A stretch of DNA of 64,000 nucleotides from a phage, in assembly GCA_025677605.1 (NCBI GenBank), contig GCA_025677605.1_4110.1. One strand, given 5' to 3'. A program made the position numbers and the translations under genes. This document shows positions 1 through 64,000 of this stretch, in pieces. The number at the start of each line of letters is the position of its first letter. The first letter of the stretch is position 1. Below the pieces are notes generated by a model, which worked only from the letters and a program-made list of their open reading frames with translations, was not told the origin of the DNA and did no database searches.

Positions 1-48
1 AAAAAAAAATAGACACTCCACAATGTTCCTCGTGGAATGTCTCTATTA
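1..48 (-). terminator. Putative hairpin terminator downstream of gene 80..640
   Basis: Imperfect inverted repeat ATAGACACTCCAC...GTGGAATGTCTCTAT preceded on plus strand by A9 (U-tract on minus-strand RNA); resembles the hairpin at 733-774. Confidence 0.3.
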
Positions 49-79
49 TATCAGTACTTCTCAATGTGTCCCAAAAATT

Positions 80-640
80 TTATGGTCTGAATGGTAAATC
101 AATAAATGGGGTTTCATTTAAATCTATTGCCAACAGTTCTGCACGGTATGCACGAACTTCTGCTAGATAAGCTTGAAGTAAGCGTGGGGTCGTTAGCATC
201 TTGATTTCTTCATCAGCCCAACGAACTGCCATGTCTATTTCTTGTTGTCGCATGATTGCATTTGGAACTATTGTATCATTATACAACATATAATTCCACG
301 GATTCTCTAAGAAATCATCAGGTATGATACTTATATCTACAATATACAAATCATGATTTACAGGAGAGAGTCTATCAATTTCCGAACTAGCACTGGCGAT
401 GTAATTATTATTTGGATCTCCATCCCCGCGATAAGCTACAAGAAAACCACAAACATTGGACAATTTCATTAATTCATCACGCAATTCATACCAATCATTG
501 CCATTTTCATCTCTATAAAATGAAAATGAATATTCAGATTCTGGATAATACTGTTCCCAACCTCTATAAATTAACATGTATATAAAACCCCTCTTTTGAC
601 TGTAAATTATTAAAAATAAAATAAAAAAACTTATAAACAA
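80..640 (-). CDS. Tail fibre assembly (Tfa-like) chaperone; true start probably the internal Met (MLIYRGW, ~577)
   Basis: C-terminal segment WADEEIKMLTTPRLLQAYLAEVRAYRAELLAIDLNETPFIDLPFRP resembles the conserved C-terminus of caudoviral tail-fibre assembly proteins; first 21 codons are hydrophobic junk with no RBS. Confidence 0.45.
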   Translation of the reverse strand: MFISFFILFLIIYSQKRGFIYMLIYRGWEQYYPESEYSFSFYRDENGNDWYELRDELMKLSNVCGFLVAYRGDGDPNNNYIASASSEIDRLSPVNHDLYIVDISIIPDDFLENPWNYMLYNDTIVPNAIMRQQEIDMAVRWADEEIKMLTTPRLLQAYLAEVRAYRAELLAIDLNETPFIDLPFRP

Positions 641-732
641 AATAGAGCACTGTACTTAATAGTTTTCTACTCTGTACATAAGCATTGATATTTATTTTAA
701 TTTAATAAAAATACATCCAATTTAAAGGGATA

Positions 733-774
733 AAAATAGACACACTACCTAAATGAGTAGTATGTCTATTTTAT
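733..774. terminator. Hairpin terminator between gene 778..1233 and gene 80..640
   Basis: AAAATAGACAC-ACTAC...GTAGT-ATGTCTATTTT long inverted repeat flanked by A/T tracts. Confidence 0.45.
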
Positions 775-777
775 GTA

Positions 778-1233
778 TTATAGTAGATTTAGTACTTCTT
801 TAAGATCAGAGATTAGCTTCTCGTACTCAGCAGCTTCTTCAGTGCTCAACATATCGAATTCTTTCTTCATGTCCAGTACTTTTTTACGTTCACTCAAATC
901 ATTGAATATTTGTTGTGGGGTAGGTTTACGAGGTGGTCTTTCAGAAAAAGTGCCATCTTCTTCATGATATATTTTTCCTCTTAGTTCATGTCCATCACCA
1001 TCATATTCAATTTCATATACACTAGCATCCACTGGATACATCATAGTAATATCACGTGTTGCATTGCAAACTATATTATTTTTATCAACCACAATTTTCA
1101 TTGTATTTTCGGAAAATAATTTTTGAGAATCATACCAATCCATTCCACATTCTGAAATTAAAAAAGCAACATTTAATTTTTTTAATTTAGGGTCATTACC
1201 TTCATATGATTTAAAATTTTTTAAAGTTATCAT
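778..1233 (-). CDS. Hypothetical protein, possible tail-fibre chaperone (sits directly after the fibre gene)
   Basis: 151-aa ORF starting 4 nt after the fibre gene stop; acidic coiled C-terminus; call is by position only. Confidence 0.3.
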   Translation of the reverse strand: MITLKNFKSYEGNDPKLKKLNVAFLISECGMDWYDSQKLFSENTMKIVVDKNNIVCNATRDITMMYPVDASVYEIEYDGDGHELRGKIYHEEDGTFSERPPRKPTPQQIFNDLSERKKVLDMKKEFDMLSTEEAAEYEKLISDLKEVLNLL

Positions 1234-1236
1234 AAA

Positions 1237-2847
1237 TTATCCGTTTATATTTCTCCAGCTACCATCAACCAAAATTTGTATAAATTTATAATTCACACCA
1301 CCAATGTTATCAGCAGAGTTTTTACCAACATCTTGTACATTTATACCACTTAGTACTGCACCTGATGGACACACAAAGTGCCATGATAACTCATTACCAC
1401 CCGGCCAATAATAATCTTGATTGAAAAAACGTACATCTTGTACTGATCCGACAGATATATTTACATTACCGTCAGAACCAGCAGTTGAGCCGTTAACAGA
1501 ACGTACTATATGTTTCGTTCCGACAGTTGCTGATGCTGCGTTAACTGTTAATGAACCTGGAATATACAAAGAACCACCACTGTTAACTGTTACAGCACCA
1601 CCACCAGCACGAAGTCTTAGTTCATTACCTTGGAAGTATACTGCTGCACGTTCACCACCACTAGCGTTCTGGAAGAATAAGTACAAATCACCACCACCAC
1701 GAATACCAGCACGGTTAGCAATGTATAATTCACCAGACATTGTATCACCAGTTTTACGAACAAAACGATCATTTGCAGTATTTTCGCTCATCGCAACAGA
1801 TGGTTCGGAAATGTTATACAAAATTGCAGTGTTAAAGTGTGGTACGTCAATACCTGTTACTGTATGGTTATGGGTTATTGTGCGTGCATTCGCATCATCA
1901 TAAATTGGTTGTGAAGTTGATAATGCAGTTGCTGCATTGTTACCATCTACACTAAACTCCATACGGGCATTCTTATCACCAAAGATTGCAGGACCACGAT
2001 AGCCTCTACCATCATTCCATGCTCTACCACTAATGAAAACAGCATCATCCGCATCACTACCGTTAGTACCTAACATTTTACCAGTACCGTGAATATGATC
2101 AGGTATTGTGAAAGTACTAGGTGTTAATGAACCACCACCTGCTATCATTGCGTCAGTTTTGGTAATACCACTAGTTGTTATACTTCTTAAATATCCATCA
2201 CGGTTCAAGTTTGGTACTTGTTTCTTTATTGGACCATTAGTTCCTACCCATTCCCACCACATACCATCAGCAAAACACCAACCATCAGATGTTTTCCACG
2301 GTTTTGCCTGTGTGCCTTCTCTTCCATTCTGTCCACCAGTACTACCCGACATTTGTTCACGTATACTATCAACTGTTTGTCCAGATGTCAAGCTATAATG
2401 CATAATACATCCAGGTTTAGCACTCGTGTACAAACCATTAGCACCTTGAATTGATGAAGGTGTTGGGAATATAATATTCAATGTAGTTCCGCTAATAGAA
2501 GCAGTTGGAATTGATGACATTGAATAGGTTACTCTATCAACCTTAGTTCCAAGTATAGAATTGATATCCTGAATCTGTTGTTCAATTGGTGCAACTACAT
2601 CGGCAGCACTTAACATTTCAATCCAGTTAGTACCATCATGATACTTCAAAGTAAGAGTGTTTTTGTCAAATACTATCGCCCCTGCTTCACCAACAGGCAA
2701 ATCCTGAACAGGTAGTATTACCGATGAAGAATTCATTCTAATTGGTCGAGGATTAGTTGGTGTACCACCTAGTACTATTAGATTCAATGAACCATTTTCC
2801 GCAGTACTGGTTACAGTATTCTGTGGATGATTAAAACTTATGCTCAT
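1237..2847 (-). CDS. Tail fibre protein with phage tail-collar-like domain
   Basis: 536 aa; Gly/Ser/Thr-rich; segment PWKTSDGWCFADGMWWEW...VPNLNRDGYLRS matches the tail-collar pattern (GWxxCDG ... LPDLRG); late-promoter-like element upstream. Confidence 0.55.
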   Translation of the reverse strand: MSISFNHPQNTVTSTAENGSLNLIVLGGTPTNPRPIRMNSSSVILPVQDLPVGEAGAIVFDKNTLTLKYHDGTNWIEMLSAADVVAPIEQQIQDINSILGTKVDRVTYSMSSIPTASISGTTLNIIFPTPSSIQGANGLYTSAKPGCIMHYSLTSGQTVDSIREQMSGSTGGQNGREGTQAKPWKTSDGWCFADGMWWEWVGTNGPIKKQVPNLNRDGYLRSITTSGITKTDAMIAGGGSLTPSTFTIPDHIHGTGKMLGTNGSDADDAVFISGRAWNDGRGYRGPAIFGDKNARMEFSVDGNNAATALSTSQPIYDDANARTITHNHTVTGIDVPHFNTAILYNISEPSVAMSENTANDRFVRKTGDTMSGELYIANRAGIRGGGDLYLFFQNASGGERAAVYFQGNELRLRAGGGAVTVNSGGSLYIPGSLTVNAASATVGTKHIVRSVNGSTAGSDGNVNISVGSVQDVRFFNQDYYWPGGNELSWHFVCPSGAVLSGINVQDVGKNSADNIGGVNYKFIQILVDGSWRNING

Positions 2848-2878
2848 GTAAAAATCCTTTTTTGTTTAATATATATCA

Positions 2879-2886
2879 TATTTATA
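2879..2886 (-). promoter_or_regulatory. Candidate late promoter (TATAAATA on minus strand) for fibre gene
   Basis: Plus strand TATTTATA about 32 nt upstream of the 2847 start codon. Confidence 0.4.
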
Positions 2887-2887
2887 T

Positions 2888-3196
2888 CTATAGTAAATCA
2901 TTTTCCATATCATCCAATACGGAATCAATAATATTTGCAGCTAACTTTTTAGGCATCTTGAACCATTCAGAGTTAGGTTGCCTTGTTGCATTCATTTGCT
3001 TTAATCTCTTATGCACTTCCTTTTCTGCTGTTCGTGCATCGTCAAACATAACCTGATGGTATACCTCAAAATCCCTGAATGGTGAAGCAGTCTGGTAAAC
3101 ACCTAAACGCTCTTTCATCTCTGATTTTGTAGTGAAGCCTATCTTTACATATTCAGGCCATGCACTATTAGTGATTACATAACATATTTGTGACAT
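2888..3196 (-). CDS. T5orf172 / GIY-YIG-like domain protein (stand-alone, 102 aa)
   Basis: CYVITNSAWPEYVKIGFT...ERL...SPF...EVYHQVMFDDARTAEKEVHKRL...SEWF matches the GIY-YIG-like T5orf172 pattern (IYxxxN, KIGxT, R, E..H, EWF). Confidence 0.6.
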   Translation of the reverse strand: MSQICYVITNSAWPEYVKIGFTTKSEMKERLGVYQTASPFRDFEVYHQVMFDDARTAEKEVHKRLKQMNATRQPNSEWFKMPKKLAANIIDSVLDDMENDLL

Positions 3197-3226
3197 AGAT
3201 ATCTCCTAGTATGGAGATATTTATTA

Positions 3227-3577
3227 TTAACTAATTCTGAAGTTTACACCCGCATCTATCAGGCGTTGAAATGGATTTTGAGGATCAAACTCGGATGGGG
3301 TTTTAGGAGTGTTCAGTACTGGAGCATCAGCATGTAACTTCGACATGCGTTCTTTGTATTTGTCAATATATTCTTCATACAACATGTCTTCTGAATCAGT
3401 ACTCAATATATCTTCTATAAAATGATCAGTACTGTAATCCAGACGATCATCATTGTAATACAACGTCTCCGTAGCCTCATCATAACCCACCAACGTTCCA
3501 TAAGGAACATTGATCTCAATTTTTGAGTACTGACTCTTTAAGTACTCTTCTTTTTTAAAAATGTATACAGTTAACAT
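3227..3577 (-). CDS. Hypothetical acidic protein
   Basis: 116-aa ORF, same strand and tight spacing with neighbours; no recognisable motif. Confidence 0.4.
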   Translation of the reverse strand: MLTVYIFKKEEYLKSQYSKIEINVPYGTLVGYDEATETLYYNDDRLDYSTDHFIEDILSTDSEDMLYEEYIDKYKERMSKLHADAPVLNTPKTPSEFDPQNPFQRLIDAGVNFRIS

Positions 3578-3601
3578 AGTGAAAGCTTCCCTGCTTAGTG
3601 T

Positions 3602-4708
3602 TTATTCAAATGTATTTACAATCTCCAGTACTGTTTCAAGATACTTAGCATCAAAAGTTTCTGTGAATCCTGATGGCAACTCTTCAGTAGTTACTACACC
3701 ACTATCAATGTATTGTTTCAAAAACTTTTCCAGTACTAAGGGTTTATGACCATCTTCAAAGTAACGTTCTACCAGTACAGTGTGTTCAAAATCAGAATGA
3801 CGACTTTGCTCATTTACACGGCGTTTCATATCGCCAGTGATTCCATACTTGTACACTGTCTTATCTTTATTAGTTAGTTTTTGAACATAGAAATATCCAG
3901 GTTTTGATGGCTGATATCCATATTCACCACATGATGGGCATCCTTTACCAGCCATATGTGCTTTTGGTTGTTGGGAGAAAACACCATGAGTTGGACATAC
4001 AATATCAACATAATTCTCGCTTATAGTATATTCAACCAAACTATAATCATACTTATGGTTATGGATAGGTGATACCAGTTCAATGAAACGTTCAGTACTG
4101 CGACCACCTTTACCGGAGCATGTACCACAACCAGTCTTACCAACAAGTAAAGTTTTCGGATCAACTGTCCATTCATGGTTACCCGCTTTACAATACACAG
4201 TTACTTTAGTTTTTTGATTTACATATACTGTGTTAGTTAAATCTAATGAATCACCATAATTTTCTTTTACTTTTTCTACGAATTCTTCAGTACTGTATGC
4301 TTCATTTTTATTACATATAGGACATCCCTTACCAGTAAGAAATTTGTTTGGTGTAATTTCAAAGTAATCGTTATGTTCTTCGTCTGTACAGAGTATTGTT
4401 ACTTTTGTTATAGCGTTAATGTAATTTAGTTTATCAAATTTGAATTTATCTTTTCCAAATTTAGTTTCTACCGTGCTGATAAATTTTTCGTTGTTCGAAC
4501 GCTGTGACATGTTTGAATAACATGAAGAACATGTACATGAAATGTGACGTAGTGCAGGTTTAGTATTTTCTTTTCCGCATTTATTACATTTAACTGTTGT
4601 CTTACTGGCTTTGAATACTAAAGTGCTGAAATCAAATTCACCATATGCTCCATACTTGTTGTTCATCTCTTCAATGAATTTTTCTTTGTCGATACTTACT
4701 TTTGGCAT
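3602..4708 (-). CDS. Zinc-ribbon repeat protein with C-terminal GIY-YIG/T5orf172-like domain (possible homing-endonuclease-like or DNA-binding protein)
   Basis: Repeated units F..G(K)GCP.C (FLTGKGCPICN, LLVGKTGCGTCSGKG, HMAGKGCPSCG) plus CNKCG...CTCSSC; C-terminus GYFYVQKLTNKDKTVYKYGITGDMKRRVNEQSR resembles GIY-YIG/T5orf172; own consensus sigma70 promoter. Confidence 0.5.
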   Translation of the reverse strand: MPKVSIDKEKFIEEMNNKYGAYGEFDFSTLVFKASKTTVKCNKCGKENTKPALRHISCTCSSCYSNMSQRSNNEKFISTVETKFGKDKFKFDKLNYINAITKVTILCTDEEHNDYFEITPNKFLTGKGCPICNKNEAYSTEEFVEKVKENYGDSLDLTNTVYVNQKTKVTVYCKAGNHEWTVDPKTLLVGKTGCGTCSGKGGRSTERFIELVSPIHNHKYDYSLVEYTISENYVDIVCPTHGVFSQQPKAHMAGKGCPSCGEYGYQPSKPGYFYVQKLTNKDKTVYKYGITGDMKRRVNEQSRHSDFEHTVLVERYFEDGHKPLVLEKFLKQYIDSGVVTTEELPSGFTETFDAKYLETVLEIVNTFE

Positions 4709-4743
4709 TTTATTTGTCTCTTTGTGATTTTTGGTATGTGGTA

Positions 4744-4772
4744 ATTATATATAATTAAAATCTACTTGTCAA
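4744..4772 (-). promoter_or_regulatory. Consensus sigma70-type promoter (TTGACA-17-TATAAT) driving gene 3602..4708
   Basis: Minus-strand reading: TTGACA agtagattttaattata TATAAT, about 30 nt upstream of the start codon with AAAGAGA RBS. Confidence 0.6.
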
Positions 4773-4783
4773 GCTTTTTTTCT

Positions 4784-4814
4784 GAAAAAAAGAAAAGGGA
4801 CTCCGAAGAGTCCC
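4784..4814 (-). terminator. Rho-independent terminator after major capsid gene
   Basis: Minus-strand RNA: GGGACUC-UUCG-GAGUCCC (7-bp stem, UUCG loop) followed by CUUUUCUUUUUUU. Confidence 0.6.
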
Positions 4815-4837
4815 TAGTATATTTAAATTCTTTATTA

Positions 4838-6013
4838 TTACATGAAAGTAACGTTTTTGATAGCGATTTTGCTGTAGTAGTCCGCAGCGTTACCTAGTGA
4901 ACTGGTGCTATCGGTCAACTGAACATACCCGTATCTGGTTAAGAAAGTTGTAACGAGTTCTCCAGTGTTAGGGTCCATAACAGTACCAGATGCCATTAGT
5001 GGGATGTATGGGCAATAGAATACACCAGCATCAGTTTCTGCATTACCTTTATAACCAATTAGAATATCTTCTACGTCACTTGCGTAGGTATCAACAAAGA
5101 TACGCATGGTGCTGTTTAGAGTACCAACGAATTTAACGTTAGTTGGTGCTTCAAAAGTACCTTCAGTAGTACGTGCAAAGCTAGAAGTAGTTGCAGATTG
5201 TAGAATAGTTAGAGCGGTTGGGGAAACAACAGCCCAGTTCGCAGCACCACGTTTGGTACGACGAGCAACTTCGTTCGCTTGACGGTTGATTAGGGTAGCT
5301 AGAGCAGCGTGCTCATCACCAACGAAAGTAGCAACACCAGTTACTTTAGATTGGTCATAAGTTACAGCAGCAGCACCTGGTAGAGCACGTAGACGGCTTA
5401 GTAGTTCTTGGTCGATTTCAACGGTAACTTCTTGTGCGATAGCAGCCATTAGTTCAGCTTCAACGTCGATACCATGTTGAGATTGTGCATCTTGTGCAGA
5501 TTCAACAGTCCAGCGTGCAGATAGACGACGAGATTTCGCTTCAACAGTTTCACGTAGGATACGGATGTTAACGCGACGACCCATAGTACCTTCTAGTTGG
5601 CTAGTAGGAGCAGCTTGTGGGTTGCTGTTGTCAGAGTTTAGCTCACCAGTGTAAGATTTAGCAATCTTGAATGGAGATAGCATTTCTTCGCCAGCTACAA
5701 CACCTGGTGCGTTGTCAGCGTATTGAACACGTAGAGTGTGGATTTGACCAACTGGGCCAGTCATTGGTTGAACACCGATGATTTCGTTAGCGATAACGGT
5801 TGGCATTACACGACGCATAATTGGTAGAATCACTTTGTTTAGAGTAGCGATGTTACCAGCAGAAGTTGCACCAGCGGTTGCAGATTCTTGTAGCATAACT
5901 TTACGATGGTTATCAAGAACGGTTTCCATTACGGATTTACGAGTACCTTGAAGACCTTCAACTAGTTTCTCTTTAACTGCTACCCATTTGGATTCATTTA
6001 GTAGTTGTGACAT
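4838..6013 (-). CDS. Major capsid protein (T4 gp23-like fold)
   Basis: LPIMRRVMPTVIANEIIGVQPMTGPVGQIHTLRVQY matches the conserved gp23/gp24 segment (…RR.IPNLIAFDICGVQPM..P.GQ…LR..Y, from memory); sits after scaffold and protease in canonical order; strong RBS. Confidence 0.85.
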   Translation of the reverse strand: MSQLLNESKWVAVKEKLVEGLQGTRKSVMETVLDNHRKVMLQESATAGATSAGNIATLNKVILPIMRRVMPTVIANEIIGVQPMTGPVGQIHTLRVQYADNAPGVVAGEEMLSPFKIAKSYTGELNSDNSNPQAAPTSQLEGTMGRRVNIRILRETVEAKSRRLSARWTVESAQDAQSQHGIDVEAELMAAIAQEVTVEIDQELLSRLRALPGAAAVTYDQSKVTGVATFVGDEHAALATLINRQANEVARRTKRGAANWAVVSPTALTILQSATTSSFARTTEGTFEAPTNVKFVGTLNSTMRIFVDTYASDVEDILIGYKGNAETDAGVFYCPYIPLMASGTVMDPNTGELVTTFLTRYGYVQLTDSTSSLGNAADYYSKIAIKNVTFM

Positions 6014-6059
6014 TATATTATCTCCTTAAAGATGTTATATTCGTTTTTCAGTATGTTAT

Positions 6060-6067
6060 TATTTATG
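6060..6067 (-). promoter_or_regulatory. Candidate late promoter (CATAAATA on minus strand) for capsid gene
   Basis: ccATAAATAata about 47 nt upstream of the start codon; part of an element shared with 8799-8890. Confidence 0.4.
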
Positions 6068-6105
6068 GTACTGAAAAAATTGATTATTAAAATGCTTTAA
6101 AATGT

Positions 6106-7224
6106 TTATTTTTTATTGATACCAGAAAGAACGTCGAGTTCTTTTAGGAATGCCATATCGTCAGCGGTCATTTCTTCGCTTTCAACAATAGCCTGACGGT
6201 TGCCAGTGATTACTTTACCTTCTGCTAGGGTTGTTTTCTTCGCTGAAGGTTGAACTGCTTGACGAGTGGTAGCAGATTCATTTACTTTAGTACCGTTAAG
6301 TACAGACTTATGGTACTTGCTGAAATCTTCTTTAAGCTTTTCTGTTGGAGAAGCAGCTAGAAGGGATTCCATAATTTGTTTTTGTTGACTAGTCAAAGGC
6401 TTAACCAATTCAGACATAATTGCATTGCGTGCCTGTGTATCTTCCATGATACGTAGTTTTGATTGAACTTCTTTAACTGCGTTAACAGATTCATTTAGTT
6501 CTTGTTTAACTTGAGCAATCTCATCTTCTTTAGATTTGATTGATTCAGTCAAAGAACGAAGTAGTGAATTCTCATTAAATTGTTTGGTATTAAATTCTTG
6601 AGCAAATGCTTCAAAGATTTTACGACCGAACATATTTTGTTTAGCTTCAGCAAGATCTTGTTTCAAAGCGTAAAGATTTTTCTGAGTGGTTTCTGCAATA
6701 TATTTAGCAGCACTTTCAGAGGTACGTTTGATAAAGTTATTACGTGCTTCTGCAATTTGACGAGAACCTTCAGCAAGTAGTTTTACACGAGCTTCTACTA
6801 GTTGACGTTTTTCGCTGTGGAATTCTTTTAGTTCTTCAGCTAGGATACCGTTAGAGAAATTAACGAATTTACCGAGGCTTTCTTGAACTAGTTTACGTTC
6901 GTTACGCATTTGTTTAACTTCTTCAGCTAGTACTGAATTAGCGAATTCAGAGAAGTTACCAAGAGTTTTACGGAGGGTAACGCGGTCTTCAACGAGACGT
7001 TTTTTCTCGTCATATACTGCACCCATTTCTTCAGCGATAACTTGAGTAACCATAGTGTTAAGACCTTCTGTTAGTTCAGCTAGGTCTTGTTTATAACGGC
7101 CTTTCATTTCTTCACGCATTTCAGCGGCTAGTGTGTTCTTTTCTTCATTCCATGCTTCCTGAATTAGCTGTTTTGCTTCATCAGAAAGAGATGATTCTTT
7201 TAGAAGCTTTTCTAATTTAGACAT
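6106..7224 (-). CDS. Prohead scaffolding protein (gp22-like)
   Basis: 372 aa, strongly alpha-helical / coiled-coil composition (E,K,L,A,Q-rich), located between protease and capsid genes. Confidence 0.6.
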   Translation of the reverse strand: MSKLEKLLKESSLSDEAKQLIQEAWNEEKNTLAAEMREEMKGRYKQDLAELTEGLNTMVTQVIAEEMGAVYDEKKRLVEDRVTLRKTLGNFSEFANSVLAEEVKQMRNERKLVQESLGKFVNFSNGILAEELKEFHSEKRQLVEARVKLLAEGSRQIAEARNNFIKRTSESAAKYIAETTQKNLYALKQDLAEAKQNMFGRKIFEAFAQEFNTKQFNENSLLRSLTESIKSKEDEIAQVKQELNESVNAVKEVQSKLRIMEDTQARNAIMSELVKPLTSQQKQIMESLLAASPTEKLKEDFSKYHKSVLNGTKVNESATTRQAVQPSAKKTTLAEGKVITGNRQAIVESEEMTADDMAFLKELDVLSGINKK

Positions 7225-7273
7225 TCTGTTCTCTCCTTTAAGTACTGAAATATCTGTACTTCAAATATACAAA

Positions 7274-7281
7274 TATTTATA
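7274..7281 (-). promoter_or_regulatory. Candidate late promoter (TATAAATA on minus strand) for scaffold gene
   Basis: Plus strand TATTTATA about 50 nt upstream of the 7224 start codon. Confidence 0.45.
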
Positions 7282-7292
7282 ATTTTAAAATG

Positions 7293-7913
7293 TTAACCTT
7301 TTAATTTCTTGAAAAAATCATAAATTTCAGAATCTAGTTTATTTACTGATTTAGATTCTGCGATTTTTTTAGGTCCATTGCAAGGTGAGCCGTACTTACT
7401 CATCAAAGACTCAAATACCGCTGTTGGGTACGCTTCGGGAGCACTAGGTTGAGCAACAATATCAATTGTGATAATTTCGAAATCAGAAACTATTCCATTA
7501 TAATCAACGTTACCGGAACCACGAGAACTTACACCAAGTTTTACACCTGCTTCGAGCATTTTACGAATATTTTGACCATGTGCAGTATCAAGTAATTTGA
7601 TTTCTGCCATCCCATTAGAACCTTCCATCCAGACTTTAGTAATCATTGCTGCTACACGGTCAAGGTTAATAGTCAAAGTTTCAGGGTGGTCACATTCTAC
7701 TAGAATGCTTTCGCCTTTAGCCAAACGTTGAGCCATATTATTAACAGCTTTAGCAATTTCGGCTAAAGGGTAAATTCTTTCGTTCAAATTACGCTGGTCA
7801 GCTTGAATTGCGATACCACGAAGATAGCAATCGCGACCTCCCAGCCCATTATCACGATGTTCCATAACAATTTGTGAATCATTGAATGAAGACCATTCAC
7901 GAATCATACTCAT
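7293..7913 (-). CDS. Prohead core protease (gp21-like)
   Basis: 206 aa (T4 gp21 is ~212 aa); position between portal/core proteins and scaffold; segment CYLRGIAIQADQRNLNERIYP resembles the gp21 family. Confidence 0.65.
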   Translation of the reverse strand: MSMIREWSSFNDSQIVMEHRDNGLGGRDCYLRGIAIQADQRNLNERIYPLAEIAKAVNNMAQRLAKGESILVECDHPETLTINLDRVAAMITKVWMEGSNGMAEIKLLDTAHGQNIRKMLEAGVKLGVSSRGSGNVDYNGIVSDFEIITIDIVAQPSAPEAYPTAVFESLMSKYGSPCNGPKKIAESKSVNKLDSEIYDFFKKLKG

Positions 7914-7943
7914 AATGATCTCCTTTCTTTGTTTTATTTATTA

Positions 7944-8798
7944 TTAGAATTTTGGTTGTGATTTTGGTAGTGGGGAACGAGACTTAGAAGAACCAGTGGT
8001 TACTTTCTTAACGTCTTTCATTACGCCTTTGCCGCTATCCATAACATTATTCATATCTTCTGGTACGGTGTGAGATTCAGTATCTACGCCATCAAATTTG
8101 TCATCAACTACTGGAGTTGAGTTTTTAGCGATTTTTACTGGAGCTACGCCTTGTACTGGAGATTTAGCTTGGGAAGCAACTGGGGATTTAGTATTTGCAC
8201 CAGCTTTTTCTTTCTTATCAACATCAGCAACTGCTTTTAGTTTGAAAGACTCACCAACTTTTTCATCACCGAATTGAACATCAGCGAAATCATCACCGCC
8301 GTCTTCGGAACCAACTTCTAGATCAACTTCTTCTTCGCCACCTACTGGTTCTTCAGCGTCTAGGTCAACTTCACCTTCGCCGGAGATTTCATCAAACATT
8401 TGTTGTAGGCCACGGAAAGCATCTTGAATGGAAGCCCATTGGTCTTCGGAAGGGACTTCTTCACCTTCTGCACCAACTTCACCTTCAGAATCTTCTTCAC
8501 CAGCTTGGAATTCGATATCATCTTCAGCACTCTTGTCTTCTTCACCAAGAGAATATTCGATTTGACTATTAAGACCAGCATCTGGGGAAACGTCGAAGTC
8601 TTCTTCTAGTTTCTCTTCTTTGTCGTCTTCATCGCAGCATTCTTCGTCGTCCATGCTTTCTTCTAGTTCTTTGTTAATTTCTTGTGCTTGTTCAACAAAG
8701 TACTTACGCATTTTTTTATCAGCTACATCTTGCTCGCCGTTAGCAAAAGCTTCGATTGCTTCTTGTAGTAGTTTTAAATTAGCCATTATATCCTCCAA
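7944..8798 (-). CDS. Highly acidic prohead core / internal head protein
   Basis: 284 aa with long D/E-rich tracts (EEDSEGEVGAEGEEVPSEDQ...), in the head-core gene position. Confidence 0.4.
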   Translation of the reverse strand: MEDIMANLKLLQEAIEAFANGEQDVADKKMRKYFVEQAQEINKELEESMDDEECCDEDDKEEKLEEDFDVSPDAGLNSQIEYSLGEEDKSAEDDIEFQAGEEDSEGEVGAEGEEVPSEDQWASIQDAFRGLQQMFDEISGEGEVDLDAEEPVGGEEEVDLEVGSEDGGDDFADVQFGDEKVGESFKLKAVADVDKKEKAGANTKSPVASQAKSPVQGVAPVKIAKNSTPVVDDKFDGVDTESHTVPEDMNNVMDSGKGVMKDVKKVTTGSSKSRSPLPKSQPKF

Positions 8799-8890
8799 AG
8801 ATATATTTAATTCCTATAAAGTATGATATTATTTAGTACTGAAAAAATTCGTCATTTTTAAAAGCGTTAAAAAGAGCGATTTTTAAGGTA

Positions 8891-9136
8891 TTACATCATT
8901 CCGGCATTAGCATCAGGTGCTGGTGCTGGAGCATAAACAACAGCGACTACATTATTTCTACGCTGTTCTTCATTTGCTTTAAATTCTCTGTACTTACGCA
9001 GATTGTTAAGTACTTGCAATGTGAGTTTGGGTTTTCTAGAATCCGTAATTTTATATACGGTCTGATCATCTTCAGGGTCGTACATAGAATCAGAATTCGA
9101 TTCAAAGATATCCTTTAACATGCTATCTCCTTGCAT
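8891..9136 (-). CDS. Small prohead core protein (gp67-like by size and position)
   Basis: 81 aa ORF between portal and core genes; positional inference only. Confidence 0.3.
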   Translation of the reverse strand: MQGDSMLKDIFESNSDSMYDPEDDQTVYKITDSRKPKLTLQVLNNLRKYREFKANEEQRRNNVVAVVYAPAPAPDANAGMM

Positions 9137-9191
9137 TAATATGAAGGGAATTTTTTACGTTCCCTTCATTTATATACATTGTTATTTATTA

Positions 9192-10919
9192 TTAAAAAGA
9201 TTCACCTAAATTATTAGGGTCAAAAGAGCCATTTCCTTGCTGATTTTGGTATTCAGCGTCAGCACTTTCCAGATTACCATCTGCATCTAATCCTAGGTCC
9301 ATACCTGGGTCATTAGGAGAGTCGATACCAACTGACTGTAATCCAGCAACATCTTCTTGTTGTGGTGCATTAGAATCTTGTGGATTCTCTTGTAACCATA
9401 GCTGTTCATTTTTAACAATATCTTTCTGGGAGAAGCCCATTTTTTCAAGGATAGTTTGTTTCGCCATATATGGTAATTCATTAAGTGGCATATATGTATT
9501 AATGAGTTTCGCATCCAATTCTGCTTTACGATAAGAAGCCAAGTTAATTGGTGGATTCATAATAACTTCAAAAGAAGAAGTACTAATGTTATATCCATTT
9601 TTTACCATAAAACGCTTAAATTCAGCATCGAAAATTTTTGCAACTAGACGCTGATAACGCATACATTGGTTATTAAAACGTAATTCACTTGCCATTGCTT
9701 GAGTTGCACCATCACCAAATAGTGATACGCCGCCGTCATCTGGACCTTGTGGAAGGTAAGATGCTGGGATTTGTAAGCCACGAATTAGTTTATTATTAAA
9801 ATATCTCAAGTCATCAATCTGACCTAAGTTATCACCACCAGGTAGTGTTTGAACATCTGAACCACGACCTTCGGAAGTTTGTGGGAAGAAATAGTCTTCC
9901 AATATACTTAGTGGGTTGTATGCTGCATCCATCAATGAAGTACTGCCACCTTTATTAGAAGGTATACGTCTTTGATGGATTTCATTTTTAAAGCGTTCAA
10001 CATATGCCATTGCTTGGTGAGTTTGCATATCACCAACATCAATTTTGAATACACGGCGTTCTGGTGCACGTTGTACACGATAGATAATAATACTATCTTC
10101 AAGAAGTTCTTTTTGTTTGTAGACTTTAAAGACATCTTCTAGTATACTTGTACCGAAAGGCCAAACTCCATCTTGTCCTGTATTTAGTGACAGATGAATT
10201 ACGTGTTCTGCACCAACTGGTATAATATCCATACGACCATTTGTATTAAATGGATCGGAACTATTACCTTGGTTGGTAAAACCAGATGCACCACCTGCGG
10301 CAACTTGACCACCACCACCTAGTGTGTTCGGTATTGCCCCTGGATATGAAGCTTTATCAAAACCAATTTGAAGGTTACTAAAAACTTTATCTTTAAGGTT
10401 AAGAGATACATCTCTTATATAGTATATTACTGGTGTTTTTCCGGTTGCTTCGTTAACAAAAACCTGTTCGACATTTTTTGGGTTAACCCAATACCAGTCG
10501 AATGTTTCTGGGTCACGAATAAAGAACTGGTCACCGTACTTAAGTAGTCCGCGAACAATTTCATACATTCTTGTTTTGAAATCATTCTGTTCAGTCCATG
10601 CATCTAAGCGGTCTTCAATAGTGGTTACTTCCGTATCACCAATATTATCTTTATATTTAATTTTATATGGTAGACCAAAATCTTCAGTACTCTGTGTACA
10701 AAAGTCAGCAATAATGTTTAGTGCCGTTCTGATTTCTGGGTCTTGATCCATCTGGTCGTATTGACTGTAACGGTCAGTACGGTTTGCCAATCCGTTATAA
10801 ACCACCGGAAGGTAGGAAGCAAAATTAGTTTTGCTCCCAGTGGATTTATTACTATTGGATTGCTGGGGTACGATCGATAATTTTGATCTTCCCATAGTCA
10901 TGTGACGTTTCCAACTCAT
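9192..10919 (-). CDS. Portal protein (gp20-like)
   Basis: IYRVQRAPERRVFKIDVGDM matches the gp20 segment [20 protein letters not shown] (from memory); 575 aa; canonical position upstream of core and protease. Confidence 0.8.
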   Translation of the reverse strand: MSWKRHMTMGRSKLSIVPQQSNSNKSTGSKTNFASYLPVVYNGLANRTDRYSQYDQMDQDPEIRTALNIIADFCTQSTEDFGLPYKIKYKDNIGDTEVTTIEDRLDAWTEQNDFKTRMYEIVRGLLKYGDQFFIRDPETFDWYWVNPKNVEQVFVNEATGKTPVIYYIRDVSLNLKDKVFSNLQIGFDKASYPGAIPNTLGGGGQVAAGGASGFTNQGNSSDPFNTNGRMDIIPVGAEHVIHLSLNTGQDGVWPFGTSILEDVFKVYKQKELLEDSIIIYRVQRAPERRVFKIDVGDMQTHQAMAYVERFKNEIHQRRIPSNKGGSTSLMDAAYNPLSILEDYFFPQTSEGRGSDVQTLPGGDNLGQIDDLRYFNNKLIRGLQIPASYLPQGPDDGGVSLFGDGATQAMASELRFNNQCMRYQRLVAKIFDAEFKRFMVKNGYNISTSSFEVIMNPPINLASYRKAELDAKLINTYMPLNELPYMAKQTILEKMGFSQKDIVKNEQLWLQENPQDSNAPQQEDVAGLQSVGIDSPNDPGMDLGLDADGNLESADAEYQNQQGNGSFDPNNLGESF

Positions 10920-10934
10920 TATATTATTAATCCT

Positions 10935-13106
10935 TTAACTATTGCGTTCACCTTGTGTATTTTCAGAAATTGTTCTTAAGTAATTATTTGTCTGATTTGT
11001 TGCTGCGAGTGATTGTTCACTCATTTCTGCTAGACGTTTAAAAATTTCTTTGATCTCTTCTGAACTCATGTCATTATTTATAGTTCCGTTTTGTGGCGTT
11101 ACCAGAGATTTTATATCACGATCTGGTTCTGGTGGGAATGGTGCTTCACCAGGTTTCCATGCGGATTTATCATAATGTTTACGAGTTAATTCCATCATAG
11201 GTGGTGTATTTGGCATTACTGTAGTCTGGACGTTTTTAGGTGGTTCATAGCCCAAGACTCGATATGCATTATCTACGTTAAATGGTCTAGGTGGTGTATA
11301 TAATTTAGAAGATTTCCATTTTTGGAAGTCAAGTGTTTTTTCTTCTACAAATTTTGTGAAATCGTCTACTGAATTACCAATAGAATCCCAGAAAGATGTA
11401 GCTTTCTCTTCTATTTTCTTTTTAGGTTCTTCTTGTTTTTCAGATTTATCATCTGAACCAAACCATCCTTTTACTTTATCCCATAACTTTCCAGGTAAAT
11501 CCATGAGATTCTTCATGAAGTCATCGAATGCTTTTGAAACTTGAGTGTATGTATCACCAAATATATCTGCACCTAATCCTTCAAGCCACAATACAAATTC
11601 ATTACCGACACGATCAACATAAGCAACTGCATCCTTGAATATTGGAACTAACCCAAATCCATCTTTAGCCAATTCCCAAATAAATCCCCATGCACTATCG
11701 GTACGATCTGCAATTGCTGTCAAATAATCAACAACATTATTTTGAACATCAGCATACATTTTATTGAATGGAGCAACAAATTCAGTACTGACCCATCTGT
11801 TCAATCTATCAGTAAATTCTGCGATTTTATCTGCTGGTCGATTTTTGTCAGCATTAATTGCAGCTTCCATATCTAACATTTGCTTAGCAAATGCGGCAGC
11901 GGTGAAGTTTTGACTTCGTTGCATATCTTCCATATCTTTTTCAACGCGTTTTCTGTTTTTCTTCACCCACTGATATTGTGCTTCACGTATAGCTTTTGCA
12001 TCGGTTACACCAGACTTAACCATGTTCTCACCAAGGTCAGCGAATTCGCTAATCATTGGAGATAATAAATCATCAGGAACACCACCAATTGATATTCTGT
12101 GGCTAATCAATCTTAGGAAATCAGTACCCATATCCCCCATACCACCTGCCGCTTCGGTAAGTGCTTTAGTGGTTAATGTTGCGGTTTCTTCTGATAGTCC
12201 CACCCAGTTGTTTAGTGTAGTTTTTAGTATTCTTGCATCAAATGATTTATCAAGTGATTGTGTCTTTTTAAGTAATTCATCAATTGACATACCCATTGTC
12301 TTACTAAAAGTAGACATAGTTTTAATTAACTCTTGGGTACTTTGTGCTTGGTTTATATTCCTTACTAGTTCTGCACCACCAAATTGTTTTTGAATTTTGA
12401 TGTTACGTGCTGCTAAATCTGATAAAGTTTTTTGTGACATACCATATAGGCCAAGTTTATCTTGGGCATTTTGAACTACACCTAACAATTTACCAAATTC
12501 CTTAACGCCATCTCCATACGAACCATCCAATTGTGCAATAACATCACTATGAGTTGATATTACTTCACTGAATAGATCCATAGACATTAACGCTGAACCT
12601 GAACCTTTTAGCAAAGAGCCATAACCTTCAGCAAGAGAAACACCCGCACTGTTGACTCTGTTGTACATTTCAAGCTGGGCGTTCATTACGTTATATACTG
12701 CCATCCCTACATCAGCAACCATTTTAAATGCTGATGCTGCCATTCCTACAGGACCGGGAATCATAGAAAGAGAGCCAGCTACGGATGATGCACTCATACC
12801 CATTGAGTTAATGACAGTACTGACATTCGCTGAAGTACTCATCATTGTTTTACCAACGTTTGTCATTTCGCTGGACATTGCTCTGAACATTTTACCCATA
12901 GAGGATGAATTACCACGAGAACCGCGTCCACCACCACTTGGTCCAGGTGAATCGCCAGGTGATGGGTTACCACCACCATTATTTTTCTTTTTATCATTCT
13001 TTAAACTTTCTGCTAACAATTCACGTATAGCTGAAAGACCATCTACGGTATCATTAGATTTATTCACTATCTGTTGTAGTAAGTAATCACTGTTGTTTAC
13101 AGCCAT
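10935..13106 (-). CDS. Gly/Ser/Met-rich virion protein (tape-measure-like or ejection protein?)
   Basis: 723 aa; N-terminal GGGNPSPGDSPGPSGGGRGSRG then Met/Ala/Ser-rich helical segments; ends 16 nt before the portal start. Confidence 0.35.
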   Translation of the reverse strand: MAVNNSDYLLQQIVNKSNDTVDGLSAIRELLAESLKNDKKKNNGGGNPSPGDSPGPSGGGRGSRGNSSSMGKMFRAMSSEMTNVGKTMMSTSANVSTVINSMGMSASSVAGSLSMIPGPVGMAASAFKMVADVGMAVYNVMNAQLEMYNRVNSAGVSLAEGYGSLLKGSGSALMSMDLFSEVISTHSDVIAQLDGSYGDGVKEFGKLLGVVQNAQDKLGLYGMSQKTLSDLAARNIKIQKQFGGAELVRNINQAQSTQELIKTMSTFSKTMGMSIDELLKKTQSLDKSFDARILKTTLNNWVGLSEETATLTTKALTEAAGGMGDMGTDFLRLISHRISIGGVPDDLLSPMISEFADLGENMVKSGVTDAKAIREAQYQWVKKNRKRVEKDMEDMQRSQNFTAAAFAKQMLDMEAAINADKNRPADKIAEFTDRLNRWVSTEFVAPFNKMYADVQNNVVDYLTAIADRTDSAWGFIWELAKDGFGLVPIFKDAVAYVDRVGNEFVLWLEGLGADIFGDTYTQVSKAFDDFMKNLMDLPGKLWDKVKGWFGSDDKSEKQEEPKKKIEEKATSFWDSIGNSVDDFTKFVEEKTLDFQKWKSSKLYTPPRPFNVDNAYRVLGYEPPKNVQTTVMPNTPPMMELTRKHYDKSAWKPGEAPFPPEPDRDIKSLVTPQNGTINNDMSSEEIKEIFKRLAEMSEQSLAATNQTNNYLRTISENTQGERNS

Positions 13107-13138
13107 ATAATAATTCCTACATTAAGTTTATATAGGAA

Positions 13139-13146
13139 TATTTATG
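13139..13146 (-). promoter_or_regulatory. Candidate late promoter (CATAAATA on minus strand) for the 723-aa/portal operon
   Basis: ttCATAAATAttcc about 33 nt upstream of the 13106 start. Confidence 0.4.
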
Positions 13147-13159
13147 AAATGCAATGCAT

Positions 13160-13196
13160 AAAAAAAGCCCACATGGATATTAACCATATGGGCTTT
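13160..13196 (-). terminator. Rho-independent terminator after gene 13214..13756
   Basis: AGCCCACATGG/CCATATGGGCT inverted repeat (one mismatch) followed on minus strand by U7. Confidence 0.55.
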
Positions 13197-13213
13197 GATT
13201 TTATTTAATTATT

Positions 13214-13756
13214 TTAGTATCGTGGTTCCAGTACTGCACTATAGGTTCGTTTTGGTGAACCGTCACTAACATTTTTATTACTGAATATGATAGAGTTTGT
13301 TTCTCTATTAACATACAATGTACCTTCAAGTTTTACTGTCTTTTGAACACCGCCGACAGTATAAGTGAAGTCGTTAATGTTGTAATAAACATCATATCCA
13401 GATGCAGTACTTCCAATATAACTCCATGATTCATATGTCTGACCCATCAGTACTTCATCACCGTTAACAGTGAATTGGATGAATGTCCATTTTAAATGTT
13501 CCTCGTTAGGATCTTCGTTATACAGTTTACCTTTGTAGCTAACAATTTGTGTTGGTAATTCACGTTTAGTTAACTGCTCTTTGTACTCTGATTCTTTAGA
13601 TGTGGATGTTTCGCTTTTCGGAACAATCATACCGATTACTAACATAACAACCATAAAGATACCAAAGGCTTGGAACAAACGTTTGATTGTTGTCTTTATC
13701 ATAAAATATTCCTCTTGGGTGATTTTGAAGTTTTGAACATACATAAATACTTTCAT
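13214..13756 (-). CDS. Membrane-anchored hypothetical protein (start probably Met at ~13702)
   Basis: N-terminal hydrophobic helix LFQAFGIFMVVMLVIGMIVP then a soluble beta-rich domain. Confidence 0.4.
   Translation of the reverse strand: MKVFMYVQNFKITQEEYFMIKTTIKRLFQAFGIFMVVMLVIGMIVPKSETSTSKESEYKEQLTKRELPTQIVSYKGKLYNEDPNEEHLKWTFIQFTVNGDEVLMGQTYESWSYIGSTASGYDVYYNINDFTYTVGGVQKTVKLEGTLYVNRETNSIIFSNKNVSDGSPKRTYSAVLEPRY
13743..13750 (+). promoter_or_regulatory. Candidate late promoter (CATAAATA) for gene 13762..14649
   Basis: About 30 nt upstream of the probable start ATGTCAATG (13780) with GGAG RBS. Confidence 0.35.
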
Positions 13757-13761
13757 AATTA

Positions 13762-14649
13762 TTGCATGGAGAAAGTATTATGTCAATGAACCCGTTAGCA
13801 AAATACACAAAAATCGAAGAAATTAGTACTAAACTCGTCACTAACAACATTTTCCAGTACAAAGATGGTGTATTGGGGAGCAAAGGCATTAAATGTGGTG
13901 TCTGTGCTCGTAGTGCTCGTGACGAAATGATGCTCAATACACCTGATATGTTACTCAATGGTAGTGCAGTGTCATCTGTTATCGAAAACTGTGTACCAAA
14001 CATTCTAAACGCAGATGAGCTTTTTGTCAATGATGTTGAGCAAATTCTTATTGCTATCAAGTTAGCATCCAAAGAAACCAGTTATGATGTCAATGTCGTA
14101 TGTCCATCATGTTCCAAAGAAGGCCGTTTTGAACGTGATCTTTCTTATCTATTGGAAACGGCAGAATCTTTTACTGAAATTCCTAGTATTGATCTTAATA
14201 ATGGTTTGTCTCTTCAGTTCAGACCACTTACTTGGAAAGAATATTCAGAGTTTTCTCAACGTATGTTAGCTGAACAGCAAAAAACTAAGTATCTTGAAAG
14301 TACTATTGATATTTCTGAAGATGATAAAATTAAAATGTTTTCTGAAGTATTTGAAAACATGGCACAACTAAACTTTGATATGATTGCTGGAGTTATTGAT
14401 AAGGTAATTACTCCTGATGGTGATGAAGTATCAGATAAGAAATTCATAAGTGAATGGTTAGGTACTCAATCAAAAGAAGTGATCAAGCAAATCAGAGAGA
14501 AAATGGATGAAGTACTAGAGATTGGTGTATCGCATACAATGGAAGTTGAATGTATTGAATGTCAGCATCAATGGGAACTTACTGGATTAAAGTATGACCC
14601 TACTCATTTTTTCGATCTCAGCTTCTCTTCTCAAACCCAGAAGAAATAA
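13762..14649 (+). CDS. Hypothetical zinc-ribbon protein (probable start 13780, MSMNP); possible C-terminal extension by -1 frameshift
   Basis: Three CxxC pairs (CGVCARS, CPSCSK, CIECQH); slippery T_TTT_TTC near the 3' end (see findings). Confidence 0.45.
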   Translation: MHGESIMSMNPLAKYTKIEEISTKLVTNNIFQYKDGVLGSKGIKCGVCARSARDEMMLNTPDMLLNGSAVSSVIENCVPNILNADELFVNDVEQILIAIKLASKETSYDVNVVCPSCSKEGRFERDLSYLLETAESFTEIPSIDLNNGLSLQFRPLTWKEYSEFSQRMLAEQQKTKYLESTIDISEDDKIKMFSEVFENMAQLNFDMIAGVIDKVITPDGDEVSDKKFISEWLGTQSKEVIKQIREKMDEVLEIGVSHTMEVECIECQHQWELTGLKYDPTHFFDLSFSSQTQKK

Positions 14650-14841
14650 AAGAACTTCTGGATGATATGGAGTTGAATAAATCAGATATTAAAAATGCCC
14701 TTATGGATGCTGCTGTTTATGTAGATAATGTCGATTATGCAACTCTACTTAATATGCCAGTAAATGACAGAGATATGCTTATTAAGGCATACAATAAGAA
14801 AGTAAAGAAGATGAACGAGAAGCACTAATACTCATAAGAAG

Positions 14842-14866
14842 CCAGCACATTGTTGCTGGTTTTTTT
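14842..14866 (+). terminator. Rho-independent terminator
   Basis: CCAGCA-cattgt-TGCTGG hairpin followed by TTTTTTTGTTTTTGTTTTTTGGGTTTTTT. Confidence 0.6.
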
Positions 14867-15123
14867 GTTTTTGTTTTTTGGGTTTTTTACTTACAAAGTA
14901 GATGAAAGAAATTATGATCTTAAAAGATTTATTCTTGAAGGAATTCATTTGATTTATATTGAACTCATCTAACTCATTTCATTCGTTAGCTGAAGAATAT
15001 TCGTTAACTACGTTAACTCATATTCATTTTAATATAATTATAAAGAACTTTAAATGATTTAATACTTGACGGGATTTGTTGAGGATATTTCATCCCCCCG
15101 CAGGGGAATGAAGATAATAAAAA

Positions 15124-15148
15124 AGAGACAATTAAGTCTCTGTTTCTT
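15124..15148 (+). terminator. Hairpin with T-rich tail (terminator-like) inside the ORF-free region
   Basis: AGAGAC-aattaa-GTCTCT then GTTTCTT; an adjacent hairpin TCATCCCCCC-gca-GGGGAATGA lies at ~15090-15112. Confidence 0.3.
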
Positions 15149-15683
15149 GACGCTGATGGCATCGGTATTATTGTATTGCGAATTTCTTAAAATTTAAACG
15201 TAATTATATTGTAAAAATATTAAGAACGAAAGCGGGTTGCTCTGTTTCTCTCTATCGCAGTCATGTGCAACGGTCGTCAGTCTTAAACATCCTGACACTC
15301 ACCTGAAAGTCTATACAATCAAACTTCAGGCTGTTTAATGAAATGAATCATCAAACTCCCTTAGCAAATCTGGTAAGGTGCGATCCTTATACATCTATCG
15401 AGGAACTCTCTGTATGCTTATCGGAGTTCTTTATTGAGCCGTGTCGCCGTGAGGGGTTCATAATATGCCCACATCTAACGGGTTTCTTTTGCTCATCGCA
15501 CTGTTGAACTGCTCATCTACCCTCTACATTTTCGAGTGGATTAGGTTCTAATTTATATGCATTTCTGCATTCAACAGGATTGTCAGTACTACATGAAACA
15601 TTATAGCACGCAATTTAAAAGTGTCTCAAAATATCTAATCTTTTTTATAAAAAAGTACTTAAAAATTTCTTAGGAATGTATTT

Positions 15684-15691
15684 CATAAATA
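15684..15691 (+). promoter_or_regulatory. Candidate late promoter (CATAAATA) for endonuclease VII-like gene
   Basis: About 32 nt upstream of ATG 15724. Confidence 0.4.
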
Positions 15692-15723
15692 TTTCATAAA
15701 CTAACTTAGATCTAAGGCACATT

Positions 15724-16215
15724 ATGAAACGAAGACTTAAAGATAGTAAGGAAGCTGCTACGTACAGAAATGAATTATTAAAAAAGCAAAAAGGTATTGA
15801 TCCTATAATCAAGGAACCGATTAAGAAACCAGTACTCGACCACTATCACTTCGAAAACCAGCATTGTAGAGAAGTTCTACAAAATGAGGTTAACGCATGG
15901 GAAGGTAAGGTGCAGAACTCTTTCAATCGATACTTGCGTCATTTAACTGATAAACCTCTTCATGAAGTACTAAGAAATCTGGCAGATTATCTTGAAAAGA
16001 ACAATAATATTCCACCAGAAGAGCAAGTGATTCATCACACGGCATTAACTGTGGATGTTAATAAGTTTAAAAGGCTCCCAGCAACGCAGCAAAACGCGAT
16101 TCTGGAAGGGTTAGGAGTTGTCCCTGGTAGCAACACTACTGCTCGTGTAAAACAGGCTAGGAAGCTTATTAAGGACGGCAAATTAAACATGTTAGATATA
16201 AAAAAAGGGAGCTAA
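15724..16215 (+). CDS. Endonuclease VII-like (T4 gp49-type) junction-resolving nuclease, lacking the zinc-binding cysteines
   Basis: VLDHYHF...AWEGKVQNSFNRYLRHL...LRNLADYLEKNNNIPP aligns with T4 EndoVII HLDHDHE...AAEGQMKHKFNRSGL...LENLLTYLKSDYTQNNIHP (from memory); 163 aa vs 157 aa. Confidence 0.6.
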   Translation: MKRRLKDSKEAATYRNELLKKQKGIDPIIKEPIKKPVLDHYHFENQHCREVLQNEVNAWEGKVQNSFNRYLRHLTDKPLHEVLRNLADYLEKNNNIPPEEQVIHHTALTVDVNKFKRLPATQQNAILEGLGVVPGSNTTARVKQARKLIKDGKLNMLDIKKGS

Positions 16216-16235
16216 GGCTCCCTTTATTCATTATA

Positions 16236-18383
16236 TTAGAAAATATCATCAAGAGTAGCATATTCAACAGTACTGAAACCGTCTTCTTTAACCACTTTAA
16301 GGATTTTTTCTGTTTTAGATAGTAATTCTTCTCTGTGAGATATTGCATATACGTTTTTACCACGTACAGCAGCCATATCCTGGAAGATTGACCATACTCT
16401 TAGAACACCACTTGAATCAAGACCCTGATCTATCATCTCATCTATGATAAGAATATTAATACTTTGATATAATGATTCATAAGTATCGCGGAAAGCACAT
16501 GATAATGCAATATTAACACGTGTTCGTTCTCCACGACTCAATTGTTTATAGTCAAAGTACTGTCCACTCTTCTCAATCTCAACACTAAGGTCATTCAAGA
16601 AGACCACATTGTGTTCTGAACCACACATATCAATATAGTACTGCAATCTGGAGTTCAAATATGAGATATTTTGTTCAATGATACGTTTACGAACATAACT
16701 ATCCTTATTGAGCAATAGTTTAACTAAGAAATCTTGGTGATTAGCCAATTTTTCAAGGTTATTGAAGTCAGTATAATCAATAGGAACCAACGAATCGGTT
16801 GTTAAAGTATTAATCTGACTAATAAACGTATTAGTTGTGTTCATTTCGCGTTCAAGTTGTTGAGTAAGTGAGTTAAAAGTCATTTCTAACTCTTTAACTT
16901 CTGATTTATTCAACGCATCTGGAACTTCCTTTACTTCTAATGCATCAAGAGCCTCATAAGAAGACATTAGTTCATCACGGTAGATGTTAATTTGTTCTTC
17001 CTCACTCTTTTTAATAAGTTCTTGAAGCTTATGGTCATGCATTTGGGCTTCGGTAAGGGTATTATAGAAAGTTACAGGTTTAGGGGGCATATCAAATATC
17101 TCAATTGCATTGATTTCATCTGATAGTGTTGCAATTTCCAACTCAACCTTACTTATATTTTCTCTGATTAGACGAATAGTATCATTAATCTTATCTTTTA
17201 TACCATTACCATGCTCATTATGCTCCAACTCTGATAAACAAAGTGGACATTTACTATCCTCAACTGATTTTAATTTCTCTTCTTCTGCTGTAAGAGATTT
17301 AATATGAGCATTCAACGAAAGATTTAGTGAATTTAGTTTCTGTGTTTTGAAATTCTTTTGCAACTGATTATCTTTTAAGATAGATTCTAGTTGTTTCCAC
17401 AGTTCCATTTCTTCATGGTTTTTTAATTCAGATTCAATATCAATAGTTTTTAATTTATCGATACTATGCTGAATAATATTTTTATTAGTGGCTAGTTCTC
17501 TATCGTACTGATCATATTTCACTGCAAGTTCTTGAACTCTACGTTCGAGTTGTAAACGTTTAGAGATGTGTAGAAGTGCTTCTTCTTTCTCTTCAGCAGC
17601 AGCATATAAATCAGAAAATACAAAAGTACTGTATACTTCTAATTCACTTTTTAGTTTTTGCACTCTATTAGCCTTATCAATTTCAAACTTATTAGCCTGT
17701 TCCTGTAAGGTTTCAATGCTGCGTTGAATGCGTTCATTACTTGCTGCAACTGTTTCAATTTTAAACTTCTCTTGGTCAGCTAAACGTTTTGACTCTTTGT
17801 TCATATCCTTTAACAGTTCAGCTTTCTCTGTTAATTGGGTAATACCTAATAGCTCTTCAATCATATCACGTTGTTTCTGTGAAGAAAGAGCAAGGAAAGG
17901 TTCAACGTTAGCATTCAGTACTACAATGTGCTCAAAAAGTAATTGAGAGATTCCTAGAATTTCATTTAGATCTTCTTGTGTATCTTTCTTTTCACCTCTT
18001 GATTCATCGAGAACTTTATTGTCCTGACCTAGAGTGATGAAATTGAAATATGTGGGACTACGCCCACGCTCAACAAGGTATTGTATACCGTCTTTCTCGA
18101 ACTCAACGGTAACTTCACAATTTTTAGCATTTGTTTTATTAACTAAGTTTGGAATTTTAATATCGTTACCAATACTTTTTCCAAATAGTCCAAAAACAAG
18201 ACCTTGAATAATTGCACTTTTACCTACACCGTTACGACGACCAGAACTATCACCACCTTCAATGACAGCATCATTGTTTTGACCGAGTACTAAAGATATG
18301 TCAGCACCATTTAAATCAATAACTTGTGGTGCATTACCAAAGGAAAAGAAATTCCTCATTGTTATACGTGTAATGTTTAACAT
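16236..18383 (-). CDS. Recombination nuclease ATPase subunit (gp46-like, SbcC/Rad50 family)
   Basis: N-terminal Walker A GRRNGVGKSAI, long central coiled coil with CPLC zinc hook, C-terminal signature/Walker B region (LSRGERTRVNIALSCAF...ILIIDE) and H-loop. Confidence 0.85.
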   Translation of the reverse strand: MLNITRITMRNFFSFGNAPQVIDLNGADISLVLGQNNDAVIEGGDSSGRRNGVGKSAIIQGLVFGLFGKSIGNDIKIPNLVNKTNAKNCEVTVEFEKDGIQYLVERGRSPTYFNFITLGQDNKVLDESRGEKKDTQEDLNEILGISQLLFEHIVVLNANVEPFLALSSQKQRDMIEELLGITQLTEKAELLKDMNKESKRLADQEKFKIETVAASNERIQRSIETLQEQANKFEIDKANRVQKLKSELEVYSTFVFSDLYAAAEEKEEALLHISKRLQLERRVQELAVKYDQYDRELATNKNIIQHSIDKLKTIDIESELKNHEEMELWKQLESILKDNQLQKNFKTQKLNSLNLSLNAHIKSLTAEEEKLKSVEDSKCPLCLSELEHNEHGNGIKDKINDTIRLIRENISKVELEIATLSDEINAIEIFDMPPKPVTFYNTLTEAQMHDHKLQELIKKSEEEQINIYRDELMSSYEALDALEVKEVPDALNKSEVKELEMTFNSLTQQLEREMNTTNTFISQINTLTTDSLVPIDYTDFNNLEKLANHQDFLVKLLLNKDSYVRKRIIEQNISYLNSRLQYYIDMCGSEHNVVFLNDLSVEIEKSGQYFDYKQLSRGERTRVNIALSCAFRDTYESLYQSINILIIDEMIDQGLDSSGVLRVWSIFQDMAAVRGKNVYAISHREELLSKTEKILKVVKEDGFSTVEYATLDDIF

Positions 18384-18392
18384 CCGTGTCCC

Positions 18393-19442
18393 TTATAATG
18401 ATCTATAGATTTGTATTAGTAGATTCTTGTCGAACATTGGAGAATCAATTTCCATGATTTGTTGTAAAACTATCTCATCAACTGATTCAGTACTTTCAAA
18501 GTGTTCACCTTCTTCCAAAAGTTCTTTGATACTTTGTTTACTTGTAACAACGTTAAACTCACGAATATTATAAAGTTTAGTAAAAGTATCACGAATAAAA
18601 CTAATCTCATCAGTTGTGATTGGAATATCAACCTGAACTTTCGAGATAGAGTTATCTTGTAAGTAATAACTTGGATCAGTTAGTAGCTCTGACAAAGTAA
18701 ATGTTCTGTATTTCGGTGCAGCATCCCATGATTTGAATGTTGGTTCTGAACCGTGTTCAAGAATCATAACACCTCTAGCATCATCCCATGTGTCTGAGAA
18801 GTTATGAGGGAAACAGTTACCAGTATAAATGACACGAGTTCCTTTGGATGTGAGTTTTGATTGTCGTTTATGGAAATGCCCACTAAAAACATACTCACAA
18901 CCACCAAAAGAACCTTCAGTCTCTTTGCCATGATCTGGCATTTCTACCATTTTGTTAAGCAAATATCCAGGTAATTCAAGATGACCAAATACATATTTGC
19001 TTTGTAATTTAGGTAGCATTTTGTATTCATCTTCAATCATAAATGGAATGAAAGTACAATCGTCGATTGTAGTAATTTCATTAATGAACTCGATGTTTTC
19101 ATAAACTTGTGCCATATTAATACTTGTAATATCGCGTTTGTTTTTATGATACATGTCATGGTTCCCAACTAAGAAGTAAACTTTATCAAAGTTGTCATTT
19201 AGTAATTGGAGAATTTGTAAACCATAGTTTAATGTTTGAATATTAATGTTGCTGCGGTTATGGAAGTAATCTCCCATAAACACACATACTTTAATACCTT
19301 TCTTTTTGGCTTCATCAATCATAAATTTAATGAAGTTCAAACAATCTTCGTTGTGCTGCTTACTGTTATTCTTTAATCCTAAATGAATATCAGTGAATGT
19401 AATTGCTTTATCAAATAGTGCCATCGTCATTTTTCCTTTCAA
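18393..19442 (-). CDS. Recombination nuclease subunit (gp47-like, SbcD/Mre11 family)
   Basis: Calcineurin-like phosphoesterase motifs: DIHLG, GDYFH, GNHD, GHxH (FSGHFHKRQ); immediately upstream of the gp46-like gene. Confidence 0.85.
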   Translation of the reverse strand: MKGKMTMALFDKAITFTDIHLGLKNNSKQHNEDCLNFIKFMIDEAKKKGIKVCVFMGDYFHNRSNINIQTLNYGLQILQLLNDNFDKVYFLVGNHDMYHKNKRDITSINMAQVYENIEFINEITTIDDCTFIPFMIEDEYKMLPKLQSKYVFGHLELPGYLLNKMVEMPDHGKETEGSFGGCEYVFSGHFHKRQSKLTSKGTRVIYTGNCFPHNFSDTWDDARGVMILEHGSEPTFKSWDAAPKYRTFTLSELLTDPSYYLQDNSISKVQVDIPITTDEISFIRDTFTKLYNIREFNVVTSKQSIKELLEEGEHFESTESVDEIVLQQIMEIDSPMFDKNLLIQIYRSL

Positions 19443-20295
19443 TCATATTCATTTCGATTTCAATCTGTCTTGTATGTGATGGTGTAAAACCATGCATCTC
19501 AAGAAGGTCGTCGCGAATGTTACGTACATTCTTCTCACTGTTCAAAATAGAACGGAAGCTATTGTTAACGAATGACGTATAGTATGAGAAAGGATTTAGT
19601 TGGACAGCGGGTTTATCTTTCTTATACAAGATACTCTCTTTAAAGAGAAGTGCATTTTTAACTAATTGTATTCTAGCATCACCCATCATTTCATCCAAAT
19701 ACGTATAATTTCTGTAGTTAGATTTGTGAGAGATCTCTTCTGCTAGTTTAATGAACATTTTACCGAGTTCATTTGTGATTTTACCATGTGTTAAGCAGAA
19801 ATCGCCATCTTCCAAGTCGCCTTTCCAATGTGAACGAACAACTTCATACAGAATACCTTCATTATCAACGATATAATGTTTAAATGGTTCAAAATTCACT
19901 CGTGTATCTGGTGGAATGTGCTCATCAGTGATAACTCGAATCACCACTTCATCCAGTGGTACATCATTTACGAATAGACCGTGCTCATCAGCATATTCCT
20001 TTGCTTTCTTAGCACTCATATTCTCTTTTTCGCGAACACTATCAAGCATTTCATTATTCAAACGTTTGATTCGTGCTGCTTTTGCCTTTTCAAGTAATTC
20101 TTCTGTGATTTCAGACTCATGAAACACAATATAATCATACATACCATAACTTTTATCCAAAAGCCAGCAGTATGATATCTTACTTTTATGTATTTCACGT
20201 AATAAGTCTGCGTTATTCAGATACTTCTTACGCTTCGGCTTGTTTATCATTGTAACTCTCCATGTAATGACCAATAGGCACAATCCGTGTGCCAT
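19411..20295 (-). CDS. Late-transcription sigma factor (gp55-like) with internal insertion; probable start Met at 20250 (MINKPK)
   Basis: N-terminus INKPKRKKYLNNADLLREI vs T4 gp55 TKPKYNYVNNKELLQAI; core LGKMFIKLAEEIS...NYTYLDEMMGDA...NPFSYYTSFVNNSF vs T4 IGLAIMLIAEGLS...SGYTQSWKQEMIADG...NPHAYITQACFNAF (from memory). Confidence 0.7.
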   Translation of the reverse strand: MAHGLCLLVITWRVTMINKPKRKKYLNNADLLREIHKSKISYCWLLDKSYGMYDYIVFHESEITEELLEKAKAARIKRLNNEMLDSVREKENMSAKKAKEYADEHGLFVNDVPLDEVVIRVITDEHIPPDTRVNFEPFKHYIVDNEGILYEVVRSHWKGDLEDGDFCLTHGKITNELGKMFIKLAEEISHKSNYRNYTYLDEMMGDARIQLVKNALLFKESILYKKDKPAVQLNPFSYYTSFVNNSFRSILNSEKNVRNIRDDLLEMHGFTPSHTRQIEIEMNMIERKNDDGTI

Positions 20296-20302
20296 CGCTA
20301 AT

Positions 20303-20330
20303 ATTATAGCACTAAAATCAGCTTTGTCCC
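20303..20330 (-). promoter_or_regulatory. sigma70-like promoter for the gp55-gp47-gp46 operon
   Basis: Minus-strand GGGACA-16-TATAAT followed by a 5'-UTR hairpin GGCACAcggatTGTGCC and a GGAG RBS. Confidence 0.45.
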
Positions 20331-20333
20331 ACC

Positions 20334-20341
20334 TATAAATA
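20334..20341 (+). promoter_or_regulatory. Candidate late promoter (TATAAATA) for the baseplate operon
   Basis: Exact TATAAATA about 34 nt upstream of ATG 20375; divergent from the gp55 promoter. Confidence 0.5.
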
Positions 20342-20347
20342 CTTCAA

Positions 20348-21106
20348 ATGTTTCCTTGTAATGGAGTAACACAAATGATTGATCGTCGAATCCGACTAAG
20401 ACCTAAAGCCGCTGGTGCTAACTATGTGTATGGGGATTTTGGTGACGGAGCCAACCCAACACTACTATCGTTTTTGCGTCCAACCAATGGTTTGGTATGG
20501 ACCGTAACGCCAACAATCACTGAACAAAGAAGTATTCAGTATGAAACACAGTCTCCTGTGCATTCAAATAGTAACTATAACAACTATAAAAATACAAGTA
20601 ATACTATTTTCACGATACAAGGTGAATTTTATGCAAATACTGCTGCTGAAGCTCTATACACTTTAGCATGTATGCATTTTATTCGCTCTGTATCATTGAT
20701 GGATTTTGGTAGAAAAGCTGCATCAGCTAATAACCCCGATTTAGCTGTTCCTGGTGCACCACCACCAATCCTATTACTAAGTGGGTATGGTCGTTATACA
20801 TATAATGATATTCCTGTAGTAATGAAATCATATAATTTTACCTATCCAAATGATGTTTCTTATATTCAAGTACCATTGGATAGTAGTAACAGTACTTTTA
20901 ATTTGTCCGATATGGATAGTAGACAATTTTTTGAACAATTAAGAAGTTCTGGGTACATGAATCCACAAGATGAAGTGTGGGTTCCACAAAAGATATCGGT
21001 AACTATTCAATTAGAAGAGCAACCAACATCAGAATTTATGACTAAGAAGTTTAATCTTAACGCATTTAAGCGTGGTGATATGCTTCGCAATGGAGGATTC
21101 ATTTAA
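20348..21106 (+). CDS. Virion structural protein (baseplate/tail); probable start at 20375 (MIDRR)
   Basis: 252-aa ORF heading the baseplate operon; conserved motif TAATGGAGTAACACA immediately precedes ATG 20375; stop overlaps next start (TAATG). Confidence 0.4.
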   Translation: MFPCNGVTQMIDRRIRLRPKAAGANYVYGDFGDGANPTLLSFLRPTNGLVWTVTPTITEQRSIQYETQSPVHSNSNYNNYKNTSNTIFTIQGEFYANTAAEALYTLACMHFIRSVSLMDFGRKAASANNPDLAVPGAPPPILLLSGYGRYTYNDIPVVMKSYNFTYPNDVSYIQVPLDSSNSTFNLSDMDSRQFFEQLRSSGYMNPQDEVWVPQKISVTIQLEEQPTSEFMTKKFNLNAFKRGDMLRNGGFI

Positions 21107-21420
21107 TGTCAAACTATAGTCAATATTCACCTTATGCAAAAGTTAAACAGACGTGGTATTTGGATTATACCTTACCTCGTGACATAATTCCAGCAGATAC
21201 TGATGATTTTTATGAAATACCTGCAAAGTACAACCACCAACCGTGGCGTTTAGCGTATGAAATGTATGGTAATGAGCGTTTATATTATGTATTCGCCTTA
21301 CTTAATCCTGATTTATTGGGTGAAGACCCGATTTACAACTTTCAAACTGGAATAACTATTAGAGTACCGTCAAGTCAACGCATTCAATCATACCTTAATG
21401 GTACACGCAGTGTAGGTTAA
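21106..21420 (+). CDS. Small baseplate wedge protein (gp53-like)
   Basis: LAYEMYGNERLYYVFALLNPDLLGEDPIYNF resembles the gp53 segment LANAIYGNPQLYWVLLMCNDNYDPYYGW (from memory); directly upstream of the hub gene region. Confidence 0.4.
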   Translation: MSNYSQYSPYAKVKQTWYLDYTLPRDIIPADTDDFYEIPAKYNHQPWRLAYEMYGNERLYYVFALLNPDLLGEDPIYNFQTGITIRVPSSQRIQSYLNGTRSVG

Positions 21421-21431
21421 TGGAGTAACAC

Positions 21432-23582
21432 ATGGATACTAAAATTGGACTAGACCCTAGTCAGAGTAACAAATATGGTGCTAAAGTAAGTAACGTACAA
21501 TCAAAACCAATTCAAAGCACACATACTGATAGAATTTATGACGATAAAAAGATTTCTGATTTTATTATTGACAATGAAAATGTTTTATTAAAATACAATT
21601 CAGCAACGTGGCACTTTACCTTGTTTGCCTTAGATAAAGATGACTTTAAGATGTTCTGGGAAAATCCAGATGCTGAAGTCCAACGTTATGTAATCACTGA
21701 AAGTGGCGTTACTGGTAAGTATAATATCACAAATGTTCAGATGACGCAAGCTGGTCCCTCAACTCCTGGTATGACAACAAACTATACATTTAATACTGCT
21801 TCAATAAGTATGTCAGAAAACAATAGTATGAGTTTTTACGATGAGTTGATATCATTAAGTAATAAACTTCGTTATCATAAATTTATGGATTTACCATTAA
21901 TCCTTGAACTAAAGTTCATTGGTTATAATGAAGATGGTGTTCCTCAAGTCATACCAAACACTACAAAACGTTGGTCAGTGAAGATTAACAACGTTAAAGC
22001 AAGTGCCAGTGCAACTGGTAGTACAATGTTATATACCATTAACTTAGTACACAATCGTGCTGCATTGGTTGATAACGTAGAATGGACATTAAAAGAAACA
22101 TTCTCATGTACTGCTGCACAATTTGGAGCATTTTGTTATGATTTGGAAGATAAGTTAAATGAAATGTCAGAACAACAGTATGGTTATTTGTGTATGAAAT
22201 TTCCAGAACTGGCAGAAGGTAAATTTTTTGAATTTAAAGTTGCACCTGAACTTGCTGATATGTTCATAAACTATGATTCTAAACAAATGACTGAAGTAAC
22301 TTCAACAAAAAATGGTTCACAGGGTTCTAAAAACTTTTCATGGAATCCAAGTACACCAATATCAAGAATAATTGATGATGTTATTGATGCATGTACTGTT
22401 CGTGAAGGTGATAGTACTAGCGTTCGTCAATTTGTTAATATAATCCCACTTAAACAATATGTTGGTTTTGATAATTTACGTAACACATCAGTATATAAAG
22501 TTATTTTTAATATTGTTCGTTTTCGTATTGGTGATGTTGTTCATGAATCCGATTTACAACCAGAAAACTTTAACTTCGAAACGTTCCTAGAAAACTCTGA
22601 ACGTTATCTTGACCCTAGAGATAATGAAGAAAAGTTAAGAATGAAAATATACAATTATCAATTCAGTGGATTGAATAATGAAATATTAGATTTGGATATG
22701 AATTTCGATCAGCAATTTTATGTAGCTACAACACGTAACCCAGGTCCAATACAAGACCAAGGTAACAGAAGTGGTACACATGCATCACAGGAATTAACCA
22801 TACAAGGGGTTCAATATAGTAACCCATTAGATGCGTGGAATAAGACTAGTGATATAAGAAAAGCACGAAGTAAAGGGGAAATTATAACACAAGCTCAAAC
22901 TGCATTACTAAATGAAGTAGATGAGCAATTAAAAAATGCGATGGGTGTGGGTAATCAAGAAGAACAAGATGCTTATATGAATTACAAAGTTCATGTCCTT
23001 CCTGAATACATTGAAGATTATCGTAGTGTATATGAAGAAAATGACATGGGTGCTGATGGAATTGGTGATCGTAGGGGTGAAATATTCACTATACCAACTG
23101 AAGCTACAAACAACCATACAACTTTATCGGCATCTGATAACGATAATAGTAGTACGTATGAAATGGACAGACGTAAAATACGCGACAACTATTATAACCG
23201 TCCATTTATGTGTAAGTTGGATATGCGTGTAATTGGTGACCCATATTGGTTGGGGTGGGGTGATCATGCATATCTTCAATATTTGGATATGTTGGTAAAT
23301 GGTGAAGCATTATATATAAATCCAGAGGATTTCAAATATGCAAATTATATTTCAACTGAAGCATATTTGTTATTGAAATTACAACCAGTTGTTTCTATTA
23401 ATGATAATACTGGTATTTTGGACATAACCACGCCAACCACATTCAACGAAACAATCTATCGCGTAAACAAAATAATTCATGATTTTGGTACAAACGGTAC
23501 TTTCACGCAACAAATTCAAGGTGCTATTGTCGCTCGTGCACTTAAACGTAAAGATAGTATAATAAACCCAGGTGGTGAGTAA
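21432..23582 (+). CDS. Baseplate structural protein (possibly hub-associated)
   Basis: 716-aa ORF, translationally coupled to the gp5-like gene (TAATG overlap); no motif recognised. Confidence 0.4.
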   Translation: MDTKIGLDPSQSNKYGAKVSNVQSKPIQSTHTDRIYDDKKISDFIIDNENVLLKYNSATWHFTLFALDKDDFKMFWENPDAEVQRYVITESGVTGKYNITNVQMTQAGPSTPGMTTNYTFNTASISMSENNSMSFYDELISLSNKLRYHKFMDLPLILELKFIGYNEDGVPQVIPNTTKRWSVKINNVKASASATGSTMLYTINLVHNRAALVDNVEWTLKETFSCTAAQFGAFCYDLEDKLNEMSEQQYGYLCMKFPELAEGKFFEFKVAPELADMFINYDSKQMTEVTSTKNGSQGSKNFSWNPSTPISRIIDDVIDACTVREGDSTSVRQFVNIIPLKQYVGFDNLRNTSVYKVIFNIVRFRIGDVVHESDLQPENFNFETFLENSERYLDPRDNEEKLRMKIYNYQFSGLNNEILDLDMNFDQQFYVATTRNPGPIQDQGNRSGTHASQELTIQGVQYSNPLDAWNKTSDIRKARSKGEIITQAQTALLNEVDEQLKNAMGVGNQEEQDAYMNYKVHVLPEYIEDYRSVYEENDMGADGIGDRRGEIFTIPTEATNNHTTLSASDNDNSSTYEMDRRKIRDNYYNRPFMCKLDMRVIGDPYWLGWGDHAYLQYLDMLVNGEALYINPEDFKYANYISTEAYLLLKLQPVVSINDNTGILDITTPTTFNETIYRVNKIIHDFGTNGTFTQQIQGAIVARALKRKDSIINPGGE

Positions 23583-26245
23583 TGGCAGATACAAGTAAAA
23601 AGTATGCAAAGGAACAGTTGGGTCGTTTTGACCCATCTTATCCACAATTAGCAACCGTTATGGATAACCGTGATCCTACGAAATCTGGTAAGCTAAAAGT
23701 ATGGATACAAGGTTCACAAAGTGATAAAAACTCTAAAGATTCATGGATTGAAGCTTCTTATATGGCTCCGTTTGCTGGCAAAACTCCAGGAATACCGAGT
23801 GCAGATAGTTATGGACAATATCCAAAGGGTTATGGTTTTTGGGCCGTTCCACCAGATGTGGGATGTACTGTTGTTGTTATTTTTGCACAAGCACGTACAT
23901 TCCAAGCTTACTGGATTGGATGTGTTTATGACCAACGTATGAATACAATGGTTCCTGGAATGGCAACTGCGGATACCAATTACAATGGTACTGATATGCC
24001 ATTACCAGTAACTGATTATGATCGTAACACAATCACAACTGACATGCAAGACAAATATATTAACGTTCCTGCTGTTGAAGGATTGAAAAAACAAAACTTA
24101 TTATACGATGATGAAGCAGGTGTTGCAAACCGTAGCAGTACTCGTCAAACAACCAGTACTGTATATGGTATGAGTACACCTCGTGGTAATAGTTTTATTC
24201 TTGATGATGGATATACCGAAGAAGAATTAACCAAACCAACATGGGATCAAGATCCTGATGGATATCAAGACACACAATTTAACAACCCAGTTAATGACAC
24301 GCGTGTTGGTTCCCGTAAGAATGAAGGTATTGTTATTAAAACACGTAGTGGTGCACAACTTCTTATTTCTGAAGCTACTGGTAATGTTTTATTAATTAAC
24401 CGCGACGGTACGGCTCGTATTAAATTCACTGGCGATGGTGATATTGAAATGCACTGTGATAAAAACATAAACATTCGTGCAGGTCAAGATATTAACATGG
24501 TTGCAGGTCGTTCTTATAATATTGAAAGTGGGCAAGACTTCAATACTCGTGTTGGTGGAAATACCAAACTGGAATTGGTCGGTAATTTGGATGCTAAGGT
24601 CAATGGTCAGGTTGTAATTAATTCTGGTGCTGATCTTCGTTTGGTTACTGGTGCTTCATTACGTCTTCAAAGTGGTAGCAGTACTGATATTACGGCTGGG
24701 TCAACTGCATCTATTAAAGGTTCATCCTCTGCAAACGTTATTGGTGGTTCATCCGTTAACATTAGTGGTGGTGGTCAAAACCTAACAGTTGATAGTTCAG
24801 GTAATAGTGGTAGTGCTGCATTCATGGCTCCTGACTTCAAAACTCCATCAGTGGGTCTTAATGACCACATTCATATGATTGCTAACTGGAAAGATGCAGA
24901 AAACCACGGTGATAGGGTTGATCCTGGTATAAGTGGTGGTGGTCAAGGTAGTACGACATCTCCGGTTGAACCACAACCAGCTAACGATGTTAAACCAACA
25001 CTAGCAGAACAACAAGAAACTGAAGCAGTTCAATTTGTAAACTATGCTCCAGAGACGAGTGAAGTTCAAACGCAAGATTTAATGGCGGCTGAGCCTGGAA
25101 TGACTGGTTATTCACAGACGTTTGAAGGTTTGCATATGCTTATGCCATGTAGTGGTACTATACGCCAGAATGGATATTGGGGTAAAGGTGTAACAACCGA
25201 AAATGGAACCAAGCGTGATAGTAGTGGGTGGGAAATTCAAGCCCGTGGTAGTGTGGTTGCACCAGACGGTGGTATTGTTGGTATCAGTGGTGATGCTATT
25301 ATTGTTGAGCATAAATCTGGTTATAAATCGGTTTTCTATGGTTTAACTTCTGACCTATTCAATAAAGATGTTGTTGAAAAAGGGCAAGTGATAGGAACTG
25401 CCAATGGAATACTTCGATTTGAAATAAGAGTTCGATCATCTAATATCTATGGTTTTAGTGGTTCAGTCGATCCTGGGTTATTCTACACAACTGTAACTGG
25501 TCAGGGTTCTGCTGCTGCGAATAAAACATTAATTGGGGGCCAACCATCAACACAAAATAATCCTAAAGATGTGGTCAGACCATCTGCTGATAGTGATGAA
25601 TTGGTAATATCAACTCGCATACGAACTATTGGAACTGGTTATTCACAACGTGGTTCTCGTCATGTTCCTCGTCGTAGAGAACGTAAGCCTCGAAATGCAG
25701 GAACCGCTCCAAAAGTTGAACAAAATTATAATGTAGGTAATGTTGATAAAACTGCCGTTGGATGGAAAGTTGCTCCGGGTGATTCCCAATTTATATCAGA
25801 ACTTAAAGAACACGAAGGTACTATCCAATATCAAACAGCACTTGGATATTTCAGAAATGGAAAATTCTGGCGTTATATTGATAGCCGTGGATTCCCTACA
25901 ATTGGATATGGACACCTTATTGTCGGAGGTGAAGATTTTTCTGGTGGTATAACTGAAGCAGAAGCTGAAGCAATGTTAGTACGAGACAGTACGCAAGCAA
26001 TTAATGATGCCAAATCAATATATGCGGCATGGGATTTAAAAACACCTGTTATTGCTCAACAAGTACTATGTCAAATGGTATTCCAAATGGGCAAATACAA
26101 AGTTCAAAAATTCAAAGGTATGCTTGGATGTTTAGCTAAAGGTGATTATCGTGGTGCTGCTGCTCATATACGTAGTTCAGCTTGGTATCGTCAAACAACT
26201 CGTCGTGCAGAGTTAATGGCACGTAGAATTGAGGCATGTCAATAA
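23582..26245 (+). CDS. Baseplate central spike/hub protein (gp5/VgrG-like) with M23/LytM-like and C-terminal T4-lysozyme-like domains
   Basis: N-terminus DNRDPTKSGKLKVWIQGS resembles gp5 OB-fold start (…DPKLSGRVRVRVVG…); repetitive beta-helix ~24540-24800; M23-like segment ~25170-25470; C-terminal 160 aa (YxDSxGxxTIGYGHL, MVFQMG, SAWYRQT) is T4-lysozyme-like. Confidence 0.75.
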   Translation: MADTSKKYAKEQLGRFDPSYPQLATVMDNRDPTKSGKLKVWIQGSQSDKNSKDSWIEASYMAPFAGKTPGIPSADSYGQYPKGYGFWAVPPDVGCTVVVIFAQARTFQAYWIGCVYDQRMNTMVPGMATADTNYNGTDMPLPVTDYDRNTITTDMQDKYINVPAVEGLKKQNLLYDDEAGVANRSSTRQTTSTVYGMSTPRGNSFILDDGYTEEELTKPTWDQDPDGYQDTQFNNPVNDTRVGSRKNEGIVIKTRSGAQLLISEATGNVLLINRDGTARIKFTGDGDIEMHCDKNINIRAGQDINMVAGRSYNIESGQDFNTRVGGNTKLELVGNLDAKVNGQVVINSGADLRLVTGASLRLQSGSSTDITAGSTASIKGSSSANVIGGSSVNISGGGQNLTVDSSGNSGSAAFMAPDFKTPSVGLNDHIHMIANWKDAENHGDRVDPGISGGGQGSTTSPVEPQPANDVKPTLAEQQETEAVQFVNYAPETSEVQTQDLMAAEPGMTGYSQTFEGLHMLMPCSGTIRQNGYWGKGVTTENGTKRDSSGWEIQARGSVVAPDGGIVGISGDAIIVEHKSGYKSVFYGLTSDLFNKDVVEKGQVIGTANGILRFEIRVRSSNIYGFSGSVDPGLFYTTVTGQGSAAANKTLIGGQPSTQNNPKDVVRPSADSDELVISTRIRTIGTGYSQRGSRHVPRRRERKPRNAGTAPKVEQNYNVGNVDKTAVGWKVAPGDSQFISELKEHEGTIQYQTALGYFRNGKFWRYIDSRGFPTIGYGHLIVGGEDFSGGITEAEAEAMLVRDSTQAINDAKSIYAAWDLKTPVIAQQVLCQMVFQMGKYKVQKFKGMLGCLAKGDYRGAAAHIRSSAWYRQTTRRAELMARRIEACQ

Positions 26246-26248
26246 ATA
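26241..26248 (+). promoter_or_regulatory. Candidate late promoter (AATAAATA) for endolysin gene
   Basis: ATAAATA core ~32 nt upstream of ATG 26280; a second copy at 26257-26264. Confidence 0.35.
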
Positions 26249-26279
26249 TTTTATCCAATAAATATTATAGGAGAAGTAT

Positions 26280-26768
26280 ATGAGTAAATGGGAAATTAAA
26301 CCTGATGATGCACAGTATTTGAAAGAAATTAAAGAGTTTGAAGGTACTATTGCTTTCCAAACTAAATTAGGTTATTTCAAGAATGGTAAATTCAGAGTTT
26401 ATAAAGATAGCCTAGGACTAGATACCATTGGATATGGTCACTTAGTACTAAAAGGTGAAAATTTCAGTGCAGGGCTAACGGAAGCTGAAGCTGAAGCATT
26501 ACTTCAAAAAGATTCCCTAAATGCATACAGAGAAGCAAAAGAGATTTACGATCAATTCGGAATGACTGCACCTATTCAAGTACAACGTGTACTTTGGATG
26601 ATGGTATTCCAAATGGGTAAATCTCGTGTATTGAACTTTAAGAAAGCAATGGCAGCATTGGGACGTGGTGATTATAAAACCGCTGGCAAAGAAATGCGTG
26701 ATTCCGCTTGGTATCGTCAAACAACTTCTCGTGCTGAAAAAATGGCAAGGATTGTTGAATCCGTATAA
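26280..26768 (+). CDS. Endolysin, T4 lysozyme (gene e)-like muramidase
   Basis: YKDSLGLDTIGYGHL, MVFQMGKSRV, DSAWYRQTTSRAEKMA match T4 lysozyme motifs (YKDTEGYYTIGIGHL, MVFQMGETGV, SRWYNQTPNRAKRV); catalytic Glu in EFEG context; 162 aa. Confidence 0.85.
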   Translation: MSKWEIKPDDAQYLKEIKEFEGTIAFQTKLGYFKNGKFRVYKDSLGLDTIGYGHLVLKGENFSAGLTEAEAEALLQKDSLNAYREAKEIYDQFGMTAPIQVQRVLWMMVFQMGKSRVLNFKKAMAALGRGDYKTAGKEMRDSAWYRQTTSRAEKMARIVESV

Positions 26769-26781
26769 ATGAGGAAAGTCT

Positions 26782-27177
26782 ATGGCAATAGTTTTTAAAG
26801 GTTTCTCTACTCCTGTTGTGGGTAAAACACAAACTCTGTATGATGCTGAGTTGGTGAGACAGGATTTGATGAACCACTTCAATACAAAGAAAGGTGAAAG
26901 AGCATTTGATGCTGATTATGGTTTCATTGCTTGGGATTTGATTTTTGAACTTGATGGTTATAATACAAAAAATCTTTTAGAAGCTGACGCTCGTAGAATT
27001 ATTTCATTAGACCCACGTTTGAATTTAAAAAATCTAACAGTTAGTAATGTTGAATATGGTTATCGTTTGGATATAATTTTAGAGTATGTAATGCTTGATA
27101 AATTAGAACAACTAACTATAGTGTTTGATGCCAGAAGTAATAATAGAATGGCGACATTCACAACATCTAAATTATAA
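26782..27177 (+). CDS. Baseplate wedge protein (gp25-like)
   Basis: 131 aa (T4 gp25 is 132 aa); KGERAFDADYGFIAWDLIFE vs T4 gp25 KGSRPFDPEFGCDLSDQLFE (from memory). Confidence 0.75.
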   Translation: MAIVFKGFSTPVVGKTQTLYDAELVRQDLMNHFNTKKGERAFDADYGFIAWDLIFELDGYNTKNLLEADARRIISLDPRLNLKNLTVSNVEYGYRLDIILEYVMLDKLEQLTIVFDARSNNRMATFTTSKL

Positions 27178-27183
27178 TTTACT

Positions 27184-27210
27184 AAGCACTCTTCGGAGTG
27201 CTTTTCTTTT
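27184..27210 (+). terminator. Rho-independent terminator after gp25-like gene
   Basis: AAGCACTC-TTCG-GAGTGCTT (8-bp stem, UUCG loop) + TTCTTTTGG. Confidence 0.6.
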
Positions 27211-27211
27211 G

Positions 27212-27219
27212 GATAAATA
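27212..27219 (+). promoter_or_regulatory. Candidate late promoter (GATAAATA) for gp6-like gene
   Basis: ATAAATA core ~58 nt upstream of ATG 27277, followed by TTTCAGTACTG element. Confidence 0.35.
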
Positions 27220-27276
27220 TTTCTATATAAAATTTCAGTACTGACCCAGTACTTTATTGGCTTAAAGGATTAATAA

Positions 27277-30200
27277 ATGTCACAACAAAAAAGACAATCT
27301 AATTTATACGCGGGGGAAGACTGGACCCAGGTATATGAAAGTTTCTATAAAATAAATCTGACGGCTTATGACTTCGATACTATACGTCAAAGTATGATTG
27401 ATTATTTGCGTCAAACATATCCTGATTCATTCAATGACTGGATTGAGAATGACCAGTTTATCTTCATTTTAGATACCATTGCGATGCTTGGACAAAACTT
27501 AGCATTTCGTATGGATTTAAACACGCGTGAAAACTTCCTAGATACTGCTAGTCGTCGTGCATCTGTACTTAAATTAGCTAAAATGATCTCATATTCACCT
27601 CGTCGTGCATATCCAGGGCGAGCAACAGCAAAACTAACTGAAATTAAAACTAACCAAGACGTTCGCAACAGCTATAACGAATCTCTTAAAGATAAAATTA
27701 TCCGTTGGAATGACCCAATGGACTCTAACTGGTATGAAAACTTTATCCTGGTGATGAATAGTGCATTTGTCAGTACTAACCAGTTTGGTAATCCAGTAAA
27801 ACGTTTAGATATTAATGGTGTGTCTCGTCATTTGTATAGAATGAACACTTTACCTATGTCTGCACCTAATTTACCATTCACCGCAACAGTAAATGGTGAA
27901 TCGATGACATTTGAAGTCGTAAACCCAGATATTAACGTTATTGGTGTTGATGAAAGACACCCTGAGCCACAAGAACAGAAATATATTGTGTATCAGAATG
28001 ATGGTAATGGTTTTAGTTCACCTAATACTGGATTCTTTGTCTATTTTATTCAAGGAACATTACAATATCAAGATTTCCAATACGATGTAAGACAAGAAAA
28101 CCGTATTCAGGATATAAACGTAGACAATATTAACGAAACTGACGTATGGGTACAGGAAATCACTGAAGATGGTATAGTTCGTACTAAATGGACTAAGGTT
28201 CCATCGATGGAAAGTATCGCATATAACACAGTAACACGCCAACTTAAAACAATTTATGCGGTAACTACTCGTGATCGTGACCAAATCAGTATTAAGTTCC
28301 CTGATTCACGTAGTGGTGTTGTTCCACGTGGTACATATCGCGTTTGGTATCGTGTTAGTAATGGCGAAACATACAACATCAAAACTGCTGACATTCAAAA
28401 CAAAAGTGTTAAGTACATTTACAGAACTAAATCACAATCTAACTATGAGAATAGTACATTAGATATTAAATTTAGTTTACAATTTGAATCAGACCGTGCA
28501 CAAAGTGCAGAAACCCTTGAACAAATTAAAGCTCGTGCACCACAAATGTATTATACTCAAAACCGTTTTGTGAATGGTGAAGATTATAACATTGCTCCGT
28601 TGAGTCAAGGTAATGCAGTACTGAAATCTAAAGCGATTAACCGAATTTACAGTGGGCAATCACGATTTATTGACATAAATGACCCAACTGGTAAGTATCA
28701 AAACACTGATGTGTTTAGTGATGATGGTGCAATGTACAAAAATGTCACCAAATACAATAAATCTGTTAATTTACCAAGTACTAAATCTAATTCTAGTATT
28801 GTTATCGATGATATACAACCATTAATTGGTGAAAACGCTGTTATTCAGAAGTATCAAGCATATCCACAGAATACAGTACGTGTTGAATTACAACAAAACT
28901 GGGTTCCATCATATAGTTCAAGCTATGCAACTAATACATATGGTCGTATTATTGGGGCAACTGGTACAATTTATGGTGATTATAAAGTTGGTACATTAAT
29001 TAAATTCGGTAGTAGTTCAAATAATATCGTATGGGCTAGTATTGTTAGCGTGTTACCTAACGGTTTTTATGTTCTAAGTACGCCGATTTCTTCCTCTATG
29101 CAGATTCAGGAGTACATTAGCCCATATAGAACTCGTTTCAACACAGTTGAAGTACAAAATATTGCTGCAATGTTAGATAAGAAAACTAACTTTATTCTAA
29201 TTTATGATATTGTATCCACTACATGGGTTCCTTTGGAAATGACAACCACTAGTGATACTATAACATACAATGGTTCGTTAGTACAGGTGATGGTTAACAT
29301 CCAATACACTGCTGAAACATGGGAATTTGATTCCAATGGTGTTGAGTATGTATTTGTTGGTGGAGAAAAAGTTCGTTTTTACTTTGTAAGCTCTAAGAAA
29401 ATCACTGATATTAGTTCTGGTTCAGTGCAAAGTGATAAAATTGAGATTCTTTCATCAAACTCTACCAGTACTAGTAACGTGGGTCTAACCAATAACATTG
29501 ATTTCCAGATTCTGGATACAATAAAACAAGAAAATGGTTATTTGGATGGTTCAAGAGTTGTAATTACATCAGAAAGTATGGATAGTAATGGTATTCCATT
29601 AAATCCTAACCAATTCCAATCTATTGTTCCTGATTGGACAGGTGAAGATTCTAGAAAATATGGTGGTATATTGGTATTTCAACAAAATGAAGATTTTACT
29701 ATTTCTTCATTGACATTACCAAATTCATCATTCACTATCATGGATTCAACATGGAATTACACAATGGATCAGGCATTAGCAGAAACTAATGCGTACAAGA
29801 GACAAGAATTCATTCGTAATAATGAAATTCGCTCAACTACACTGAGTGAACTATATAGTAAAGGTACTGGTTTTATTATTGCATTCCAATACGAAGGTCA
29901 ATATTACTTCATCGAACAAACAGTTGGTAATAACAATGACCGTTTGGGTGTTCTAATTCAGAACATGACTGAAGTTACAGACCCAAGTGCGGCTACTCCA
30001 GAAACTGCTTTCTATCGTTGTATTAAAAACATGGGTACAAGTGTTGACGCTAATAAAAAGCTTAATTATTATGGTTATAAGGATATTACATCTGAACTTA
30101 CTATAAAAACTAATGCTAGAACGTCTATTAACTTCCACTGGAAGCATTATGCACCAGATGATAATCGAATCGACCCAAGCAGAACCAACTTAATTGATAT

Positions 30201-30741
30201 GTATGTTTTAACAAACTCATATAAGACAGAAGTTGATATTTGGTTGAAGAATGGTGCTAAAGGTGATATGCCTAAACCACCAACATCGGTTGAATTACAA
30301 GATATCTTCAAGGATGTTGAGAAGAAAACTGTAATTAGTGATAGTTTGATATGGCACAGTGCTGAATATTTGCCTTTATTTGGTAATAGTGCAGCACCGG
30401 ATTATAAAGCTGATTTCAAAGTAGTGAAATTACCTAATAGTACAATGAGTGATGATGAAATTCGTCAAAATATTGTTTCATTAACTAACCAGTACTTTGC
30501 AGTTGAGAACTGGGATTTTGGTGAAAGTTTCTATTATACTGACTTGTGTACGTACCTTCATACCCAACTTGGTAGACACATTAGTACTGTTGTAATTGTA
30601 GCTCAAAACCCTAATTCTAAGTTTGGTTCATTGTTTGAGATACCTTCAAGACCTGACCAAATATTCATTAGTACTGCTACCGTTGATAACGTACAAATCG
30701 TTAACTCTCTAGCTAAAAGTAATATTAATATTGGTTTTTAA
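27277..30741 (+). CDS. Baseplate wedge protein (gp6-like, baseplate-J family), enlarged
   Basis: 1154 aa; N-terminal region (DFDTIRQSMIDYLRQTYPDSFNDW...) resembles baseplate-J/gp6; follows gp25-like gene as in T4-like phages. Confidence 0.55.
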   Translation: MSQQKRQSNLYAGEDWTQVYESFYKINLTAYDFDTIRQSMIDYLRQTYPDSFNDWIENDQFIFILDTIAMLGQNLAFRMDLNTRENFLDTASRRASVLKLAKMISYSPRRAYPGRATAKLTEIKTNQDVRNSYNESLKDKIIRWNDPMDSNWYENFILVMNSAFVSTNQFGNPVKRLDINGVSRHLYRMNTLPMSAPNLPFTATVNGESMTFEVVNPDINVIGVDERHPEPQEQKYIVYQNDGNGFSSPNTGFFVYFIQGTLQYQDFQYDVRQENRIQDINVDNINETDVWVQEITEDGIVRTKWTKVPSMESIAYNTVTRQLKTIYAVTTRDRDQISIKFPDSRSGVVPRGTYRVWYRVSNGETYNIKTADIQNKSVKYIYRTKSQSNYENSTLDIKFSLQFESDRAQSAETLEQIKARAPQMYYTQNRFVNGEDYNIAPLSQGNAVLKSKAINRIYSGQSRFIDINDPTGKYQNTDVFSDDGAMYKNVTKYNKSVNLPSTKSNSSIVIDDIQPLIGENAVIQKYQAYPQNTVRVELQQNWVPSYSSSYATNTYGRIIGATGTIYGDYKVGTLIKFGSSSNNIVWASIVSVLPNGFYVLSTPISSSMQIQEYISPYRTRFNTVEVQNIAAMLDKKTNFILIYDIVSTTWVPLEMTTTSDTITYNGSLVQVMVNIQYTAETWEFDSNGVEYVFVGGEKVRFYFVSSKKITDISSGSVQSDKIEILSSNSTSTSNVGLTNNIDFQILDTIKQENGYLDGSRVVITSESMDSNGIPLNPNQFQSIVPDWTGEDSRKYGGILVFQQNEDFTISSLTLPNSSFTIMDSTWNYTMDQALAETNAYKRQEFIRNNEIRSTTLSELYSKGTGFIIAFQYEGQYYFIEQTVGNNNDRLGVLIQNMTEVTDPSAATPETAFYRCIKNMGTSVDANKKLNYYGYKDITSELTIKTNARTSINFHWKHYAPDDNRIDPSRTNLIDMYVLTNSYKTEVDIWLKNGAKGDMPKPPTSVELQDIFKDVEKKTVISDSLIWHSAEYLPLFGNSAAPDYKADFKVVKLPNSTMSDDEIRQNIVSLTNQYFAVENWDFGESFYYTDLCTYLHTQLGRHISTVVIVAQNPNSKFGSLFEIPSRPDQIFISTATVDNVQIVNSLAKSNINIGF

Positions 30742-30750
30742 TAAAATCGT

Positions 30751-30775
30751 GGCGGCCTTCGGGTCGCCTTTTTTA
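30751..30775 (+). terminator. Rho-independent terminator after gp6-like gene
   Basis: GGCGGCC-TTCG-GGTCGCC hairpin (UUCG loop) + TTTTTT. Confidence 0.6.
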
Positions 30776-30792
30776 TAGCATAAATAAATCAA

Positions 30793-33700
30793 ATGAATGA
30801 ACGAATTTATGGAGTCCTATACATGACTAATAATTTTAAGTTTCTACCAACTAAAACGGCAGAAGCAGTACAACAGAAGCTTTTCATTAAAAGATTACCT
30901 GAATGGATGCAAGGCTTAGAAGACATTCAAAAGGTTAGTGATGATGTAATTCAACAATGGTTCAATCCAGCGGATAATGAAATCGTTGATGGATATATTG
31001 GTGATATGGGTTCTCCTGCTGCATCTGCTAAGATTTTCCTTGACGAAGCAACCGTTGAACGTCAGCTATATCAATTATCAACAGCATATGTGTCTCGTAA
31101 TGATGACACAAGCATTCGTTCGCTTCAATTTTATGATGATTTGGTTGGCTACATGGAACACTACGGCACGTTAACTTCAAACGAGAGCCGTCTATTTTCT
31201 GGTAAGTTCTATTCTTGGACACCACCAATTAACCCAAACAAAATGACCAACTACAGTTCCTATTTGTGGGATAGTAAAAATAGTTATGGTATCACAACTC
31301 CTGACTTTATTGTTATGGAACGTGGTGCTGATAACGGAAACACATGGTCCCTACAGAACTTTTGGTATACTATTGGTCAAACACTAGAAGATGGAACAGT
31401 ACTAACTGCTGACATGACACAAGATACTCGTTTTATTCGTGCACAAGCACCAATCATCGAGTACAATAAAAATATCGAATTAATTAACTACGGGACACAT
31501 TTCCGTGGTGTTGTGGATCTTTTCTCTGATACAATTAAACCAGAAGATATCGTCCAAAAAGACGTAAATGATGGTATTCGTATTGACGGGATTATTCCAC
31601 AAGATGGTATGCGTATTCTTTTCACTAGTATAGGTAACGTTGGTGAAAACAACCGCATTTATAAAGTTTTTATTAAGAAAATGCAAGATGGTTCTCGCAC
31701 ATATGGTCTAGCATTGGACCCAGATGAAGAAACTGACGACCGCCCAAGTGGTGAGCCACATAATGGTGATGTTATTTTGGTGCGTGATGGTAATGTATAT
31801 AAAAATACATCCATGTATTGGAATGGTGTTAACTGGATTAGAGCACAAACAAAATCTGGTGTAAACGTATTCCCACAATTCCAACTATATGACCGTGATG
31901 GTGTTAAATTAAATGATTCTACAATTTATCCATCAAGTAACTTTGTTGGTTCATCCCTATTTGGTTTTAAAATCAACTATAATTACGGCACTGATAAAGT
32001 ATATGGTTATAACATCGAACTAGGTAATTATAATTACTATATGTACGAAAACTTCCTACAAAGTGTTCGTTATACATATGATCATTTGGGTGTTGAAACT
32101 GAAATTTCTGGATTGTACTACTATAACGTAGTTGGTAAAGATAATGAACTACACCTTAAGACCGATTGGGTTCGTTCTAAGGAAGATTCAAAGCAATTCG
32201 TTAAACAAACGCCACAAATCGAACACACTGATATGTATCGTGTATTCAATACCGTATTCGAAATGGAAAACTTTAAAAATCCATTAGAAGGTATGTATGC
32301 ATATGTTACTGAAGTGGATCGTACCTATCAATATTACAAAGAAGAACGTCAAACCTATATGGATTGGCATGTAATTAGTGGTGAAGGTATTCAAAGTGAA
32401 CGTTTCAATCGCACATTTGAATTAGCCCAGAAAATTATTGATGGTAAGAGTACTGAAATCATTGAAATTCAAGTTGATGGTGTGGATGTAACCGATTATA
32501 CACGTCATGTATATAATAACAAGGTTCAAAGCATCACTTTAGGTGAAGATGTAGCTCTTAAAGATGAATCAGTGATTCAAATTAGAACATACAGCAGTAC
32601 TGAAGTACCAAATAAAGAGTTGGGTGCATATGAAATCCCAATCAACTTACAAAATAACCCATACAACGATAATATTCTTTATATCAACCAAAGTAATTTT
32701 ACATTACATTTTAAAGATATCATTCAAAAGAATATCACCAGTGGTTCCGTTGATGATTTCAACGACTACGAAGATCGTTTGTCTAAAGGTTTAGTGGATA
32801 ACTCCGTTGGTACTAAGATTATTCAAAACGAAGCATCAATGCTACCGTTAATGGCACATTCTGCAAATGAAGATATTGACCTATTTGAATCTGTATTGTT
32901 TATGCAATCCGAATATTTCCGTTTCGTAAACAAGTTCAATACACAAATGATCCGTTTGTACAATGAGAACCCAGCAAACTTCTTAGCTAATAATGCTTCT
33001 AATATTGTTGATGAAATTCTAACAATTATTAATATGGGTCATGATAATACTTTCCCATTCTATTATGATAACGTAGCAAGTACTTCTGGCTTCATTCGTG
33101 CGTTTGTACCACCAACTCCACAGTTTTTGGGTATTTTGAAAGCACACGTTCCAGAAAAAGCAACATTTTTGAATGCTGGTAGTAAGCAAAGCTGTTATAA
33201 CATCAGTCATACAGGTGCAATCACTAAAGCATACCGTGTAATAAACGGTGTTGATAAAATGGATGACGTTATATATGAGTTAGAAAATAGAATTTTCAAT
33301 AGTATTGATGTTATTTTCAAAGATGAAGATTACCAACCTAAGCTAGATGCTTCTGATCTTTTCCCAACTCCGTATTACAGAGATACAGAGTATAATGACG
33401 AAGAGAAAAAGAACTTACTACTACGTGGTTATATTAATTTCATCGCAACCAATGGTATCAGTAACAGTTCACATGATTATGATCCAAATAACTGGATGAC
33501 TTGGAACTATACTGGAACACATTATATGGTTAATGGTCAACAAACACAAATAGCAGCCCGTGGTTCATGGCGAGCAATCTACACTGACCAATTTGGTACA
33601 TATCGCCCAGCAACCCATCCGTGGGAAATGTTTGGTTTCTCCCAACGTCCAGTTTGGTGGAACCAGGAATATGAACCTACCGCAGTTCAAGTTGGCGAAC

Positions 33701-36700
33701 GTGATGGTGATGTTGTTTATGTATATGAGGCATTAGTTATCAACGAACAAGGTAACATGGTTCCTAGTGGGTTATGGGACGTTGGTAACGAGAAAGGTGA
33801 TAGCTCAACGGGTACTATCTTGTTTGGTGCACGTAAAGGTCAATATGACAAGTACAAACGTTTTGGTACACAACCATTTAAGATCACTAAAACAGGCAAG
33901 CAGACAGCATCTGGTGTTGATATTTGCGTCATTGAGTACATTGCTCCTGAAGTTTTAGGTCTTGTATATGGTAGTCTAAATCATCGTGCTGAACCGTGGA
34001 CTTATGGTGATATGGGTGATATGGAATTCACTTATATGAACACAGCAATGTTTGCATATGATGAATTATTGATGTTATTCAAAGCTAAACCTGCACAGTT
34101 CACAAACTATTTCTGGGATACCCGAAATAATACATTAAAAACTGTATCTGGTAATGAACCACAGTTTTTATATGGTGATACTCGTTTACGTTTGAACTTT
34201 AATAGTGATACAATCGTACATGGTGAGAATAGTACTCGCGTTATTGGTTATCAAATGATTGTTAGTGATTATTTGATGTATCAAAACAAAAATATTACAA
34301 CTAAGTACGGTGAAATTGTTCGTTCTTCTCATATTAATGTGGGTCATAAACTAGGTGGATTCACTAAAGCTGACCAATTAACATTTACATCAGAAGCAAC
34401 TGGTCTAATTTCACAAGAAAACCAATCTATCGGTTTAGTTCGTTCTAATAATATTAGAAATGAGCAAATGAGTGCAATTAAAATTACTTGGACTGGTAGT
34501 GCTTACCAAATTGATGGTTATGATTTAGTTTCTGCAACATTCAATTATAAATTGCCTGTTAAAAACGGTCATAAAGTATCTTTGAAAGTTGATAATCGTA
34601 ATGTTGTTCATTATAATGAGTGGAAAAATGATGCATCCATTCCTTACGGAACTTTGATGAATACCTTCCAGGAAGTTTACACATTTATTTGTGGTTATGG
34701 TGAGTATCTAAAGCAACATGGTTGGATTTTTGAAGAAGTTGATGAATCTGGTATCCAACAGGACTGGAATACAATTGCAAAAGACTTTTTAATCTGGAGT
34801 CAACAACAATTGAGTACTGGTGAATTCATTTCTTGTACCCCATCAGCAATTAATGCTAAATTTGGTACAGATTTTGGTTCAGTTCAGTCAATTGCACAAA
34901 ATAGTGGTGGTGTTTGGTCATTATTAGATGATTCAAACCAAGGTATACGTCAATTTGAGATTGAAACATCTCGTATTGGTAACATATTCACGGTAAGAAC
35001 TACTGAAGAATCAAATAAACGCATGGCACTTATTCGTTTAAGTATCAGTTCTTATGAACATGCTGTTATTTTTGATGATCAGACTATTTTCGGTGATTAT
35101 ATCTATGAACCAACCTATGGTGCAGTTCAAGAATTGATTAAATTGTATGGATATATCACTGGTTCATGGTCTGGACGTTTACAAGCTCCTGGATTTATCA
35201 TCCTAGAAGCTGGGACATTACCATCATTTGAAACTTTGGTGTCTAATTTCCAACATTATTATGATAATGAAACCCCAGTTAGTGATGTTCAATTAAATGA
35301 ACTTTCAAACCACTTAATTGGCTATCAGTCTCGTGATTACTTACAACGTATGATCACTAATGAGCCTGGTCGAATTGATTTCTATAAAGGTTTTATTCAT
35401 GATAAAGGCACTAACCAAGTACTAGAAAAAGTATTACGTGTATCTAAATCATATAATACTGATGAGTATAAAGCATTACAAGAATGGGCATTCCGTGTTG
35501 GTTCTTATGGTAACATTGATGGTGTTAAAAATCTTCAATTTAAACTAATTAATAATGAGTTTAAACAACAACCACAAATGATTACGTTCGACCGTTATTC
35601 CGATAAGGTTGAATCTGAGAATGAAATTGTATATTATGGTGAAATTGGTGAAGATTCACGCTGGATTAGTCGTCCAAAAGGTAAATTCTCATTCCCTATG
35701 CGTAATGGGAGAAGTGAGAATATCCAATTACCTAATATTGGACCAGTAACCCTAGATGAAATTGATTATACCACATTAAATTACGAAACTGCAAATCAAG
35801 ACCGCATTAGTTATATGAATAATTCTGGTAAAATCCCAACATCTGTTTGGATGTTCCAAGATATCAATAACGAATGGAATGTGTATGATTTAGTAGATAC
35901 TGGTATTACAATGGTTTCTATTACACCAATTGAAAGTGAAGATCCATATGCTGAGCAATATTGTAAAGTACTATTGTCTGATGATATCCCACTCAATGAT
36001 GGTGATTATTATTATTTTGTTGATGAAACAAACTTTATGCCTGATGCCCTACGTGATGAATGCCAATACTACACTTCTGGACTAGATCCAAAAGTTATGG
36101 TAGTGCCATTTGACACTTCCATTACTATTGACTTTTCAACAGTAGAATCAGCACCACGTTTGTATCGTTATGTTAGTAGATTTAGTACTCAACAAGAACG
36201 CGATGAATATATTGCTAAAAAATATAGTTACAGTGCACCTGAAAGCACTTTGTTTGACCGTCCTACTACGTATGATGAAAGAACAAACATTACTGCATTG
36301 TATTTGAATGTGTTTGACCCAATTAACGGTGTTATTCCTGGGGTTGCAATGCAAGATGTTGATTTCATCTCTCCAGTGGACCCAGCACAGTATAGCAGTA
36401 ACGGTGAACTATTACAAGCATGGGGTGCTGAAAAGGTAGGTAAAGTGTGGTGGAACACTAGCACTGCATTCTATCTGGATTATACCCGTCCAATCTTTGA
36501 TGAGGATGGTAACGTTGATGTAAAAGCAACTAATGAATATAAGCGTTATAATTGGGGTAAATTATTACCACACAGTGTTATTGATGTTCTAGAATGGGTT
36601 AGTTCACCAGTAGAACCATACAACTGGGAAAAATATTGTGCAGAACAAGCCAATAAAAATAAAAACAATACTATGTATCTCCCAAGTGGGATTGCAATGG

Positions 36701-39700
36701 ATGAGAACTACAGTTCATCTATGGAATATGATCCAATCACTGATACATATGTAGTTCGTTATTATTTCTGGGTTCGTAATACCATTTATGTTCCACCAAT
36801 GACTACTCGTAGTAAGTCTTGTACTGATATTGCACGTATTATTCAAGATCCAACACAATTGAATGTTCCTTGGTTTGCACCTATTAATGAAAATAGTTTC
36901 ATTCTAAGTAATATGCAATTTGAAGTTAATGATGATACAAGCATTTTGACAATTTCATATAGAAATGACAATATCGAAGTACTGAAGCATGATCAATATC
37001 AACTTTGTAAAGAAGGTGATAGTTATGACTTTAACCCAGATATTTGGAATTCACTATGGAACTCACTAATTGGTCAAGAAACTACTTCAACTGGTGTTGT
37101 AAATGAAATAATTTATCCTAAAGTTGAAACTGGTTTAGGTTCTAATAAAACTTGGTTCCAGAATGTCATTGAAGCTCGTCGTGCGTTTGTTGAAAGTGCA
37201 AATAACTTTTACCGTTCACAGAACATCACAACTAACAGTGTTGTTATGAATGATGTGTTTAATGTGAAAACATTAAAAATGAACCCAAATGATATTACAT
37301 TCCGTGTTCTATCATTTAACAATGAATTGGTAATTGCACCAGAAGATAACCGCTTTAAAGAGAATGATGCAGTATTTGTAAGTTCCATCGGAACTCTACC
37401 AGCACCATTATCTTCTAGTTCAGTATATTTTGTTCACATTGATCCAAATGGATACATTCAATTGATGAACAGCCCAAGTACAGTTGGTAGTACTGTTACA
37501 ATCACTCTAGAAAATAGAGGTGAAGGTCAACACAAGATGATTAAACAAGCTGACTTCATAGAATCACTTGGTACATCTTTGGATATGACCCAGTACTGGA
37601 ATCTGGCTGATTGGTACGATACTGGATACGATAGCAACACTGAATATACACAAGAAGTTAGTTTAGATGACGCAAACACTAAAAATTACCAAATTGGTGA
37701 TATTATCCGTGTAACTGATAGTGATGGTGTTTGGACATTATACATCAAGACTGCATCTCGTAATAATATATACTGGAAAGCTATTGGACGTGAGAATAGT
37801 ACAGTTGAATTGAATTCAATGTTATATTCTGGGTACAATGTTTACAATGATGATGGTTCTTTGAATTCTCATGAGGTTAACGTTCGTAATGCGTTAGCGT
37901 TGTTGAAAAATTCATTCAACTTATATCAAAGTAATATTGTTTTTGATATGGTTAAGTACGTACACACTGAACAAAGTGTTGTTGACTGGGTATTCAAAAC
38001 CTCATATATCTATATTGTAGGTTTAGAACAATCTCTCGTACAAAACTACTCAAATGACAACTTGATTAATCAAATTGTTGAGTACTTCGAAGAAGTTAAA
38101 CCATACAGAACCAAAATCCGTTCTCAAATAGAACAGAAAACTTCTGATGATGATTTGATTAATGGTATCAGTAATGACCTTGACCCAGATGGCTATATTT
38201 TAGTTGATGGTGTGTGGGTTAAGACTGAAAAAGACATTTGGGATTTAGAATATGCACAATTTAATGACGTAACCCAACGTTGGGAAAAGATTGGTTCACT
38301 ACCAAGTGACTTTATCACACCTAACAGACGATTCCAAGAAATCGACGTTATTATGCATTATGATAATATTCAATGTGACCCGTATGATAGTAATTATACA
38401 ATTGATGAGTTGAAATCAACCAATAGTAAGTATCAATCTAATGCTTCGGATATAGGAAATGATTATGAGTTACAGAGATATGTTTATACATTCCCTGAAT
38501 ATGATAATAATACCTTAATTTCACAGATTGGTATTGAAATGACTACCAAATATTCAGATTTGGATATTAGTAATGGTGTCATTAAAGGAATTGATGCATG
38601 GTATAAAGCCCATTCAACTGATATTGCAATGACTGACCAATTTACTGCTGATTTGGAGCAGGTAACTGCTGATACAAACAACAGTAACATTTTAGAAGAC
38701 GTTAAGAAATATATTCAATACAATACATTGGCAACTCGTGTGAAAATGTTTAAGAATATATCTGATGACATGGTTTCTAATGAGATTGGTTGTCCATTTA
38801 AGGGTACGAACTATAATGATAATCCTAATACTCGCCTACCTTTTGGGTTCAGTGCAAGTAGTGATTACAACTATGGTTATTTTGAGATTAGTATTGAACT
38901 ATATGAAAAATATGTCGATATGATCAAGAAAAATCACCCTGAGTTTACTAATGAAGACCAAGTTCGTAATATACTAGAGATAGAATATGGTGTTTATTGC
39001 TACAAGTATGATACCACATTAAATGACCGTTATTATTCTGATACCGTTCATGTGTTATCTGCAATGCGACAAACATTTAATAAGAATATTCTAGATCATT
39101 ATTATGTTGCTAGAGAAATCTTAAGTAATCGTGCAGTTGATAAGTATGCTTTTGTTATGATGCCAAGGAAATATGTGTATGTTGTGAATGCGGCAGGTGA
39201 ATATCTACCGATTCCTGAAAGTTACAGCATATCTGATTTCATGGAAGACTTATTCATAACAACCGGAGAATCAGTTGTATTGGCTGAAATTGATTTAAAT
39301 GATTTACCACAAGACCAGAATAATCCAATGTATTCTGCATATGTTGAAGTACTGGAAAGTATCAATACTGCAAAATATTTCAATGATATGAATGCATTCG
39401 ATAACTTGGCATTGGAATCACAAACCAAATCCATTAAATGGGAAGTTAAAGATAGTGAGATTGATCCTTATATCATCGACATTTCTGAACTAAACCCATC
39501 AGGAAGAACAATGGCACAATTACGTTTCACTGTTGATGGTTACGGTTTCGATGAAGTTGCTCAAGAGCAATTAAAAGACACAAGTAGATTCCAGATTGAG
39601 GGTATGATCGTACAAAACCCTTACAATATGTCAGAAGCAGTTGTAAGTATTCCATCATATGATATTGTCATTGAGAATATGGGTAAAGATGTGTTCAAAG

Positions 39701-40800
39701 AATCTGAAAAATACTTCTTCCCAATTTCAGAAATTAAAACAATTACTGAAATCAAAGTTCACGATGAAGGTTTGAAAGATGGTGATAAGGTTATGATTTT
39801 CACGCCAGATGGTGAAGATTATGTACGATTCCAAGACGGTAACTGGGTAACTATATTAAGTGCTAGTAAAATCCAATCCTCTAAAAAACCAAAACTATAC
39901 ACAGTACGTGTATTGGGTAATGGTAACGTAGAGTTGGTTGATAGTAATGGTGTAGTGTTAATGTTTGATAGTATAACTAAGCGTGAAAGTAATGAGCGTT
40001 TTTATACATTATCAATGAACTTAGTTAGAATCCGCACTTTCCAAGACCCTGAGTTTGATGACAATGGACTTAAACTATATGAAAATAATCGTCATTACAG
40101 TATACATGCATTGAACTATGAAGTATTCTATGACGAAACATTATATGGTGGTAAATTCAATGATGGTATCACACCTGATGAAATTGATTTGTGGTTAGTT
40201 TCCAATGAGATTTTTGAAGTTGATGGTATTACAATTGATAATGGTTACAATCAGCCAATCTCTGGTAAAGGTGTCCTGGGTGAACTAGTACGAGCTAAAA
40301 TGACTGATGGTATTGAAATCACTGTATTTGAATACGATGTTGATGTTATTCAACCAGTACTAAGTTATGATCGCGTGTGGCAGTATGCACAACCTGTGGT
40401 CAATAACACGTTCATCAAAGAAGTAGGATGTAGTGTAATTAACATTACAACCGTTGAAGATGAGGCAATCACTTATGTTGCTAAACCTCGTTCAATAAGC
40501 CCATATATCATTACTGATTCAGTACTGTCAGGTGCTGCGGCACAGAATGATGATATTATTGTGGTTGGATATGAGAAGGTTCAGGTAAGAAACACTGACC
40601 GTCTATTACGTGGTGTCATGTATAGTGCGGAACATAATTTTACTAAAGGAACGTCTTATAGCTTTAATGGATTGAACTTGGGGAGCATTGATAAGTTTAC
40701 TCAATATCAAAACTTCTATCCACCAATTCCATTAGATACATTCAGAAATGGATTGTCAATTACTGGAACTGATATCGAAAATCTATTGAATATTCAATAA
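30793..40800 (+). CDS. Giant virion protein (3335 aa), in the gp7 (baseplate wedge) position
   Basis: Uninterrupted 10,008-nt ORF with RBS (GGAG) upstream; follows gp6-like gene where T4 has gp7 (1032 aa); no motifs recognised by eye. Confidence 0.6.
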   Translation: MNERIYGVLYMTNNFKFLPTKTAEAVQQKLFIKRLPEWMQGLEDIQKVSDDVIQQWFNPADNEIVDGYIGDMGSPAASAKIFLDEATVERQLYQLSTAYVSRNDDTSIRSLQFYDDLVGYMEHYGTLTSNESRLFSGKFYSWTPPINPNKMTNYSSYLWDSKNSYGITTPDFIVMERGADNGNTWSLQNFWYTIGQTLEDGTVLTADMTQDTRFIRAQAPIIEYNKNIELINYGTHFRGVVDLFSDTIKPEDIVQKDVNDGIRIDGIIPQDGMRILFTSIGNVGENNRIYKVFIKKMQDGSRTYGLALDPDEETDDRPSGEPHNGDVILVRDGNVYKNTSMYWNGVNWIRAQTKSGVNVFPQFQLYDRDGVKLNDSTIYPSSNFVGSSLFGFKINYNYGTDKVYGYNIELGNYNYYMYENFLQSVRYTYDHLGVETEISGLYYYNVVGKDNELHLKTDWVRSKEDSKQFVKQTPQIEHTDMYRVFNTVFEMENFKNPLEGMYAYVTEVDRTYQYYKEERQTYMDWHVISGEGIQSERFNRTFELAQKIIDGKSTEIIEIQVDGVDVTDYTRHVYNNKVQSITLGEDVALKDESVIQIRTYSSTEVPNKELGAYEIPINLQNNPYNDNILYINQSNFTLHFKDIIQKNITSGSVDDFNDYEDRLSKGLVDNSVGTKIIQNEASMLPLMAHSANEDIDLFESVLFMQSEYFRFVNKFNTQMIRLYNENPANFLANNASNIVDEILTIINMGHDNTFPFYYDNVASTSGFIRAFVPPTPQFLGILKAHVPEKATFLNAGSKQSCYNISHTGAITKAYRVINGVDKMDDVIYELENRIFNSIDVIFKDEDYQPKLDASDLFPTPYYRDTEYNDEEKKNLLLRGYINFIATNGISNSSHDYDPNNWMTWNYTGTHYMVNGQQTQIAARGSWRAIYTDQFGTYRPATHPWEMFGFSQRPVWWNQEYEPTAVQVGERDGDVVYVYEALVINEQGNMVPSGLWDVGNEKGDSSTGTILFGARKGQYDKYKRFGTQPFKITKTGKQTASGVDICVIEYIAPEVLGLVYGSLNHRAEPWTYGDMGDMEFTYMNTAMFAYDELLMLFKAKPAQFTNYFWDTRNNTLKTVSGNEPQFLYGDTRLRLNFNSDTIVHGENSTRVIGYQMIVSDYLMYQNKNITTKYGEIVRSSHINVGHKLGGFTKADQLTFTSEATGLISQENQSIGLVRSNNIRNEQMSAIKITWTGSAYQIDGYDLVSATFNYKLPVKNGHKVSLKVDNRNVVHYNEWKNDASIPYGTLMNTFQEVYTFICGYGEYLKQHGWIFEEVDESGIQQDWNTIAKDFLIWSQQQLSTGEFISCTPSAINAKFGTDFGSVQSIAQNSGGVWSLLDDSNQGIRQFEIETSRIGNIFTVRTTEESNKRMALIRLSISSYEHAVIFDDQTIFGDYIYEPTYGAVQELIKLYGYITGSWSGRLQAPGFIILEAGTLPSFETLVSNFQHYYDNETPVSDVQLNELSNHLIGYQSRDYLQRMITNEPGRIDFYKGFIHDKGTNQVLEKVLRVSKSYNTDEYKALQEWAFRVGSYGNIDGVKNLQFKLINNEFKQQPQMITFDRYSDKVESENEIVYYGEIGEDSRWISRPKGKFSFPMRNGRSENIQLPNIGPVTLDEIDYTTLNYETANQDRISYMNNSGKIPTSVWMFQDINNEWNVYDLVDTGITMVSITPIESEDPYAEQYCKVLLSDDIPLNDGDYYYFVDETNFMPDALRDECQYYTSGLDPKVMVVPFDTSITIDFSTVESAPRLYRYVSRFSTQQERDEYIAKKYSYSAPESTLFDRPTTYDERTNITALYLNVFDPINGVIPGVAMQDVDFISPVDPAQYSSNGELLQAWGAEKVGKVWWNTSTAFYLDYTRPIFDEDGNVDVKATNEYKRYNWGKLLPHSVIDVLEWVSSPVEPYNWEKYCAEQANKNKNNTMYLPSGIAMDENYSSSMEYDPITDTYVVRYYFWVRNTIYVPPMTTRSKSCTDIARIIQDPTQLNVPWFAPINENSFILSNMQFEVNDDTSILTISYRNDNIEVLKHDQYQLCKEGDSYDFNPDIWNSLWNSLIGQETTSTGVVNEIIYPKVETGLGSNKTWFQNVIEARRAFVESANNFYRSQNITTNSVVMNDVFNVKTLKMNPNDITFRVLSFNNELVIAPEDNRFKENDAVFVSSIGTLPAPLSSSSVYFVHIDPNGYIQLMNSPSTVGSTVTITLENRGEGQHKMIKQADFIESLGTSLDMTQYWNLADWYDTGYDSNTEYTQEVSLDDANTKNYQIGDIIRVTDSDGVWTLYIKTASRNNIYWKAIGRENSTVELNSMLYSGYNVYNDDGSLNSHEVNVRNALALLKNSFNLYQSNIVFDMVKYVHTEQSVVDWVFKTSYIYIVGLEQSLVQNYSNDNLINQIVEYFEEVKPYRTKIRSQIEQKTSDDDLINGISNDLDPDGYILVDGVWVKTEKDIWDLEYAQFNDVTQRWEKIGSLPSDFITPNRRFQEIDVIMHYDNIQCDPYDSNYTIDELKSTNSKYQSNASDIGNDYELQRYVYTFPEYDNNTLISQIGIEMTTKYSDLDISNGVIKGIDAWYKAHSTDIAMTDQFTADLEQVTADTNNSNILEDVKKYIQYNTLATRVKMFKNISDDMVSNEIGCPFKGTNYNDNPNTRLPFGFSASSDYNYGYFEISIELYEKYVDMIKKNHPEFTNEDQVRNILEIEYGVYCYKYDTTLNDRYYSDTVHVLSAMRQTFNKNILDHYYVAREILSNRAVDKYAFVMMPRKYVYVVNAAGEYLPIPESYSISDFMEDLFITTGESVVLAEIDLNDLPQDQNNPMYSAYVEVLESINTAKYFNDMNAFDNLALESQTKSIKWEVKDSEIDPYIIDISELNPSGRTMAQLRFTVDGYGFDEVAQEQLKDTSRFQIEGMIVQNPYNMSEAVVSIPSYDIVIENMGKDVFKESEKYFFPISEIKTITEIKVHDEGLKDGDKVMIFTPDGEDYVRFQDGNWVTILSASKIQSSKKPKLYTVRVLGNGNVELVDSNGVVLMFDSITKRESNERFYTLSMNLVRIRTFQDPEFDDNGLKLYENNRHYSIHALNYEVFYDETLYGGKFNDGITPDEIDLWLVSNEIFEVDGITIDNGYNQPISGKGVLGELVRAKMTDGIEITVFEYDVDVIQPVLSYDRVWQYAQPVVNNTFIKEVGCSVINITTVEDEAITYVAKPRSISPYIITDSVLSGAAAQNDDIIVVGYEKVQVRNTDRLLRGVMYSAEHNFTKGTSYSFNGLNLGSIDKFTQYQNFYPPIPLDTFRNGLSITGTDIENLLNIQ

Positions 40801-40801
40801 C

Positions 40802-40836
40802 AAAAAAGGAGAGCCAATGGCTCTCCTTTTCTTTTT
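40802..40836. terminator. Bidirectional terminator between the convergent giant gene and clpA-like gene
   Basis: AAAAAA-GGAGAGCC-aat-GGCTCTCC-TTTTCTTTTT. Confidence 0.6.
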
Positions 40837-43120
40837 ACACTACAGATGGGGTTTTAACTTGACGTTTTGGTTTGATACCCAACTTTCCGTTAATCACATC
40901 AAATGTTACGTTACCACCATTTACCAGTGAACCGCATAGCATTTCTTTAGCCAGAGGAACACGGATGTTCTGCTCGATTGTACGTTTCATTGGACGTGCA
41001 CCCATTCCAGGCTGAACACCATTTGCTTCTAACCATTCACGAGCCGCTTTAGTCAGTGTTACTTTCACGCCACGCTCTTTGATTTGCTCATTTAGACCAG
41101 CCATGAACTTATCAATAACGCTCTGGATAGCTTCACTGGATAGCTCATTAAACTTCACGATGCTATCGATACGGTTTAGGAATTCAGGTGGTAGGAAAGC
41201 TTTCACTGCCTTCTCCTGTGCTGTTTCACCACCACTCAAACCCAGACTACGTTTATTTGCATCTGCTGCACCCAAGTTGGTTGTCATAATAACTGTTACG
41301 TTGTTAAAGTATACAGTTTTACCCTGTGAACCAGTTAGGTGACCTTCATCCAGAACCTGTAGGAAGGTTAGCAGTACTTTAGGGTGTGCTTTTTCAATTT
41401 CGTCCAGCAGTAGAACTGCATTCGGGAATTGCTCAATTTTGTCGAGTAGCAGACCATTACCAGTATCGTGACCAACATAGCCAGGAGGTGAACCAATTAG
41501 TTTTGCAACGGTATGTTCTTGTGAAAATTCAGACATATCGAAGCGAATCAGTTCAGAACCCATTGCATCGGCTAGTGCTTTAGTGATTTCAGTTTTACCA
41601 GTACCAGACGGACCGACAAACATGAATGCACCCTGAACACTTGCTTTCTCACGAAGTCCTGCACGTGCAACCATTACGTTATCAACCAATTTCTCCACTG
41701 CTTCTTCTTGACCGAATACACGACTACGAAGTGCTGCTGGTAGTGACTTCATACGTTCAGTTTCAGTACAAGCTACTACGTTGATATCCAAGTTTGCAAT
41801 TCCCGCAACAACTTCTTGAATTGTGCGTAGTGAAATCACATTATCAGATTCATCGCGTGAACGTTTCTTAGCTGCTGCTGCATCCATAATGTCGATTGCT
41901 TTGTCTGGGAAGTGTTTGTTCTTCAGGAACTTATCACTCAAAGACACAATCGCATCCATTGCTTCAGTACTGAAAGTTACGTTATGGAATTTCTCATATG
42001 TACCTTGCAGACCATTTACAATCGCACGAGTTTCTTCAATAGTTGGCTCAACTACGTCAATTTTCATGAAACGACGAGTCAATGCACTATCTTTCTCGAT
42101 GTTTTTACGATATTCATCATAAGTAGTTGCACCGATTACACGAATCTCACCACGAGATAGTGCTGGTTTCAACATGTTACTCATATCCATTGAACCGTTG
42201 CTTGCAGAACCTGCACCTACCATGATATGGATTTCGTCAATGAACACGATTGTATTTTCACGTTTCTTCAGTTCTTTGAGAAGATTATCAATACGTTCTT
42301 CGAATTCACCACGATACTTAGTACCAGCGGTTAGTGCACCAACGTTAAGAGATAAAATCTCAATGTTTTGTAGATGTTCTGGTACATTACCATCAACAAT
42401 GGCTTGTGCTAGACCGTCAACAATCTGAGTTTTACCAACACCAGCTTCACCAGTAAGAATAGCATTCTTCTTAGTTTTACGAGCCAGAGTTTCAATTAGT
42501 GCATCCAGTTCTTTTTGACGACCAATCATTGGGTCCAGTTTACCATCTTTAGCCAACTGTGTTAGGTTGGTCGTGTAATCTTCGATTGATTTCTGTTTTG
42601 ATGCAGGTTGTTGTTGAGCCACCTTTTTCTCCCCAGTAGGTTCATCAGCGATGCTTTGTAGGTTAATTTCAGAATCAAGAGATTCTACATATTTCTGAAG
42701 AGTGCGGGCCGCTTCAGTACGAGTTACACCCTCTTCCAACAATGCTGCTTCTAATGCAGTGTTTGGGAATGACAAACATTCAAACAGTACAAAGAATGCA
42801 TCAATTGAGAAATCGTCACGTTTGAGTTGTTCGATGACAGATTTCTTAGATAGTTCTTGCATTACACGATTGACGATTAGTGTAGTGCGATTAACTTCTT
42901 CCCCCATAGTGCTGCGTGGTGCGTGTGGAACATTGGTATTTTTCAGATATTCAATCAAGCGGTCACGCACTTTCGTTGCGTCAACGTTCATTGTACCAAA
43001 TACATCAATAATGCTATCCACTGTCAGTACTGTAGCACTGATGTGATCGATTGTCAAGAAAGTATGACCCATAGAGGTTGCAAGGTCGTCGCTGCTTTTG
43101 AATAGCTGTGTTAAATTCAT
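40835..43120 (-). CDS. clpA: ClpA-like two-ring AAA+ unfoldase (Clp/Hsp100 family)
   Basis: Walker A GEAGVGKT (D1) and GPSGTGKT (D2); Walker B IVFIDEIH and LLLDEIEKAH; RFDMSEFSQEHTVAKLIGSPPGYVGHD matches ClpA [27 protein letters not shown]; N-terminal Clp-N-like repeats; GARPMKR sensor; 761 aa, no ClpB-type middle domain. Confidence 0.85.
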   Translation of the reverse strand: MNLTQLFKSSDDLATSMGHTFLTIDHISATVLTVDSIIDVFGTMNVDATKVRDRLIEYLKNTNVPHAPRSTMGEEVNRTTLIVNRVMQELSKKSVIEQLKRDDFSIDAFFVLFECLSFPNTALEAALLEEGVTRTEAARTLQKYVESLDSEINLQSIADEPTGEKKVAQQQPASKQKSIEDYTTNLTQLAKDGKLDPMIGRQKELDALIETLARKTKKNAILTGEAGVGKTQIVDGLAQAIVDGNVPEHLQNIEILSLNVGALTAGTKYRGEFEERIDNLLKELKKRENTIVFIDEIHIMVGAGSASNGSMDMSNMLKPALSRGEIRVIGATTYDEYRKNIEKDSALTRRFMKIDVVEPTIEETRAIVNGLQGTYEKFHNVTFSTEAMDAIVSLSDKFLKNKHFPDKAIDIMDAAAAKKRSRDESDNVISLRTIQEVVAGIANLDINVVACTETERMKSLPAALRSRVFGQEEAVEKLVDNVMVARAGLREKASVQGAFMFVGPSGTGKTEITKALADAMGSELIRFDMSEFSQEHTVAKLIGSPPGYVGHDTGNGLLLDKIEQFPNAVLLLDEIEKAHPKVLLTFLQVLDEGHLTGSQGKTVYFNNVTVIMTTNLGAADANKRSLGLSGGETAQEKAVKAFLPPEFLNRIDSIVKFNELSSEAIQSVIDKFMAGLNEQIKERGVKVTLTKAAREWLEANGVQPGMGARPMKRTIEQNIRVPLAKEMLCGSLVNGGNVTFDVINGKLGIKPKRQVKTPSVV

Positions 43121-43160
43121 GTTCTCTCCTATGTGATTCTTCTCACTGTCATTAAAATCA

Positions 43161-43188
43161 TTATATCACATTCTTTCAGTTTGTCTAC
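43161..43188 (-). promoter_or_regulatory. sigma70-like promoter with extended -10 for clpA-like gene
   Basis: Minus strand: TAGACA-16-TGaTATAAT about 35 nt upstream of the start codon; GGAGAGAA RBS. Confidence 0.55.
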
Positions 43189-43216
43189 CTAGTAAATACA
43201 GATATACCGATTTATT

Positions 43217-44725
43217 TTGGAGAACAAAATGGCATACAGAATGTGGAAAAAAGGTAGAACCAATGATTATAAATTCATAGATTCTGCCATTGCTGAACAA
43301 TACAATATTGGTGGCGTAGACATGTGGCTTTATGCCTTTGTCGGTGCTAAACCATCAACAACTCCTAACGACTATTCTTACGGTGGTGATTATATCACTG
43401 ATGGTTCCGCTGCGTCAAGTATTGGTGACCTAATTTTTGGTGAAACCTCAAATCGTAGTTACAATCTAGAGGCTATCACACTTAGTTGTGTTTATCAAGT
43501 ACAAGAAGCAACACCTGATTTAAAAATTCCTGGGTTGTTCTTTAACTTCAACACAATGGACATTACAGTTCATTATAACACAATGATGCAGCGATTGGGA
43601 AGAAAAATTATGCCTGGTGATGTAATTGAACTTCCAAACCTTCGTGATTTCGATGTTGTTGGTAAAGATTCAGGTTTAAACCGTTTTTACGTAGTTCAGG
43701 ACGGATTTAGAACATCTGAAGGTTACTCTGCAACATGGCAACATCACATTTACAAAATTCGTGTCAAACCTATTACCGATTCACCTGAGTACGCGGACTT
43801 ACTTACTAATAATGATTATCCAGACAACCCAGATGACCCAAATAATGGTAATGGTAACAGTGGTTCCAATGGTTCTTCACCAAACAGCAGTTATGATAAC
43901 GAAATGGATATCATGAACCGTATTATAATGCAAGCTGATGATGAAGTCCCTTATATCCACTTCACAAATGAACATATATACGATGATAGACTAGATACAA
44001 CCGATTTGTCAAAGTTTGTTCTTAATGGATATGACTTCCCAGAAGAACCAGCTAACAAAATGTACTTCTTGAAGAAAACTTTACCAGTACTGAAAGAGAA
44101 AGTCAACAATTCATGGGAAAATGTTTCAGTACCGTATGGAACAACGTTTCCACGTAAACCATCTGATGGTGATTTCTTCTATAAAGAGAATGATTCAGAT
44201 GTTACTGGATATTCCCTGTATCAATATGACAAATCTCTCAAAAAGTGGCTCAATTGTGACGTTGAATACTCAACTGGTGACGTTCCACCTAATAATGCTG
44301 AGGATTTTTACATTCAATATGAAAAACCAACAATGTACCAGTACTTAGATGGTACATGGCAAGTTCCACCAGATACACATGTTAACTTACCTTTCAGTTC
44401 GAACAGCGTGTATGGTAACATAGACTCACAACAAGATTCAAGACCTAAAATTCCACCCGCTCGTGGTACTGTGCAAGAAGGAAATACTTTCCCATCTGAT
44501 CCAACTGATGGTGAATACTTCTATCGCACTGATTACAACCCTGTAACTCTTTGGGAATACAGTGAAGTTAAAAAGTCTTGGGTAATCTTTGATTATGGTG
44601 GACGTAAACCGTGGGAAGGTGCAGATTTAGCCCTAACCGAGTTCGTTAACAGTCCTAATCGTGTCCCATTACACGACGCGGCAAAACCAAACACTCTATA
44701 CCGTGCAAAAGGGGATAAAGAATGA
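43217..44725 (+). CDS. Baseplate wedge-like structural protein (tentatively gp8-like)
   Basis: 502 aa; GGVDMWLYAFVGAKP loosely resembles gp8 LGVTDMWTHMMGTVK (from memory, weak); internal repeats DGDFFYKEND / DGEYFYRTDYN. Confidence 0.3.
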   Translation: MENKMAYRMWKKGRTNDYKFIDSAIAEQYNIGGVDMWLYAFVGAKPSTTPNDYSYGGDYITDGSAASSIGDLIFGETSNRSYNLEAITLSCVYQVQEATPDLKIPGLFFNFNTMDITVHYNTMMQRLGRKIMPGDVIELPNLRDFDVVGKDSGLNRFYVVQDGFRTSEGYSATWQHHIYKIRVKPITDSPEYADLLTNNDYPDNPDDPNNGNGNSGSNGSSPNSSYDNEMDIMNRIIMQADDEVPYIHFTNEHIYDDRLDTTDLSKFVLNGYDFPEEPANKMYFLKKTLPVLKEKVNNSWENVSVPYGTTFPRKPSDGDFFYKENDSDVTGYSLYQYDKSLKKWLNCDVEYSTGDVPPNNAEDFYIQYEKPTMYQYLDGTWQVPPDTHVNLPFSSNSVYGNIDSQQDSRPKIPPARGTVQEGNTFPSDPTDGEYFYRTDYNPVTLWEYSEVKKSWVIFDYGGRKPWEGADLALTEFVNSPNRVPLHDAAKPNTLYRAKGDKE

Positions 44726-46065
44726 AAGTAGAATACTACTATGATGGTCAATTTCGTCGAGTACTGAAACATCTTATCAGGATTTTTGGTGGGTTTCAAG
44801 TACAAAATGGAGTTGATGACGAAGGTAAACCAAGATACAAGCAAGTTCCATGTAGATATGCAGATATTTCACGTTTGGCTGCTGCTGTTATCAATGGTAA
44901 CAGTGAGAACGTAATGCCTACTGCACCGATCATGACTATTAGTGTGAATCAATTGAAATTGGATCGTAAAAGTATTCGTTCAAATGCGAACGAAACTATT
45001 ATTATGGGGACAAATAAGTCCCCTGCACCAAATGAATTCACTCCTGAGTTGGATAAGCAGTATAAAATAACAAGACATAACCCTGTACCTTGGACATTTA
45101 CATTTGATTTAAACATATGGGTTACACAACTGCAAACAAAAATGGAATTATATGAGCAAATCAGTACATTGTTTGCTCCAAGTGTTCAATTGCAACTATC
45201 TGATAACCCATTAGACTGGACGGCACAAAGTGATGTGGAATTAATTGACTGTCAATTCAGTACTCGTGGATTTCCACAAGGAACTGATACTGAACTTGAT
45301 ATTATGGTTCTTACATTTGAAACAACTATATGGTTATCATTACCTGCTATCGTTGAAAAGCCAAAGCTTATACAACAGATAACAACTAATATAGAAAGTG
45401 GTCGTGATGAATTGGATTTTGAAATAGGAAACTATCAGGATATAATTACTGATGTATTCACTCCTAAAAATTTATGCATCAAAGTTGAAGAAATAACAGA
45501 AGCATCGGATAAAAACGCAGATACTTATGTCCTTACATTGGTAAGTCAAAGTATGAGTGAGAGAACATCCAACGGTGGTATATATTCTTGGGAGAAATAT
45601 ATTCAGTACTTAGAGCCTGAATACAAAGATAAGAAACTCGGTATTAAATTCCAACAAGCAATCGAAGAAAGTAATCCTTTGCGTGGAACTATAATATCAA
45701 TGGGACACGAAGATAAGGCAAACAAGATTGTTGTTCAATTGGATAGTAGTAATTATGTTGTCGATTACTCTATCATAGCGTTGATATCTAAAGATGCAGA
45801 ATTGTATTCAGCTATACCTGAACAATATTATGTAAATAATAGTGCAAGAGATTTAATTTACAAAGACACAGTTATTCCACCAAATTATTTGTTCAAAATA
45901 ACGAATGAAGGTGCTGAACTAATTGAACCGTCTTCAGTACTTAATTATGTTTACAATCGTCAAGATAGTCACTATTATAGATACAATGAAAAATTCAAAT
46001 GGCATAAGAGTATTATGTCGCAATACCGTCAGGGATATTGGAAGATATCATTCACTGACAAATAA
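44722..46065 (+). CDS. Virion structural protein (baseplate/tail-associated)
   Basis: 447-aa ORF translationally coupled to the upstream gene (ATGA overlap); no motif recognised. Confidence 0.35.
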   Translation: MKVEYYYDGQFRRVLKHLIRIFGGFQVQNGVDDEGKPRYKQVPCRYADISRLAAAVINGNSENVMPTAPIMTISVNQLKLDRKSIRSNANETIIMGTNKSPAPNEFTPELDKQYKITRHNPVPWTFTFDLNIWVTQLQTKMELYEQISTLFAPSVQLQLSDNPLDWTAQSDVELIDCQFSTRGFPQGTDTELDIMVLTFETTIWLSLPAIVEKPKLIQQITTNIESGRDELDFEIGNYQDIITDVFTPKNLCIKVEEITEASDKNADTYVLTLVSQSMSERTSNGGIYSWEKYIQYLEPEYKDKKLGIKFQQAIEESNPLRGTIISMGHEDKANKIVVQLDSSNYVVDYSIIALISKDAELYSAIPEQYYVNNSARDLIYKDTVIPPNYLFKITNEGAELIEPSSVLNYVYNRQDSHYYRYNEKFKWHKSIMSQYRQGYWKISFTDK

Positions 46066-46074
46066 GGAGGATGT

Positions 46075-46539
46075 ATGAATGAGGCAGTAGGAGCAATATT
46101 TTTATCTAAAAGTACTGGTCATATGATGCTCAATCTTAGATCTGAAAGCAGTACCTATTCAAACAACTGGGCTTTTGTTGGTGGAAAACTCGAATACAAC
46201 GAATCCCCTTTGCAAGCTTTGCATCGTGAAATACGAGAAGAATTGGGAGATTCGTTACCTGATATAATTGATATTATACCCTTTGATGTATTTTGTACTA
46301 AGAATGGTAAGTTCAAATATTATTCTTTCGTTGTTGTTGTTGAAAATGAGTTTGTTCCTATTCTCAATAAGGAAAGCTCTGGATATGCTTGGGTTAAAAT
46401 TGGCTCATGGCCTAAACCTCTTCACCCTGGAGCTAAAAATACATTATTAAATGTCAATTTGATGAAAGATTTTTATTCTTTATGGGAAAGTATAAACGCT
46501 GGTACACAATTTGTCAATAGTCTACCATATAGATATTAA
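46075..46539 (+). CDS. Nudix hydrolase
   Basis: Nudix box GGKLEYNESPLQALHREIREELG fits Gx5Ex7REUxEExGU. Confidence 0.8.
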   Translation: MNEAVGAIFLSKSTGHMMLNLRSESSTYSNNWAFVGGKLEYNESPLQALHREIREELGDSLPDIIDIIPFDVFCTKNGKFKYYSFVVVVENEFVPILNKESSGYAWVKIGSWPKPLHPGAKNTLLNVNLMKDFYSLWESINAGTQFVNSLPYRY

Positions 46540-46569
46540 AAAAAGGAGCCAATGGCTCCTTTTTCTTTT
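46538..46569. terminator. Bidirectional terminator between Nudix gene and minus-strand operon
   Basis: AAAAAAA-GGAGCC-aat-GGCTCC-TTTTTCTTTT. Confidence 0.55.
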
Positions 46570-46572
46570 GTA

Positions 46573-47670
46573 TTACACACCAATAATAGGAATACCAGTT
46601 ATATTAAGCAGTACTGAAGCCTGAAGCTTAACACTTTGACCAGTTCCTAAACCGGAAATTGAACCATCAACACGGAAACCTAAATGTTTATTAGTATTGA
46701 GTGAGTTGATAACCCATGCTTCATAATCAGTCTTCGTCATTCCACCTGGATTTGGAATTGTTGGGTCCACACCATTAACTACCATATTAACATCCCAAGT
46801 TGGTTGTGAACTGGTAATAACATCTTTAATAACTTCCAGACTTGTAATTCTACGTGGATCTGGAATCTCACTACATGGGATAGAACCAGGAACAAAAGCA
46901 CCTTCATTGTCAATATAGAATTGACCTTTAATGATAAATGTCTTGGAGTTGAATGGTAAAGAAACAACTTCACCAGTACTATCCTGTACTTCACGAATCA
47001 TAATCTTCAAATCATAGAAATAGTTACTTCCGAATTGGAAAACACCATTACCATTACTAAATGATGTCCAGTTGTCTGGATCTACCTTAGAACCACCACC
47101 TAAGTTGAAATATGCAAGTGTCTTAGTACTTTCAGTTTGGGTAAATTCAATATATTTTTTACCTAAATCATAGTTTATATCCAATAGTGATGAATATTCT
47201 TTGTTTTCAGGACGAGATGTTTGAATTTCACGCCATTCTTTGTTTTTCATCAAAACACGGAGTGAATCACCGTTATTTGTCAAAACCATACGACCCATAA
47301 CACTACTTTCGCCATCTGGGATGGTGTTGAAAATTGTGATCATTGGGATTGATGCCCAATCTGCTTCAGAAGCAGTATCTATTGGTTGACGAGCGTTATC
47401 TACTAGAGAAATAAGTAGTTCACCTATGTTACCAGTGTTTTTATACCAAATTTGTCCTTTAACACTACCACGTGGTGCAGATGGACCACTAAAATGCTCA
47501 ACTAAGTGTAGAAAGTTTTCGTTCCATGCTTGACCATAACCAACCTTATTACGCCCAACTAAGTTAATAGGAACTGGGTTAGTACCTGGTTGGTTAGGAC
47601 CAAGGATAACGTTGTTTGGAATGGAAGCATAAACGCTTCCATCACTGCGATATATAGTATAATTATTCAT
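46573..47670 (-). CDS. Baseplate / short tail-fibre-like protein
   Basis: 365 aa, beta-rich, last gene of a three-gene minus-strand late operon; N-terminal segment NLVGRNKVGYGQAWNENFLHLVEHF is of a type common in baseplate-attached fibre proteins (weak). Confidence 0.35.
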   Translation of the reverse strand: MNNYTIYRSDGSVYASIPNNVILGPNQPGTNPVPINLVGRNKVGYGQAWNENFLHLVEHFSGPSAPRGSVKGQIWYKNTGNIGELLISLVDNARQPIDTASEADWASIPMITIFNTIPDGESSVMGRMVLTNNGDSLRVLMKNKEWREIQTSRPENKEYSSLLDINYDLGKKYIEFTQTESTKTLAYFNLGGGSKVDPDNWTSFSNGNGVFQFGSNYFYDLKIMIREVQDSTGEVVSLPFNSKTFIIKGQFYIDNEGAFVPGSIPCSEIPDPRRITSLEVIKDVITSSQPTWDVNMVVNGVDPTIPNPGGMTKTDYEAWVINSLNTNKHLGFRVDGSISGLGTGQSVKLQASVLLNITGIPIIGV

Positions 47671-47680
47671 TTACCACTCC

Positions 47681-48295
47681 TTACTGTAGTTGTACACGAA
47701 CAGTATATTTTATTTGTAAAACACGGTTCGCACTTTTCTCTACTGGGTGGAAAATAATATGAGATAACGGCATACCATTATCACCATCAGTATATAAACC
47801 CAATTCATCAAACACGTAAGTACCGTCCATGTTAGTACTTGAACTTGTATTCTGGTCTACTGGTTCACCTAGTCCCAAAGTACAAATACAAACGATATCG
47901 GTGTATGCTTGACCTGGAATATGAACAGTTGTGATGTTATTATATTGTGAATCAATGCTACTTGAGATTCGTGGGTTTATTTTCTTCAAATATGTTTGTG
48001 AATATAGACCACCAAATGAAGTTACACGTGGTTTTTTGTATGTTACACGCCCAGTACTCAATACTACAGTACCACCGTTACCAAAACGCATTTCTGATAT
48101 TGAACCAACTGGGATACCAGAACTATCTTGGTTATATGCTAGTGCGTTAGCGATTGCAGTACTCATGTTTTCTGGGTGAATTGCGTTCGATTTATCGAGC
48201 ACAATTTTTTCATTCGCAGGATCAGTAACGTCAGTAATTAGTACATGACCCTTAACGAACAGTTTTGGTTGTTCTGTTTCTAATTTCATTTCCAA
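47681..48295 (-). CDS. Hypothetical virion protein
   Basis: 204-aa ORF in tight operon spacing; no motif recognised. Confidence 0.35.
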   Translation of the reverse strand: MEMKLETEQPKLFVKGHVLITDVTDPANEKIVLDKSNAIHPENMSTAIANALAYNQDSSGIPVGSISEMRFGNGGTVVLSTGRVTYKKPRVTSFGGLYSQTYLKKINPRISSSIDSQYNNITTVHIPGQAYTDIVCICTLGLGEPVDQNTSSSTNMDGTYVFDELGLYTDGDNGMPLSHIIFHPVEKSANRVLQIKYTVRVQLQ

Positions 48296-48298
48296 TCC

Positions 48299-48796
48299 TT
48301 AAAAGTTTATTAAAATTTCTTCAATTTTTCCAGCCATACTCTTTTGAATATCAGTTGGATTCTGACTAATGTAATTACGGTCGATGCCAACTTTCAAATA
48401 TGTAAAATTACCAGTTAGTGTTTCTGCAAATGTGCCAGTTGTACCATGCTCAAGCATACTATCGCCATTATTTGGGTTGTAAATTCTGGTATCAGTAAAT
48501 TCCAGATAATAATTACATGATTCGGTAAATTTAATCGGGAACCAATCATCATCAGTTGGGTTACTAGCTAATGTTGCTAACACATAAATTCTTCCAATAA
48601 ATTCACGTAATGTGAAGGAAATTGTATGTAGACCAGTTGTACTACCATAGTAGCCACCGCTTGCCATTGGTAATGTCACTTCGTTCCAGTGATAATCGTC
48701 ATTTGATGGATACCAACTATCAGAATCTGGAAAATCCTGAATAGCTCCATCTTTTCCTTTGCGTTTGAAAAGAAAATTCTTTGATCTTAAAGCCAT
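48299..48796 (-). CDS. Hypothetical virion protein
   Basis: 165-aa ORF, first gene of the operon; late-promoter-like element upstream. Confidence 0.35.
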   Translation of the reverse strand: MALRSKNFLFKRKGKDGAIQDFPDSDSWYPSNDDYHWNEVTLPMASGGYYGSTTGLHTISFTLREFIGRIYVLATLASNPTDDDWFPIKFTESCNYYLEFTDTRIYNPNNGDSMLEHGTTGTFAETLTGNFTYLKVGIDRNYISQNPTDIQKSMAGKIEEILINF

Positions 48797-48828
48797 TGTT
48801 AAGCCCTTTTGTGTAGTGAACTTTCATT

Positions 48829-48836
48829 TATTTATT
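48829..48836 (-). promoter_or_regulatory. Candidate late promoter (AATAAATA on minus strand) for operon 48796->46573
   Basis: Plus strand TATTTATT about 33 nt upstream of the 48796 start. Confidence 0.35.
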
Positions 48837-48862
48837 ATTGGTCTTCGTTGCTGCATTGAACA

Positions 48863-48870
48863 GATAAATA
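48863..48870 (+). promoter_or_regulatory. Candidate late promoter (GATAAATA) for collagen-like gene
   Basis: About 36 nt upstream of ATG 48906; divergent from the preceding promoter. Confidence 0.35.
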
Positions 48871-48905
48871 TTCCTATATGATAACAATTCATAAAGGGAA
48901 TAATT

Positions 48906-50033
48906 ATGACAATTTCATTCAACAATGGGTCTGGCGGTTCATGTAACAATTCTGGTATTAAGAGTTTAGTAATTAACTCTGCTGGTCATTTGATTGTAAC
49001 ATTCGCTGATAATACAATACAAGATTTGGGTCTAGTCGTTGGACATGACGGTACTAATGGTAAAAATTTCTATCCTGATGATGTTGGTATGGAAATACCA
49101 GACGGTACATTTGCAGTTGATAAACCAGAAGGTTGGTGTTATTTAAGTCTAGCAAATGGAACTGCAAAACTATATTTTAAAACAAATGATGCTGGTGTAG
49201 CACCAAGTACTTGGAACACAGTAGAATTTGGTAAAGGTGATACTGGTGCACCAGGTAAATCATTTAAAATTGATTCTTCTGGTCCTGTTTTCCCAACCAC
49301 TGGTCTATTTGACCAATATACTTTCTATAATACTTCCGATGGTAAAGTGTATTTTTATAATCAAAAAGCTGGTTCATGGAGTAATGGTATTGATTTCCGT
49401 GGTGAACAAGGTCCACGTGGTCGTTTCCATATTGACAGTGATGGTCCTGCTTTCCCAAGTATTGATAACTTACCAGAAGATTATTGCTTCTATAACACGA
49501 CTGATGGAAAACTATATTACGTAGATATTAATAAGCAAACCACCCCTCCAACAAAAGAATGGAGTGAAGGTATTGAGTTCCGTGGTAAAGATGGTGAACC
49601 TGGTCCAGAAGGTAAGCAAGGTGATCCGGGTCAGAATGGTAAAGATTCAATTATCGTTGTAAACACGATTGATCATTCATGGACCAACGCAGTATTGGTG
49701 ATCGGTACATGCCCAGCAGGTTATGTAGTAACTAATATTGAAGTTGATATCACCCAAGCTTATATTGACCCTGTAACTGAAATGCACATTCGTGTAGGTG
49801 GGGAAGCACAAGAAGATATCGGTGGTACTATTATTGCACCAGTTGATTATTTTGATATCAACCGTGCACTACGCTTTATCGTTAATGAAACAAACCATGA
49901 ACCGTCAGCAGAAGATGAAATCATTGCTTGTGTTTTTAATGAATCAGTTAATAACAGTAATTATGGTCAAATGAAAGTAATTTGTACTCTAGCATGGCAA
50001 GCACCAATCCAACCAATTGAAAACAACATCTAA
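48906..50033 (+). CDS. Collagen-like repeat-containing fibre protein
   Basis: Gly-X-Y runs (FRGEQGPRGR; FRGKDGEPGPEGKQGDPGQNGKD) and duplicated motif FYNTSDGKVYFYN / FYNTTDGKLYYVD. Confidence 0.5.
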   Translation: MTISFNNGSGGSCNNSGIKSLVINSAGHLIVTFADNTIQDLGLVVGHDGTNGKNFYPDDVGMEIPDGTFAVDKPEGWCYLSLANGTAKLYFKTNDAGVAPSTWNTVEFGKGDTGAPGKSFKIDSSGPVFPTTGLFDQYTFYNTSDGKVYFYNQKAGSWSNGIDFRGEQGPRGRFHIDSDGPAFPSIDNLPEDYCFYNTTDGKLYYVDINKQTTPPTKEWSEGIEFRGKDGEPGPEGKQGDPGQNGKDSIIVVNTIDHSWTNAVLVIGTCPAGYVVTNIEVDITQAYIDPVTEMHIRVGGEAQEDIGGTIIAPVDYFDINRALRFIVNETNHEPSAEDEIIACVFNESVNNSNYGQMKVICTLAWQAPIQPIENNI

Positions 50034-50046
50034 GGGGGATTGATTA

Positions 50047-50120
50047 ATGGCAGTTTTTTCTAACTTTGAAGGGACAATGAAAACCAAGTTTATACTTGGT
50101 AAAAATGGGGCATTAATTAA
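50047..50120 (+). repeat. Shared 5' module (copy 1) of the two tailspike genes
   Basis: atggcagttttttctaactttgaagggacaatgaaaaccaagtttatacttggtaaaaatgg is ~80% identical to 52236-52300. Confidence 0.6.
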
Positions 50121-52218
50121 TTATGCTAACAATTCCCTGTCTATTACAGATAGTTTCGGAAGCATCTTATTGCCCGTACAAGTTGGTGAACCGATTAATG
50201 ATAATTCAGCGATTACTGCAAAGTATCTCGCTGACCACCCAACTGTATTATTTGGGAATGAAATCCCAGATAATAGTCTTGGTAAGGATAATTATACTTA
50301 TTTGCAATTAGACCAAGAAAGTGGTGGTATCCTAGATATTTTCGCTAAGAAGAATGGTGCATGGATAAAATCAATGTATGTTAATACTAAAGTATTATCC
50401 AGTACTAATGGTTCTGATTATATTGGTTTGGTTTCTGGTGGAACACTACAACAAGCTTTGTATTATATAACACCTGAAGAATTTGGTGCTATCGGTGATG
50501 GTATTGCTGATGATACTGACGCAGTTCAAGCTTGTGCTGATTACGCTAAAGCTCATGATATCCAAATACAAGGTAAAGGTGTTTATCGTTTATCCAAAGC
50601 AATATATTTTGAAAATATTGAATGGTATGGTGGAACATTAACTGGCACTGGTAAAACAATGATATCAGCAACCAACTGTAAAATACAAGGGGCAAACATT
50701 GCTCGTAGTTATATTCAGTTTTCTGGTGGTAATGGTAAGTTCTATTTCAACCGCTTTTATGGTACAACATTCACCTGTGCATTCTTTATGCGTGATTTAA
50801 CTTCAGAAGGTATTCTCGACTTTTGTTTCAATGAAATGTACGATGTTAACTTTGGTGTTCTACAGCAAGGTGGTAGTGGTGAAATAGTAAAATATGCTCG
50901 CTATGCATATAACCATATTCACGATATCTATGGTGATGGTATTGAATTAAACGTAGTTTCAAGACACTTCACTGATGGTCTAATCATTGAAGGAAACCAT
51001 ATTGAAAACGTTGATGGTACTAACGCTCCAATCCCACTATCAAACTGGGGTATCGGTATCGGTGTTGCTGGTAAAGGTCCATATGGAGTTGATATTCCAG
51101 ATAGTCAATATGTTAAAAACTTCACTATTGCTCGAAATAGAGTATATAACTGTCGTCAATGTATACACGTTGAAGTCGGTAAGAATTTTAATATAATAGA
51201 TAATGAGACATTTCCATCAACCACAATATCAACTGGAACTGGCTTAACTGCCGCAGGTATCATCACTTATGGATGTCAAGATTTTGTTGTTGACGGATTA
51301 ACTGGTCGCTATTTGGATGATCCAGCAACTGCACCAACAAACAGAATGATTAAATTTACATGGGGTGTTAACCCTGCTGATGCAACACACCAATATGCAT
51401 GGTATGCAGGTCCACCAAAAGATTTTAAAGTTCAAAACGTTTTCATTCCTGAATCTAGTATAGAAATATACACATCCGGTGCAAACGCATGGACTAACGA
51501 AACTGATATGCACAATATAACTTGTGAAAAATTATATTGGCGTGGATTACCATCATCATCAAAATTCAGTAAAATTTATACAAAAAATTTAGATGTAATT
51601 GGTCAATATCAAGATGGTGAAGGTGGTGGCGTTTATACCAGAACTAATTATACATATACCAGTTGGATTGGTAATATAGTTCAAGATGACGCTAATATAT
51701 CAAATTATTCATTCTCACGAATGTATGTTGATAGAATAGATCAATCTGGTAATAACTTCACGGTAACAACTGAAATAGATGGAACTGGTCACCGTGGCCC
51801 AGTACTGATACCAGTCACGGAGCAATATTATCTACCTTATGATGAATTCCCAGGTGGTAGATATTTCCCCAAAGGAACAATTTTACACAAACAATCTGGG
51901 GGTAAATATGTAGTAACAGTAGCTGGTGCATTCGTAGGAAAATATGAACAGCTTAAAGCAGCAGTAGTTGGTGCTAAAACTATTAGAACACATAACACTG
52001 CATGGGGTACAAACCAATATGCTAAAGCAGCAGGTACAAGAATTGTAATTCCTGGTGCTGGTGAAAATGGAACTGATCTCCACACTCATATAACACGAGC
52101 TACATACGTGGTCAACTCGGTATTTTGCATTGATATAGCAGATGAAATAAAAACTGCTTTCCCTGATGGGACTCCATTGTTAGCCGAATCCCCAATTACA
52201 TACATTACACTTCCATAA
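50047..52218 (+). CDS. Tailspike with pectate-lyase-like (right-handed beta-helix) domain; candidate depolymerase
   Basis: ITPEEFGAIGDGIADDTDAVQACADYAKAH is the typical start of pectate-lyase-3-type beta-helix domains; N-terminal 25 aa shared with gene 52236. Confidence 0.55.
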   Translation: MAVFSNFEGTMKTKFILGKNGALINYANNSLSITDSFGSILLPVQVGEPINDNSAITAKYLADHPTVLFGNEIPDNSLGKDNYTYLQLDQESGGILDIFAKKNGAWIKSMYVNTKVLSSTNGSDYIGLVSGGTLQQALYYITPEEFGAIGDGIADDTDAVQACADYAKAHDIQIQGKGVYRLSKAIYFENIEWYGGTLTGTGKTMISATNCKIQGANIARSYIQFSGGNGKFYFNRFYGTTFTCAFFMRDLTSEGILDFCFNEMYDVNFGVLQQGGSGEIVKYARYAYNHIHDIYGDGIELNVVSRHFTDGLIIEGNHIENVDGTNAPIPLSNWGIGIGVAGKGPYGVDIPDSQYVKNFTIARNRVYNCRQCIHVEVGKNFNIIDNETFPSTTISTGTGLTAAGIITYGCQDFVVDGLTGRYLDDPATAPTNRMIKFTWGVNPADATHQYAWYAGPPKDFKVQNVFIPESSIEIYTSGANAWTNETDMHNITCEKLYWRGLPSSSKFSKIYTKNLDVIGQYQDGEGGGVYTRTNYTYTSWIGNIVQDDANISNYSFSRMYVDRIDQSGNNFTVTTEIDGTGHRGPVLIPVTEQYYLPYDEFPGGRYFPKGTILHKQSGGKYVVTVAGAFVGKYEQLKAAVVGAKTIRTHNTAWGTNQYAKAAGTRIVIPGAGENGTDLHTHITRATYVVNSVFCIDIADEIKTAFPDGTPLLAESPITYITLP

Positions 52219-52235
52219 TAAGGAGATATTTCAAA

Positions 52236-52300
52236 ATGGCAGTTTTTTCTAATTTAGAAGGAACTTTGAAGAAGAAATTTATTCTAGGTAAAAATGGTGC
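52236..52300 (+). repeat. Shared 5' module (copy 2)
   Basis: See 50047-50120. Confidence 0.6.
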
Positions 52301-53138
52301 ACAATTCACAACAAATGGTGATATTGTGCAAATCCAAGATTATTCTGGAACACGACTTCTTCCGGTTTCTGCTGGTGACCCAACCGCAAACACACACCTA
52401 GTAACCTTAGCATATTTTAATGCTCATGGTGGTAGTGGTGCAAGTGGTATTTTGCGTGGTGATATCGCTCCTGCTGATACACTAGGAACTGATGGTGATG
52501 TTTATTTTATGGTTGATGCAACCAACATCGTTCAAATATATATTAAAGACCTTGGGATTTGGAAACCATTTAATGGTGGTGGTCCAGTAACCGATAGTCC
52601 TTATGTAACTTCATTCTCTGTCCCTGTTGCAGCATTTGTTCTTATTCCTGGAACAGTCGATGAATATACATATACCATTCCTGAATCACAACATGACCGT
52701 GGTCGTGACATTTTAGTTCAAATGGAAGATACACCAACAGACGGTAATCCAAATATTCGTAGTGTGGTTAATTCCGAAATTACAGTGTCTGGATTTGGGG
52801 ATATTACAATTAAAATGCTTGGCCTCCCAGATGGTATTACTGAGGTTAAAGTTAATATTATAGGAGCAACCGCTATGACTACCCCATACGGAAAATTGAT
52901 TAACAAAGCAGACTGGATTGCTGCTGCTGATAAATTCACTTACACTGTCACTGCTGATACACATAAACAAAGTCCTGATTCTTTGTACGTGGCAATCTAT
53001 GGTAATGATGTACCTGGTTCAACAGCATCTGCACCGTTTGATTTGGTATTCGTGGATACACAAATTGATACAGATGGTAATGTTACTTTTGTATCTGATG
53101 AACAATTCAGTGGTAAGATTGTTATCGCTGGGAAATAA
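52236..53138 (+). CDS. Second tailspike / receptor-binding protein with the same N-terminal anchor
   Basis: MAVFSNLEGTLKKKFILGKNGA vs MAVFSNFEGTMKTKFILGKNGA in the preceding gene; different C-terminal domain. Confidence 0.5.
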   Translation: MAVFSNLEGTLKKKFILGKNGAQFTTNGDIVQIQDYSGTRLLPVSAGDPTANTHLVTLAYFNAHGGSGASGILRGDIAPADTLGTDGDVYFMVDATNIVQIYIKDLGIWKPFNGGGPVTDSPYVTSFSVPVAAFVLIPGTVDEYTYTIPESQHDRGRDILVQMEDTPTDGNPNIRSVVNSEITVSGFGDITIKMLGLPDGITEVKVNIIGATAMTTPYGKLINKADWIAAADKFTYTVTADTHKQSPDSLYVAIYGNDVPGSTASAPFDLVFVDTQIDTDGNVTFVSDEQFSGKIVIAGK

Positions 53139-53145
53139 GATATAT

Positions 53146-53178
53146 GCCAGGTATGATGTCTTAGTGCCTGGCTTTTTC
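53146..53178 (+). terminator. Possible terminator after second tailspike
   Basis: GCCAGG...CCTGGC stem with long loop + TTTTTC. Confidence 0.3.
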
Positions 53179-53187
53179 ATATATACA

Positions 53188-53195
53188 AATAAATA
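53188..53195 (+). promoter_or_regulatory. Candidate late promoter (AATAAATA) for the 1847-aa fibre gene
   Basis: About 58 nt upstream of ATG 53253. Confidence 0.35.
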
Positions 53196-53252
53196 ATTAC
53201 ATATTAACACAGTTAATAAGTATTTTAATTTTACCCAAATGGAGGGAAATGA

Positions 53253-56200
53253 ATGTACTCGATAAAAACAGATCTAGCAGTAACTGGTAATACTAATGTT
53301 GGTAAAGAATTATCAGTTAAAGGTAATGCGGTCTTCGATAAAAACGTAACCATTAAGGGGACCGTTAGTTTCGCTGATGCTACCTTCACTGCAATTACAG
53401 TAGATCAAGCAACAATCAACACAACACTCGATGTTACAGGCAAAGCGTCACTTAAGGGTGGAATGGATGTACTTGGCAATACAGTTATTGGTAATACTAC
53501 TGCTGGTTCCGATACAGCAACTATTAATTCCAATGCTACTTTTAATGGCACTTCTACTTTTGCCAAAGATATTACACAAACATCAGGAAAAGCAATTTTT
53601 CAAGATACCACCACTTCTGCATTAGAAGTTAATGGTACAACAACATTAAATGGTAACCTCACTGCTGCGGCAGCAACCACTGCAAGCTTTGATAAATTAA
53701 CTGCTAATGAAGCAACCATTGCAACTGTATCAGCAACTGATATTACTGCAACTGGTGCAACCGTTGAGAATCTAACTGTAACTGGTAAATTAGATGGTGA
53801 TTTCACATTAGGGGATGTTAATACCGATAATTTAGTTGTTGAAAAACTATCTACATTAAAAGGTGCTGTAACCCTAGAATCAAACATCATTGGTACTAAT
53901 ACTGTAGCAAACCTAAAAGCTGTATCTTTGGGTTCTAATGCAGCGGATTCGACTGCACGCCTAGGCTTTGCATATACTGCTCCTGGTTTACGCCCAACTG
54001 TAATTCTACAAAACGAAGTACAGTCCGAGCTAATGACACCAGCAAATCTAACAGTACTTAAAACTGCTACATTTGGTGATGTATCAGCAGCAACCAATGG
54101 TATTACCGCAAAAGGTTTGAACCTATTTGATTACCTAACACTTTCTGGTAACTCAATACAAGATCCAACCACACCAATTCTACGTGTAACTAAAGGTAAA
54201 ACACAATTAACTGACCTACAAGTTGATGGAACTACTAATATTACTGGTAAAACTACTGTTGGTGATTTGGATATTACTGGAACACTATCAGGTAACTTTG
54301 TACTAAGTGATATTACTGCGGATAATTTAGTTGTTGAAAAACTAACTACACTAAAAGGTGCATTAAACCTAGAATCTAATATTGTTGGTTCAACTGCGAA
54401 TGCTAATTTAAAATCTGTCACTTTAGGTGGAAACGTAGCAGACACGAATGCTAAAGTTAACTTTACATATACTGCTCCTGGTTTACGTCCAACTGTAATT
54501 CTACAAAACGAAGTACAGTCCGAATTAATGACCCCAGCAAATCTAACAGTGCTGAAAACTGCTACATTTGGTGATGTATCTGCATCTACCTACGGTATTA
54601 CAGCAAAAGGTTTGAACCTATTTGATTATTTGAAAATAACTGGTAATGCGGTACAAGATCCAAATACATTAACTCTAGATGTGGATGGTAAGGCTCAATT
54701 CAAAGACGTTAATTTCACTGGTACAGTTACTGGTTTTGTTCCTGACATTTCTGGTCAAGATATTACACCTAAAGATGTAACTGCTTCTGGTAATATTAGT
54801 GGTGTTAATCTAGATGCTTCTGGTACACTAACAGTTGATGGGGATTCCGTTCTAAAAGGCACAACTATAACTGATTTGACTGTTACTGGAACTACAACTG
54901 GTATTACACTAGCTGGTCAAGACATTACTCCTAAAGATGTAACTGCATCTGGTAATGTTAAAGGTGTTGACGTAACTGCATCTGGAAACCTAACAGTTGA
55001 CGGTACTACCACATTGGTTGGTAACACGGTAGTTGATGGTTTATTTGAAGTTGTTGGTCAAACAACCACTGTTAAAGATTTGAACGTTACTGGTACACTA
55101 TCTGGTGCTGCAATTAAAGCAAACGTTGATGGTCTAGACATTCTACCTAATTCTGTAACCACAACTGAAGAAGTTGCAGTGGGGACTAATCTAAGTGTTG
55201 GTGGAAACGCACTCTTTAGTGGCTTGAAAGTTGAAGTTACTGGTAAAGTTACTGGTGTTGGTTCTGATGCATTAGAAACTGGTTCAATTGAATCTGACGG
55301 TACTATCACTGCCCCAAATATCACAGCAACTACTAAAGTGACCGCAGCTTCCGCACAAATTACCGGAACCGGAACTGGTCTAAGTGTAGATCATAATGCA
55401 TCAGTTGGTGGTGATTTAAATGTTACTGGAACTTTAACGGCTGGTGTTATTGACCTAAGTGCGGCTGATGTAACTGTTAAAACACTTGATGTATCTGAAA
55501 GTGCACATGTAGGTGGAAACCTAACTGTTGATGGTACTGTAGATTTAAGTGCAGCAGATGTAAGTGTTAAATCTTTAACTAGTGCTGGTCCTGTGATTAG
55601 TAATGATGCTACTGGAACTAACATTCTACCAAAATTACAAAGTACTGATATTACTACAACTAACAGTACAACTGGTACAGCAACAGTAACTACAGCAAAC
55701 ATTTCTACATTAAATGTTACTGGTGAAAGTACATTGGCTGCTGTTTCTGCTGTTTCTGTAACTACTCCTTCTATTGTTAATACCGATGGTATTAATTTAG
55801 AAAATGATACAGTTGCACATGGTGACCTAACTGTTAAAGGTACATTTACACCTGAAGGTGGATTAGATTTAAGCCCAGTTGATATCAGTTCTAAATCATT
55901 AACAACAACTGAAGGTGCAACCATTGGTGGAAGCTTAACTGTTGATGGTGCAATTAATGCTGCTGCGGCAGATCTAACTGTTAAATCACTAACTTCTTCT
56001 GGTGTTATTACTGTTACTGAAAATACTGAACCAAGTATTCTACCAAAACTAACAAGTACTGAAGCAACCGCTGGTAAATTGAATGTTACTGGTGATGCAA
56101 CAGTCGGTGGTAAAGCGACCGTTTCTGGTGCACTTGAAGTTACTGGTGCTTCAACATTTGGTAACGCAGTAACTGTAAACGTCGGTGGTATTACTGCTAA

Positions 56201-58796
56201 AGGTGGCTTGACTGTTGCTTCTGGAAACTTGAAAGTTGCTGCTGCGGCAGTGGTTGATGGTTCAGTAAGTGCTGGTTCATACACAAGTGCTGGAGATAAA
56301 ATAACACTAGCTAAACCAACAGATGTTACTGGTGATTTGCACGTTGAAGGTGCTTTCACTGCAACTTCCGTTGATTTTAGTACAACTGATTTAACTGTTA
56401 AATCACTACAAGTTGATAATGACGTTACTATCGATGGTAACTTGACTATCACAAATGCTGATTTGGAAACTAACTCATTAGCAAGTACTACAAGTACTAC
56501 TGTTGGTACTGACCTAATTCTAACTACTGGTACAATTACTGGTGCTCCAACAATTTCTGGTGCAACTACACTAAGTTCAACCCTACATACTGTAGGTGCT
56601 GCAACTTTTGATGGTACTGTTGATGTTGGTGGTAAAATTACTTCTAAATCAATCCAAGTAAGTGCTACTGGTGTTGGTGTAGCTGTTGATAATGATGCAA
56701 CTGTTGGTGGTTATTTGACAATTGGTGAAACATTAGGTGTTACTGGACTAAGTACTCTGTCTGGTGGGGTTGATGCAGGTTCTGCATTAATCAAAACTAC
56801 TGGTGAAGTTCAATCAGCAACTCTACAAACTTCTGGTAAAGCAACACTAGCAAGTGTTGATGTTTCAGGTGATGCAGTTGTTACTGGTGACCTAACTGTT
56901 AAAGGTGCATTTACACCTGAAGGTAGCCTAAACTTAGGTTCTGCTGTTCTAAACGTTGAAGGTGTTGATGCAAGTGCTAACTTAACTGCACTCGGTTCTG
57001 TAACTGCTGGTACTACACTAACTGTTACTGGTGTTTCAACTCTAAATGGTGGTACTAACACTACTACTCTTTCAACAAGTGGTAAAGCTACATTAAGTAG
57101 TGCGGAAGTTACTGGTGCTCTAAGTGCTGGTGGTGCTTTGGCTGTTACTGGTACTACAAATCTAACTGGAAAACTAACCGCTGGTGAAGCTGCTCTCAGT
57201 TCACTAACAGTTTCTGGTGATGTTACCATTAATGGAACACTAAACCCTGGAACATTGGATCTATCTACTACTCCAGTTGATGCGAAAAGCTTGAAATCTA
57301 GAGAAACACTAGAAGTTACTGGTCTAAGCACTCTAACTGGTGGTTTGGCTGTTAGTGCAAATACCGCAATCACTGCTGCTGGTGACATTACTGGTACTAC
57401 AATTACCACAACTGGTAAAGGTACATTTGGTAGTGCAGCGGTAACTACTGGTTTGACTGTTGGTGGTGCTTTGGTTGTTAATGGTGCATCCGTGAACATC
57501 TCTGATGCTTCTACTGTGACTATGCCTAAAGCTGATATTTCTGCGAAAGGTATTATCATCGGTCCTAAAGTTAGTTCAAGACCGGAAACTATCCAATTTG
57601 TTGGTGATACTTATATTGGTAGTAACCTATTTGTTGCTGGTAATATTAACGGTTCAGTAGATTTGGCTGGTCAGGATATTTCCCTGAACTCATTAACTTC
57701 TAATACCACAATTCACGCAGTTGAGGATATTACTACTGATGAAGATATGCACGCACGTGCTGCAACATTCGGTGCACAAGGTTCAACAGCTAACAGCCTA
57801 ACTGTTAATGGTAACGCAGTAACTACTGGCGACTTTACTGTTAGTGGTAAGATTATTGGTACACTGGACCAATCTGCAAGTGCAGTCGAAGTTAAATCTC
57901 TAACTTCTACAACCTTTATCGCTGCTGGTACAACCCTAACAGTTGGTTCAACAATCACTGCTGAAGGTTTGAGTACTTTGAAAGGTGGTATTGCAACTAA
58001 TGGTGCTACAATCAACGCTGGTGATGGTGCAATCACTACAACTGGTGATGTGTCTGGTGCAAACGTTAGTGCGTCTGGTGCAGTAACTACTGCAACTATT
58101 ACAACTTCTGGCCTAGCAACTATGGCAAGTGCTAAGATTAACACTACTCTAGCAGTTACTGGTGCAACTACACTATCTGATGTTGTTACTATCGGTAAGA
58201 AACTAACTGTTAGTACTGGTGGTATCGAAATCACTGCGGGTGGCTTCAATGTAGTTGCGGGTGGTGCAGCAATTACTGGTGCTACTAACCTTAAAGGTGC
58301 TGTAACACTAGGTTCTGCGTCTGCTGATGCAATCACAGTTACTGGTACATCTTCATTTGCTGAAAATGCAACATTTGCTAAAGATGTGACTATTGAAGGC
58401 ACACTACATACAGATATTGCTGATTTAGTAACTGAAAGTGTAACTACTAAAAAGTATGCTGTTACACCTGCTGCTAAAGTACAGGCATCTGTTGCTGCTC
58501 CAAGTGAAGGAACATGGTCACCTGATGGTGAGTCTAATGTGTACTATATTACACTAGACCAAGCATCAACTACACTAGGTCCAATTAACGGATTGATTGG
58601 AAGTGGTAAGGCTGGTTCTTACTATATCTACGTACAACAAGATGCAACTGGTGGACGTGAACTTATCACTGATGGTACTTATGCAGTAGTAGGTGGTGAG
58701 ATTAACAAAACACAAAATACAGTTAGTATCATTCAGTTGATTTATGATGGATACAGCCCAGTAGTAGATATGTTTATTGCACAACGTACTGCTTAA
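53253..58796 (+). CDS. Giant repetitive fibre protein (1847 aa)
   Basis: Extreme Thr/Val/Gly/Ala/Asn composition with recurring units (..LTVDGT..LSAADV.VKSLT..); internal tandem duplications; GGAGGG RBS. Confidence 0.6.
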   Translation: MYSIKTDLAVTGNTNVGKELSVKGNAVFDKNVTIKGTVSFADATFTAITVDQATINTTLDVTGKASLKGGMDVLGNTVIGNTTAGSDTATINSNATFNGTSTFAKDITQTSGKAIFQDTTTSALEVNGTTTLNGNLTAAAATTASFDKLTANEATIATVSATDITATGATVENLTVTGKLDGDFTLGDVNTDNLVVEKLSTLKGAVTLESNIIGTNTVANLKAVSLGSNAADSTARLGFAYTAPGLRPTVILQNEVQSELMTPANLTVLKTATFGDVSAATNGITAKGLNLFDYLTLSGNSIQDPTTPILRVTKGKTQLTDLQVDGTTNITGKTTVGDLDITGTLSGNFVLSDITADNLVVEKLTTLKGALNLESNIVGSTANANLKSVTLGGNVADTNAKVNFTYTAPGLRPTVILQNEVQSELMTPANLTVLKTATFGDVSASTYGITAKGLNLFDYLKITGNAVQDPNTLTLDVDGKAQFKDVNFTGTVTGFVPDISGQDITPKDVTASGNISGVNLDASGTLTVDGDSVLKGTTITDLTVTGTTTGITLAGQDITPKDVTASGNVKGVDVTASGNLTVDGTTTLVGNTVVDGLFEVVGQTTTVKDLNVTGTLSGAAIKANVDGLDILPNSVTTTEEVAVGTNLSVGGNALFSGLKVEVTGKVTGVGSDALETGSIESDGTITAPNITATTKVTAASAQITGTGTGLSVDHNASVGGDLNVTGTLTAGVIDLSAADVTVKTLDVSESAHVGGNLTVDGTVDLSAADVSVKSLTSAGPVISNDATGTNILPKLQSTDITTTNSTTGTATVTTANISTLNVTGESTLAAVSAVSVTTPSIVNTDGINLENDTVAHGDLTVKGTFTPEGGLDLSPVDISSKSLTTTEGATIGGSLTVDGAINAAAADLTVKSLTSSGVITVTENTEPSILPKLTSTEATAGKLNVTGDATVGGKATVSGALEVTGASTFGNAVTVNVGGITAKGGLTVASGNLKVAAAAVVDGSVSAGSYTSAGDKITLAKPTDVTGDLHVEGAFTATSVDFSTTDLTVKSLQVDNDVTIDGNLTITNADLETNSLASTTSTTVGTDLILTTGTITGAPTISGATTLSSTLHTVGAATFDGTVDVGGKITSKSIQVSATGVGVAVDNDATVGGYLTIGETLGVTGLSTLSGGVDAGSALIKTTGEVQSATLQTSGKATLASVDVSGDAVVTGDLTVKGAFTPEGSLNLGSAVLNVEGVDASANLTALGSVTAGTTLTVTGVSTLNGGTNTTTLSTSGKATLSSAEVTGALSAGGALAVTGTTNLTGKLTAGEAALSSLTVSGDVTINGTLNPGTLDLSTTPVDAKSLKSRETLEVTGLSTLTGGLAVSANTAITAAGDITGTTITTTGKGTFGSAAVTTGLTVGGALVVNGASVNISDASTVTMPKADISAKGIIIGPKVSSRPETIQFVGDTYIGSNLFVAGNINGSVDLAGQDISLNSLTSNTTIHAVEDITTDEDMHARAATFGAQGSTANSLTVNGNAVTTGDFTVSGKIIGTLDQSASAVEVKSLTSTTFIAAGTTLTVGSTITAEGLSTLKGGIATNGATINAGDGAITTTGDVSGANVSASGAVTTATITTSGLATMASAKINTTLAVTGATTLSDVVTIGKKLTVSTGGIEITAGGFNVVAGGAAITGATNLKGAVTLGSASADAITVTGTSSFAENATFAKDVTIEGTLHTDIADLVTESVTTKKYAVTPAAKVQASVAAPSEGTWSPDGESNVYYITLDQASTTLGPINGLIGSGKAGSYYIYVQQDATGGRELITDGTYAVVGGEINKTQNTVSIIQLIYDGYSPVVDMFIAQRTA
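53790..54670 (+). repeat. Tandem ~390-bp duplication inside the fibre gene (units ~53790-54180 and ~54290-54670)
   Basis: ~90% nucleotide identity between e.g. 53983-54160 and 54473-54650 (TAPGLRPTVILQNEVQSELMTPANLTVLKTATFGDVSA in both). Confidence 0.7.
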
Positions 58797-58804
58797 TATA
58801 AATG

Positions 58805-58830
58805 GTGCGGGGTTTTCCCCGCACTGTATT
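58805..58830 (+). terminator. Hairpin after fibre gene
   Basis: GTGCGGGG-TTTT-CCCCGCAC perfect 8-bp stem; weak T-tract. Confidence 0.4.
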
Positions 58831-58862
58831 GTAAATAATTTAATTTTAAATGAGGAAATATT

Positions 58863-59651
58863 ATGGCTCAATTTACATATGTGAGTGGTAGTTCAGCGGC
58901 AGATTACAAACTAGGTAAAATAATTTCTAATCCTAGAGGTGTTAAAGGTCAATCACGTAGTCCACAACCACCCAATGATCCTAGTGGTGAGTATTTTTAT
59001 ACATACGACGATGTTCGTCCATTCTATGGTATTAAACTAAATCCAAATGCAGAAATACCAAAAGCTGCTGATGAAATTCGCAAGAGAGAAGGCTTCTGGT
59101 GGTTAGAATATGTATCTGTTGGCGATAGAAATTCAAAGGGTGAATACCTTGAATATCGCAAAATTGAAGGTGATGCAGTAGTTACATTTAACGAAACCGA
59201 AGTAGCACCATATGCAGCATTAACCGCAGTAAAAACACAAACCTACATTGATATGGATTTGGCTGATGTTAAAGCTGATTTGAAGCAAAGAACCGCATAT
59301 GAACGAGATAATTTAATTAATAGTGGTTATCATTATAAAAATGCTGACGGAACAGTTGATGTAACATTCCCTAGTGATGTTAATGGTCGTCAGATGTTAA
59401 ACAACTATTATACACAAGCGATTAATGGTTCCCAAACTATTAATATCTATCTAGATAGTGGTGAGATTGTAACAGTTGATGGTGATGAGATGGTTGAAAT
59501 TTTCAATGGTCTATTGGCACAAATCGACGGATACTTTAATGACGCAATTGCACAACAAACTGCAATTGATGCAGCAACTACCATTTTTGATGCACAAAAA
59601 GCAGCAACTTTTGTATATCCAGATCAATCTAAGATCCCAGTACGTAATTAA
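58863..59651 (+). CDS. Hypothetical protein (possible fibre accessory)
   Basis: 262-aa ORF with RBS (GAGGAAA); shares DPSGEYFYTYDD-type motif with the 43217 protein. Confidence 0.35.
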   Translation: MAQFTYVSGSSAADYKLGKIISNPRGVKGQSRSPQPPNDPSGEYFYTYDDVRPFYGIKLNPNAEIPKAADEIRKREGFWWLEYVSVGDRNSKGEYLEYRKIEGDAVVTFNETEVAPYAALTAVKTQTYIDMDLADVKADLKQRTAYERDNLINSGYHYKNADGTVDVTFPSDVNGRQMLNNYYTQAINGSQTINIYLDSGEIVTVDGDEMVEIFNGLLAQIDGYFNDAIAQQTAIDAATTIFDAQKAATFVYPDQSKIPVRN

Positions 59652-59660
59652 TAAACACTA

Positions 59661-59690
59661 AGGTCAACTATGGTTGGCCTTTTCTTTTTC
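59661..59690 (+). terminator. Rho-independent terminator
   Basis: AGGTCAAC-tatg-GTTGGCCT (one G-U pair) + TTTTCTTTTTCTT. Confidence 0.5.
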
Positions 59691-59694
59691 TTAA

Positions 59695-59702
59695 AATAAA
59701 TA
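59695..59702 (+). promoter_or_regulatory. Candidate late promoter (AATAAATA) for fibre gene 59733
   Basis: About 31 nt upstream of the start codon. Confidence 0.35.
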
Positions 59703-59732
59703 CTTGATATAATTGTATGAGGATAGTCAATA

Positions 59733-61706
59733 ATGTCAATTAATAGAATTCGTGGTGATGGTGGTGTTATCATAGATAGCAAAGCATTCCTTGAACTACC
59801 AAAAGCCCCAACGATAGTAACAGCAGACCAAATGCGTACAGGTATGATTCGATACAACACTGAATGGAAAGCATTCGAAGGTGTTCTTGAATTTGAAGAT
59901 GGTTCAGTTGCGTATAGACGTTTTGCGAACCTAGATGCAAATGGTAAACTATTGTCATCTCAATTACCAGATTCTGTAACAAGTGGATTGCAATTCCTTG
60001 GTACATATGATGCTATTGAAGATGATACTAACCCACCCGCATCCTATGCAGCATTACCTGCACCATCTGTTTCCTTAAATGGTGATTATTATGTAGTTCG
60101 TGGTATTATGGATGCCGCACAAGAGCACTATACACAAAATACCCCTACAACAAGTCCAGTTAAATTCACACCAGTGAACCCAACTGGTCAAGGTGATTGG
60201 ATTGAAATTCTATATTATATAGATCAAAACCCAATTGAACCAACTAAAAAATTGGTAAGTTATGCATTTGCTCGTATTGTAACAACTGCAATCCCAGCAA
60301 GTGGTCATGAAGGTCTTGTGGATTTGGCACAAGATGAATCGATCACTACACCGTTTGATACATCTTTAACACCACAAGGTCAGACTGCATTAGCTGACAG
60401 TGATTGGATTATAATCACAGAAACGAAAAACATTCGCCTACGTCAGTCAAGAGCTAGTATTTCAGCTTCTTCAGTACTGTATGATAACACTATCATGGTT
60501 GGTAGTCAACGTCAATTTAGTACCAACGCAGGTACAGTTCAAACTACCTTAGATAACCTCGTATTAGAGGGCTTACGCCGCACTGGTGACTCTATGGTTG
60601 ATGATGGACTGATAGGCAAAGGAAGACTAGGGGTAACTTATGGTAGTGCTACAGAGCCAGCTATAGGCTTTAATAACGCTCCATATGACCCAAATACTAA
60701 CCCAGGAAACGATCCAAGTAAATGGACTGACACAAAAACTGGTATTTTCCACCCAGCAGATGCCGCTATTGGTTTAACCACAGCAGGTGTTGAACGTGTG
60801 AGAGTAACAAATGGTTCTTTGAATTTATATCAAAGCACTACTACTCCCGCATCTGCACCAACATTACGTTTTGCTAATGCTTCCAACACAAACGTAGGCA
60901 TTAGTGGTGAAAATAATATTTTGTCATTTAGTTCTATGAACAAAGTACAAGTTGAAATACAAAATGGTGTAACCAAATTACATGGAAACTTAGAAGTTGA
61001 TGGTATTAGTACTTTAACGGGTGATGTTACGGCGGTTTCAAATGTTACAACTAATGGTAATTTGAACGTTAAAGGGAATACTATATTAGGAACTGGTATT
61101 TCAACTAATTTATTAACAGTTAACTCGGTGTCCACGTTTAATAAAGAAACTAATTTTAACAATGCTAATAATAATTTTAATGGAATCCTGCTAACCAGTG
61201 GTAATTCATTTAGATTTGCACACGTTACCAACGATATTAATATGAAACTACTAAACGGTGAATTGCGTATGGATGTTCGTGGTTATGCGGATTTATCTGT
61301 ATATGACAGTAATGTGTTGCGTACACGTATTAACCGTTATGGTATCCAATTACCAGTACTAACAACTGTTAATGACAGTGAAGGTGTTGATGGTATGATT
61401 GCGTACTCTGAACAGAATAGAACATCAATGCAGAAAGTTGATGGTAAATGGGTTCCGATTGGTTCTGGTACAGTAAGAACTACATTATTCACTGTTGATA
61501 ATTGGGTACTTGATGGTGCATATTACAGACTGACAGTTCCAGAAACTGATATAGTTAATGCTGAAATTCAAGAACAAGTAGCAACTGATGAATTTGTTAA
61601 AGTTGATGTTGATAGTGTTAAGTTTACATTAACTGGTGTAGTTTATAGTATTCCTTCTTCTCCTGATGTTCGTTTTGCAGGAAGAACATTAGTAACAGTG
61701 AAATAA
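59733..61706 (+). CDS. Tail fibre protein
   Basis: 657 aa, beta-rich Thr/Asn/Gly composition, fibre-like repeats (NLEVDGISTLTGDVTAVSNVTTNGNLNVKGNTILG). Confidence 0.5.
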   Translation: MSINRIRGDGGVIIDSKAFLELPKAPTIVTADQMRTGMIRYNTEWKAFEGVLEFEDGSVAYRRFANLDANGKLLSSQLPDSVTSGLQFLGTYDAIEDDTNPPASYAALPAPSVSLNGDYYVVRGIMDAAQEHYTQNTPTTSPVKFTPVNPTGQGDWIEILYYIDQNPIEPTKKLVSYAFARIVTTAIPASGHEGLVDLAQDESITTPFDTSLTPQGQTALADSDWIIITETKNIRLRQSRASISASSVLYDNTIMVGSQRQFSTNAGTVQTTLDNLVLEGLRRTGDSMVDDGLIGKGRLGVTYGSATEPAIGFNNAPYDPNTNPGNDPSKWTDTKTGIFHPADAAIGLTTAGVERVRVTNGSLNLYQSTTTPASAPTLRFANASNTNVGISGENNILSFSSMNKVQVEIQNGVTKLHGNLEVDGISTLTGDVTAVSNVTTNGNLNVKGNTILGTGISTNLLTVNSVSTFNKETNFNNANNNFNGILLTSGNSFRFAHVTNDINMKLLNGELRMDVRGYADLSVYDSNVLRTRINRYGIQLPVLTTVNDSEGVDGMIAYSEQNRTSMQKVDGKWVPIGSGTVRTTLFTVDNWVLDGAYYRLTVPETDIVNAEIQEQVATDEFVKVDVDSVKFTLTGVVYSIPSSPDVRFAGRTLVTVK

Positions 61707-61738
61707 AAAAAAAGGGAGACAAATGTCTCCCTTTTCTA
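61705..61738. terminator. Bidirectional terminator between fibre gene and thyA
   Basis: AAAAAAAAA-GGGAGACA-aa-TGTCTCCC-TTTTCT. Confidence 0.6.
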
Positions 61739-62668
61739 TTATACAGCCATTGGTGCTTTGATTGTTGGCATTGGATTGTAATTCAAAAGTTTGAAAGAAT
61801 CCATTGTAAAATCTTCAATATCGGTAATTGAAGGATCTAGCCATAATTCTGGTAAATCACGCGGTTCACGTTGAAGTTGTTCTTTAACTTGTTCTACGTG
61901 GTTTTTGTAAATGTGACAATCACCACCATTCCAAATAAACTCACCAACCTCAAGTCCAGTGATTTGTGCAATCATATGGGTTAGTAGTGAATAGCTACTA
62001 ATATTAAATGGTACTCCCAAAAATAGATCCGCACTGCGTTGATGTAGAATACAGCTTAGCTTACCCTGTACGACACAAAACTGTACGAAGCTATGGCAGG
62101 GTGGTAAAGTCATATCATCAAGCTCACCAACGTTCCAGGCACTTAGAATGTGACGACGACCGTATGGATCTGCTTTGATACCTTCAATGACTTGTTTTAG
62201 TTGGTCAGTAACACGACGCATAACAACACCATGTGAACCAGTATAATCAATTACTTTATAACCTTTATCTTTTAATTCTTGAATTTCTGCTGTACTGGCA
62301 CTGAATTTATAATCTTCCCATTCACGCCATTGCTTACCATAAACTGGTCCAAGCTCACCATTAGAATATCCAAGAGCTACACCTTGATTAAGGTAGTTGT
62401 CTGTCCAAATTGTTTTCTTTTCCCAATCACGAGTGCCGTGTAGAATTTCACACAAGCGACGCTCATCATGAGAACCTTCAATGAACCATAATAATTCTGA
62501 AGTCATTGCTTTCCAAGCTAAACGTTTGGTTGTCACTGCTGGAAAGCCTTGTTGAAGGTCAAAACGCATTTGTTGACCGATTAGTTTGATAGTACCTACA
62601 CCTGTACGATCAGTACTTTCTACGCCTTCATCCAGAATTTTTTGATATAGTTCTTGTAGTTGTTTCAT
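61739..62668 (-). CDS. thyA: Thymidylate synthase (ThyA/td family)
   Basis: DRTGVGT..FG.QMRFDL..GFP.VTTKR, LPPCHSF.QF.V..GKLSC.L.QRS.D.FLG.PFNI.SY..L.HM.AQ.....GEF.W.GGD.H.Y.NH matches ThyA active-site segments. Confidence 0.9.
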   Translation of the reverse strand: MKQLQELYQKILDEGVESTDRTGVGTIKLIGQQMRFDLQQGFPAVTTKRLAWKAMTSELLWFIEGSHDERRLCEILHGTRDWEKKTIWTDNYLNQGVALGYSNGELGPVYGKQWREWEDYKFSASTAEIQELKDKGYKVIDYTGSHGVVMRRVTDQLKQVIEGIKADPYGRRHILSAWNVGELDDMTLPPCHSFVQFCVVQGKLSCILHQRSADLFLGVPFNISSYSLLTHMIAQITGLEVGEFIWNGGDCHIYKNHVEQVKEQLQREPRDLPELWLDPSITDIEDFTMDSFKLLNYNPMPTIKAPMAV

Positions 62669-62671
62669 TGT

Positions 62672-63262
62672 TCATCCTTGAAAAAATGTTGTAAAGTGCA
62701 TCATATGCTTTTCTTGTGCATTTCTTGAGCCTATTCCCGTCCAATTTCCATGCGGCTTAGGTACTGATGCGGTTTCTTCGAATTCTTTTAGTACTGGATT
62801 ATATGAATATACTTTTCTGTCATTAATGTCATAGCAGTATATTTCAGGATTATCAGTACTGTCAATATACATTTGTACAGCCCATGCAGTACCACCACTA
62901 ACTTGAGTAGGTGAAACCAGTGATGCCATACAATAAACTCTCTCTGTGTTTAAAATTTGATATCTATTACGAGCTAATAGATTATAAACATACGAGCCAG
63001 GTTTAGGTACACGGCGTTGTAATGAATAACATGCCATGTTTAGTTGATGTAGAATAGAACTATCATTCAAAATATAAGATGGGATTTCTAATATAGTACT
63101 TTCATCAACACTATGATTATGATTTTTGAATGAAAAGTTAATTACATTAAAACCATTTTCCATAGCATATAAAGTGAAAAAGCGGTCTGCACCTTGTGCA
63201 CCACCGCTATAAAATGTATTAGTTAATCCCTTGATTGCTTCATCAAGTTCATTTATCGTCAT
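62672..63262 (-). CDS. Rossmann-like protein with SLOG-type glycine motif (DprA/LOG/deoxyribosyltransferase-like superfamily?)
   Basis: N-terminal FYSGGAQGADRFFTLYAMENG and later VSGGTAWAVQ resemble SLOG-superfamily motifs; weak. Confidence 0.3.
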   Translation of the reverse strand: MTINELDEAIKGLTNTFYSGGAQGADRFFTLYAMENGFNVINFSFKNHNHSVDESTILEIPSYILNDSSILHQLNMACYSLQRRVPKPGSYVYNLLARNRYQILNTERVYCMASLVSPTQVSGGTAWAVQMYIDSTDNPEIYCYDINDRKVYSYNPVLKEFEETASVPKPHGNWTGIGSRNAQEKHMMHFTTFFQG

Positions 63263-63575
63263 TCTTATGTTCCAAAGCAGACATTAATTCTTGTAATTTC
63301 TCATCCTCTAATGCGAAACTGGTTTCAAGGGCTGCCAAAATGACAGCACCAGCTTTGATTAAGGACTCTCTAAATTCATCGAATGATACATGCTTATCGG
63401 GGCGAGTTGCCCCTTCGAAGAGATAATAGGCACATAAGGAAGCCCAATCATTCTTTGTTTTAAGTGTATCAGATAATGTATTTGGATTATCTATTTGTTT
63501 CTGTCTTTCTTCAGTTATTTTGAGAATGATATCTTCTCTAGTAACTTTAGCCATTCTTACGCTCTGCAAAAACAA
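63249..63575 (-). CDS. Hypothetical small protein (probable start MAKVTR at ~63554)
   Basis: ~100-aa helical ORF; no motif. Confidence 0.35.
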   Translation of the reverse strand: MFLQSVRMAKVTREDIILKITEERQKQIDNPNTLSDTLKTKNDWASLCAYYLFEGATRPDKHVSFDEFRESLIKAGAVILAALETSFALEDEKLQELMSALEHKNDDK

Positions 63576-63978
63576 GTTTTAGTTTCTCAATTGCTTTGGT
63601 TTGAGAAATACCTTCTGGAAGTTCAATGTAAAAAACTTTCTTATCAGAATCAGTTTTCACATTCGTTTCGTTGGGACGAAGAGAAGGTTCTAGGTTATAA
63701 GCACGCTCATAATGCTCTTTAGCTAGTTGATCATATTTTGCAGCAGTTTTTAGTAGTTCATCAACAATAGTTTCATCTTCGACTTTTGTATCTTGAACTT
63801 GTGGATTGAATGGGTTGTAATCTTTTACTTTACCATCTTCATGTTTTTTACTTTCATTACCGTCGATTGCATCATTCAGTACATCAAGTGAAATCTTGTT
63901 GTTACCGCCAGTGTGCATGTCAATATCACAAGTACGGACTTTACGTAGATATTGTAGATTGTGAAGAACATCTAGCAT
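63547..63978 (-). CDS. Hypothetical protein (possibly truncated by window edge)
   Basis: 143-aa ORF, acidic; no motif. Confidence 0.35.
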   Translation of the reverse strand: MLDVLHNLQYLRKVRTCDIDMHTGGNNKISLDVLNDAIDGNESKKHEDGKVKDYNPFNPQVQDTKVEDETIVDELLKTAAKYDQLAKEHYERAYNLEPSLRPNETNVKTDSDKKVFYIELPEGISQTKAIEKLKLVFAERKNG

Positions 63979-64000
63979 TTTACGACCATCGAGATAACCT

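Follow-up and report, generated by a model that had tools for sequence, protein, structure and literature searches.

A palindromic word, (C)AGTACT(G), is over-represented in A4-like jumbo coliphages and may be read as a self word by a symmetric protein

The 64,000-nt stretch of phage DNA analysed here (the window) is 99% identical to the Escherichia jumbo phage A4 (Asteriusvirus). Exact counting found 24 copies of the octamer CAGTACTG and 111 copies of the hexamer AGTACT in it, with all coordinates within 53..63100. The first octamer starts at 2802 and the last lies at 62854-62861. The first-pass annotation had estimated about 23 octamers, and the five positions that it cited (3314, 4093, 16268, 27236 and 62854) are all present; the TTC prefix that it described as frequent (TTCAGTACTG) is found in 8 of the 24.

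Octamers are present in a tail-fibre gene (1237-2847, minus strand; 2802..2809), in a hypothetical gene (3227-3577, minus strand; 3314..3321 and 3427..3434), which contains five AGTACT within 351 bp, and three times in a Hef-like endonuclease gene (3602-4708, minus strand; 3626..3633, 4093..4100 and 4288..4295). They recur in a structural gene (10935-13106, minus strand; 11783..11790 and 12815..12822), a gene at 13214-13702 (minus strand; 13229..13236), a gp46-like recombination nuclease gene (16236-18383, minus strand; 16268..16275), and a baseplate hub/lysozyme gene (23582-26245, plus strand; 24154..24161 and 24679..24686). The leader of the baseplate-wedge gene carries an intergenic pair (27236..27253), consisting of an octamer at 27236-27243 and an AGTACT at 27248-27253, with an ATAAATA late-promoter-like box upstream. 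The two copies can pair in a weak 7-bp hairpin (-6.7 kcal/mol, z = -0.6, not significant). Further octamers lie in the baseplate wedge gene itself (27277-30741, plus strand; 28616..28623), a gene for a 3325-aa structural protein (30823-40800, plus strand; 32595..32602, 37591..37598, in frame as CAG-TAC-TGG, and 40520..40527), a ClpA-like gene (40835-43120, minus strand; 41965..41972 and 43025..43032), structural genes at 43229-44725 (plus strand; 44085..44092), 46573-47670 (minus strand; 46609..46616) and 59733-61706 (plus strand; 60472..60479), a depolymerase-like gene (50047-52218, plus strand; 51800..51807), and a gene at 62672-63262 (minus strand; 62854..62861). No AGTACT is present in the major capsid gene (4838-6013), the protease gene (7293-7913) or the late sigma gene (19411-20250).

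The excess is real, and larger than first stated. Dinucleotide-preserving shuffles of the window gave 0.97 ± 0.96 octamers (maximum 4), in agreement with the earlier estimate of about one by composition, and 18.5 ± 4.2 hexamers (maximum 32), bearing out the remark that AGTACT is more abundant still. AGTACT is the most over-represented palindromic hexamer of the window (5.1x over base composition), and ranks top among all hexamers against synonymous-codon shuffles (z = 12). Codon-aware nulls were built on 44 mapped CDS, covering 94.6% of the window. Within-gene synonymous shuffling gave 37.0 ± 4.6 AGTACT and 2.75 ± 1.2 CAGTACTG, and a shuffle preserving the amino acids and all dinucleotides gave 61.2 ± 4.5 and 6.3 ± 2.0. 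A restriction-avoidance null, in which synonymous swaps were barred from making any of 26 absent palindromic hexamers or GCGC, gave 30.4 ± 5.9 AGTACT versus 104 observed within genes, and 2.4 octamers versus 23. The flanks of any two sites match at no more than 23 of 40 bases, so no repeated segment is the source, and the mean spacing of AGTACT is 573 bp. Neither outcome that the first-pass annotation had named as fatal to its claim, a ratio near 1 under codon and dinucleotide models or an origin in one repeated segment, was found. Codon-pair bias, repeats and restriction avoidance were rejected as causes on the basis of the shuffle nulls, the flank comparison and the purged-word null. In this phage the word is 3-9x commoner than proteins and codon usage allow.

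Within the window, 104 of the 111 AGTACT lie inside CDS, and seven (53, 7241, 8835, 15585, 15654, 27237 and 27248) are intergenic or span a gene boundary. All three frames exceed the expectation from protein sequence: AGT-ACT (57 versus 21.4), xxA-GTA-CTx (37 versus 5.8) and xAG-TAC-Txx (10 versus 1.9). Ser-Thr and Val-Leu dipeptides, tested for enrichment, showed none, and the density of AGTACT in non-coding DNA is about twice that in coding DNA (4.5 versus 2.4 per kb). It is synonymous codon choice, in every frame, that produces the excess, and non-coding DNA is the more strongly enriched. Because of these observations, together with the mirror-symmetric flanks described below, the signal is placed at the level of DNA and not of protein, as the first-pass annotation had proposed.

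When sites are read along the sense strand, C takes position -1 in 46% of them and G in 9%, mirrored at position +6 by 49% G and 7% C. Positions ±1 carry ~0.35 bit of information, farther out T...A is weakly preferred, and 66 sites lie within two of eight flank mismatches of ATTCAGTACTGAAT, versus 7.4 expected. One-mismatch neighbours of AGTACT occur at 0.67-1.33 of expectation in the window, and subtracting the full hexamers from the window counts leaves half-sites with no clear excess. The mirror-symmetric flanks, the enrichment in all frames and between genes, and the lack of enrichment of mismatch variants and half-sites therefore indicate that the signal is one intact word of two-fold symmetry, acting in double-stranded DNA; only the complete symmetric word counts.

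The complete A4 genome contains 922 AGTACT versus 120 expected (7.7x over composition) and 224 CAGTACTG versus 3.7, with an intragenic excess of 3.39-fold for the hexamer and 9.3-fold for the octamer. The intragenic hexamer excess varies only between 2.8 and 3.8 across all regions and gene classes, 83% of AGTACT are intragenic, and spacing, one of the checks proposed at first pass, is Poisson-like. Two A4 islands (25.25-29.75 kb and 31.57-38.87 kb) lack any site, though they are shared within the genus. In all 355 kb of A4, 25 of the 64 palindromic hexamers are absent. E. coli DNA has 4 AGTACT versus 23 expected in 100 kb, and the phage-to-host density ratio of ~65 is the highest among the 64 palindromic hexamers. 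Separately, Chi (GCTGGTGG) occurs in A4 21 times on one strand and twice on the other, versus 1.3 expected.

The first-pass annotation had treated the word as a feature of a single phage. Comparison with relatives showed instead that it is common to an enterobacterial jumbo-phage clade and an unrelated temperate siphovirus family. AGTACT is the top hexamer, 5-8x over composition, in 121Q, BF17, EJP2, K64-1, SE_PL, CBB and GAP32, with a synonymous-shuffle excess of 3.0-4.6 in all seven, and the excess is shared by Asteriusvirus, Alcyoneusvirus, Mimasvirus and a Salmonella relative. Word counts showed no excess in the Vibrio and Pseudomonas relatives (8 versus 13.9 expected in Vibrio phage 2.275.O, 1 versus 14.3 in PA5oct), nor in T4 (6 versus 16.9), T5 (1 versus 6.5) or lambda (5 versus 11.9). 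The excess is therefore a property of certain phages, and belongs neither to the host nor to coliphages as a whole. Window sites are kept about twice as often as random hexamers (24 of 41 in 121Q versus a baseline of 0.29; 11 of 33 in CBB versus 0.14), while most turn over. Between the window and A4, at 0.9% divergence, four differences fall inside sites versus 5.9 expected, and four sites are found only in the window and five only in A4. What the clade conserves is the density of the word and, in part, its positions. The excess is also found in a temperate siphovirus of Leclercia (~32 kb, unrelated to the jumbo phages), where the prophage holds 4-15 sites per 2 kb and the host flank, farther out, 0-2 per 2 kb; here the excess tracks phage DNA and not its chromosomal surroundings. 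In both lineages the hexamer excess is 3.0-4.9-fold, and that of the octamer ~9-15-fold in most loci (extremes 4.3 and 15.4). BLAST (E <= 0.05) between the jumbo phages and the siphovirus family detected no common DNA-binding gene; a lysozyme and a sporadic AP2/HNH homing-endonuclease module were all that the two had in common. No prior description of the AGTACT excess was found in the searchable literature.

In the reading that we prefer, to which we give a little under an even chance, selection maintains (C)AGTACT(G) as a 'self' word for a symmetric DNA-recognising protein, most probably phage-encoded. The candidate reader would most likely be a two-fold-symmetric (dimeric), sequence-specific protein, and would need sites distributed evenly over the entire chromosome, with a hexamer about every 0.4-0.6 kb and an octamer about every 1.6-2.7 kb. 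Because E. coli DNA is so much poorer in the word than phage DNA, the sites would serve as a tag, by which a phage function could be directed to phage DNA and away from that of the host. The candidate functions are coating or compacting the DNA, selecting the substrate for packaging, and protection during attack on host DNA. We infer from these patterns the reading by a protein, its phage origin and its use. No reader gene was found, and the jumbo and siphovirus lineages share so little that a phage-borne reader would have to be convergent, or else have a homologue whose small size or divergence puts it below detection. So strict a dependence on one exact hexamer is what restriction or modification enzymes, rather than regulators, typically show. 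Individual sites are only weakly constrained between the window and A4, the two islands are free of sites, and the idea of a self tag in part restates the phage-to-host density ratio. Among the four functions offered at first pass, binding by a protein, here a symmetric one, fits best, a methylation target is left with no candidate enzyme, and a nuclease or processing site and a packaging or organisation motif are still among the possible roles.

The reader could also be a protein of the Enterobacterales host, the phages accumulating the word to recruit a needed factor, or to titrate or divert a harmful one, much as phages lacking RecBCD inhibitors accumulate Chi. We regard this as unlikely, though worth serious consideration: two unrelated lineages infecting Enterobacteriaceae carry the same word at similar excess and share no detectable DNA-binding gene, the Vibrio and Pseudomonas relatives lack the excess, and the strand-biased Chi content of A4 (21 versus 2) indicates adaptation to host DNA machinery. 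However, T4, T5 and lambda are unenriched in the same hosts, the host chromosome is poor in AGTACT, and no Enterobacterales protein is known to have AGTACT specificity. AGTACT is known from one host site only, the SlmA-binding sequence, and there the flanks exclude it. That sequence, GTGAGTACTCAC, has AGTACT as its core hexamer, and SlmA needs to be DNA-bound for its activity (PMC3020112); phage sites would load this nucleoid-occlusion factor and so block cell division. The flank statistics contradict this scarcely credible reading. SlmA requires G, T, A and G at positions 1, 2, 4 and 5 and a purine at position 3, and its binding was rejected since position 3 is C in 47% of phage sites and G in only 8%; position 1 shows no enrichment of G (15-17%), sites with at most three flank mismatches to the SlmA sequence are below chance (69 versus 119), and GAGTACTC occurs 0 times in the window. 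It is improbable, if less so, that AGTACT, the ScaI/Eco255I site, is an m6A/m4C-type modification target of a phage or host enzyme, frequent as an epigenetic mark or packaging signal, with modified sites marking, for example, replicated or phage DNA. The sharp-edged, exact-word behaviour is as for Type II enzymes, the phages encode methyltransferases, and RaK2 DNA is reportedly cut by methylation-insensitive enzymes only (PMC3622015); yet restriction-modification targets are normally avoided, not enriched, and such enzymes do not usually show a graded preference at ±1 to ±4. The m5C reported for RaK2 in that paper is of the CpG type, and AGTACT contains no CpG. Two methyltransferases are recognisable in A4, a T1-type Dam-family enzyme (PF05869, a very broad family with 2096 phage records) and an intein-split C5 enzyme, neither of them a candidate for AGTACT, and the scanned siphovirus ORFs contain none.

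A purely transcriptional role, with AGTACT boxes in early promoters switching early transcription and intragenic copies incidental, would account for the doubled non-coding density and for the fixed promoter positions in the A4 early-gene array (record 4-25 kb), where AGTACT abuts the -35 element (AGTACTTGCA...) or lies directly upstream of the -10 element (AGTACTGTATAAT), both boxes often being present 20-22 bp apart. We consider it quite improbable, as most A4 sites are intragenic with the same excess in early, replication and late structural genes, the window's 104 intragenic sites lie in late structural genes, and an operator alone leaves synonymous-codon selection at ~770 places unexplained; a text search of the CBB supplementary files shows AGTACT in the terminator table only, not in the promoter tables. 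Slightly less probable again is an excess with no reader, arising as a side effect of biased mutation or repair, of codon-pair bias, or of the removal of other palindromes. Its evenness over all gene classes, the weak per-site constraint at shallow divergence, the similar values in unrelated phages and the heavy word-level editing of A4 are consistent with such an origin. Against it, the purged-word null still gives 30 versus 104, the dinucleotide- and amino-acid-preserving shuffle 61 versus 111, and three frames and non-coding DNA are all enriched. One-step neighbours are undrained, unlike the CTWGG/CCWGG pattern of very-short-patch repair, sites are kept at ~2x baseline, two A4 islands escape the excess, and the host, T4, T5 and lambda lack it despite replicating in the same cells. 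Selection of a self-complementary octamer for RNA or single-strand pairing, in hairpin stems, terminators or transcript-transcript contacts, is very improbable. The palindrome is present in every transcript crossing a site, longer self-pairing would also favour symmetric flanks, and pairs of copies form hairpin stems at 27237/27248 in the window, in a CBB terminator and at 4399-4440 of locus L127. But wobble and one-mismatch variants are unenriched, and copies occupy non-transcribed promoter positions; spacing is Poisson with no close-pair excess outside the early region (200 versus 204 expected within 120 bp), and the window hairpin gains no stability over shuffled sequence.

A self word read by a symmetric protein has partial parallels among known systems. 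Chi resembles it as a short exact word far above expectation genome-wide, under weak selection on density, placed within genes via synonymous choice and read by a DNA-processing machine, but is asymmetric and orientation-biased, has host RecBCD as its reader and shows enrichment in the host chromosome too, whereas (C)AGTACT(G) is a palindrome and rare in host DNA. The DUS of Neisseria and USS of Pasteurellaceae are likewise genome-wide self tags (9-12 bp) distinguishing own from foreign DNA, with hundreds to thousands of copies evenly spread over several coding frames and sometimes paired as terminator stems; they are asymmetric, chromosomal and read by competence machinery, while the phage word is a 6-8 bp palindrome carried by virulent and temperate viral lineages. 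In the stoperators of cluster A mycobacteriophages, one repressor-binding word is also dispersed through a phage genome far beyond promoters, but these are asymmetric 13-14-mers oriented with transcription, ~25-35 per genome and mostly intergenic, in temperate phages, versus ~900 palindromic, mostly intragenic sites in a virulent jumbo phage. The ScaI/Eco255I Type II site is the identical exact hexamer, word-like and intolerant of mismatches, and no cognate enzyme gene was recognised in A4; restriction targets are avoided by phages, and A4 has purged 25 other palindromic hexamers while AGTACT stands at 7.7x. The SlmA sequence shares the central hexamer in a 12-bp spacer-less palindrome with a dimeric HTH (TetR-family) reader; the phage sites disfavour the flanks that it requires (G1, T2 and a purine at 3), but it is an example of a symmetric dimer reading a word of this kind.

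The window is 99.1–99.3% identical over its full length to Escherichia phage A4 (ON286972.1), a 355.5-kb jumbo myovirus of the genus Asteriusvirus (121Q/PBECO4 group, Rak2-like phages), and corresponds to approximately 157.2–221.2 kb of the A4 record on the reverse strand. The 44 annotated A4 genes of this stretch are all intact ORFs in the window, with a coding share of 94.6%, and encode mostly virion and baseplate proteins, together with a gp55-like late sigma factor, gp46/47-like nucleases and thymidylate synthase. Rfam and tRNA scans revealed no Rfam families or tRNAs anywhere in the window. Identity to A4 falls to 93.3% at 58863–59651, 94.9% at 21106–21420, 97.1% at 61739–62668 and 97.3% at 1237–2847, while many neighbours of these four divergent genes are 99.5–100% identical, a patchiness that suggests mosaic recombination. 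Indels between the window and A4, amounting to 18 gap positions, are confined to the gene for the long tail fibre proximal subunit, which also contains an internal repeat of ~355 bp (53814–54168 and 54309–54663, ~81% identical).

The palindromic octamer CAGTACTG occurs 24 times in the window, compared with 0.97 ± 0.96 in dinucleotide-preserving shuffles, and the hexamer AGTACT inside it occurs 111 times, compared with 18.5 ± 4.2. The first-pass annotation had reported a strong over-representation of both words, which these counts bear out, and the individual sites it named are all where it placed them. AGTACT is the most over-represented palindromic hexamer of the window. With synonymous-codon shuffles as the reference, it leads the hexamers of every kind, and its own sub-word CAGTAC/GTACTG comes next.

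Against these whole-window counts of AGTACT and the octamer, shuffling synonymous codons within genes gave 37.0 ± 4.6 and 2.75, respectively, and a null preserving the amino acids and every dinucleotide count gave 61 ± 4.5 and 6.3. The window lacks 26 palindromic hexamers as well as GCGC. This purge of restriction-type palindromes is extreme: synonymous shuffles give 28 copies of CTGCAG, 21.5 of CAGCTG, 18 of GGTACC and 12.6 of ACCGGT, each of which occurs 0 times. From the entire 355-kb A4 genome, 25 of the 64 palindromic hexamers are missing. Because so many palindromes have been purged, we added a null in which synonymous swaps were barred from creating any of the 26 absent hexamers or GCGC. 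This gave 30.4 ± 5.9 AGTACT and 2.4 octamers, compared with 104 and 23 observed within genes, so that the excess is not a by-product of restriction-site avoidance. The observed-to-expected ratio, which the first-pass annotation had proposed to compute against codon and dinucleotide expectations, stays well above 1 in every null, and the counts lie far above all four, which excludes composition, dinucleotides and codon usage as the cause.

As had also been claimed, the sites lie in genes in different reading frames. Given the amino acid sequence, the frame AGT-ACT was observed 57 times (21.4 expected), xxA-GTA-CTx 37 times (5.8 expected) and xAG-TAC-Txx 10 times (1.9 expected). The corresponding dipeptides are not enriched in the window proteins (Ser-Thr, 136 vs 118; Val-Leu, 96 vs 100), which, with every frame enriched, argues against a cause at the protein level. 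A single repeated gene segment, named beforehand as a possible refutation, is excluded as well, because the flanks of all 111 sites are unique and any two share at most 23 of 40 bases.

Site density differs widely between window genes. AGTACT is absent from the genes for the major capsid protein (4838–6013), the prohead protease (7293–7913) and the late sigma factor (19411–20250), and is present five times in the 351-bp gene at 3227–3577. Two further copies (15585 and 15654) are located in an 895-bp stretch without an annotated gene (14829–15723), between a small ORF (14667–14828) and the endonuclease VII gene. Other words in the window fall below expectation: TAAATA shows a strong intragenic depletion against synonymous shuffles (36 vs 105), and AAAAAA is halved (81 vs 163). 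On the scale of the genome, TATAAATA is rare as well, with 9 copies on one strand and 4 on the other (vs 47 and 38.5). The scarcity of TAAATA and TATAAATA looks like avoidance of spurious T4-type late promoters.

The enrichment is confined to the exact hexamer. The nine classes of one-mismatch neighbours of AGTACT occur at 0.67–1.33 of expectation, and AGTAC and CAGTAC outside the full word, obtained by subtraction from the k-mer counts, occur at only ~1.15 times expectation. Very-short-patch-like conversion from a neighbouring word was rejected, the neighbour words showing no depletion. In sense-strand orientation, the ~750 intragenic sites of the whole A4 genome have C at position −1 in 46% of cases (G, 9%) and G at position +6 in 49% (C, 7%), a graded and mirror-symmetric preference with an information content of ~0.35 bit at ±1. 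A weak preference for T on the left and A on the right extends to ±4, and 66 sites differ from the 14-bp palindrome ATTCAGTACTGAAT at no more than two flank positions, compared with 7.4 expected. The symmetry of the flanks on the sense strand argues for a two-fold-symmetric reader of double-stranded DNA, and against a signal in sense RNA. The suggestion that the signal acts at the DNA level thus held up, with all frames enriched, the dipeptides not, and the flanks symmetric.

The A4 genome was put together from its annotated pieces, and 594 ORFs were called. Against base composition, A4 contains 922 AGTACT (120 expected) and 224 octamers (3.7 expected), and the enrichment is present in every 10-kb bin. 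Against synonymous shuffles, the intragenic excess is 3.39-fold for AGTACT (770 vs 227) and 9.3-fold for the octamer (182 vs 19.5). The hexamer excess stays within 2.8–3.8 in all regions (early, metabolic, replication and structural) and at all gene lengths. Site density is approximately twice as high in non-coding (4.5/kb) as in coding DNA (2.4/kb), with 83% of the sites being intragenic. The sites are spaced in a Poisson-like manner beyond the first 30 kb (200 pairs at ≤120 bp vs 204 expected), and no periodic or phased spacing was found outside the early promoter array.

The densest region, 1–30 kb of the A4 record, is an array of small early ORFs. Here the word is built into sigma-70-type promoters, adjoining the −35 element (AGTACTTGCA...) and also lying immediately upstream of the −10 element (AGTACTGTATAAT), often with both copies present, 20–22 bp apart. 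This fixed placement belongs to a subset of early A4 promoters outside the window, and the 104 intragenic window sites are not so placed. A 2-kb stretch without an ORF (4100–6200 of L004, a piece of the A4 record) contains ~25 AGTACT, many of them ATTCAGTACTGAAT-like, and ~20 tandem 8-bp units (CTAGACGG-like) at 5196–5357, and gave no Rfam match.

Two islands in the same piece (25254–29749 and 31570–38869) are devoid of AGTACT, although the rest of the genome is saturated with it; ~4.3 copies would be expected there under the synonymous-shuffle null and ~14.5 at the genome-wide excess. The second island is common to other Asteriusviruses. It consists of a paralogous small-gene family with a conserved FQYS motif (CAG TAC AGT), whose codons give 46 AGTACA on the sense strand; TGTACT occurs 0 times.

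The first-pass annotation had proposed examining the host and related phages for the same enrichment. It is not found in E. coli K-12, where 100 kb contains 4 AGTACT (23 expected from composition), nor in lambda (whole genome, 5 vs 11.9), T5 (20 kb, 1 vs 6.5) or T4 (50 kb, 6 vs 16.9). With codon usage modelled, the ratios are 0.43 for the host and 0.71 for T4, and, the counts being small, these deficits are not clearly significant. Among the 64 palindromic hexamers, AGTACT ranks first by abundance in A4 and close to the bottom in the E. coli sample, and its phage-to-host density ratio (~65) is the highest of all.

Relatives of A4 were compared on ~40-kb loci with the portal gene at the centre. 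AGTACT is the top hexamer, at 4.9–7.7 times the composition expectation, in 121Q, BF17 and EJP2 (Asteriusvirus), K64-1 (Alcyoneusvirus), CBB and GAP32 (Mimasvirus), and the Salmonella phage SE_PL, and its excess over synonymous shuffles in these seven enterobacterial jumbo phages is 3.0–4.6. The more distant Vibrio phage 2.275.O shows no enrichment (8 vs 13.9), and the word is nearly missing from the distant relative Pseudomonas phage PA5oct (1 vs 14.3 overall, 0 vs 8.6 intragenic), which avoids it. CTGCAG was considered as a replacement palindrome in PA5oct, and rejected because an order-2 Markov model does not place it among the top hexamers.

Codon alignments of 20–24 orthologous genes showed that window sites are conserved approximately twice as often as hexamers in general. 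The conserved fraction is 24/41 in 121Q (0.59, against a baseline hexamer identity of 0.29), 25/48 in BF17 (0.52 vs 0.32), 11/33 in CBB (0.33 vs 0.14), 10/40 in GAP32 (0.25 vs 0.14), 10/49 in EJP2 (0.20 vs 0.15) and 8/41 in K64-1 (0.20 vs 0.15). Since the number of sites is similar in each genome, it is the density that is conserved, while individual sites turn over. Between the window and A4 (0.9% divergence), 4 differences fall inside sites (5.9 expected), with 4 sites present only in the window and 5 only in A4. Selection per site is weak, as for a trait that depends on many sites.

IMG/VR was scanned for two CAGTACTG within 30 bp and, separately, for three copies. The scans recovered Rak2-like jumbo contigs and a family of 31–35-kb contigs (GC 0.40–0.44) with extreme enrichment, for example one with 54 AGTACT (4.5 expected) and 23 octamers in 14.8 kb (L032). 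The gene content of this family is that of a temperate siphovirus, with a capsid and a protease of the HK97 type, a large serine integrase and, for the tail, a major tail protein, a tape measure and a J-like fibre. Megablast gave no match among cultured phages or E. coli genomes; a genome scan located the family as prophages in Leclercia tamurae and a Leclercia MAG (J protein, 92–94% identity). At the prophage locus, site density is 4–15 per 2 kb inside the prophage, 3–4 per 2 kb in the 16–18-kb boundary bin, and 0–2 per 2 kb in the higher-GC flank beyond. With both loci pooled, the region beyond 16.5 kb contains 10 sites (3.6 expected), the prophage boundary being only roughly placed. The full octamer is present at 31 of the 69 prophage sites. 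In the structural genes, AGTACT is enriched 3.5-fold over synonymous shuffles (40 vs 11.3) and the octamer 9.3-fold (17 vs 1.83), with sites in frames 0, 1 and 2 at 22:5:13. This signature essentially equals that of the jumbo phage. Four further IMG/VR contigs (L104, L166, L167 and L039) have a strong AGTACT excess and do not cluster at the DNA level with either lineage; L104, a prophage of an isolate genome, has GC 0.36 and 34 AGTACT (2.9 expected). These may be additional carriers in lower-GC hosts.

A BLAST comparison of the 594 A4 ORFs with the siphovirus loci (E ≤ 0.05) yielded only lysozyme and an AP2/HNH homing-endonuclease C-terminal module, with partial coverage of the siphovirus genome and little sensitivity to small diverged proteins. 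The module is encoded by adjacent ORFs in different frames (A4_397 and A4_398, L005 11568–12214), which jointly match one 221-aa Leclercia siphovirus protein as well as the C-terminal half of PHROG 953. These matches suggest the DNA-binding module of an AP2-type homing endonuclease, split or frameshifted and lacking a recognizable nuclease domain. It belongs to a family of 1467 phage records, is sporadic even within Asteriusvirus (<60% identity in every other record), and is therefore not credible as the reader. Pfam and PHROG scans of the window proteins and 29 siphovirus ORFs revealed no obvious DNA-binding reader or methyltransferase, and most A4 proteins have no recognizable family.

These results establish that the signal is at the DNA level, symmetric and dependent on the whole word, and that its excess is several-fold and constant over the whole 355-kb chromosome, a clade of at least four genera and a second, unrelated phage family. 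The simplest mechanism would be recognition of (C)AGTACT(G) by a dimeric, sequence-specific protein for which the sites have to be spread evenly. A host protein in this role is the main rival; the two unrelated lineages, which have only their host family in common, speak for it, and the lack of enrichment in T4, T5 and lambda speaks against it. A modification mark at AGTACT lacks a candidate enzyme. The only methyltransferases recognized in A4 are a T1-type Dam-family enzyme (PF05869) and a 632-aa C5 cytosine methyltransferase split by an intein with Hint and LAGLIDADG domains (A4_120, L008 21347–23245), for neither of which was a link to AGTACT found, and the m5C of RaK2 is reported as CpG-type (PMC3622015). 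The Dam-family enzyme (A4_406) was rejected as the writer, its family being broad (2096 phage records) and GATC itself being under-represented here, at half its expected count (110 vs 213). A purely promoter-operator role accounts for the architecture of the early region, but leaves the uniform intragenic selection unexplained, and a text search of the CBB supplementary files found AGTACT in the terminator table only and in none of the promoter tables. Mutation or repair bias, codon-pair bias, avoidance by-products and RNA self-pairing each fail at least one direct test.

Because the phage-to-host contrast is extreme, a self-DNA tag would be the most economical functional reading. It is possible, if doubtful, that (C)AGTACT(G) serves at least two unrelated enterobacterial lineages, the Rak2-like jumbo myoviruses and the ~32-kb temperate siphoviruses, as a dedicated tag of self DNA bound by a predicted reader. 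Such a protein would sit on the word every few hundred bp, and its binding would allow phage DNA to be told apart from host DNA for packaging, protection or selective destruction of the latter. Such a tag would correspond, in viruses, to uptake sequences and Chi; either its reader would have spread horizontally, or the lineages would have converged on a palindrome that ranks among the rarest of the host chromosome.

A word that recurs at intervals of ~400 bp in the phage and ~25 kb in E. coli is an obvious and directly testable handle on how jumbo phages with unmodified DNA and without a phage nucleus distinguish their 350-kb chromosome from the DNA of the host. The equal word and excess in an unrelated temperate siphovirus point to a common molecular reader or a common selective logic among enterobacterial phages. 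In practice, ScaI maps of such phages are expected to be either extremely dense or fully blocked, AGTACT sites should not be taken as neutral in synthetic recoding, and the word is a cheap k-mer marker for these phages in metagenomes. The genome papers of CBB, RaK2 and Sharanji treat promoters and methylation and not the AGTACT word. We found no account of the AGTACT or CAGTACTG excess in full-text searches of the literature on jumbo phages, ScaI or over-represented phage palindromes, and nothing relevant on ScaI in that on jumbo phages and RaK2, where the only match to 'SCAI' was a Klebsiella selective medium.

Among known systems, the word resembles a type II target in being an exact, short palindrome. 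Targets of the ScaI type are avoided in exposed phages, whereas AGTACT is enriched 3–8-fold in a window from which 26 other palindromic hexamers are missing. The published SlmA site GTGAGTACTCAC has the same core, but different flanks: its half-site needs G, T, purine, A and G at positions 1–5 (PMC3020112), while the AGTACT sites have C at the equivalent of position 3 in 47% of cases (G, 8%) and no enrichment of G at position 1. SlmA-like flanks are fewer than chance, and SlmA sites are thereby excluded. Stoperators are asymmetric, oriented with transcription and mainly intergenic, and they are the binding sites of immunity repressors in temperate phages, whereas AGTACT is palindromic and 83% intragenic, and no integrase or immunity repressor is annotated in the jumbo phages. 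Chi is an asymmetric and strand-biased word, over-represented in the host chromosome too, in contrast to the palindromic AGTACT with its symmetric flanks and its 4 vs 23 copies in 100 kb of E. coli. The Chi octamer GCTGGTGG itself shows a strong oriented enrichment in A4 (21 copies on the + strand and 2 on the − strand, ~1.3 expected), with one copy on each strand of the window. The self-tag words DUS and USS, like AGTACT, are present in hundreds of evenly spread copies in genes in all frames, with their density kept despite turnover of single sites; a dedicated reader with a preference for tagged DNA, a further trait of such words, would be predicted for AGTACT. The finding is best filed with such genome-wide over-represented signal words (Chi, uptake sequences and stoperators); what is new is the sequence and its carriers.

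Follow-up and report, generated by a model that had tools for sequence, protein, structure and literature searches.

Many genes in the 64,000-nt stretch of DNA analyzed here (the window) are preceded by the heptamer ATAAATA, which raises the questions of whether this motif is a promoter and by which sigma factor it would be read. Escherichia phage A4, a jumbo myovirus of the Rak2-like group (genus Asteriusvirus), matches the window at 99.3% identity. A preliminary description had listed at least 13 virion genes with (N)ATAAATA at 30 to 60 nt before the start. All 13 sites were present, with 30 to 57 nt between the motif end and the annotated ATG: TATAAATA at 20334(+), 7274(-), and 2879(-); CATAAATA at 6060(-), 13139(-), 15684(+), and 13742(+), the last of which had been given as 13743; and A/G-ATAAATA at 26241, 27212, 48863, 48829(-), 53188, and 59695. 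Six intergenic, co-oriented ATAAATA sites (689(-), 3218(-), 7935(-), 9183(-), 26258(+), and 30780(+)) and one site within a coding sequence (11075(-)) had been missed. The raw count of ATAAATA in the window, 20, was lower than the 32 expected by chance. Non-coding DNA, which makes up 4.7% of the window, contained 18 of the 20 sites (binomial, 2.5e-22), and one further site overlaps a stop codon, so that 19 were counted as intergenic. All 19 had the same orientation as the next gene, whose start was located 15 to 61 nt downstream with one exception at 111 nt. Within the 80 nt upstream of gene starts, ATAAATA was the top-ranked 7-mer (hypergeometric, 3.8e-27), above Shine-Dalgarno words. Coding sequences contained a single ATAAATA on both strands together compared to 27.4 expected from codon shuffles (300 shuffles; minimum count, 13), and the antisense strand of genes contained none compared to 18 expected, showing that it was purged as strongly as the sense strand. 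Among the 21 possible permutations of the same bases, ATAAATA was the least frequent; N-TAAATA variants were also rare, and half of them were intergenic. These results show that the occurrence of ATAAATA before virion genes is real and far beyond chance.

On the minus strand, the most weakly placed of the predicted late cores (689-695) is intergenic and co-oriented with the tail-fibre chaperone gene, which spans 80-577 (80-640 with a TTG start), leaving 111 nt to the annotated ATG and 48 nt to the alternative TTG. The predicted core TATAAATA of the tail fibre gene (2879-2885; gene, 1237-2847) is located 31 nt from the ATG, and its TAAATA is kept in 10 relatives while the flanks vary. A T5orf172/GIY-YIG-like gene (2888-3196) has a predicted core at 3218-3224, 21 nt from its ATG, and relatives have GATAAATA or CTAAATA at the orthologous position. 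Predicted cores at 7274-7280 (TATAAATA), 7935-7941, and 9183-9189 are located 49, 21, and 61 nt from the ATG of the scaffold gene (6106-7224), the prohead protease gene (7293-7913), and the small gene A4_6 (8891-9121), respectively; only the two closest relatives share the protease core, whereas the others lack it and have the protease gene in an operon-internal position. The predicted core of the structural gene A4_4 (13139-13145; gene, 10935-13106) directly follows a terminator hairpin (13196-13164) and is conserved in relatives. The only CDS-internal copy, TATAAATA at 11075-11081(-), is situated 155 nt upstream of the portal gene (9192-10919) and is possibly an embedded promoter for it; seven relatives have an embedded CTAAATA ~105 nt upstream of the portal gene, despite the purging of the motif from coding sequences.

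On the plus strand, predicted cores were found before the baseplate hub gene (13743-13749; gene, 13780-14649), the endonuclease VII gene (15685-15691; gene, 15724-16215), where relatives carry G/C/T-TAAATA, and the structural gene A4_587 (TATAAATA at 20335-20341; gene, 20375-21106), the last being separated by 3 nt from the -35 heptamer of the gp55 promoter, which is divergent to it. Tandem ATAAATA cores (26242-26248 and 26258-26264) stand before the gp5-like hub/lysozyme gene (26280-26768). The predicted cores of the baseplate wedge gene (27213-27219; gene, 27277-30741) and of a gene for a 3,325-aa structural protein (30780-30786; gene, 30823-40800) each follow a terminator-like hairpin, and further ones precede the gene for the long tail fibre proximal subunit (53189-53195; gene, 53253-58796) and a structural gene at 59733-61706 (59696-59702). 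Two divergent late cores stand back to back, at 48829-48835(-) for A4_573 and at 48864-48870(+) for A4_572. As judged from their sequence and position, the variant GTAAATA cores at 43192-43198(+) and 58831-58837(+), the latter after a terminator hairpin, are probable late promoters of the structural gene A4_578 (43229-44725) and of A4_568 (58863-59651), respectively; the former has the same geometry to the divergent clpA promoter as is found in the gp55/A4_587 arrangement. The motif class had been described as preceding virion genes, which is the case, yet the non-virion endonuclease VII and T5orf172 genes are preceded by it as well.

ATAAATA was invariant across the 19 sites, and the sixth base downstream was a purine in 15 of them (A in 12). 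The sites have neither a TG nor a -35 region, the information content at -25 to -11 relative to the motif being ≤0.2 bit, and positions +1 to +15 past the motif are dominated by A/T. Position -13, which is T in T4, was fully degenerate (A9 C5 G2 T3), and the working core is TAAATA. The entire A4 genome (355 kb) contains only 55 ATAAATA sites. The early regions (0-90 and 320-355 kb) are nearly devoid of them, and isolated minus-strand structural genes in these regions have one each. According to a hand tally against the annotation, 37 of the A4 sites are followed within ≤65 nt by an annotated gene in the same orientation, and for 28 of the 37, this is an annotated virion gene on either strand. 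In 39 IMG/VR relatives (major capsid protein identity, 64-92%), ATAAATA was almost always intergenic and co-oriented. For the hub, tail fibre, A4_4, and A4_7 genes, the motif was the only conserved block among relatives, and this footprint was kept down to 25-30% protein identity, as in the case of the hub gene, whose upstream ATAAATA was retained in >30 relatives.

The leaders of the capsid and acidic protein genes had been reported to share a longer element. Such an element exists, with the predicted late promoter of the capsid gene at 6081-6050(-), where the core ATAAATA (6060-6066) is embedded in AATTTTTTCAGTACC-ATAAATA-ATAACATACT, and with that of A4_7 at 8849-8820(-), where a second composite copy contains the variant core CTAAATA (8830-8836). 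A4_7 (gene, 7944-8786) is an acidic head protein with 77 D+E among its 280 residues, and the orthologous promoter sites in 8 relatives read (A/T)ATAAATAATGACATAC. The suggestion of a common 5′-UTR did not hold, as most of the element precedes or coincides with the predicted start site and therefore represents promoter context. An alternative, which we regard as unlikely but worth weighing, is that AATTTTTTCAGTAC..TAAATAAT..CATACT is more than an extended strong-promoter consensus and serves as a dedicated activator or repressor site of the two most abundant head-protein genes. The 355 kb of the A4 genome contain no copies of the element other than the two at these genes, and its AGTAC(T) abuts the -10 element as in the early promoters of the phage. 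Furthermore, the capsid promoter is flanked by an inverted repeat (TTTTTCAGTA/TACTGAAAAA; 10-bp stem, z = -4.4), and an equivalent stem was found in 9 relatives with arms that change together (CAG/CTG, CTGT/ACAG, and TTTGT/ACAAA). However, the stem is short and A/U-rich with only two or three compensatory positions, the A4_7 stem comprises only 4 bp, and CAGTAC is not conserved in most orthologous promoters, in which only the T-tract and (A)CATAC persist. CAGTAC is also part of a genome-wide excess of AGTACT, which makes the two copies less special.

Sigma70-like matches in the A+T-rich window were not above chance overall (70 found compared to 79 expected), so that only well-placed intergenic ones count. 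Three such sites had been described as one group on the early side; all are present, but they do not form a single class, as one has the consensus sequence and two are of a middle class. The first (4744-4772(-)) is a perfect sigma70 consensus, TTGACA-17-TATAAT (12/12), which follows the capsid terminator (4815-4796) and is located 35 nt before A4_11 (3602-4708). A4_11 is homing-endonuclease-like, with PHROG matches to endonuclease/HNH/T5orf172, and is absent from relatives; it is an inserted homing-endonuclease cassette with a canonical consensus promoter. The predicted gp55 promoter (20303-20331(-)) reads TGGGACA-N13-TGcTATAAT (as hexamers, GGGACA-16-TGcTATAAT, at 20303-20330(-)), and the predicted clpA promoter (43160-43188(-)) reads GTAGACA-N13-TGaTATAAT (as hexamers, TAGACA-16-TGaTATAAT, at 43160-43187(-), 1 nt from the 43161-43188 given before). 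The GTAGACA variant is shared by clpA and the gene of the ClpP-like protease of the phage. By their sequence, the two promoters belong to a phage-specific middle class that matches 'Promoter 1' of phage CBB. The class, (T)G(G/A)GACA-N13-TGnTATAAT, is represented by ~18 intergenic sites in A4, most of which precede replication genes, and one at 45-73(-) (TGGGACA-N13-TGaTATAAT) is directed at the DNA polymerase operon beyond the edge of the window. A sigma70-like TTGACA-17-(TG)AATAAT for A4_3 (13758-13786(-); gene, 13214-13702) had not been noted before.

A further middle promoter, TGAGACA-N13-TGcTATAAT at 15628-15600(-), is an orphan followed by an ORF-free element of ~0.5 kb (15040-15628(-)). 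A4 contains four paralogues of this element (at about 65, 126, 206, and 321 kb); every one is preceded by a middle promoter of its own and occupies a gap devoid of ORFs. The family did not match any Rfam entry, and its occurrence was limited to Rak2-like jumbo phages of the enterobacterial type. The orphan promoter probably drives a highly structured RNA of ~0.5 kb rather than a protein gene, and the four-copy family may represent a kind of large phage non-coding RNA that has not been described before. By analogy to ColE1 RNA II or T4 oriF/oriG, one possible function is that of an origin primer. In addition, the palindrome AGTACT, which is also part of the early promoters, is present in the genome in roughly nine-fold excess. 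A description of the four-copy RNA family or of the AGTACT excess was not found in the literature, and both are more novel than the late promoters.

The late promoters of T4 (TATAAATA) are read by RNA polymerase with gp55, with gp33 and the sliding clamp gp45 as activators. In the window, a candidate for such a sigma factor is a 279-aa protein encoded at 19411-20250(-), whose assignment as gp55-like rests on remote homology, a fold match, and synteny. A T4-gp55-like domain (residues ~124-262) follows an N-terminal extension of ~120 aa; the protein matched PHROG 12791 (1e-151) and phrog_234, the T4-type late sigma family (3e-17), and was 24% identical to T4 gp55 in BLASTP (E, 2e-4), with no sequence match in Pfam, NCBIfam, or PDB. 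The best PDB match of its AF2 model was T4 gp55 in the open complex (7d7c_F), with a Foldseek E value of only 0.019, and the gene order gp46-gp47-gp55 is as in T4. Homologues of gp33, gp45, and gp62 were not detected by phmmer at E ≤0.1, a search in which T4 gp55 itself reached only E 0.86, and PHROG scans of 10 candidate ORFs gave no clamp PHROG; a gp44-like clamp-loader subunit was found (phmmer, 8e-24). As single-sequence searches are weak here, divergent homologues may have escaped detection. The T4 activation mechanism is not simply transferable, because the gp55-like protein lacks the clamp-binding C-terminal motif SLDFL of T4. Late transcription may depend on a gp55-type sigma factor without gp33 and the gp45 clamp, the N-terminal extension acting as a substitute.

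The separation of a late (N)ATAAATA class from sigma70-type promoters, as initially proposed, is supported by the motif statistics, the footprinting, the genome-wide distribution, and the gp55 homologue, and the elements are very probably late promoters of a Rak2-like jumbo phage that are read by the gp55-like sigma factor. Host core RNA polymerase carrying this protein would recognize one -10-like box in the absence of a -35 element, the core TAAATA occupying roughly positions -11 to -6; melting would occur in the adjoining downstream DNA, which is rich in A+T, and transcription would start ~6 nt past the motif, usually at A, giving leaders of 10 to 50 nt with a strong Shine-Dalgarno site. 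A typical transcription unit would consist of a terminator hairpin, NATAAATA, a leader, and a gene or operon, with genes less than ~35 nt apart lacking a motif of their own and being co-transcribed. The middle class would drive the gp55-like gene, clpA, the DNA polymerase operon, and the orphan non-coding RNA, probably by means of host sigma70 (extended -10) or a phage-encoded sigma70-family protein, and the inserted homing-endonuclease gene would use its ordinary sigma70 promoter. The searchable literature contained no transcript 5′ ends or timing data for any Asteriusvirus, and we infer the reading of the motif by the gp55-like protein, the start site, the timing, and the sigma factor of the middle class.

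Recognition of ATAAATA by a different sigma factor, either host sigma70 acting on a -10 element only or a phage sigma70-family protein (A4_181 homologue), is improbable. It would be in line with the presence of a 320-aa sigma70-family protein and a shorter one in the phage, with the single substitution that separates ATAAAT from TATAAT-like hexamers, and with the failure to find gp33 and gp45 in the phmmer and PHROG searches, but TATAAT, the extended -10, and a -35 heptamer are already the marks of a separate, clearly different class, the TG and -35 region being missing at ATAAATA sites, and the motif agrees with the T4 gp55 element in all but one of 8 positions in a phage with a gp55 homologue in T4-like synteny. 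Even though the motif always stands between a terminator or stop codon and the Shine-Dalgarno site in intergenic DNA that is A+T-rich, an RNA-level leader element (translational enhancer, RNase processing, or stability) or a by-product of base composition is most improbable, because the equally strong antisense purging (0 versus 18) argues for an orientation-sensitive signal at the DNA level, the distance to the Shine-Dalgarno site ranges between 15 and 61 nt, 7-mers made up of the same bases in another order are common, ATAAATA is the top enriched word even against the A+T-rich background, and it is kept where all flanking sequence has diverged.

The preferred reading, late promoters recognized by a gp55-type sigma factor, agrees with the architecture known from T4 and with the late promoters that had been predicted earlier in the sister phages CBB and GAP32. 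As in T4, there is a single 8-bp -10-like box without -35 conservation, followed by A+T-rich DNA, used on both strands, and located before virion genes and endonuclease VII (T4 gene 49), and the gp55 homologue adjoins those of gp46 and gp47. The T4 late TATA box spans -13 to -6, and -13 is its most variable position, with T in 32 of 50 sites (PMC2988020); this variability is shared, whereas here -13 is fully degenerate and variants of the first core position (C/G-TAAATA) are used. Further differences from T4 are the ~120-aa N-terminal extension and missing clamp-binding tail of the sigma factor and the lack of gp33 and gp45 in phmmer and PHROG searches, with a gp44-like clamp-loader subunit present. 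The T4-related phages KVP40, 44RR, S-PM2, and Aeh1 have a closely similar -10-like late consensus, derived in silico, with variation concentrated at -13/-12, but keep gp33, gp45, and the hydrophobic gp55 C-terminal motif (PMC2988020), which the phage studied here apparently lacks. For CBB, the published report describes an identical ATAAATA consensus with A/T-rich downstream DNA at 35 sites before structural genes, including CTAAATA variants, and states the same motif for GAP32 (Abbasifar et al. 2014, as cited by Buttimer et al. 2017, PMC5259590). The same report distinguishes three classes (RpoD-like, divergent RpoD-like, and late), places the gp55-like gene behind a middle-type promoter, and mentions that gp33 and gp45 were not found by its authors (PMC5259590). 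According to that report, the CBB promoter Porf_244, TGGAACG-N13-TGGTATAAT, has the same layout as the gp55 promoter here, and the middle-class spacing and extended -10 are identical, whereas the -35 heptamer is TGAAACG in CBB and TG(G/A)GACA here (PMC5259590). CBB and GAP32 belong to another genus than the Asteriusvirus studied here, and the statistics on CDS avoidance and the phylogenetic footprinting given here were not found in the accessible portions of the CBB report (PMC5259590).

The late promoters provide reliable transcription-unit boundaries and late-gene calls in a genome of 355 kb, most of whose genes lack annotation, and they show that T4 late-promoter logic reaches a distant clade of jumbo phages. 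TAAATA has been purged almost completely from coding DNA, which indicates that a promoter of only 6 to 7 bp strongly constrains the whole genome. With gp33, gp45, and the clamp-binding tail apparently absent, the clade offers a natural test of gp55-type transcription without a sliding-clamp activator.

A Megablast search matched the window at 99.3% identity to the reverse strand of Escherichia phage A4 (ON286972.1, genus Asteriusvirus; ~157.2-221.2 kb), whose annotation supplied the gene map and the gene labels (A4_n) used here. Other Asteriusvirus genomes matched at 78-84%, and weaker matches were obtained with jumbo phages of Klebsiella, Salmonella, Erwinia, Yersinia, Cronobacter, Pectobacterium, and Xanthomonas. 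The matching phages are Rak2-like jumbo myoviruses, distant relatives of T4. In the A4 annotation, the head genes (portal, protease, scaffold, and capsid) occupy the minus strand up to ~13.7 kb, and the genes for baseplate, tail, and fibres follow on the plus strand from 20.4 kb. The two groups are separated by a minus-strand block encoding gp46-like and gp47-like proteins and a "sigma factor for late transcription," in the same 46-47-55 gene order as in T4.

The heptamer ATAAATA had been proposed as a promoter element in the preliminary description, which listed 13 sites before virion genes. All 13 were present in the window, one of them with a slightly misplaced coordinate (the 8-mer given at 13743 begins at 13742), and further well-placed sites at 689, 3218, 7935, 9183, 26258, and 30780 had been overlooked. 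Raw over-representation was dropped as a test because ATAAATA is under-represented overall, with 20 copies on both strands vs 32 expected from dinucleotide shuffles; placement and avoidance within coding sequences were therefore the informative statistics. Only 4.7% of the window is non-coding, and 18 sites lie wholly inside this fraction (binomial P = 2.5e-22), while one further site overlaps a stop codon. Nineteen sites all face a gene start, which is located 15-61 nt downstream with a single exception at 111 nt. The postulated enrichment before gene starts was borne out by an unbiased 7-mer test (80 nt upstream of all 45 genes vs the whole window), in which ATAAATA ranked first with 18 of its 20 copies (P = 3.8e-27), above all Shine-Dalgarno words.

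Within coding sequences, a single sense copy was found vs 9.2 expected from codon shuffles, and no antisense copy vs 18.2 expected; the lowest total in 300 codon shuffles was 13. Among the 21 permutations of its own base composition, ATAAATA was the rarest. The variants TTAAATA, CTAAATA, and GTAAATA were also rare (6, 3, and 7 copies, respectively), with between roughly a third and a half of the copies intergenic and co-oriented with genes, so that the selected core is TAAATA. The sole CDS-internal TATAAATA (11075-11081, minus strand) is located 155 nt upstream of the portal gene. Seven relatives carry an embedded CTAAATA ~105 nt upstream of portal, and this site may be a promoter that serves portal from within the 3' end of the structural gene before it.

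The entire 355.5-kb A4 genome contains just 55 ATAAATA sites. Three of these fall in the early-type regions of small genes (0-90 and 320-355 kb, together 125 kb), and the bulk is found at 140-275 kb, the structural and replication region. When sites were assigned to genes by hand reading against the annotation tables, 37 of the 55 were positioned at most 65 nt and 46 at most 165 nt before a co-oriented annotated CDS. Virion-component genes followed 28 of the 37; counted by gene, the motif preceded 27 distinct virion genes of ~70 vs 9 of ~520 others. Lone minus-strand structural genes within plus-strand early regions (A4_168 and A4_464/466) each have an ATAAATA site of their own. An IMG/VR scan anchored on the capsid protein yielded 80 loci with 64-92% identity, and in the 39 loci longer than 12 kb that were examined, ATAAATA was nearly always intergenic and mostly less than 80 nt from the start of a co-oriented ORF. 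Upstream of the baseplate hub gene, more than 30 relatives, including those at only 25-30% protein identity, retained the motif amid flanking bases that all varied, and the same footprint was seen upstream of the tail fibre, A4_4, and A4_7 genes. In distant relatives in which the capsid or protease gene is operon-internal, the motif was absent from that position.

Alignment of the 19 sites on the motif revealed the anatomy of the putative late promoter. The preceding base is unconserved (A9 C5 G2 T3), whereas the equivalent position in T4 is T(-13), and the -35 region shows no conservation. A weak T-tract is present 8-10 nt upstream, and the 15 nt downstream are rich in A/T. Six bases past the motif, 15 of the 19 sites have a purine (A in 12), and near this position a (C/G/T)ATA(T/C) patch recurs in 12 sites; T4 late transcripts start at the corresponding base, given a box at -13 to -6 (PMC2988020). 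Primary 5' ends would be expected 5-8 nt downstream of each NATAAATA, at late times only. Many late sites follow a G+C-rich hairpin and T-run by 10-20 nt (hairpin at 13196-13164, and before 27213, 30780, 53189, 58831, and 59696), which suggests modules consisting of terminator, promoter, leader, and gene. Where a gene has no motif, the gap to its upstream neighbour is shorter than ~35 nt, and the two are presumably co-transcribed. Cores with one mismatch occupy the gaps before A4_7 (CTAAATA, 8830), A4_578 (GTAAATA, 43192), and A4_568 (GTAAATA, 58831); at the site corresponding to 8830, the A4_7 orthologues of eight relatives have ATAAATA.

A longer element had been described as shared by the leaders of the capsid gene and an acidic core gene, with a common 5'-UTR as one suggested explanation. 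The composite element, AATTTTTTCAGTAC(C/T)-(A)TAAATAAT(A/T)(A/T)CATACT, indeed occurs before the capsid gene (6081-6050, minus strand) and the gene for the very acidic A4_7 (8849-8820, minus strand), and these are its only two copies in the A4 genome. A transcript beginning at the predicted start ~6 nt past the core would leave the T-tract and CAGTAC upstream, with CATAC straddling the start, and the element therefore does not represent a 5'-UTR. Before the capsid and A4_7 genes of relatives, the T-tract and TAAATA-A-N3-4-CATAC are kept and CAGTAC is mostly lost; what is conserved resembles an extended consensus for the two strongest head promoters. A 10-bp inverted repeat, TTTTTCAGTA...TACTGAAAAA (6050-6081, minus strand; z = -4.4), also encloses the capsid late promoter in its loop. 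An equivalent stem was found in 9 of 9 close relatives with other arms (TTTTTCAG/CTGAAAAA, TTTTCTGT/ACAGAAAA, and TTTGT/ACAAA), and two or three apparently compensatory positions are suggestive, if thin, support for it. A hairpin at every late promoter was ruled out, as only the capsid site and, weakly, 3218 and 13139 folded better than shuffles; a stem like that of the capsid promoter was seen at none of the other late promoters. The stem at the capsid promoter could be an RNA hairpin of read-through transcripts or a protein site.

The candidate for recognition of the late promoters is the 279-aa product of 19411-20250 (minus strand). As this protein had no match in sequence searches of Pfam, NCBIfam, or PDB, its assignment as gp55-like required PHROGs, pairwise BLAST, and a structure search. 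It matched its own PHROG at 1e-151, and residues 125-262 matched PHROG 234, "late sigma transcription factor" (3e-17). In BLASTP, residues 124-248 aligned with residues 7-134 of T4 gp55 (24% identity; E = 2e-4), including the NP.(A/S)Y.T motif. The top PDB match of an AlphaFold model (32 homologues; pLDDT 87, pTM 0.77) was 7D7C chain F, i.e., gp55 within the T4 gp55-RNAP open complex (probability 1.00, target TM 0.56, 2.9 Å over 98 columns, E = 0.019); apart from this chain, the structure search gave no outstanding match. The N-terminal extension of ~120 aa is conserved and confidently folded in the model, and over roughly the first 120-150 residues, which form three helices and a small sheet, no structural match was obtained.

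Late transcription in T4 requires the co-activator gp33 and the clamp gp45, which is bound by hydrophobic C-terminal tails of gp55 and gp33 (PMC7892883). A phmmer search with T4 queries detected a homologue of the clamp loader gp44 (8e-24) and no match for gp45, gp33, or gp62; such searches are insensitive, and T4 gp55 finds its homologue only at an E value of 0.86. Ten candidate ORFs near the clamp-loader and replication genes matched uncharacterised PHROGs only, none of them gp33, gp45, or gp62. In contrast to T4 gp55 with its clamp-binding tail, the gp55-like protein ends in ...ERKNDDGTI and lacks an SLDFL-type tail. In the sister jumbo phage CBB, gp33 and gp45 were likewise not found by its authors (PMC5259590). 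Promoter and sigma factor are T4-like, and the activation mechanism possibly differs from that of T4.

Three sigma70-like promoters had been described together, before a zinc-ribbon/GIY-YIG gene, gp55, and clpA. The scan for sigma70-like hexamer pairs was dropped as stand-alone evidence, as matches were at or below chance in this A+T-rich DNA (70 found vs 79 expected in the first 20 kb), and therefore only intergenic, well-placed sites are meaningful. All three sites exist, but they fall into two classes by layout. The site at 4772-4744 (minus strand) is a perfect TTGACA-17-TATAAT that directly follows the capsid terminator, with A4_11 starting 35 nt further downstream. The A4_11 product matches endonuclease, HNH, T5orf172, and zinc-finger families, and its gene lies between the capsid and tail-fibre genes, where it is missing in relatives; most likely this is a mobile cassette that encodes a homing endonuclease and uses an ordinary promoter of the host type. 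Within the same region (2888-4772, minus strand), the adjoining T5orf172 gene has a late promoter. Ahead of A4_3 (13786-13758) lies a fifth promoter of sigma70-like type, TTGACA-17-AATAAT with TG.

The gp55 (20303-20331) and clpA (43160-43188) promoters share a different layout consisting of a heptamer, exactly 13 bp, and an extended -10 element (TGGGACA-N13-TGcTATAAT and GTAGACA-N13-TGaTATAAT, respectively), which we refer to as the middle class. Additional copies are present on the minus strand at 45-73, facing the DNA polymerase operon, and at 15600-15628. About 18 intergenic A4 sites fit (T/C)G(G/A)GACA-N13-TG(A/C)TATAAT, mainly before genes of replication and nucleotide metabolism (SSB, primase, exonuclease, DNA polymerase, and Nudix), and the GTAGACA variant is common to the clpA and ClpP-like protease promoters. 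"Promoter 1" of CBB, TGAAACG-N13-TGGTATAAT, as listed in Table S6 of PMC5259590, has the same layout and there, too, is located upstream of the gp55-like gene. Candidates for reading this class are host sigma70 and A4_181, a sigma70-family protein encoded by the phage; transcripts would start ~7 nt past the TGnTATAAT element.

Two middle promoters oppose late ones. In the gp55/A4_587 (20325-20341, TGTCCCA-CCT-ATAAATA) and clpA/A4_578 (43181-43198, TGTCTAC-CTA-GTAAATA) intergenic regions, the late core lies 3 nt past the -35 heptamer of the opposing middle promoter, and the geometry read from the sequence is the same in both. Since opposing polymerase complexes would overlap, mutually exclusive occupancy might possibly provide a middle-to-late switch at both divergent pairs.

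The middle promoter at 15600-15628 is located in an 895-nt gap (14829-15723) in which no ORF, tRNA, tmRNA, or Rfam family was found. A ~0.5-kb block 3' of this promoter is 65-90% conserved in 72 phage GenBank records, mostly unannotated there, and occupies some four places in each genome. The A4 genome contains exactly four paralogues (65.2, 125.8, 205.6, and 321.0 kb; nhmmer E = 1e-116 to 1e-132), all in ORF-free gaps with a middle-class promoter ahead: the window copy at 15040-15628 (minus strand) and those at 65156-65652, 125748-126349, and 320988-321459 of ON286972.1. An alignment of 11 sequences showed very strong covariation in support of a 95-pair RNA secondary structure, with 96.3% pairing and compensatory double changes at 53 pairs; none of 500 shuffles reached any observed measure, and in slid controls pairing was 41-47% and such pairs numbered 10-15. 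A 20-base core pattern retrieved only 26 IMG/VR stretches, nearly all on Rak2-like contigs of ~350-378 kb, and ncRNA001/002 of phage PA5oct gave no nhmmer match to the family. Rak2-like jumbo phages were the only group in which the family was detected. Conceivable roles are those of a structured origin primer or of a large RNA acting as regulator or sponge.

By far the most over-represented hexamer was AGTACT (z = 42, about nine-fold; 111 copies in the window), often as CAGTACTG or TTCAGTACT. A4 has 922 sites vs 101 expected from a first-order or 360 from a third-order model, and 772 lie inside coding sequences vs 127 from codon shuffles. The sites are mostly intragenic and on both strands, and TTCAGTAC, as a piece of this genome-wide AGTACT/CAGTACTG excess, was ruled out as a promoter or leader motif. 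In early promoters, AGTACT abuts the -10 hexamer (AGTACTgTATAAT; 22 sites, 19 intergenic). The excess is limited to the enterobacterial-type Rak2-like clade, and our guesses are that AGTACT is bound by a phage protein or is a target of modification. A literature search on AGTACT or ncRNAs in Rak2-like phages gave nothing relevant. Many 6-bp palindromes, including CTGCAG, CAGCTG, CCATGG, CGTACG, AGGCCT, and AGCGCT, are wholly absent from the 355-kb A4 genome although 40-65 copies would be expected, which indicates extreme restriction-site avoidance.

Upstream regions of CBB structural genes were extracted by Buttimer et al. 2017, who reported the same ATAAATA motif in them (PMC5259590), a 2025 Asteriusvirus genome paper did not discuss promoters, and the PA5oct transcriptome paper reported sigma70-type motifs only. 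The finding on ATAAATA, a probable late promoter, is correct and statistically overwhelming, but expected. Our analysis adds structural support for the gp55 assignment together with an explicit negative outcome for the clamp and co-activators, the recognition that the sigma70-like sites comprise a canonical and a middle class, and, for the late promoter itself, the strength of its purging from coding sequences, its clade-wide footprint, the TAAATA core, and the start-site purine.

Follow-up and report, generated by a model that had tools for sequence, protein, structure and literature searches.

The region downstream of the major capsid gene of Escherichia phage A4 raises the question of whether the genes found there are selfish homing elements or genes kept for a function in the phage. 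Phage T4 has segD between its genes 23 and 24. A reading of the A4 DNA from its letters (here called the sequence-only reading) had proposed that a 368-aa gene is a seg-like selfish insertion between conserved late genes, paired with a second inserted gene of 102 aa, while allowing that the T5orf172 domain might be non-nucleolytic. The window analyzed here is the whole 64-kb stretch of DNA that contains this locus; it matches, at 99.8%, the genome of A4, an Asteriusvirus jumbo phage of 355 kb.

Layout of the capsid-to-tail-fiber region

All features of the capsid-to-tail-fiber region lie on the minus strand, at the positions that the sequence-only reading had given, and are as follows.

1237 to 2847, minus strand: tail-fiber gene (PHROG 13229 at 2e-212)
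2888 to 3196, minus strand: ORF102 (A4_13), 102 aa, a stand-alone T5orf172 domain protein
3227 to 3577, minus strand: ORF116 (A4_12), 116 aa (phrog_15724), downstream flank of the slot
3578 to 4785, minus strand: mobile cassette, comprising promoter, ribosome binding site (RBS), ORF368, and a 24-nt spacer with the ORF116 RBS
3602 to 4708, minus strand: ORF368 (A4_11), 368 aa (PHROG 681 at 1e-76)
3605 to 3907, minus strand: T5orf172 (GIY-YIG-fold) nuclease domain of ORF368, C-terminal, about aa 268 to 368
3911 to 4690, minus strand: four tandem zinc-finger modules of ORF368, ~65 aa each, about aa 7 to 266, a putative DNA-recognition array
4744 to 4772, minus strand: predicted sigma-70-type promoter, TTGACA-17-TATAAT, inside the cassette
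4786 to 4815, minus strand: intrinsic terminator of the capsid gene, with an 8-bp stem at 4796 to 4815 followed by a T-tract
4838 to 6013, minus strand: gp23-like major capsid gene A4_10 (Pfam Gp23, 5e-90; deposited annotation)

The perfect host-type promoter reported directly after the capsid terminator was confirmed: it agrees with the consensus at 12 of 12 positions and is the sole exact TTGACA-17-TATAAT match in the window, promoter function being read from the consensus match alone. The same sequence is present, unchanged, in the cassette of phage BF17. Other cassette variants have predicted promoters with 10 to 11 of 12 matches or with an extended −10 element, and at the slot in empty Asteriusvirus alleles the best promoter-like match reaches just 8 of 12. 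The predicted promoter is part of the mobile cassette. The capsid terminator is kept in filled and empty alleles and forms the upstream edge of the cassette. A scan of positions 2500 to 6200 predicted no terminator from the cassette promoter down to position 2500, already within the tail-fiber gene, so the tail-fiber gene is probably co-transcribed with the genes upstream of it.

As the sequence-only reading had remarked, gp24 does not occupy the post-capsid position, and no gp24-like capsid paralogue was found anywhere in the 64-kb window. Relatives with an empty slot also lack gp24; its absence is a trait of the lineage and not a result of the insertion. Searches of the window for further copies of ORF368 or ORF102 returned none.

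Zinc fingers and nuclease domain of ORF368

The N-terminal part of ORF368, in which at least three zinc-ribbon-like repeats had been noticed, proved to contain four. Three are marked by the motifs FLTGKGCPIC, LLVGKTGCGTC, and HMAGKGCPSC, and these are preceded by an N-terminal CxxC...CxCxxC pattern that constitutes unit 1. Units 2 to 4 follow the pattern C-x2-4-H-x15-16-CxxC, and their Cys residues are invariant among 46 homologues. Two Pfam families scored just below their cutoffs (DUF4379, 23.9 versus 24.5; DUF723, 19.1 versus 20.9), and DUF723 is precomputed for every listed ORF368 homologue. The finger module is also found in HNH- and Vsr-type nucleases. Although such an N terminus had been called unusual, zinc-finger repeats are the norm for the T5orf172 homing endonuclease class: CapR/DUF723/DUF4379 fingers occur in 87% of its members, frequently in multiple copies (Barth, Dunham & Seed 2023, PMC10448857).

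The C-terminal domain was examined for residues expected of a nuclease. Y274, K287, G289, R297, and E327 are invariant in the 46 homologues, and R297 and E327 correspond in alignment to R30 and E58 in the ORF102 family. The putative catalytic Glu would be the counterpart of I-TevI E75 and, judged from motif position, of Odn E180. In the AlphaFold model of ORF368 (mean pLDDT, 86) the nuclease domain has the GIY-YIG fold, and dN/dS values of 0.10 to 0.24 indicate purifying selection. The A4 protein scores under the Pfam T5orf172 cutoff too. The GIY-YIG profile PF01541 matched neither ORF368 nor ORF102 at E ≤ 0.1, a PDB sequence search with both proteins gave no meaningful match, and an NCBIfam search gave no matches. 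At the YIG position both proteins read K-x-G (K287/G289 in ORF368; K18/G20 in ORF102), the Tyr of this second motif being replaced by Lys, and the helix-1 His/Tyr position is Q301 in ORF368 and Y34 in ORF102. The two proteins share only the fold with canonical GIY-YIG homing endonucleases.

In the literature searched, Odn (ICP1 gp88) is the sole T5orf172 nuclease with biochemistry and a mapped target, and its equivalent Glu is needed for DNA cleavage (PMC8263062). Because the catalytic Arg and Glu are invariant in ORF368, a non-nucleolytic role for its T5orf172 domain, as the sequence-only reading had entertained, is unlikely.

A polymorphic slot between the capsid gene and ORF116

Synteny with relatives was compared, as the sequence-only reading had advised, and the ORF368 site showed both presence/absence and replacement polymorphism among close relatives. 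The four-finger cassette fills the slot in A4, BF17, 121Q, and EJP2, and three-finger variants fill it in G17, EC.P1, and Munch. JNE01 and SHEFM2K have a T5orf172 gene at just 26 to 30% identity, ph0011 and UE-S1 have an unrelated gene encoding a DUF7487/REase-like protein of 532 to 552 aa, and in GAP32 a 77-aa relic of the C terminus is left. No insert is present in PBECO4, fEgEco12, SD-6_S16, Yersinia phage fHe-Yen9-04, and Erwinia phage pEa_SNUABM_50; PBECO4 and fEgEco12 align to A4 solely outside positions 3578 to 4785. Between 121Q and PBECO4 the difference is a clean indel (1,194 bp in place of 46 bp) bounded by the terminator T-tract on one side and by the ORF116 ATG on the other. At the empty junction, the comparison of empty and filled alleles yielded just a TAAATACA-like similarity that is short and unconvincing, and therefore no target is proposed.

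Sequence divergence is concentrated around the slot. Over 8.7 kb, 121Q and PBECO4 differ by 0 to 1% in most 200-bp windows and by up to 4% inside the tail-fiber gene, and the divergence is 6.5 to 11.5% within ~600 bp downstream and ~400 bp upstream of the slot. Comparisons with G17 also showed this zone to be mosaic (three pairwise comparisons). The capsid gene is the conserved upstream flank, and its final ~400 nt fall within this recombination/co-conversion zone, as seen from SNP clustering among relatives. A4 and BF17 have cassettes that are 96 to 99% identical, with identities of 83% in ORF116, 77% in ORF102, and 53 to 67% in the tail fiber. Between 121Q and G17, the flank and the adjoining nuclease half of the gene are 97.6% identical, and the fingers and promoters cannot be aligned. 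The divergence around the slot is patterned as a co-conversion tract would be. Ordinary recombination at a hot spot, with no nuclease-made break, could also produce flank mosaicism.

These observations make it probable, in our judgment, that ORF368 belongs to the T5orf172 class of free-standing homing endonuclease genes, as a selfish cassette of an already described type. It combines a nuclease domain, the catalytic Arg and Glu, fingers, polymorphism, and a co-conversion pattern, and the slot polymorphism and co-conversion-like flanks lend support to the seg-like insertion first proposed for this gene. ORF368 would move as a 1.2-kb cassette with its own sigma-70 promoter, so that host RNA polymerase could transcribe it without relying on the late capsid transcript, presumably early in infection. 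Its four finger modules would form a "beads-on-a-string" array that reads a long DNA site, and when a relative with no insert, or a different one, between its capsid terminator and ORF116 infects the same cell, the C-terminal T5orf172 domain would cut that relative's genome. Repair of the break by recombination, with the cassette-bearing genome as template, would transfer the cassette along with a few hundred bases on its flanks (capsid gene, ORF116, and ORF102).

Described systems share much of this organization. N-terminal fingers with a C-terminal T5orf172 domain are found in ICP1 gp165, gp174, and tcgB and in T5-like, Plateaulakevirus, and VpaJT-like enzymes, and this class also resembles ORF368 in its capsid-proximal sites beside essential genes, in the shuffling of finger modules between alleles, and in its association with recombination boundaries (PMC10448857). 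ORF368 is 31% identical to tcgB over aa 215 to 367. The lineage to which its host phage belongs, the Asteriusvirus jumbo coliphages, is not treated in that study (PMC10448857). The ORF368 finger units are of C-H-C-C type (C-x2-4-H-x15-16-CxxC), whereas the reported CapR motif is CxxC...CxC. Two further differences from the described class are that the cassette brings a perfect sigma-70 promoter and that one slot at the A4 locus has received at least three unrelated nuclease-gene families. With T4 Seg proteins and I-TevI, ORF368 shares a free-standing gene between conserved late genes, the GIY-YIG fold, the beads-on-a-string organization, and co-conversion of flanking markers, for which the evidence in ORF368 is one of pattern. 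Unlike them, it lacks a PF01541 match and has Lys in place of the YIG Tyr, its nuclease domain is C-terminal rather than N-terminal, and it has a zinc-finger array where they have a zinc finger plus helix-turn-helix/NUMOD modules.

The fingers invite a different explanation, in which ORF368 is a domesticated CapR-like regulator that represses or tunes the capsid or tail-fiber genes and has a catalytically silent T5orf172 domain. The gene directly adjoins the capsid gene, its fingers are CapR/DUF723-like, and CapR itself, a repressor of a phage capsid operon, originated from the fingers of T5orf172 endonucleases (PMC10448857); in addition, neither the canonical YIG Tyr nor the helix-1 His/Tyr is present. 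However, Odn, an active nuclease, likewise lacks the helix-1 His/Tyr (PMC8263062). CapR has no nuclease domain, whereas ORF368 has kept one under purifying selection, with Y274, K287, R297, and E327 unchanged throughout the homologues, which sets it apart from the finger-only repressor class. Moreover, healthy close relatives are without the gene or have unrelated genes instead, and such dispensability is not expected of a regulator of essential late genes. We regard a regulatory role as highly improbable.

Nearly as improbable is that ORF368 serves mainly as an Odn-like weapon against satellites or unrelated superinfecting phages, the polymorphism then reflecting arms-race turnover. Like ORF368, Odn has a T5orf172 domain with conserved Arg and Glu and a helix 1 without His/Tyr, and it is modular, with a catalytic domain fused to a sequence-specific DNA-binding domain (putative in ORF368). 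A swap of the DNA-binding module can turn T5orf172 nucleases against parasites, as in Odn (PMC8263062, PMC10448857), and the finger array is swapped between ORF368 alleles with a common nuclease half; the neighboring ORF102 matches the candidate defense models PDC-S57 and PD-Lambda-1 at the domain level. But the module of Odn is a RepA_N replication-initiator domain directed at a satellite replication origin, while the zinc fingers of ORF368 are of the usual homing-endonuclease type, and no satellite-like target is known for these phages. In genomes that are otherwise almost identical, the divergence tracts center precisely on the point of insertion, which fits cutting and repair there in relatives (homing or marker exclusion). 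The evolutionary pattern of ORF368 thus points to cutting of relatives at its own locus.

With ORF368 read as a homing endonuclease, the main consequence is a correction of annotation: A4_11, deposited as a "hypothetical protein," can be relabeled as a homing endonuclease of the T5orf172 class. The A4 locus does not alter what is currently understood about homing endonucleases. For this class, which is poorly characterized, the locus offers a clean natural allele series (empty, filled, finger-swapped, replaced, and decayed) in genomes otherwise up to 99% identical, so the cleavage site is experimentally tractable. T5orf172 homing elements here bring their own predicted host-type promoters, and the elements at this locus leave the terminal part of an essential capsid gene, beside host-range genes, mosaic in sequence. 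Such mosaicism bears on comparing or engineering jumbo coliphages for therapy.

ORF102 and ORF116, the downstream neighbors

Of the proposed pair of inserted genes, the 368-aa gene is mobile and the 102-aa gene is not. The latter does encode the stand-alone T5orf172 protein that had been recognized two genes downstream (PF10544, 49 bits versus a cutoff of 20, with residues 4 to 92 on profile positions 2 to 99 of 101). However, ORF102 is single-copy at ≥60% identity in 63 records and syntenic at every locus retrieved from Asteriusvirus-type, Mimasvirus, and Eneladusvirus phages (at least three genera). Such conserved presence in relatives is what the sequence-only reading had itself named as refuting mobility, and it argues against a recent insertion of ORF102. 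ORF116 is likewise single-copy and syntenic in these 63 close relatives. ORF102 is thus fixed in the Asteriusvirus/Mimasvirus/Eneladusvirus clade and lies outside the mobile cassette. It is missing just in RaK2, a more distant phage that has an unrelated 244-aa ORF at this position; this ORF (ORF097) was considered as a longer homologue and rejected, having no similarity.

ORF102 consists of the 102-aa domain alone, without a sequence-specific DNA-binding module, and it shows no presence/absence polymorphism of the kind expected of a homing endonuclease. T4 EndoII/DenA, bacterial UPF0213/YhbQ, and the catalytic domain of SLX1 also have one GIY-YIG-fold domain and no separate domain for DNA binding, but by sequence ORF102 is T5orf172 and belongs to none of those families. 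Its small size, its absence from RaK2 with an unrelated ORF in its place, and the genuine relic in the neighboring slot of GAP32 might suggest that ORF102 has no function and is what is left, in decay, of an old homing endonuclease after loss of the DNA-binding part. This is very unlikely: 63 phage genomes and some 30 metagenomic clusters keep an intact frame of 100 to 109 aa, dN/dS is about 0.06 (strong purifying selection; saturation at synonymous sites is frequent), none of the putative active-site residues varies, and the structural model is a confident, compact GIY-YIG-like fold. Most likely, ORF102 is a nuclease domain that was acquired anciently and is now retained for some phage function.

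A broader proposal, which we put forward as speculative and rather unlikely, is that ORF102 with ORF116 is a domesticated, clade-fixed nuclease with a core function, and that the adjacent slot is an engine recombining the capsid end and the tail-fiber module. The core function could be, for example, EndoII-like nicking of host or competitor DNA, or ORF102 could be a catalytic subunit recruited in trans. On this view at least three nuclease-gene families, each with its own promoter, would have entered the slot independently, using it as a landing pad, and the tail-fiber module being shuffled is the one for host range.

Matches of ORF102 to the two PADLOC defense models are domain-level only, and it was not adopted as a defense system. 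A split homing endonuclease formed by ORF116, as a degenerate DNA-binding half, and ORF102 was also rejected: ORF116 does not resemble the finger array (hhalign probability, 0.2%) and has no Cys/His pattern. ORF116 is a conserved acidic protein with a dN/dS of 0.13 and is present in RaK2 too.

Contents of the capsid-gene slot

The window corresponds to part of Escherichia phage A4 (ON286972.1, an Asteriusvirus of 355 kb), with a match of 99.8%, and all genes of this locus lie on the minus strand. The terminator, promoter, finger motifs, and T5orf172 genes described in the sequence-only reading were all found in the window.

Features of the A4 capsid-gene locus (window coordinates)
Upstream of the capsid gene, minus: gp21-like protease, then scaffold protein
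4838-6013, minus: gp23-like capsid gene
4796-4815, minus: capsid-gene terminator, 8-bp stem, then T-tract
3602-4708, minus: ORF368 (A4_11), deposited as "hypothetical protein"
3227-3577, minus: ORF116 (A4_12)
2888-3196, minus: ORF102 (A4_13), deposited as "T5orf172 domain-containing protein"
1237-2847, minus: tail-fibre gene, followed by two tail-fibre assembly genes

Between the capsid terminator and ORF116 lies a variable slot, whose contents differ among relatives. Counted by match spans, with annotation confirming some only, the A4-type allele occurs in ∼12 phages, the three-finger allele in ∼10, and an empty slot in ∼7.

Slot contents among relatives
Four-finger alleles (61-97% amino acid identity): A4, BF17, 121Q, EJP2
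Three-finger alleles: G17, EC.P1, Munch
T5orf172 gene only 26-30% identical: JNE01, SHEFM2K
Unrelated DUF7487 plus restriction-endonuclease-like gene, 532-552 aa: ph0011, UE-S1
77-aa relic of the C-terminal part of a T5orf172 gene: GAP32
Empty: PBECO4, fEgEco12, SD-6_S16, Yersinia fHe-Yen9-04, Erwinia pEa_SNUABM_50

The DUF7487 gene of ph0011 (locus L007, 4001-5599) and UE-S1 (L014, 2382-4040) is a third, unrelated occupant; with its weak REase_MTES_1575 (PD-(D/E)XK-like) match and weak Mom-like C terminus, it presumably represents another nuclease family at the same landing site. GAP32_251 (77 aa; L009, 3756-3989) matches the C-terminal ∼52 residues of the T5orf172 endonucleases (47% identity to the JNE01 type, 37% to A4); it is a decayed relic occupying this slot, an instance of the decay stage of the homing cycle.

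No gp24-like capsid paralogue is present within the window, in agreement with the earlier remark that none follows the capsid gene. The capsid gene leads directly to ORF116, ORF102, and the tail fibre in empty-slot relatives as well; the absence of gp24 is a lineage feature unrelated to the insertion.

Sequence mosaicism around the slot

Over 8.7 kb, 121Q (filled) and PBECO4 (empty) share ∼98-99% identity. In exact replacement of 46 bp of PBECO4, 121Q has 1,194 bp between the terminator T-tract and the ATG of ORF116; the A4 equivalent of this cassette is window 3578-4785. Divergence between the two is 0-1% in most 200-bp windows and up to 4% in a tail-fibre-gene patch, but rises on both sides of the slot: to 6.5-10.5% in the three downstream windows, spanning ORF116 and half of ORF102, and to 7.5-11.5% in the two upstream windows, spanning the terminator and the final ∼330 nt of capsid-gene sequence. 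Comparisons of G17 with PBECO4 and of 121Q with G17 were mosaic in the same ∼1-kb zone. Between A4 and BF17, cassette identity is 96% for the ORF and 99% for the promoter region, versus 83% for ORF116, 77% for ORF102, and 53-67% for the tail fibre; identity decays within the 3' end of the endonuclease gene, locating a recombination junction there. Finally, 121Q and G17 share 97.6% identity over the flank and the nuclease half of the gene, while the finger and promoter half is unalignable: a swap of the DNA-binding module. Flank divergence, cassette transfer, and module swap together form the pattern that repeated homing, co-conversion, and module shuffling would leave.

Pairwise dN/dS was 0.10 to 0.24 for the endonuclease gene; ORF102, ORF116, and the capsid gene had medians of 0.06, 0.13, and 0.11. 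These low values indicate that both nuclease genes are maintained as functional proteins and that ORF102 is not a relic. The two T5orf172 genes had been read as a pair of insertions of a typically selfish type. Synteny comparison with relatives, the check proposed with that reading, upheld this for ORF368, with its polymorphic slot and mosaic flanks, but not for ORF102, which is conserved in place: ORF116 and ORF102 are single copy and syntenic in every Asteriusvirus-type, Mimasvirus, and Eneladusvirus locus examined. In the phage collection, ORF102 was found at ≥60% identity in 63 records and ORF116 in 71. We consider it likely that ORF368 is an active or recently active free-standing homing endonuclease of the T5orf172 class. 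ORF102 is a clade-fixed stand-alone T5orf172 domain. The exception, the more distant RaK2, has a slot T5orf172 endonuclease and an ORF116 homologue and lacks ORF102; an unrelated 244-aa ORF with no Pfam match, ORF097 (L017, 4923-5657), occupies that position, indicating that it too is variable at deeper evolutionary distance.

Several side observations concern these families. A second ORF368-like place was found by tblastn in the A4 genome outside the window, and PBECO4, with its empty capsid slot, carries a partial homologue annotated "endonuclease" at ∼174.8 kb; the family is therefore multicopy in these genomes. ORF102 has domain-level matches to the candidate anti-phage defence models PDC-S57 (3.6e-16) and PD-Lambda-1 (3.6e-4), and small T5orf172 genes 32-41% identical to it adjoin tRNA-Lys genes in T5-like phages.

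Zinc fingers and nuclease domains

The ORF368 finger motifs (FLTGKGCPIC, LLVGKTGCGTC, and HMAGKGCPSC) belong to a tandem array of four ∼65-aa units whose pattern is xEKF(I/V)..V...YG...(Y/F)D(Y/F)....Y....KV.V.C..H..F...P...L.GKGCP.C. Unit 1 has CxxC where the others have C-x2-4-H, and the Cys residues of units 2 to 4 are invariant (46 homologues). The Pfam profiles DUF4379 ("probable treble clef zinc finger"), DUF723, and T5orf172 each matched slightly under the cutoff; PHROG 681, "endonuclease," covers residues 24-367 (1e-76), and an HNH-endonuclease PHROG matches as well, over the finger region alone. RefSeq already labels 121Q orthologues "endonuclease" and "GIY-YIG nuclease family protein."

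Barth, Dunham & Seed 2023 described homing endonucleases with a T5orf172 domain from ICP1 and from T5-like, Plateaulakevirus, and VpaJT-like phages, with domain shuffling and association with genetic-exchange boundaries; in their data set, 31% lie in capsid-gene neighbourhoods, and 87% have zinc fingers of the CapR/DUF723/DUF4379 type, in many cases more than one ("class V repeat proteins") (PMC10448857). ORF368 is of the same type, with zinc fingers and a capsid-gene neighbourhood, and is directly similar to ICP1 tcgB, a "putative homing endonuclease." Its N terminus, previously called unusual, is therefore typical of the class. Asteriusvirus and jumbo phages are not mentioned in PMC10448857, and the literature searched does not describe this capsid-ORF116 slot.

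AlphaFold gave confident models of ORF368 (pLDDT 86, and a pTM of 0.37 that is normal for a beads-on-a-string protein) and ORF102 (pLDDT 88, pTM 0.78; clear T5orf172/MUG113 domain, 49 bits). The ORF368 C terminus and ORF102 share a beta-beta-alpha-beta-alpha-alpha fold. Structural matches had modest scores but were consistent: EF2693, I-TevI, and PD-T4-3 rank lower for both proteins, and AtGRXS16-N, Eco29kI, UvrC, and T4 EndoII matched ORF368 only. Invariant residues of the ORF368 family (Y274, K287, G289, R297, and E327) and the ORF102 family (Y6, K18, G20, R30, Y34, and E58) are in register in a profile-profile alignment, placing Lys at the second Tyr of the canonical YIG in both. The helix-1 His/Tyr is missing in ORF368, as in Odn (ICP1 gp88), a T5orf172 protein in which mutation of the homologous Glu abolishes DNA cleavage in vitro and in vivo (PMC8263062). 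Given these conserved active-site residues and the Glu requirement in Odn, the suggestion that the T5orf172 domain may be non-nucleolytic is not favoured.

Promoters and the tail-fibre end of the locus

The promoter TTGACA-17-TATAAT (4772..4744, minus; 12/12) is the sole exact match in 64 kb. Because filled/empty homology ends directly after the terminator T-tract, it is part of the cassette. Empty Asteriusvirus alleles reach at best 8/12, and other cassette types bring their own predicted promoter.

Predicted promoters of other slot alleles
121Q cassette: TTTACA-17-TATAAT
G17 cassette: TTGACA-17-AATAAT
ph0011 slot: TTGACA-18-TATGCT
EC.P1 cassette: extended -10 (TGGTATAAT)
EJP2 and Munch: -35 (TTGACG) made by the terminator loop itself

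Activity and timing of these promoters are putative. No terminator was predicted between the cassette promoter and position 2500 (in the tail-fibre gene, the limit of the scan), so transcription probably continues through ORF116 and ORF102 and on into the tail-fibre gene.

In EJP2 (L005, ∼5951-6048) and Munch (L012, ∼3013-3127), the capsid terminator loop is TTGACG, not TTCG; with TATAAT 17 nt downstream, it forms an 11/12 sigma-70 promoter overlapping the hairpin, so that terminator and promoter share bases upstream of the endonuclease gene. Empty-slot Eneladusvirus alleles (L010/L011) carry the extended -10 TGGTATAAT ∼15 nt upstream of the ORF116-like start, directly upstream of the ribosome binding site; this is possibly a resident promoter that serves ORF116, ORF102, and the tail-fibre genes.

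A4 has two tail-fibre assembly/chaperone paralogues downstream of its tail-fibre gene (80-640 and 778-1233, minus; both PHROG 136), versus one in 121Q, PBECO4, and G17. In the tail-fibre gene itself, the promoter-distal part that encodes the C terminus (∼1237-2150) hardly aligns with relatives: identity to BF17 is 53%, and against 121Q and PBECO4 just one 66%-identical patch remains. This part looks like a swapped host-range module.
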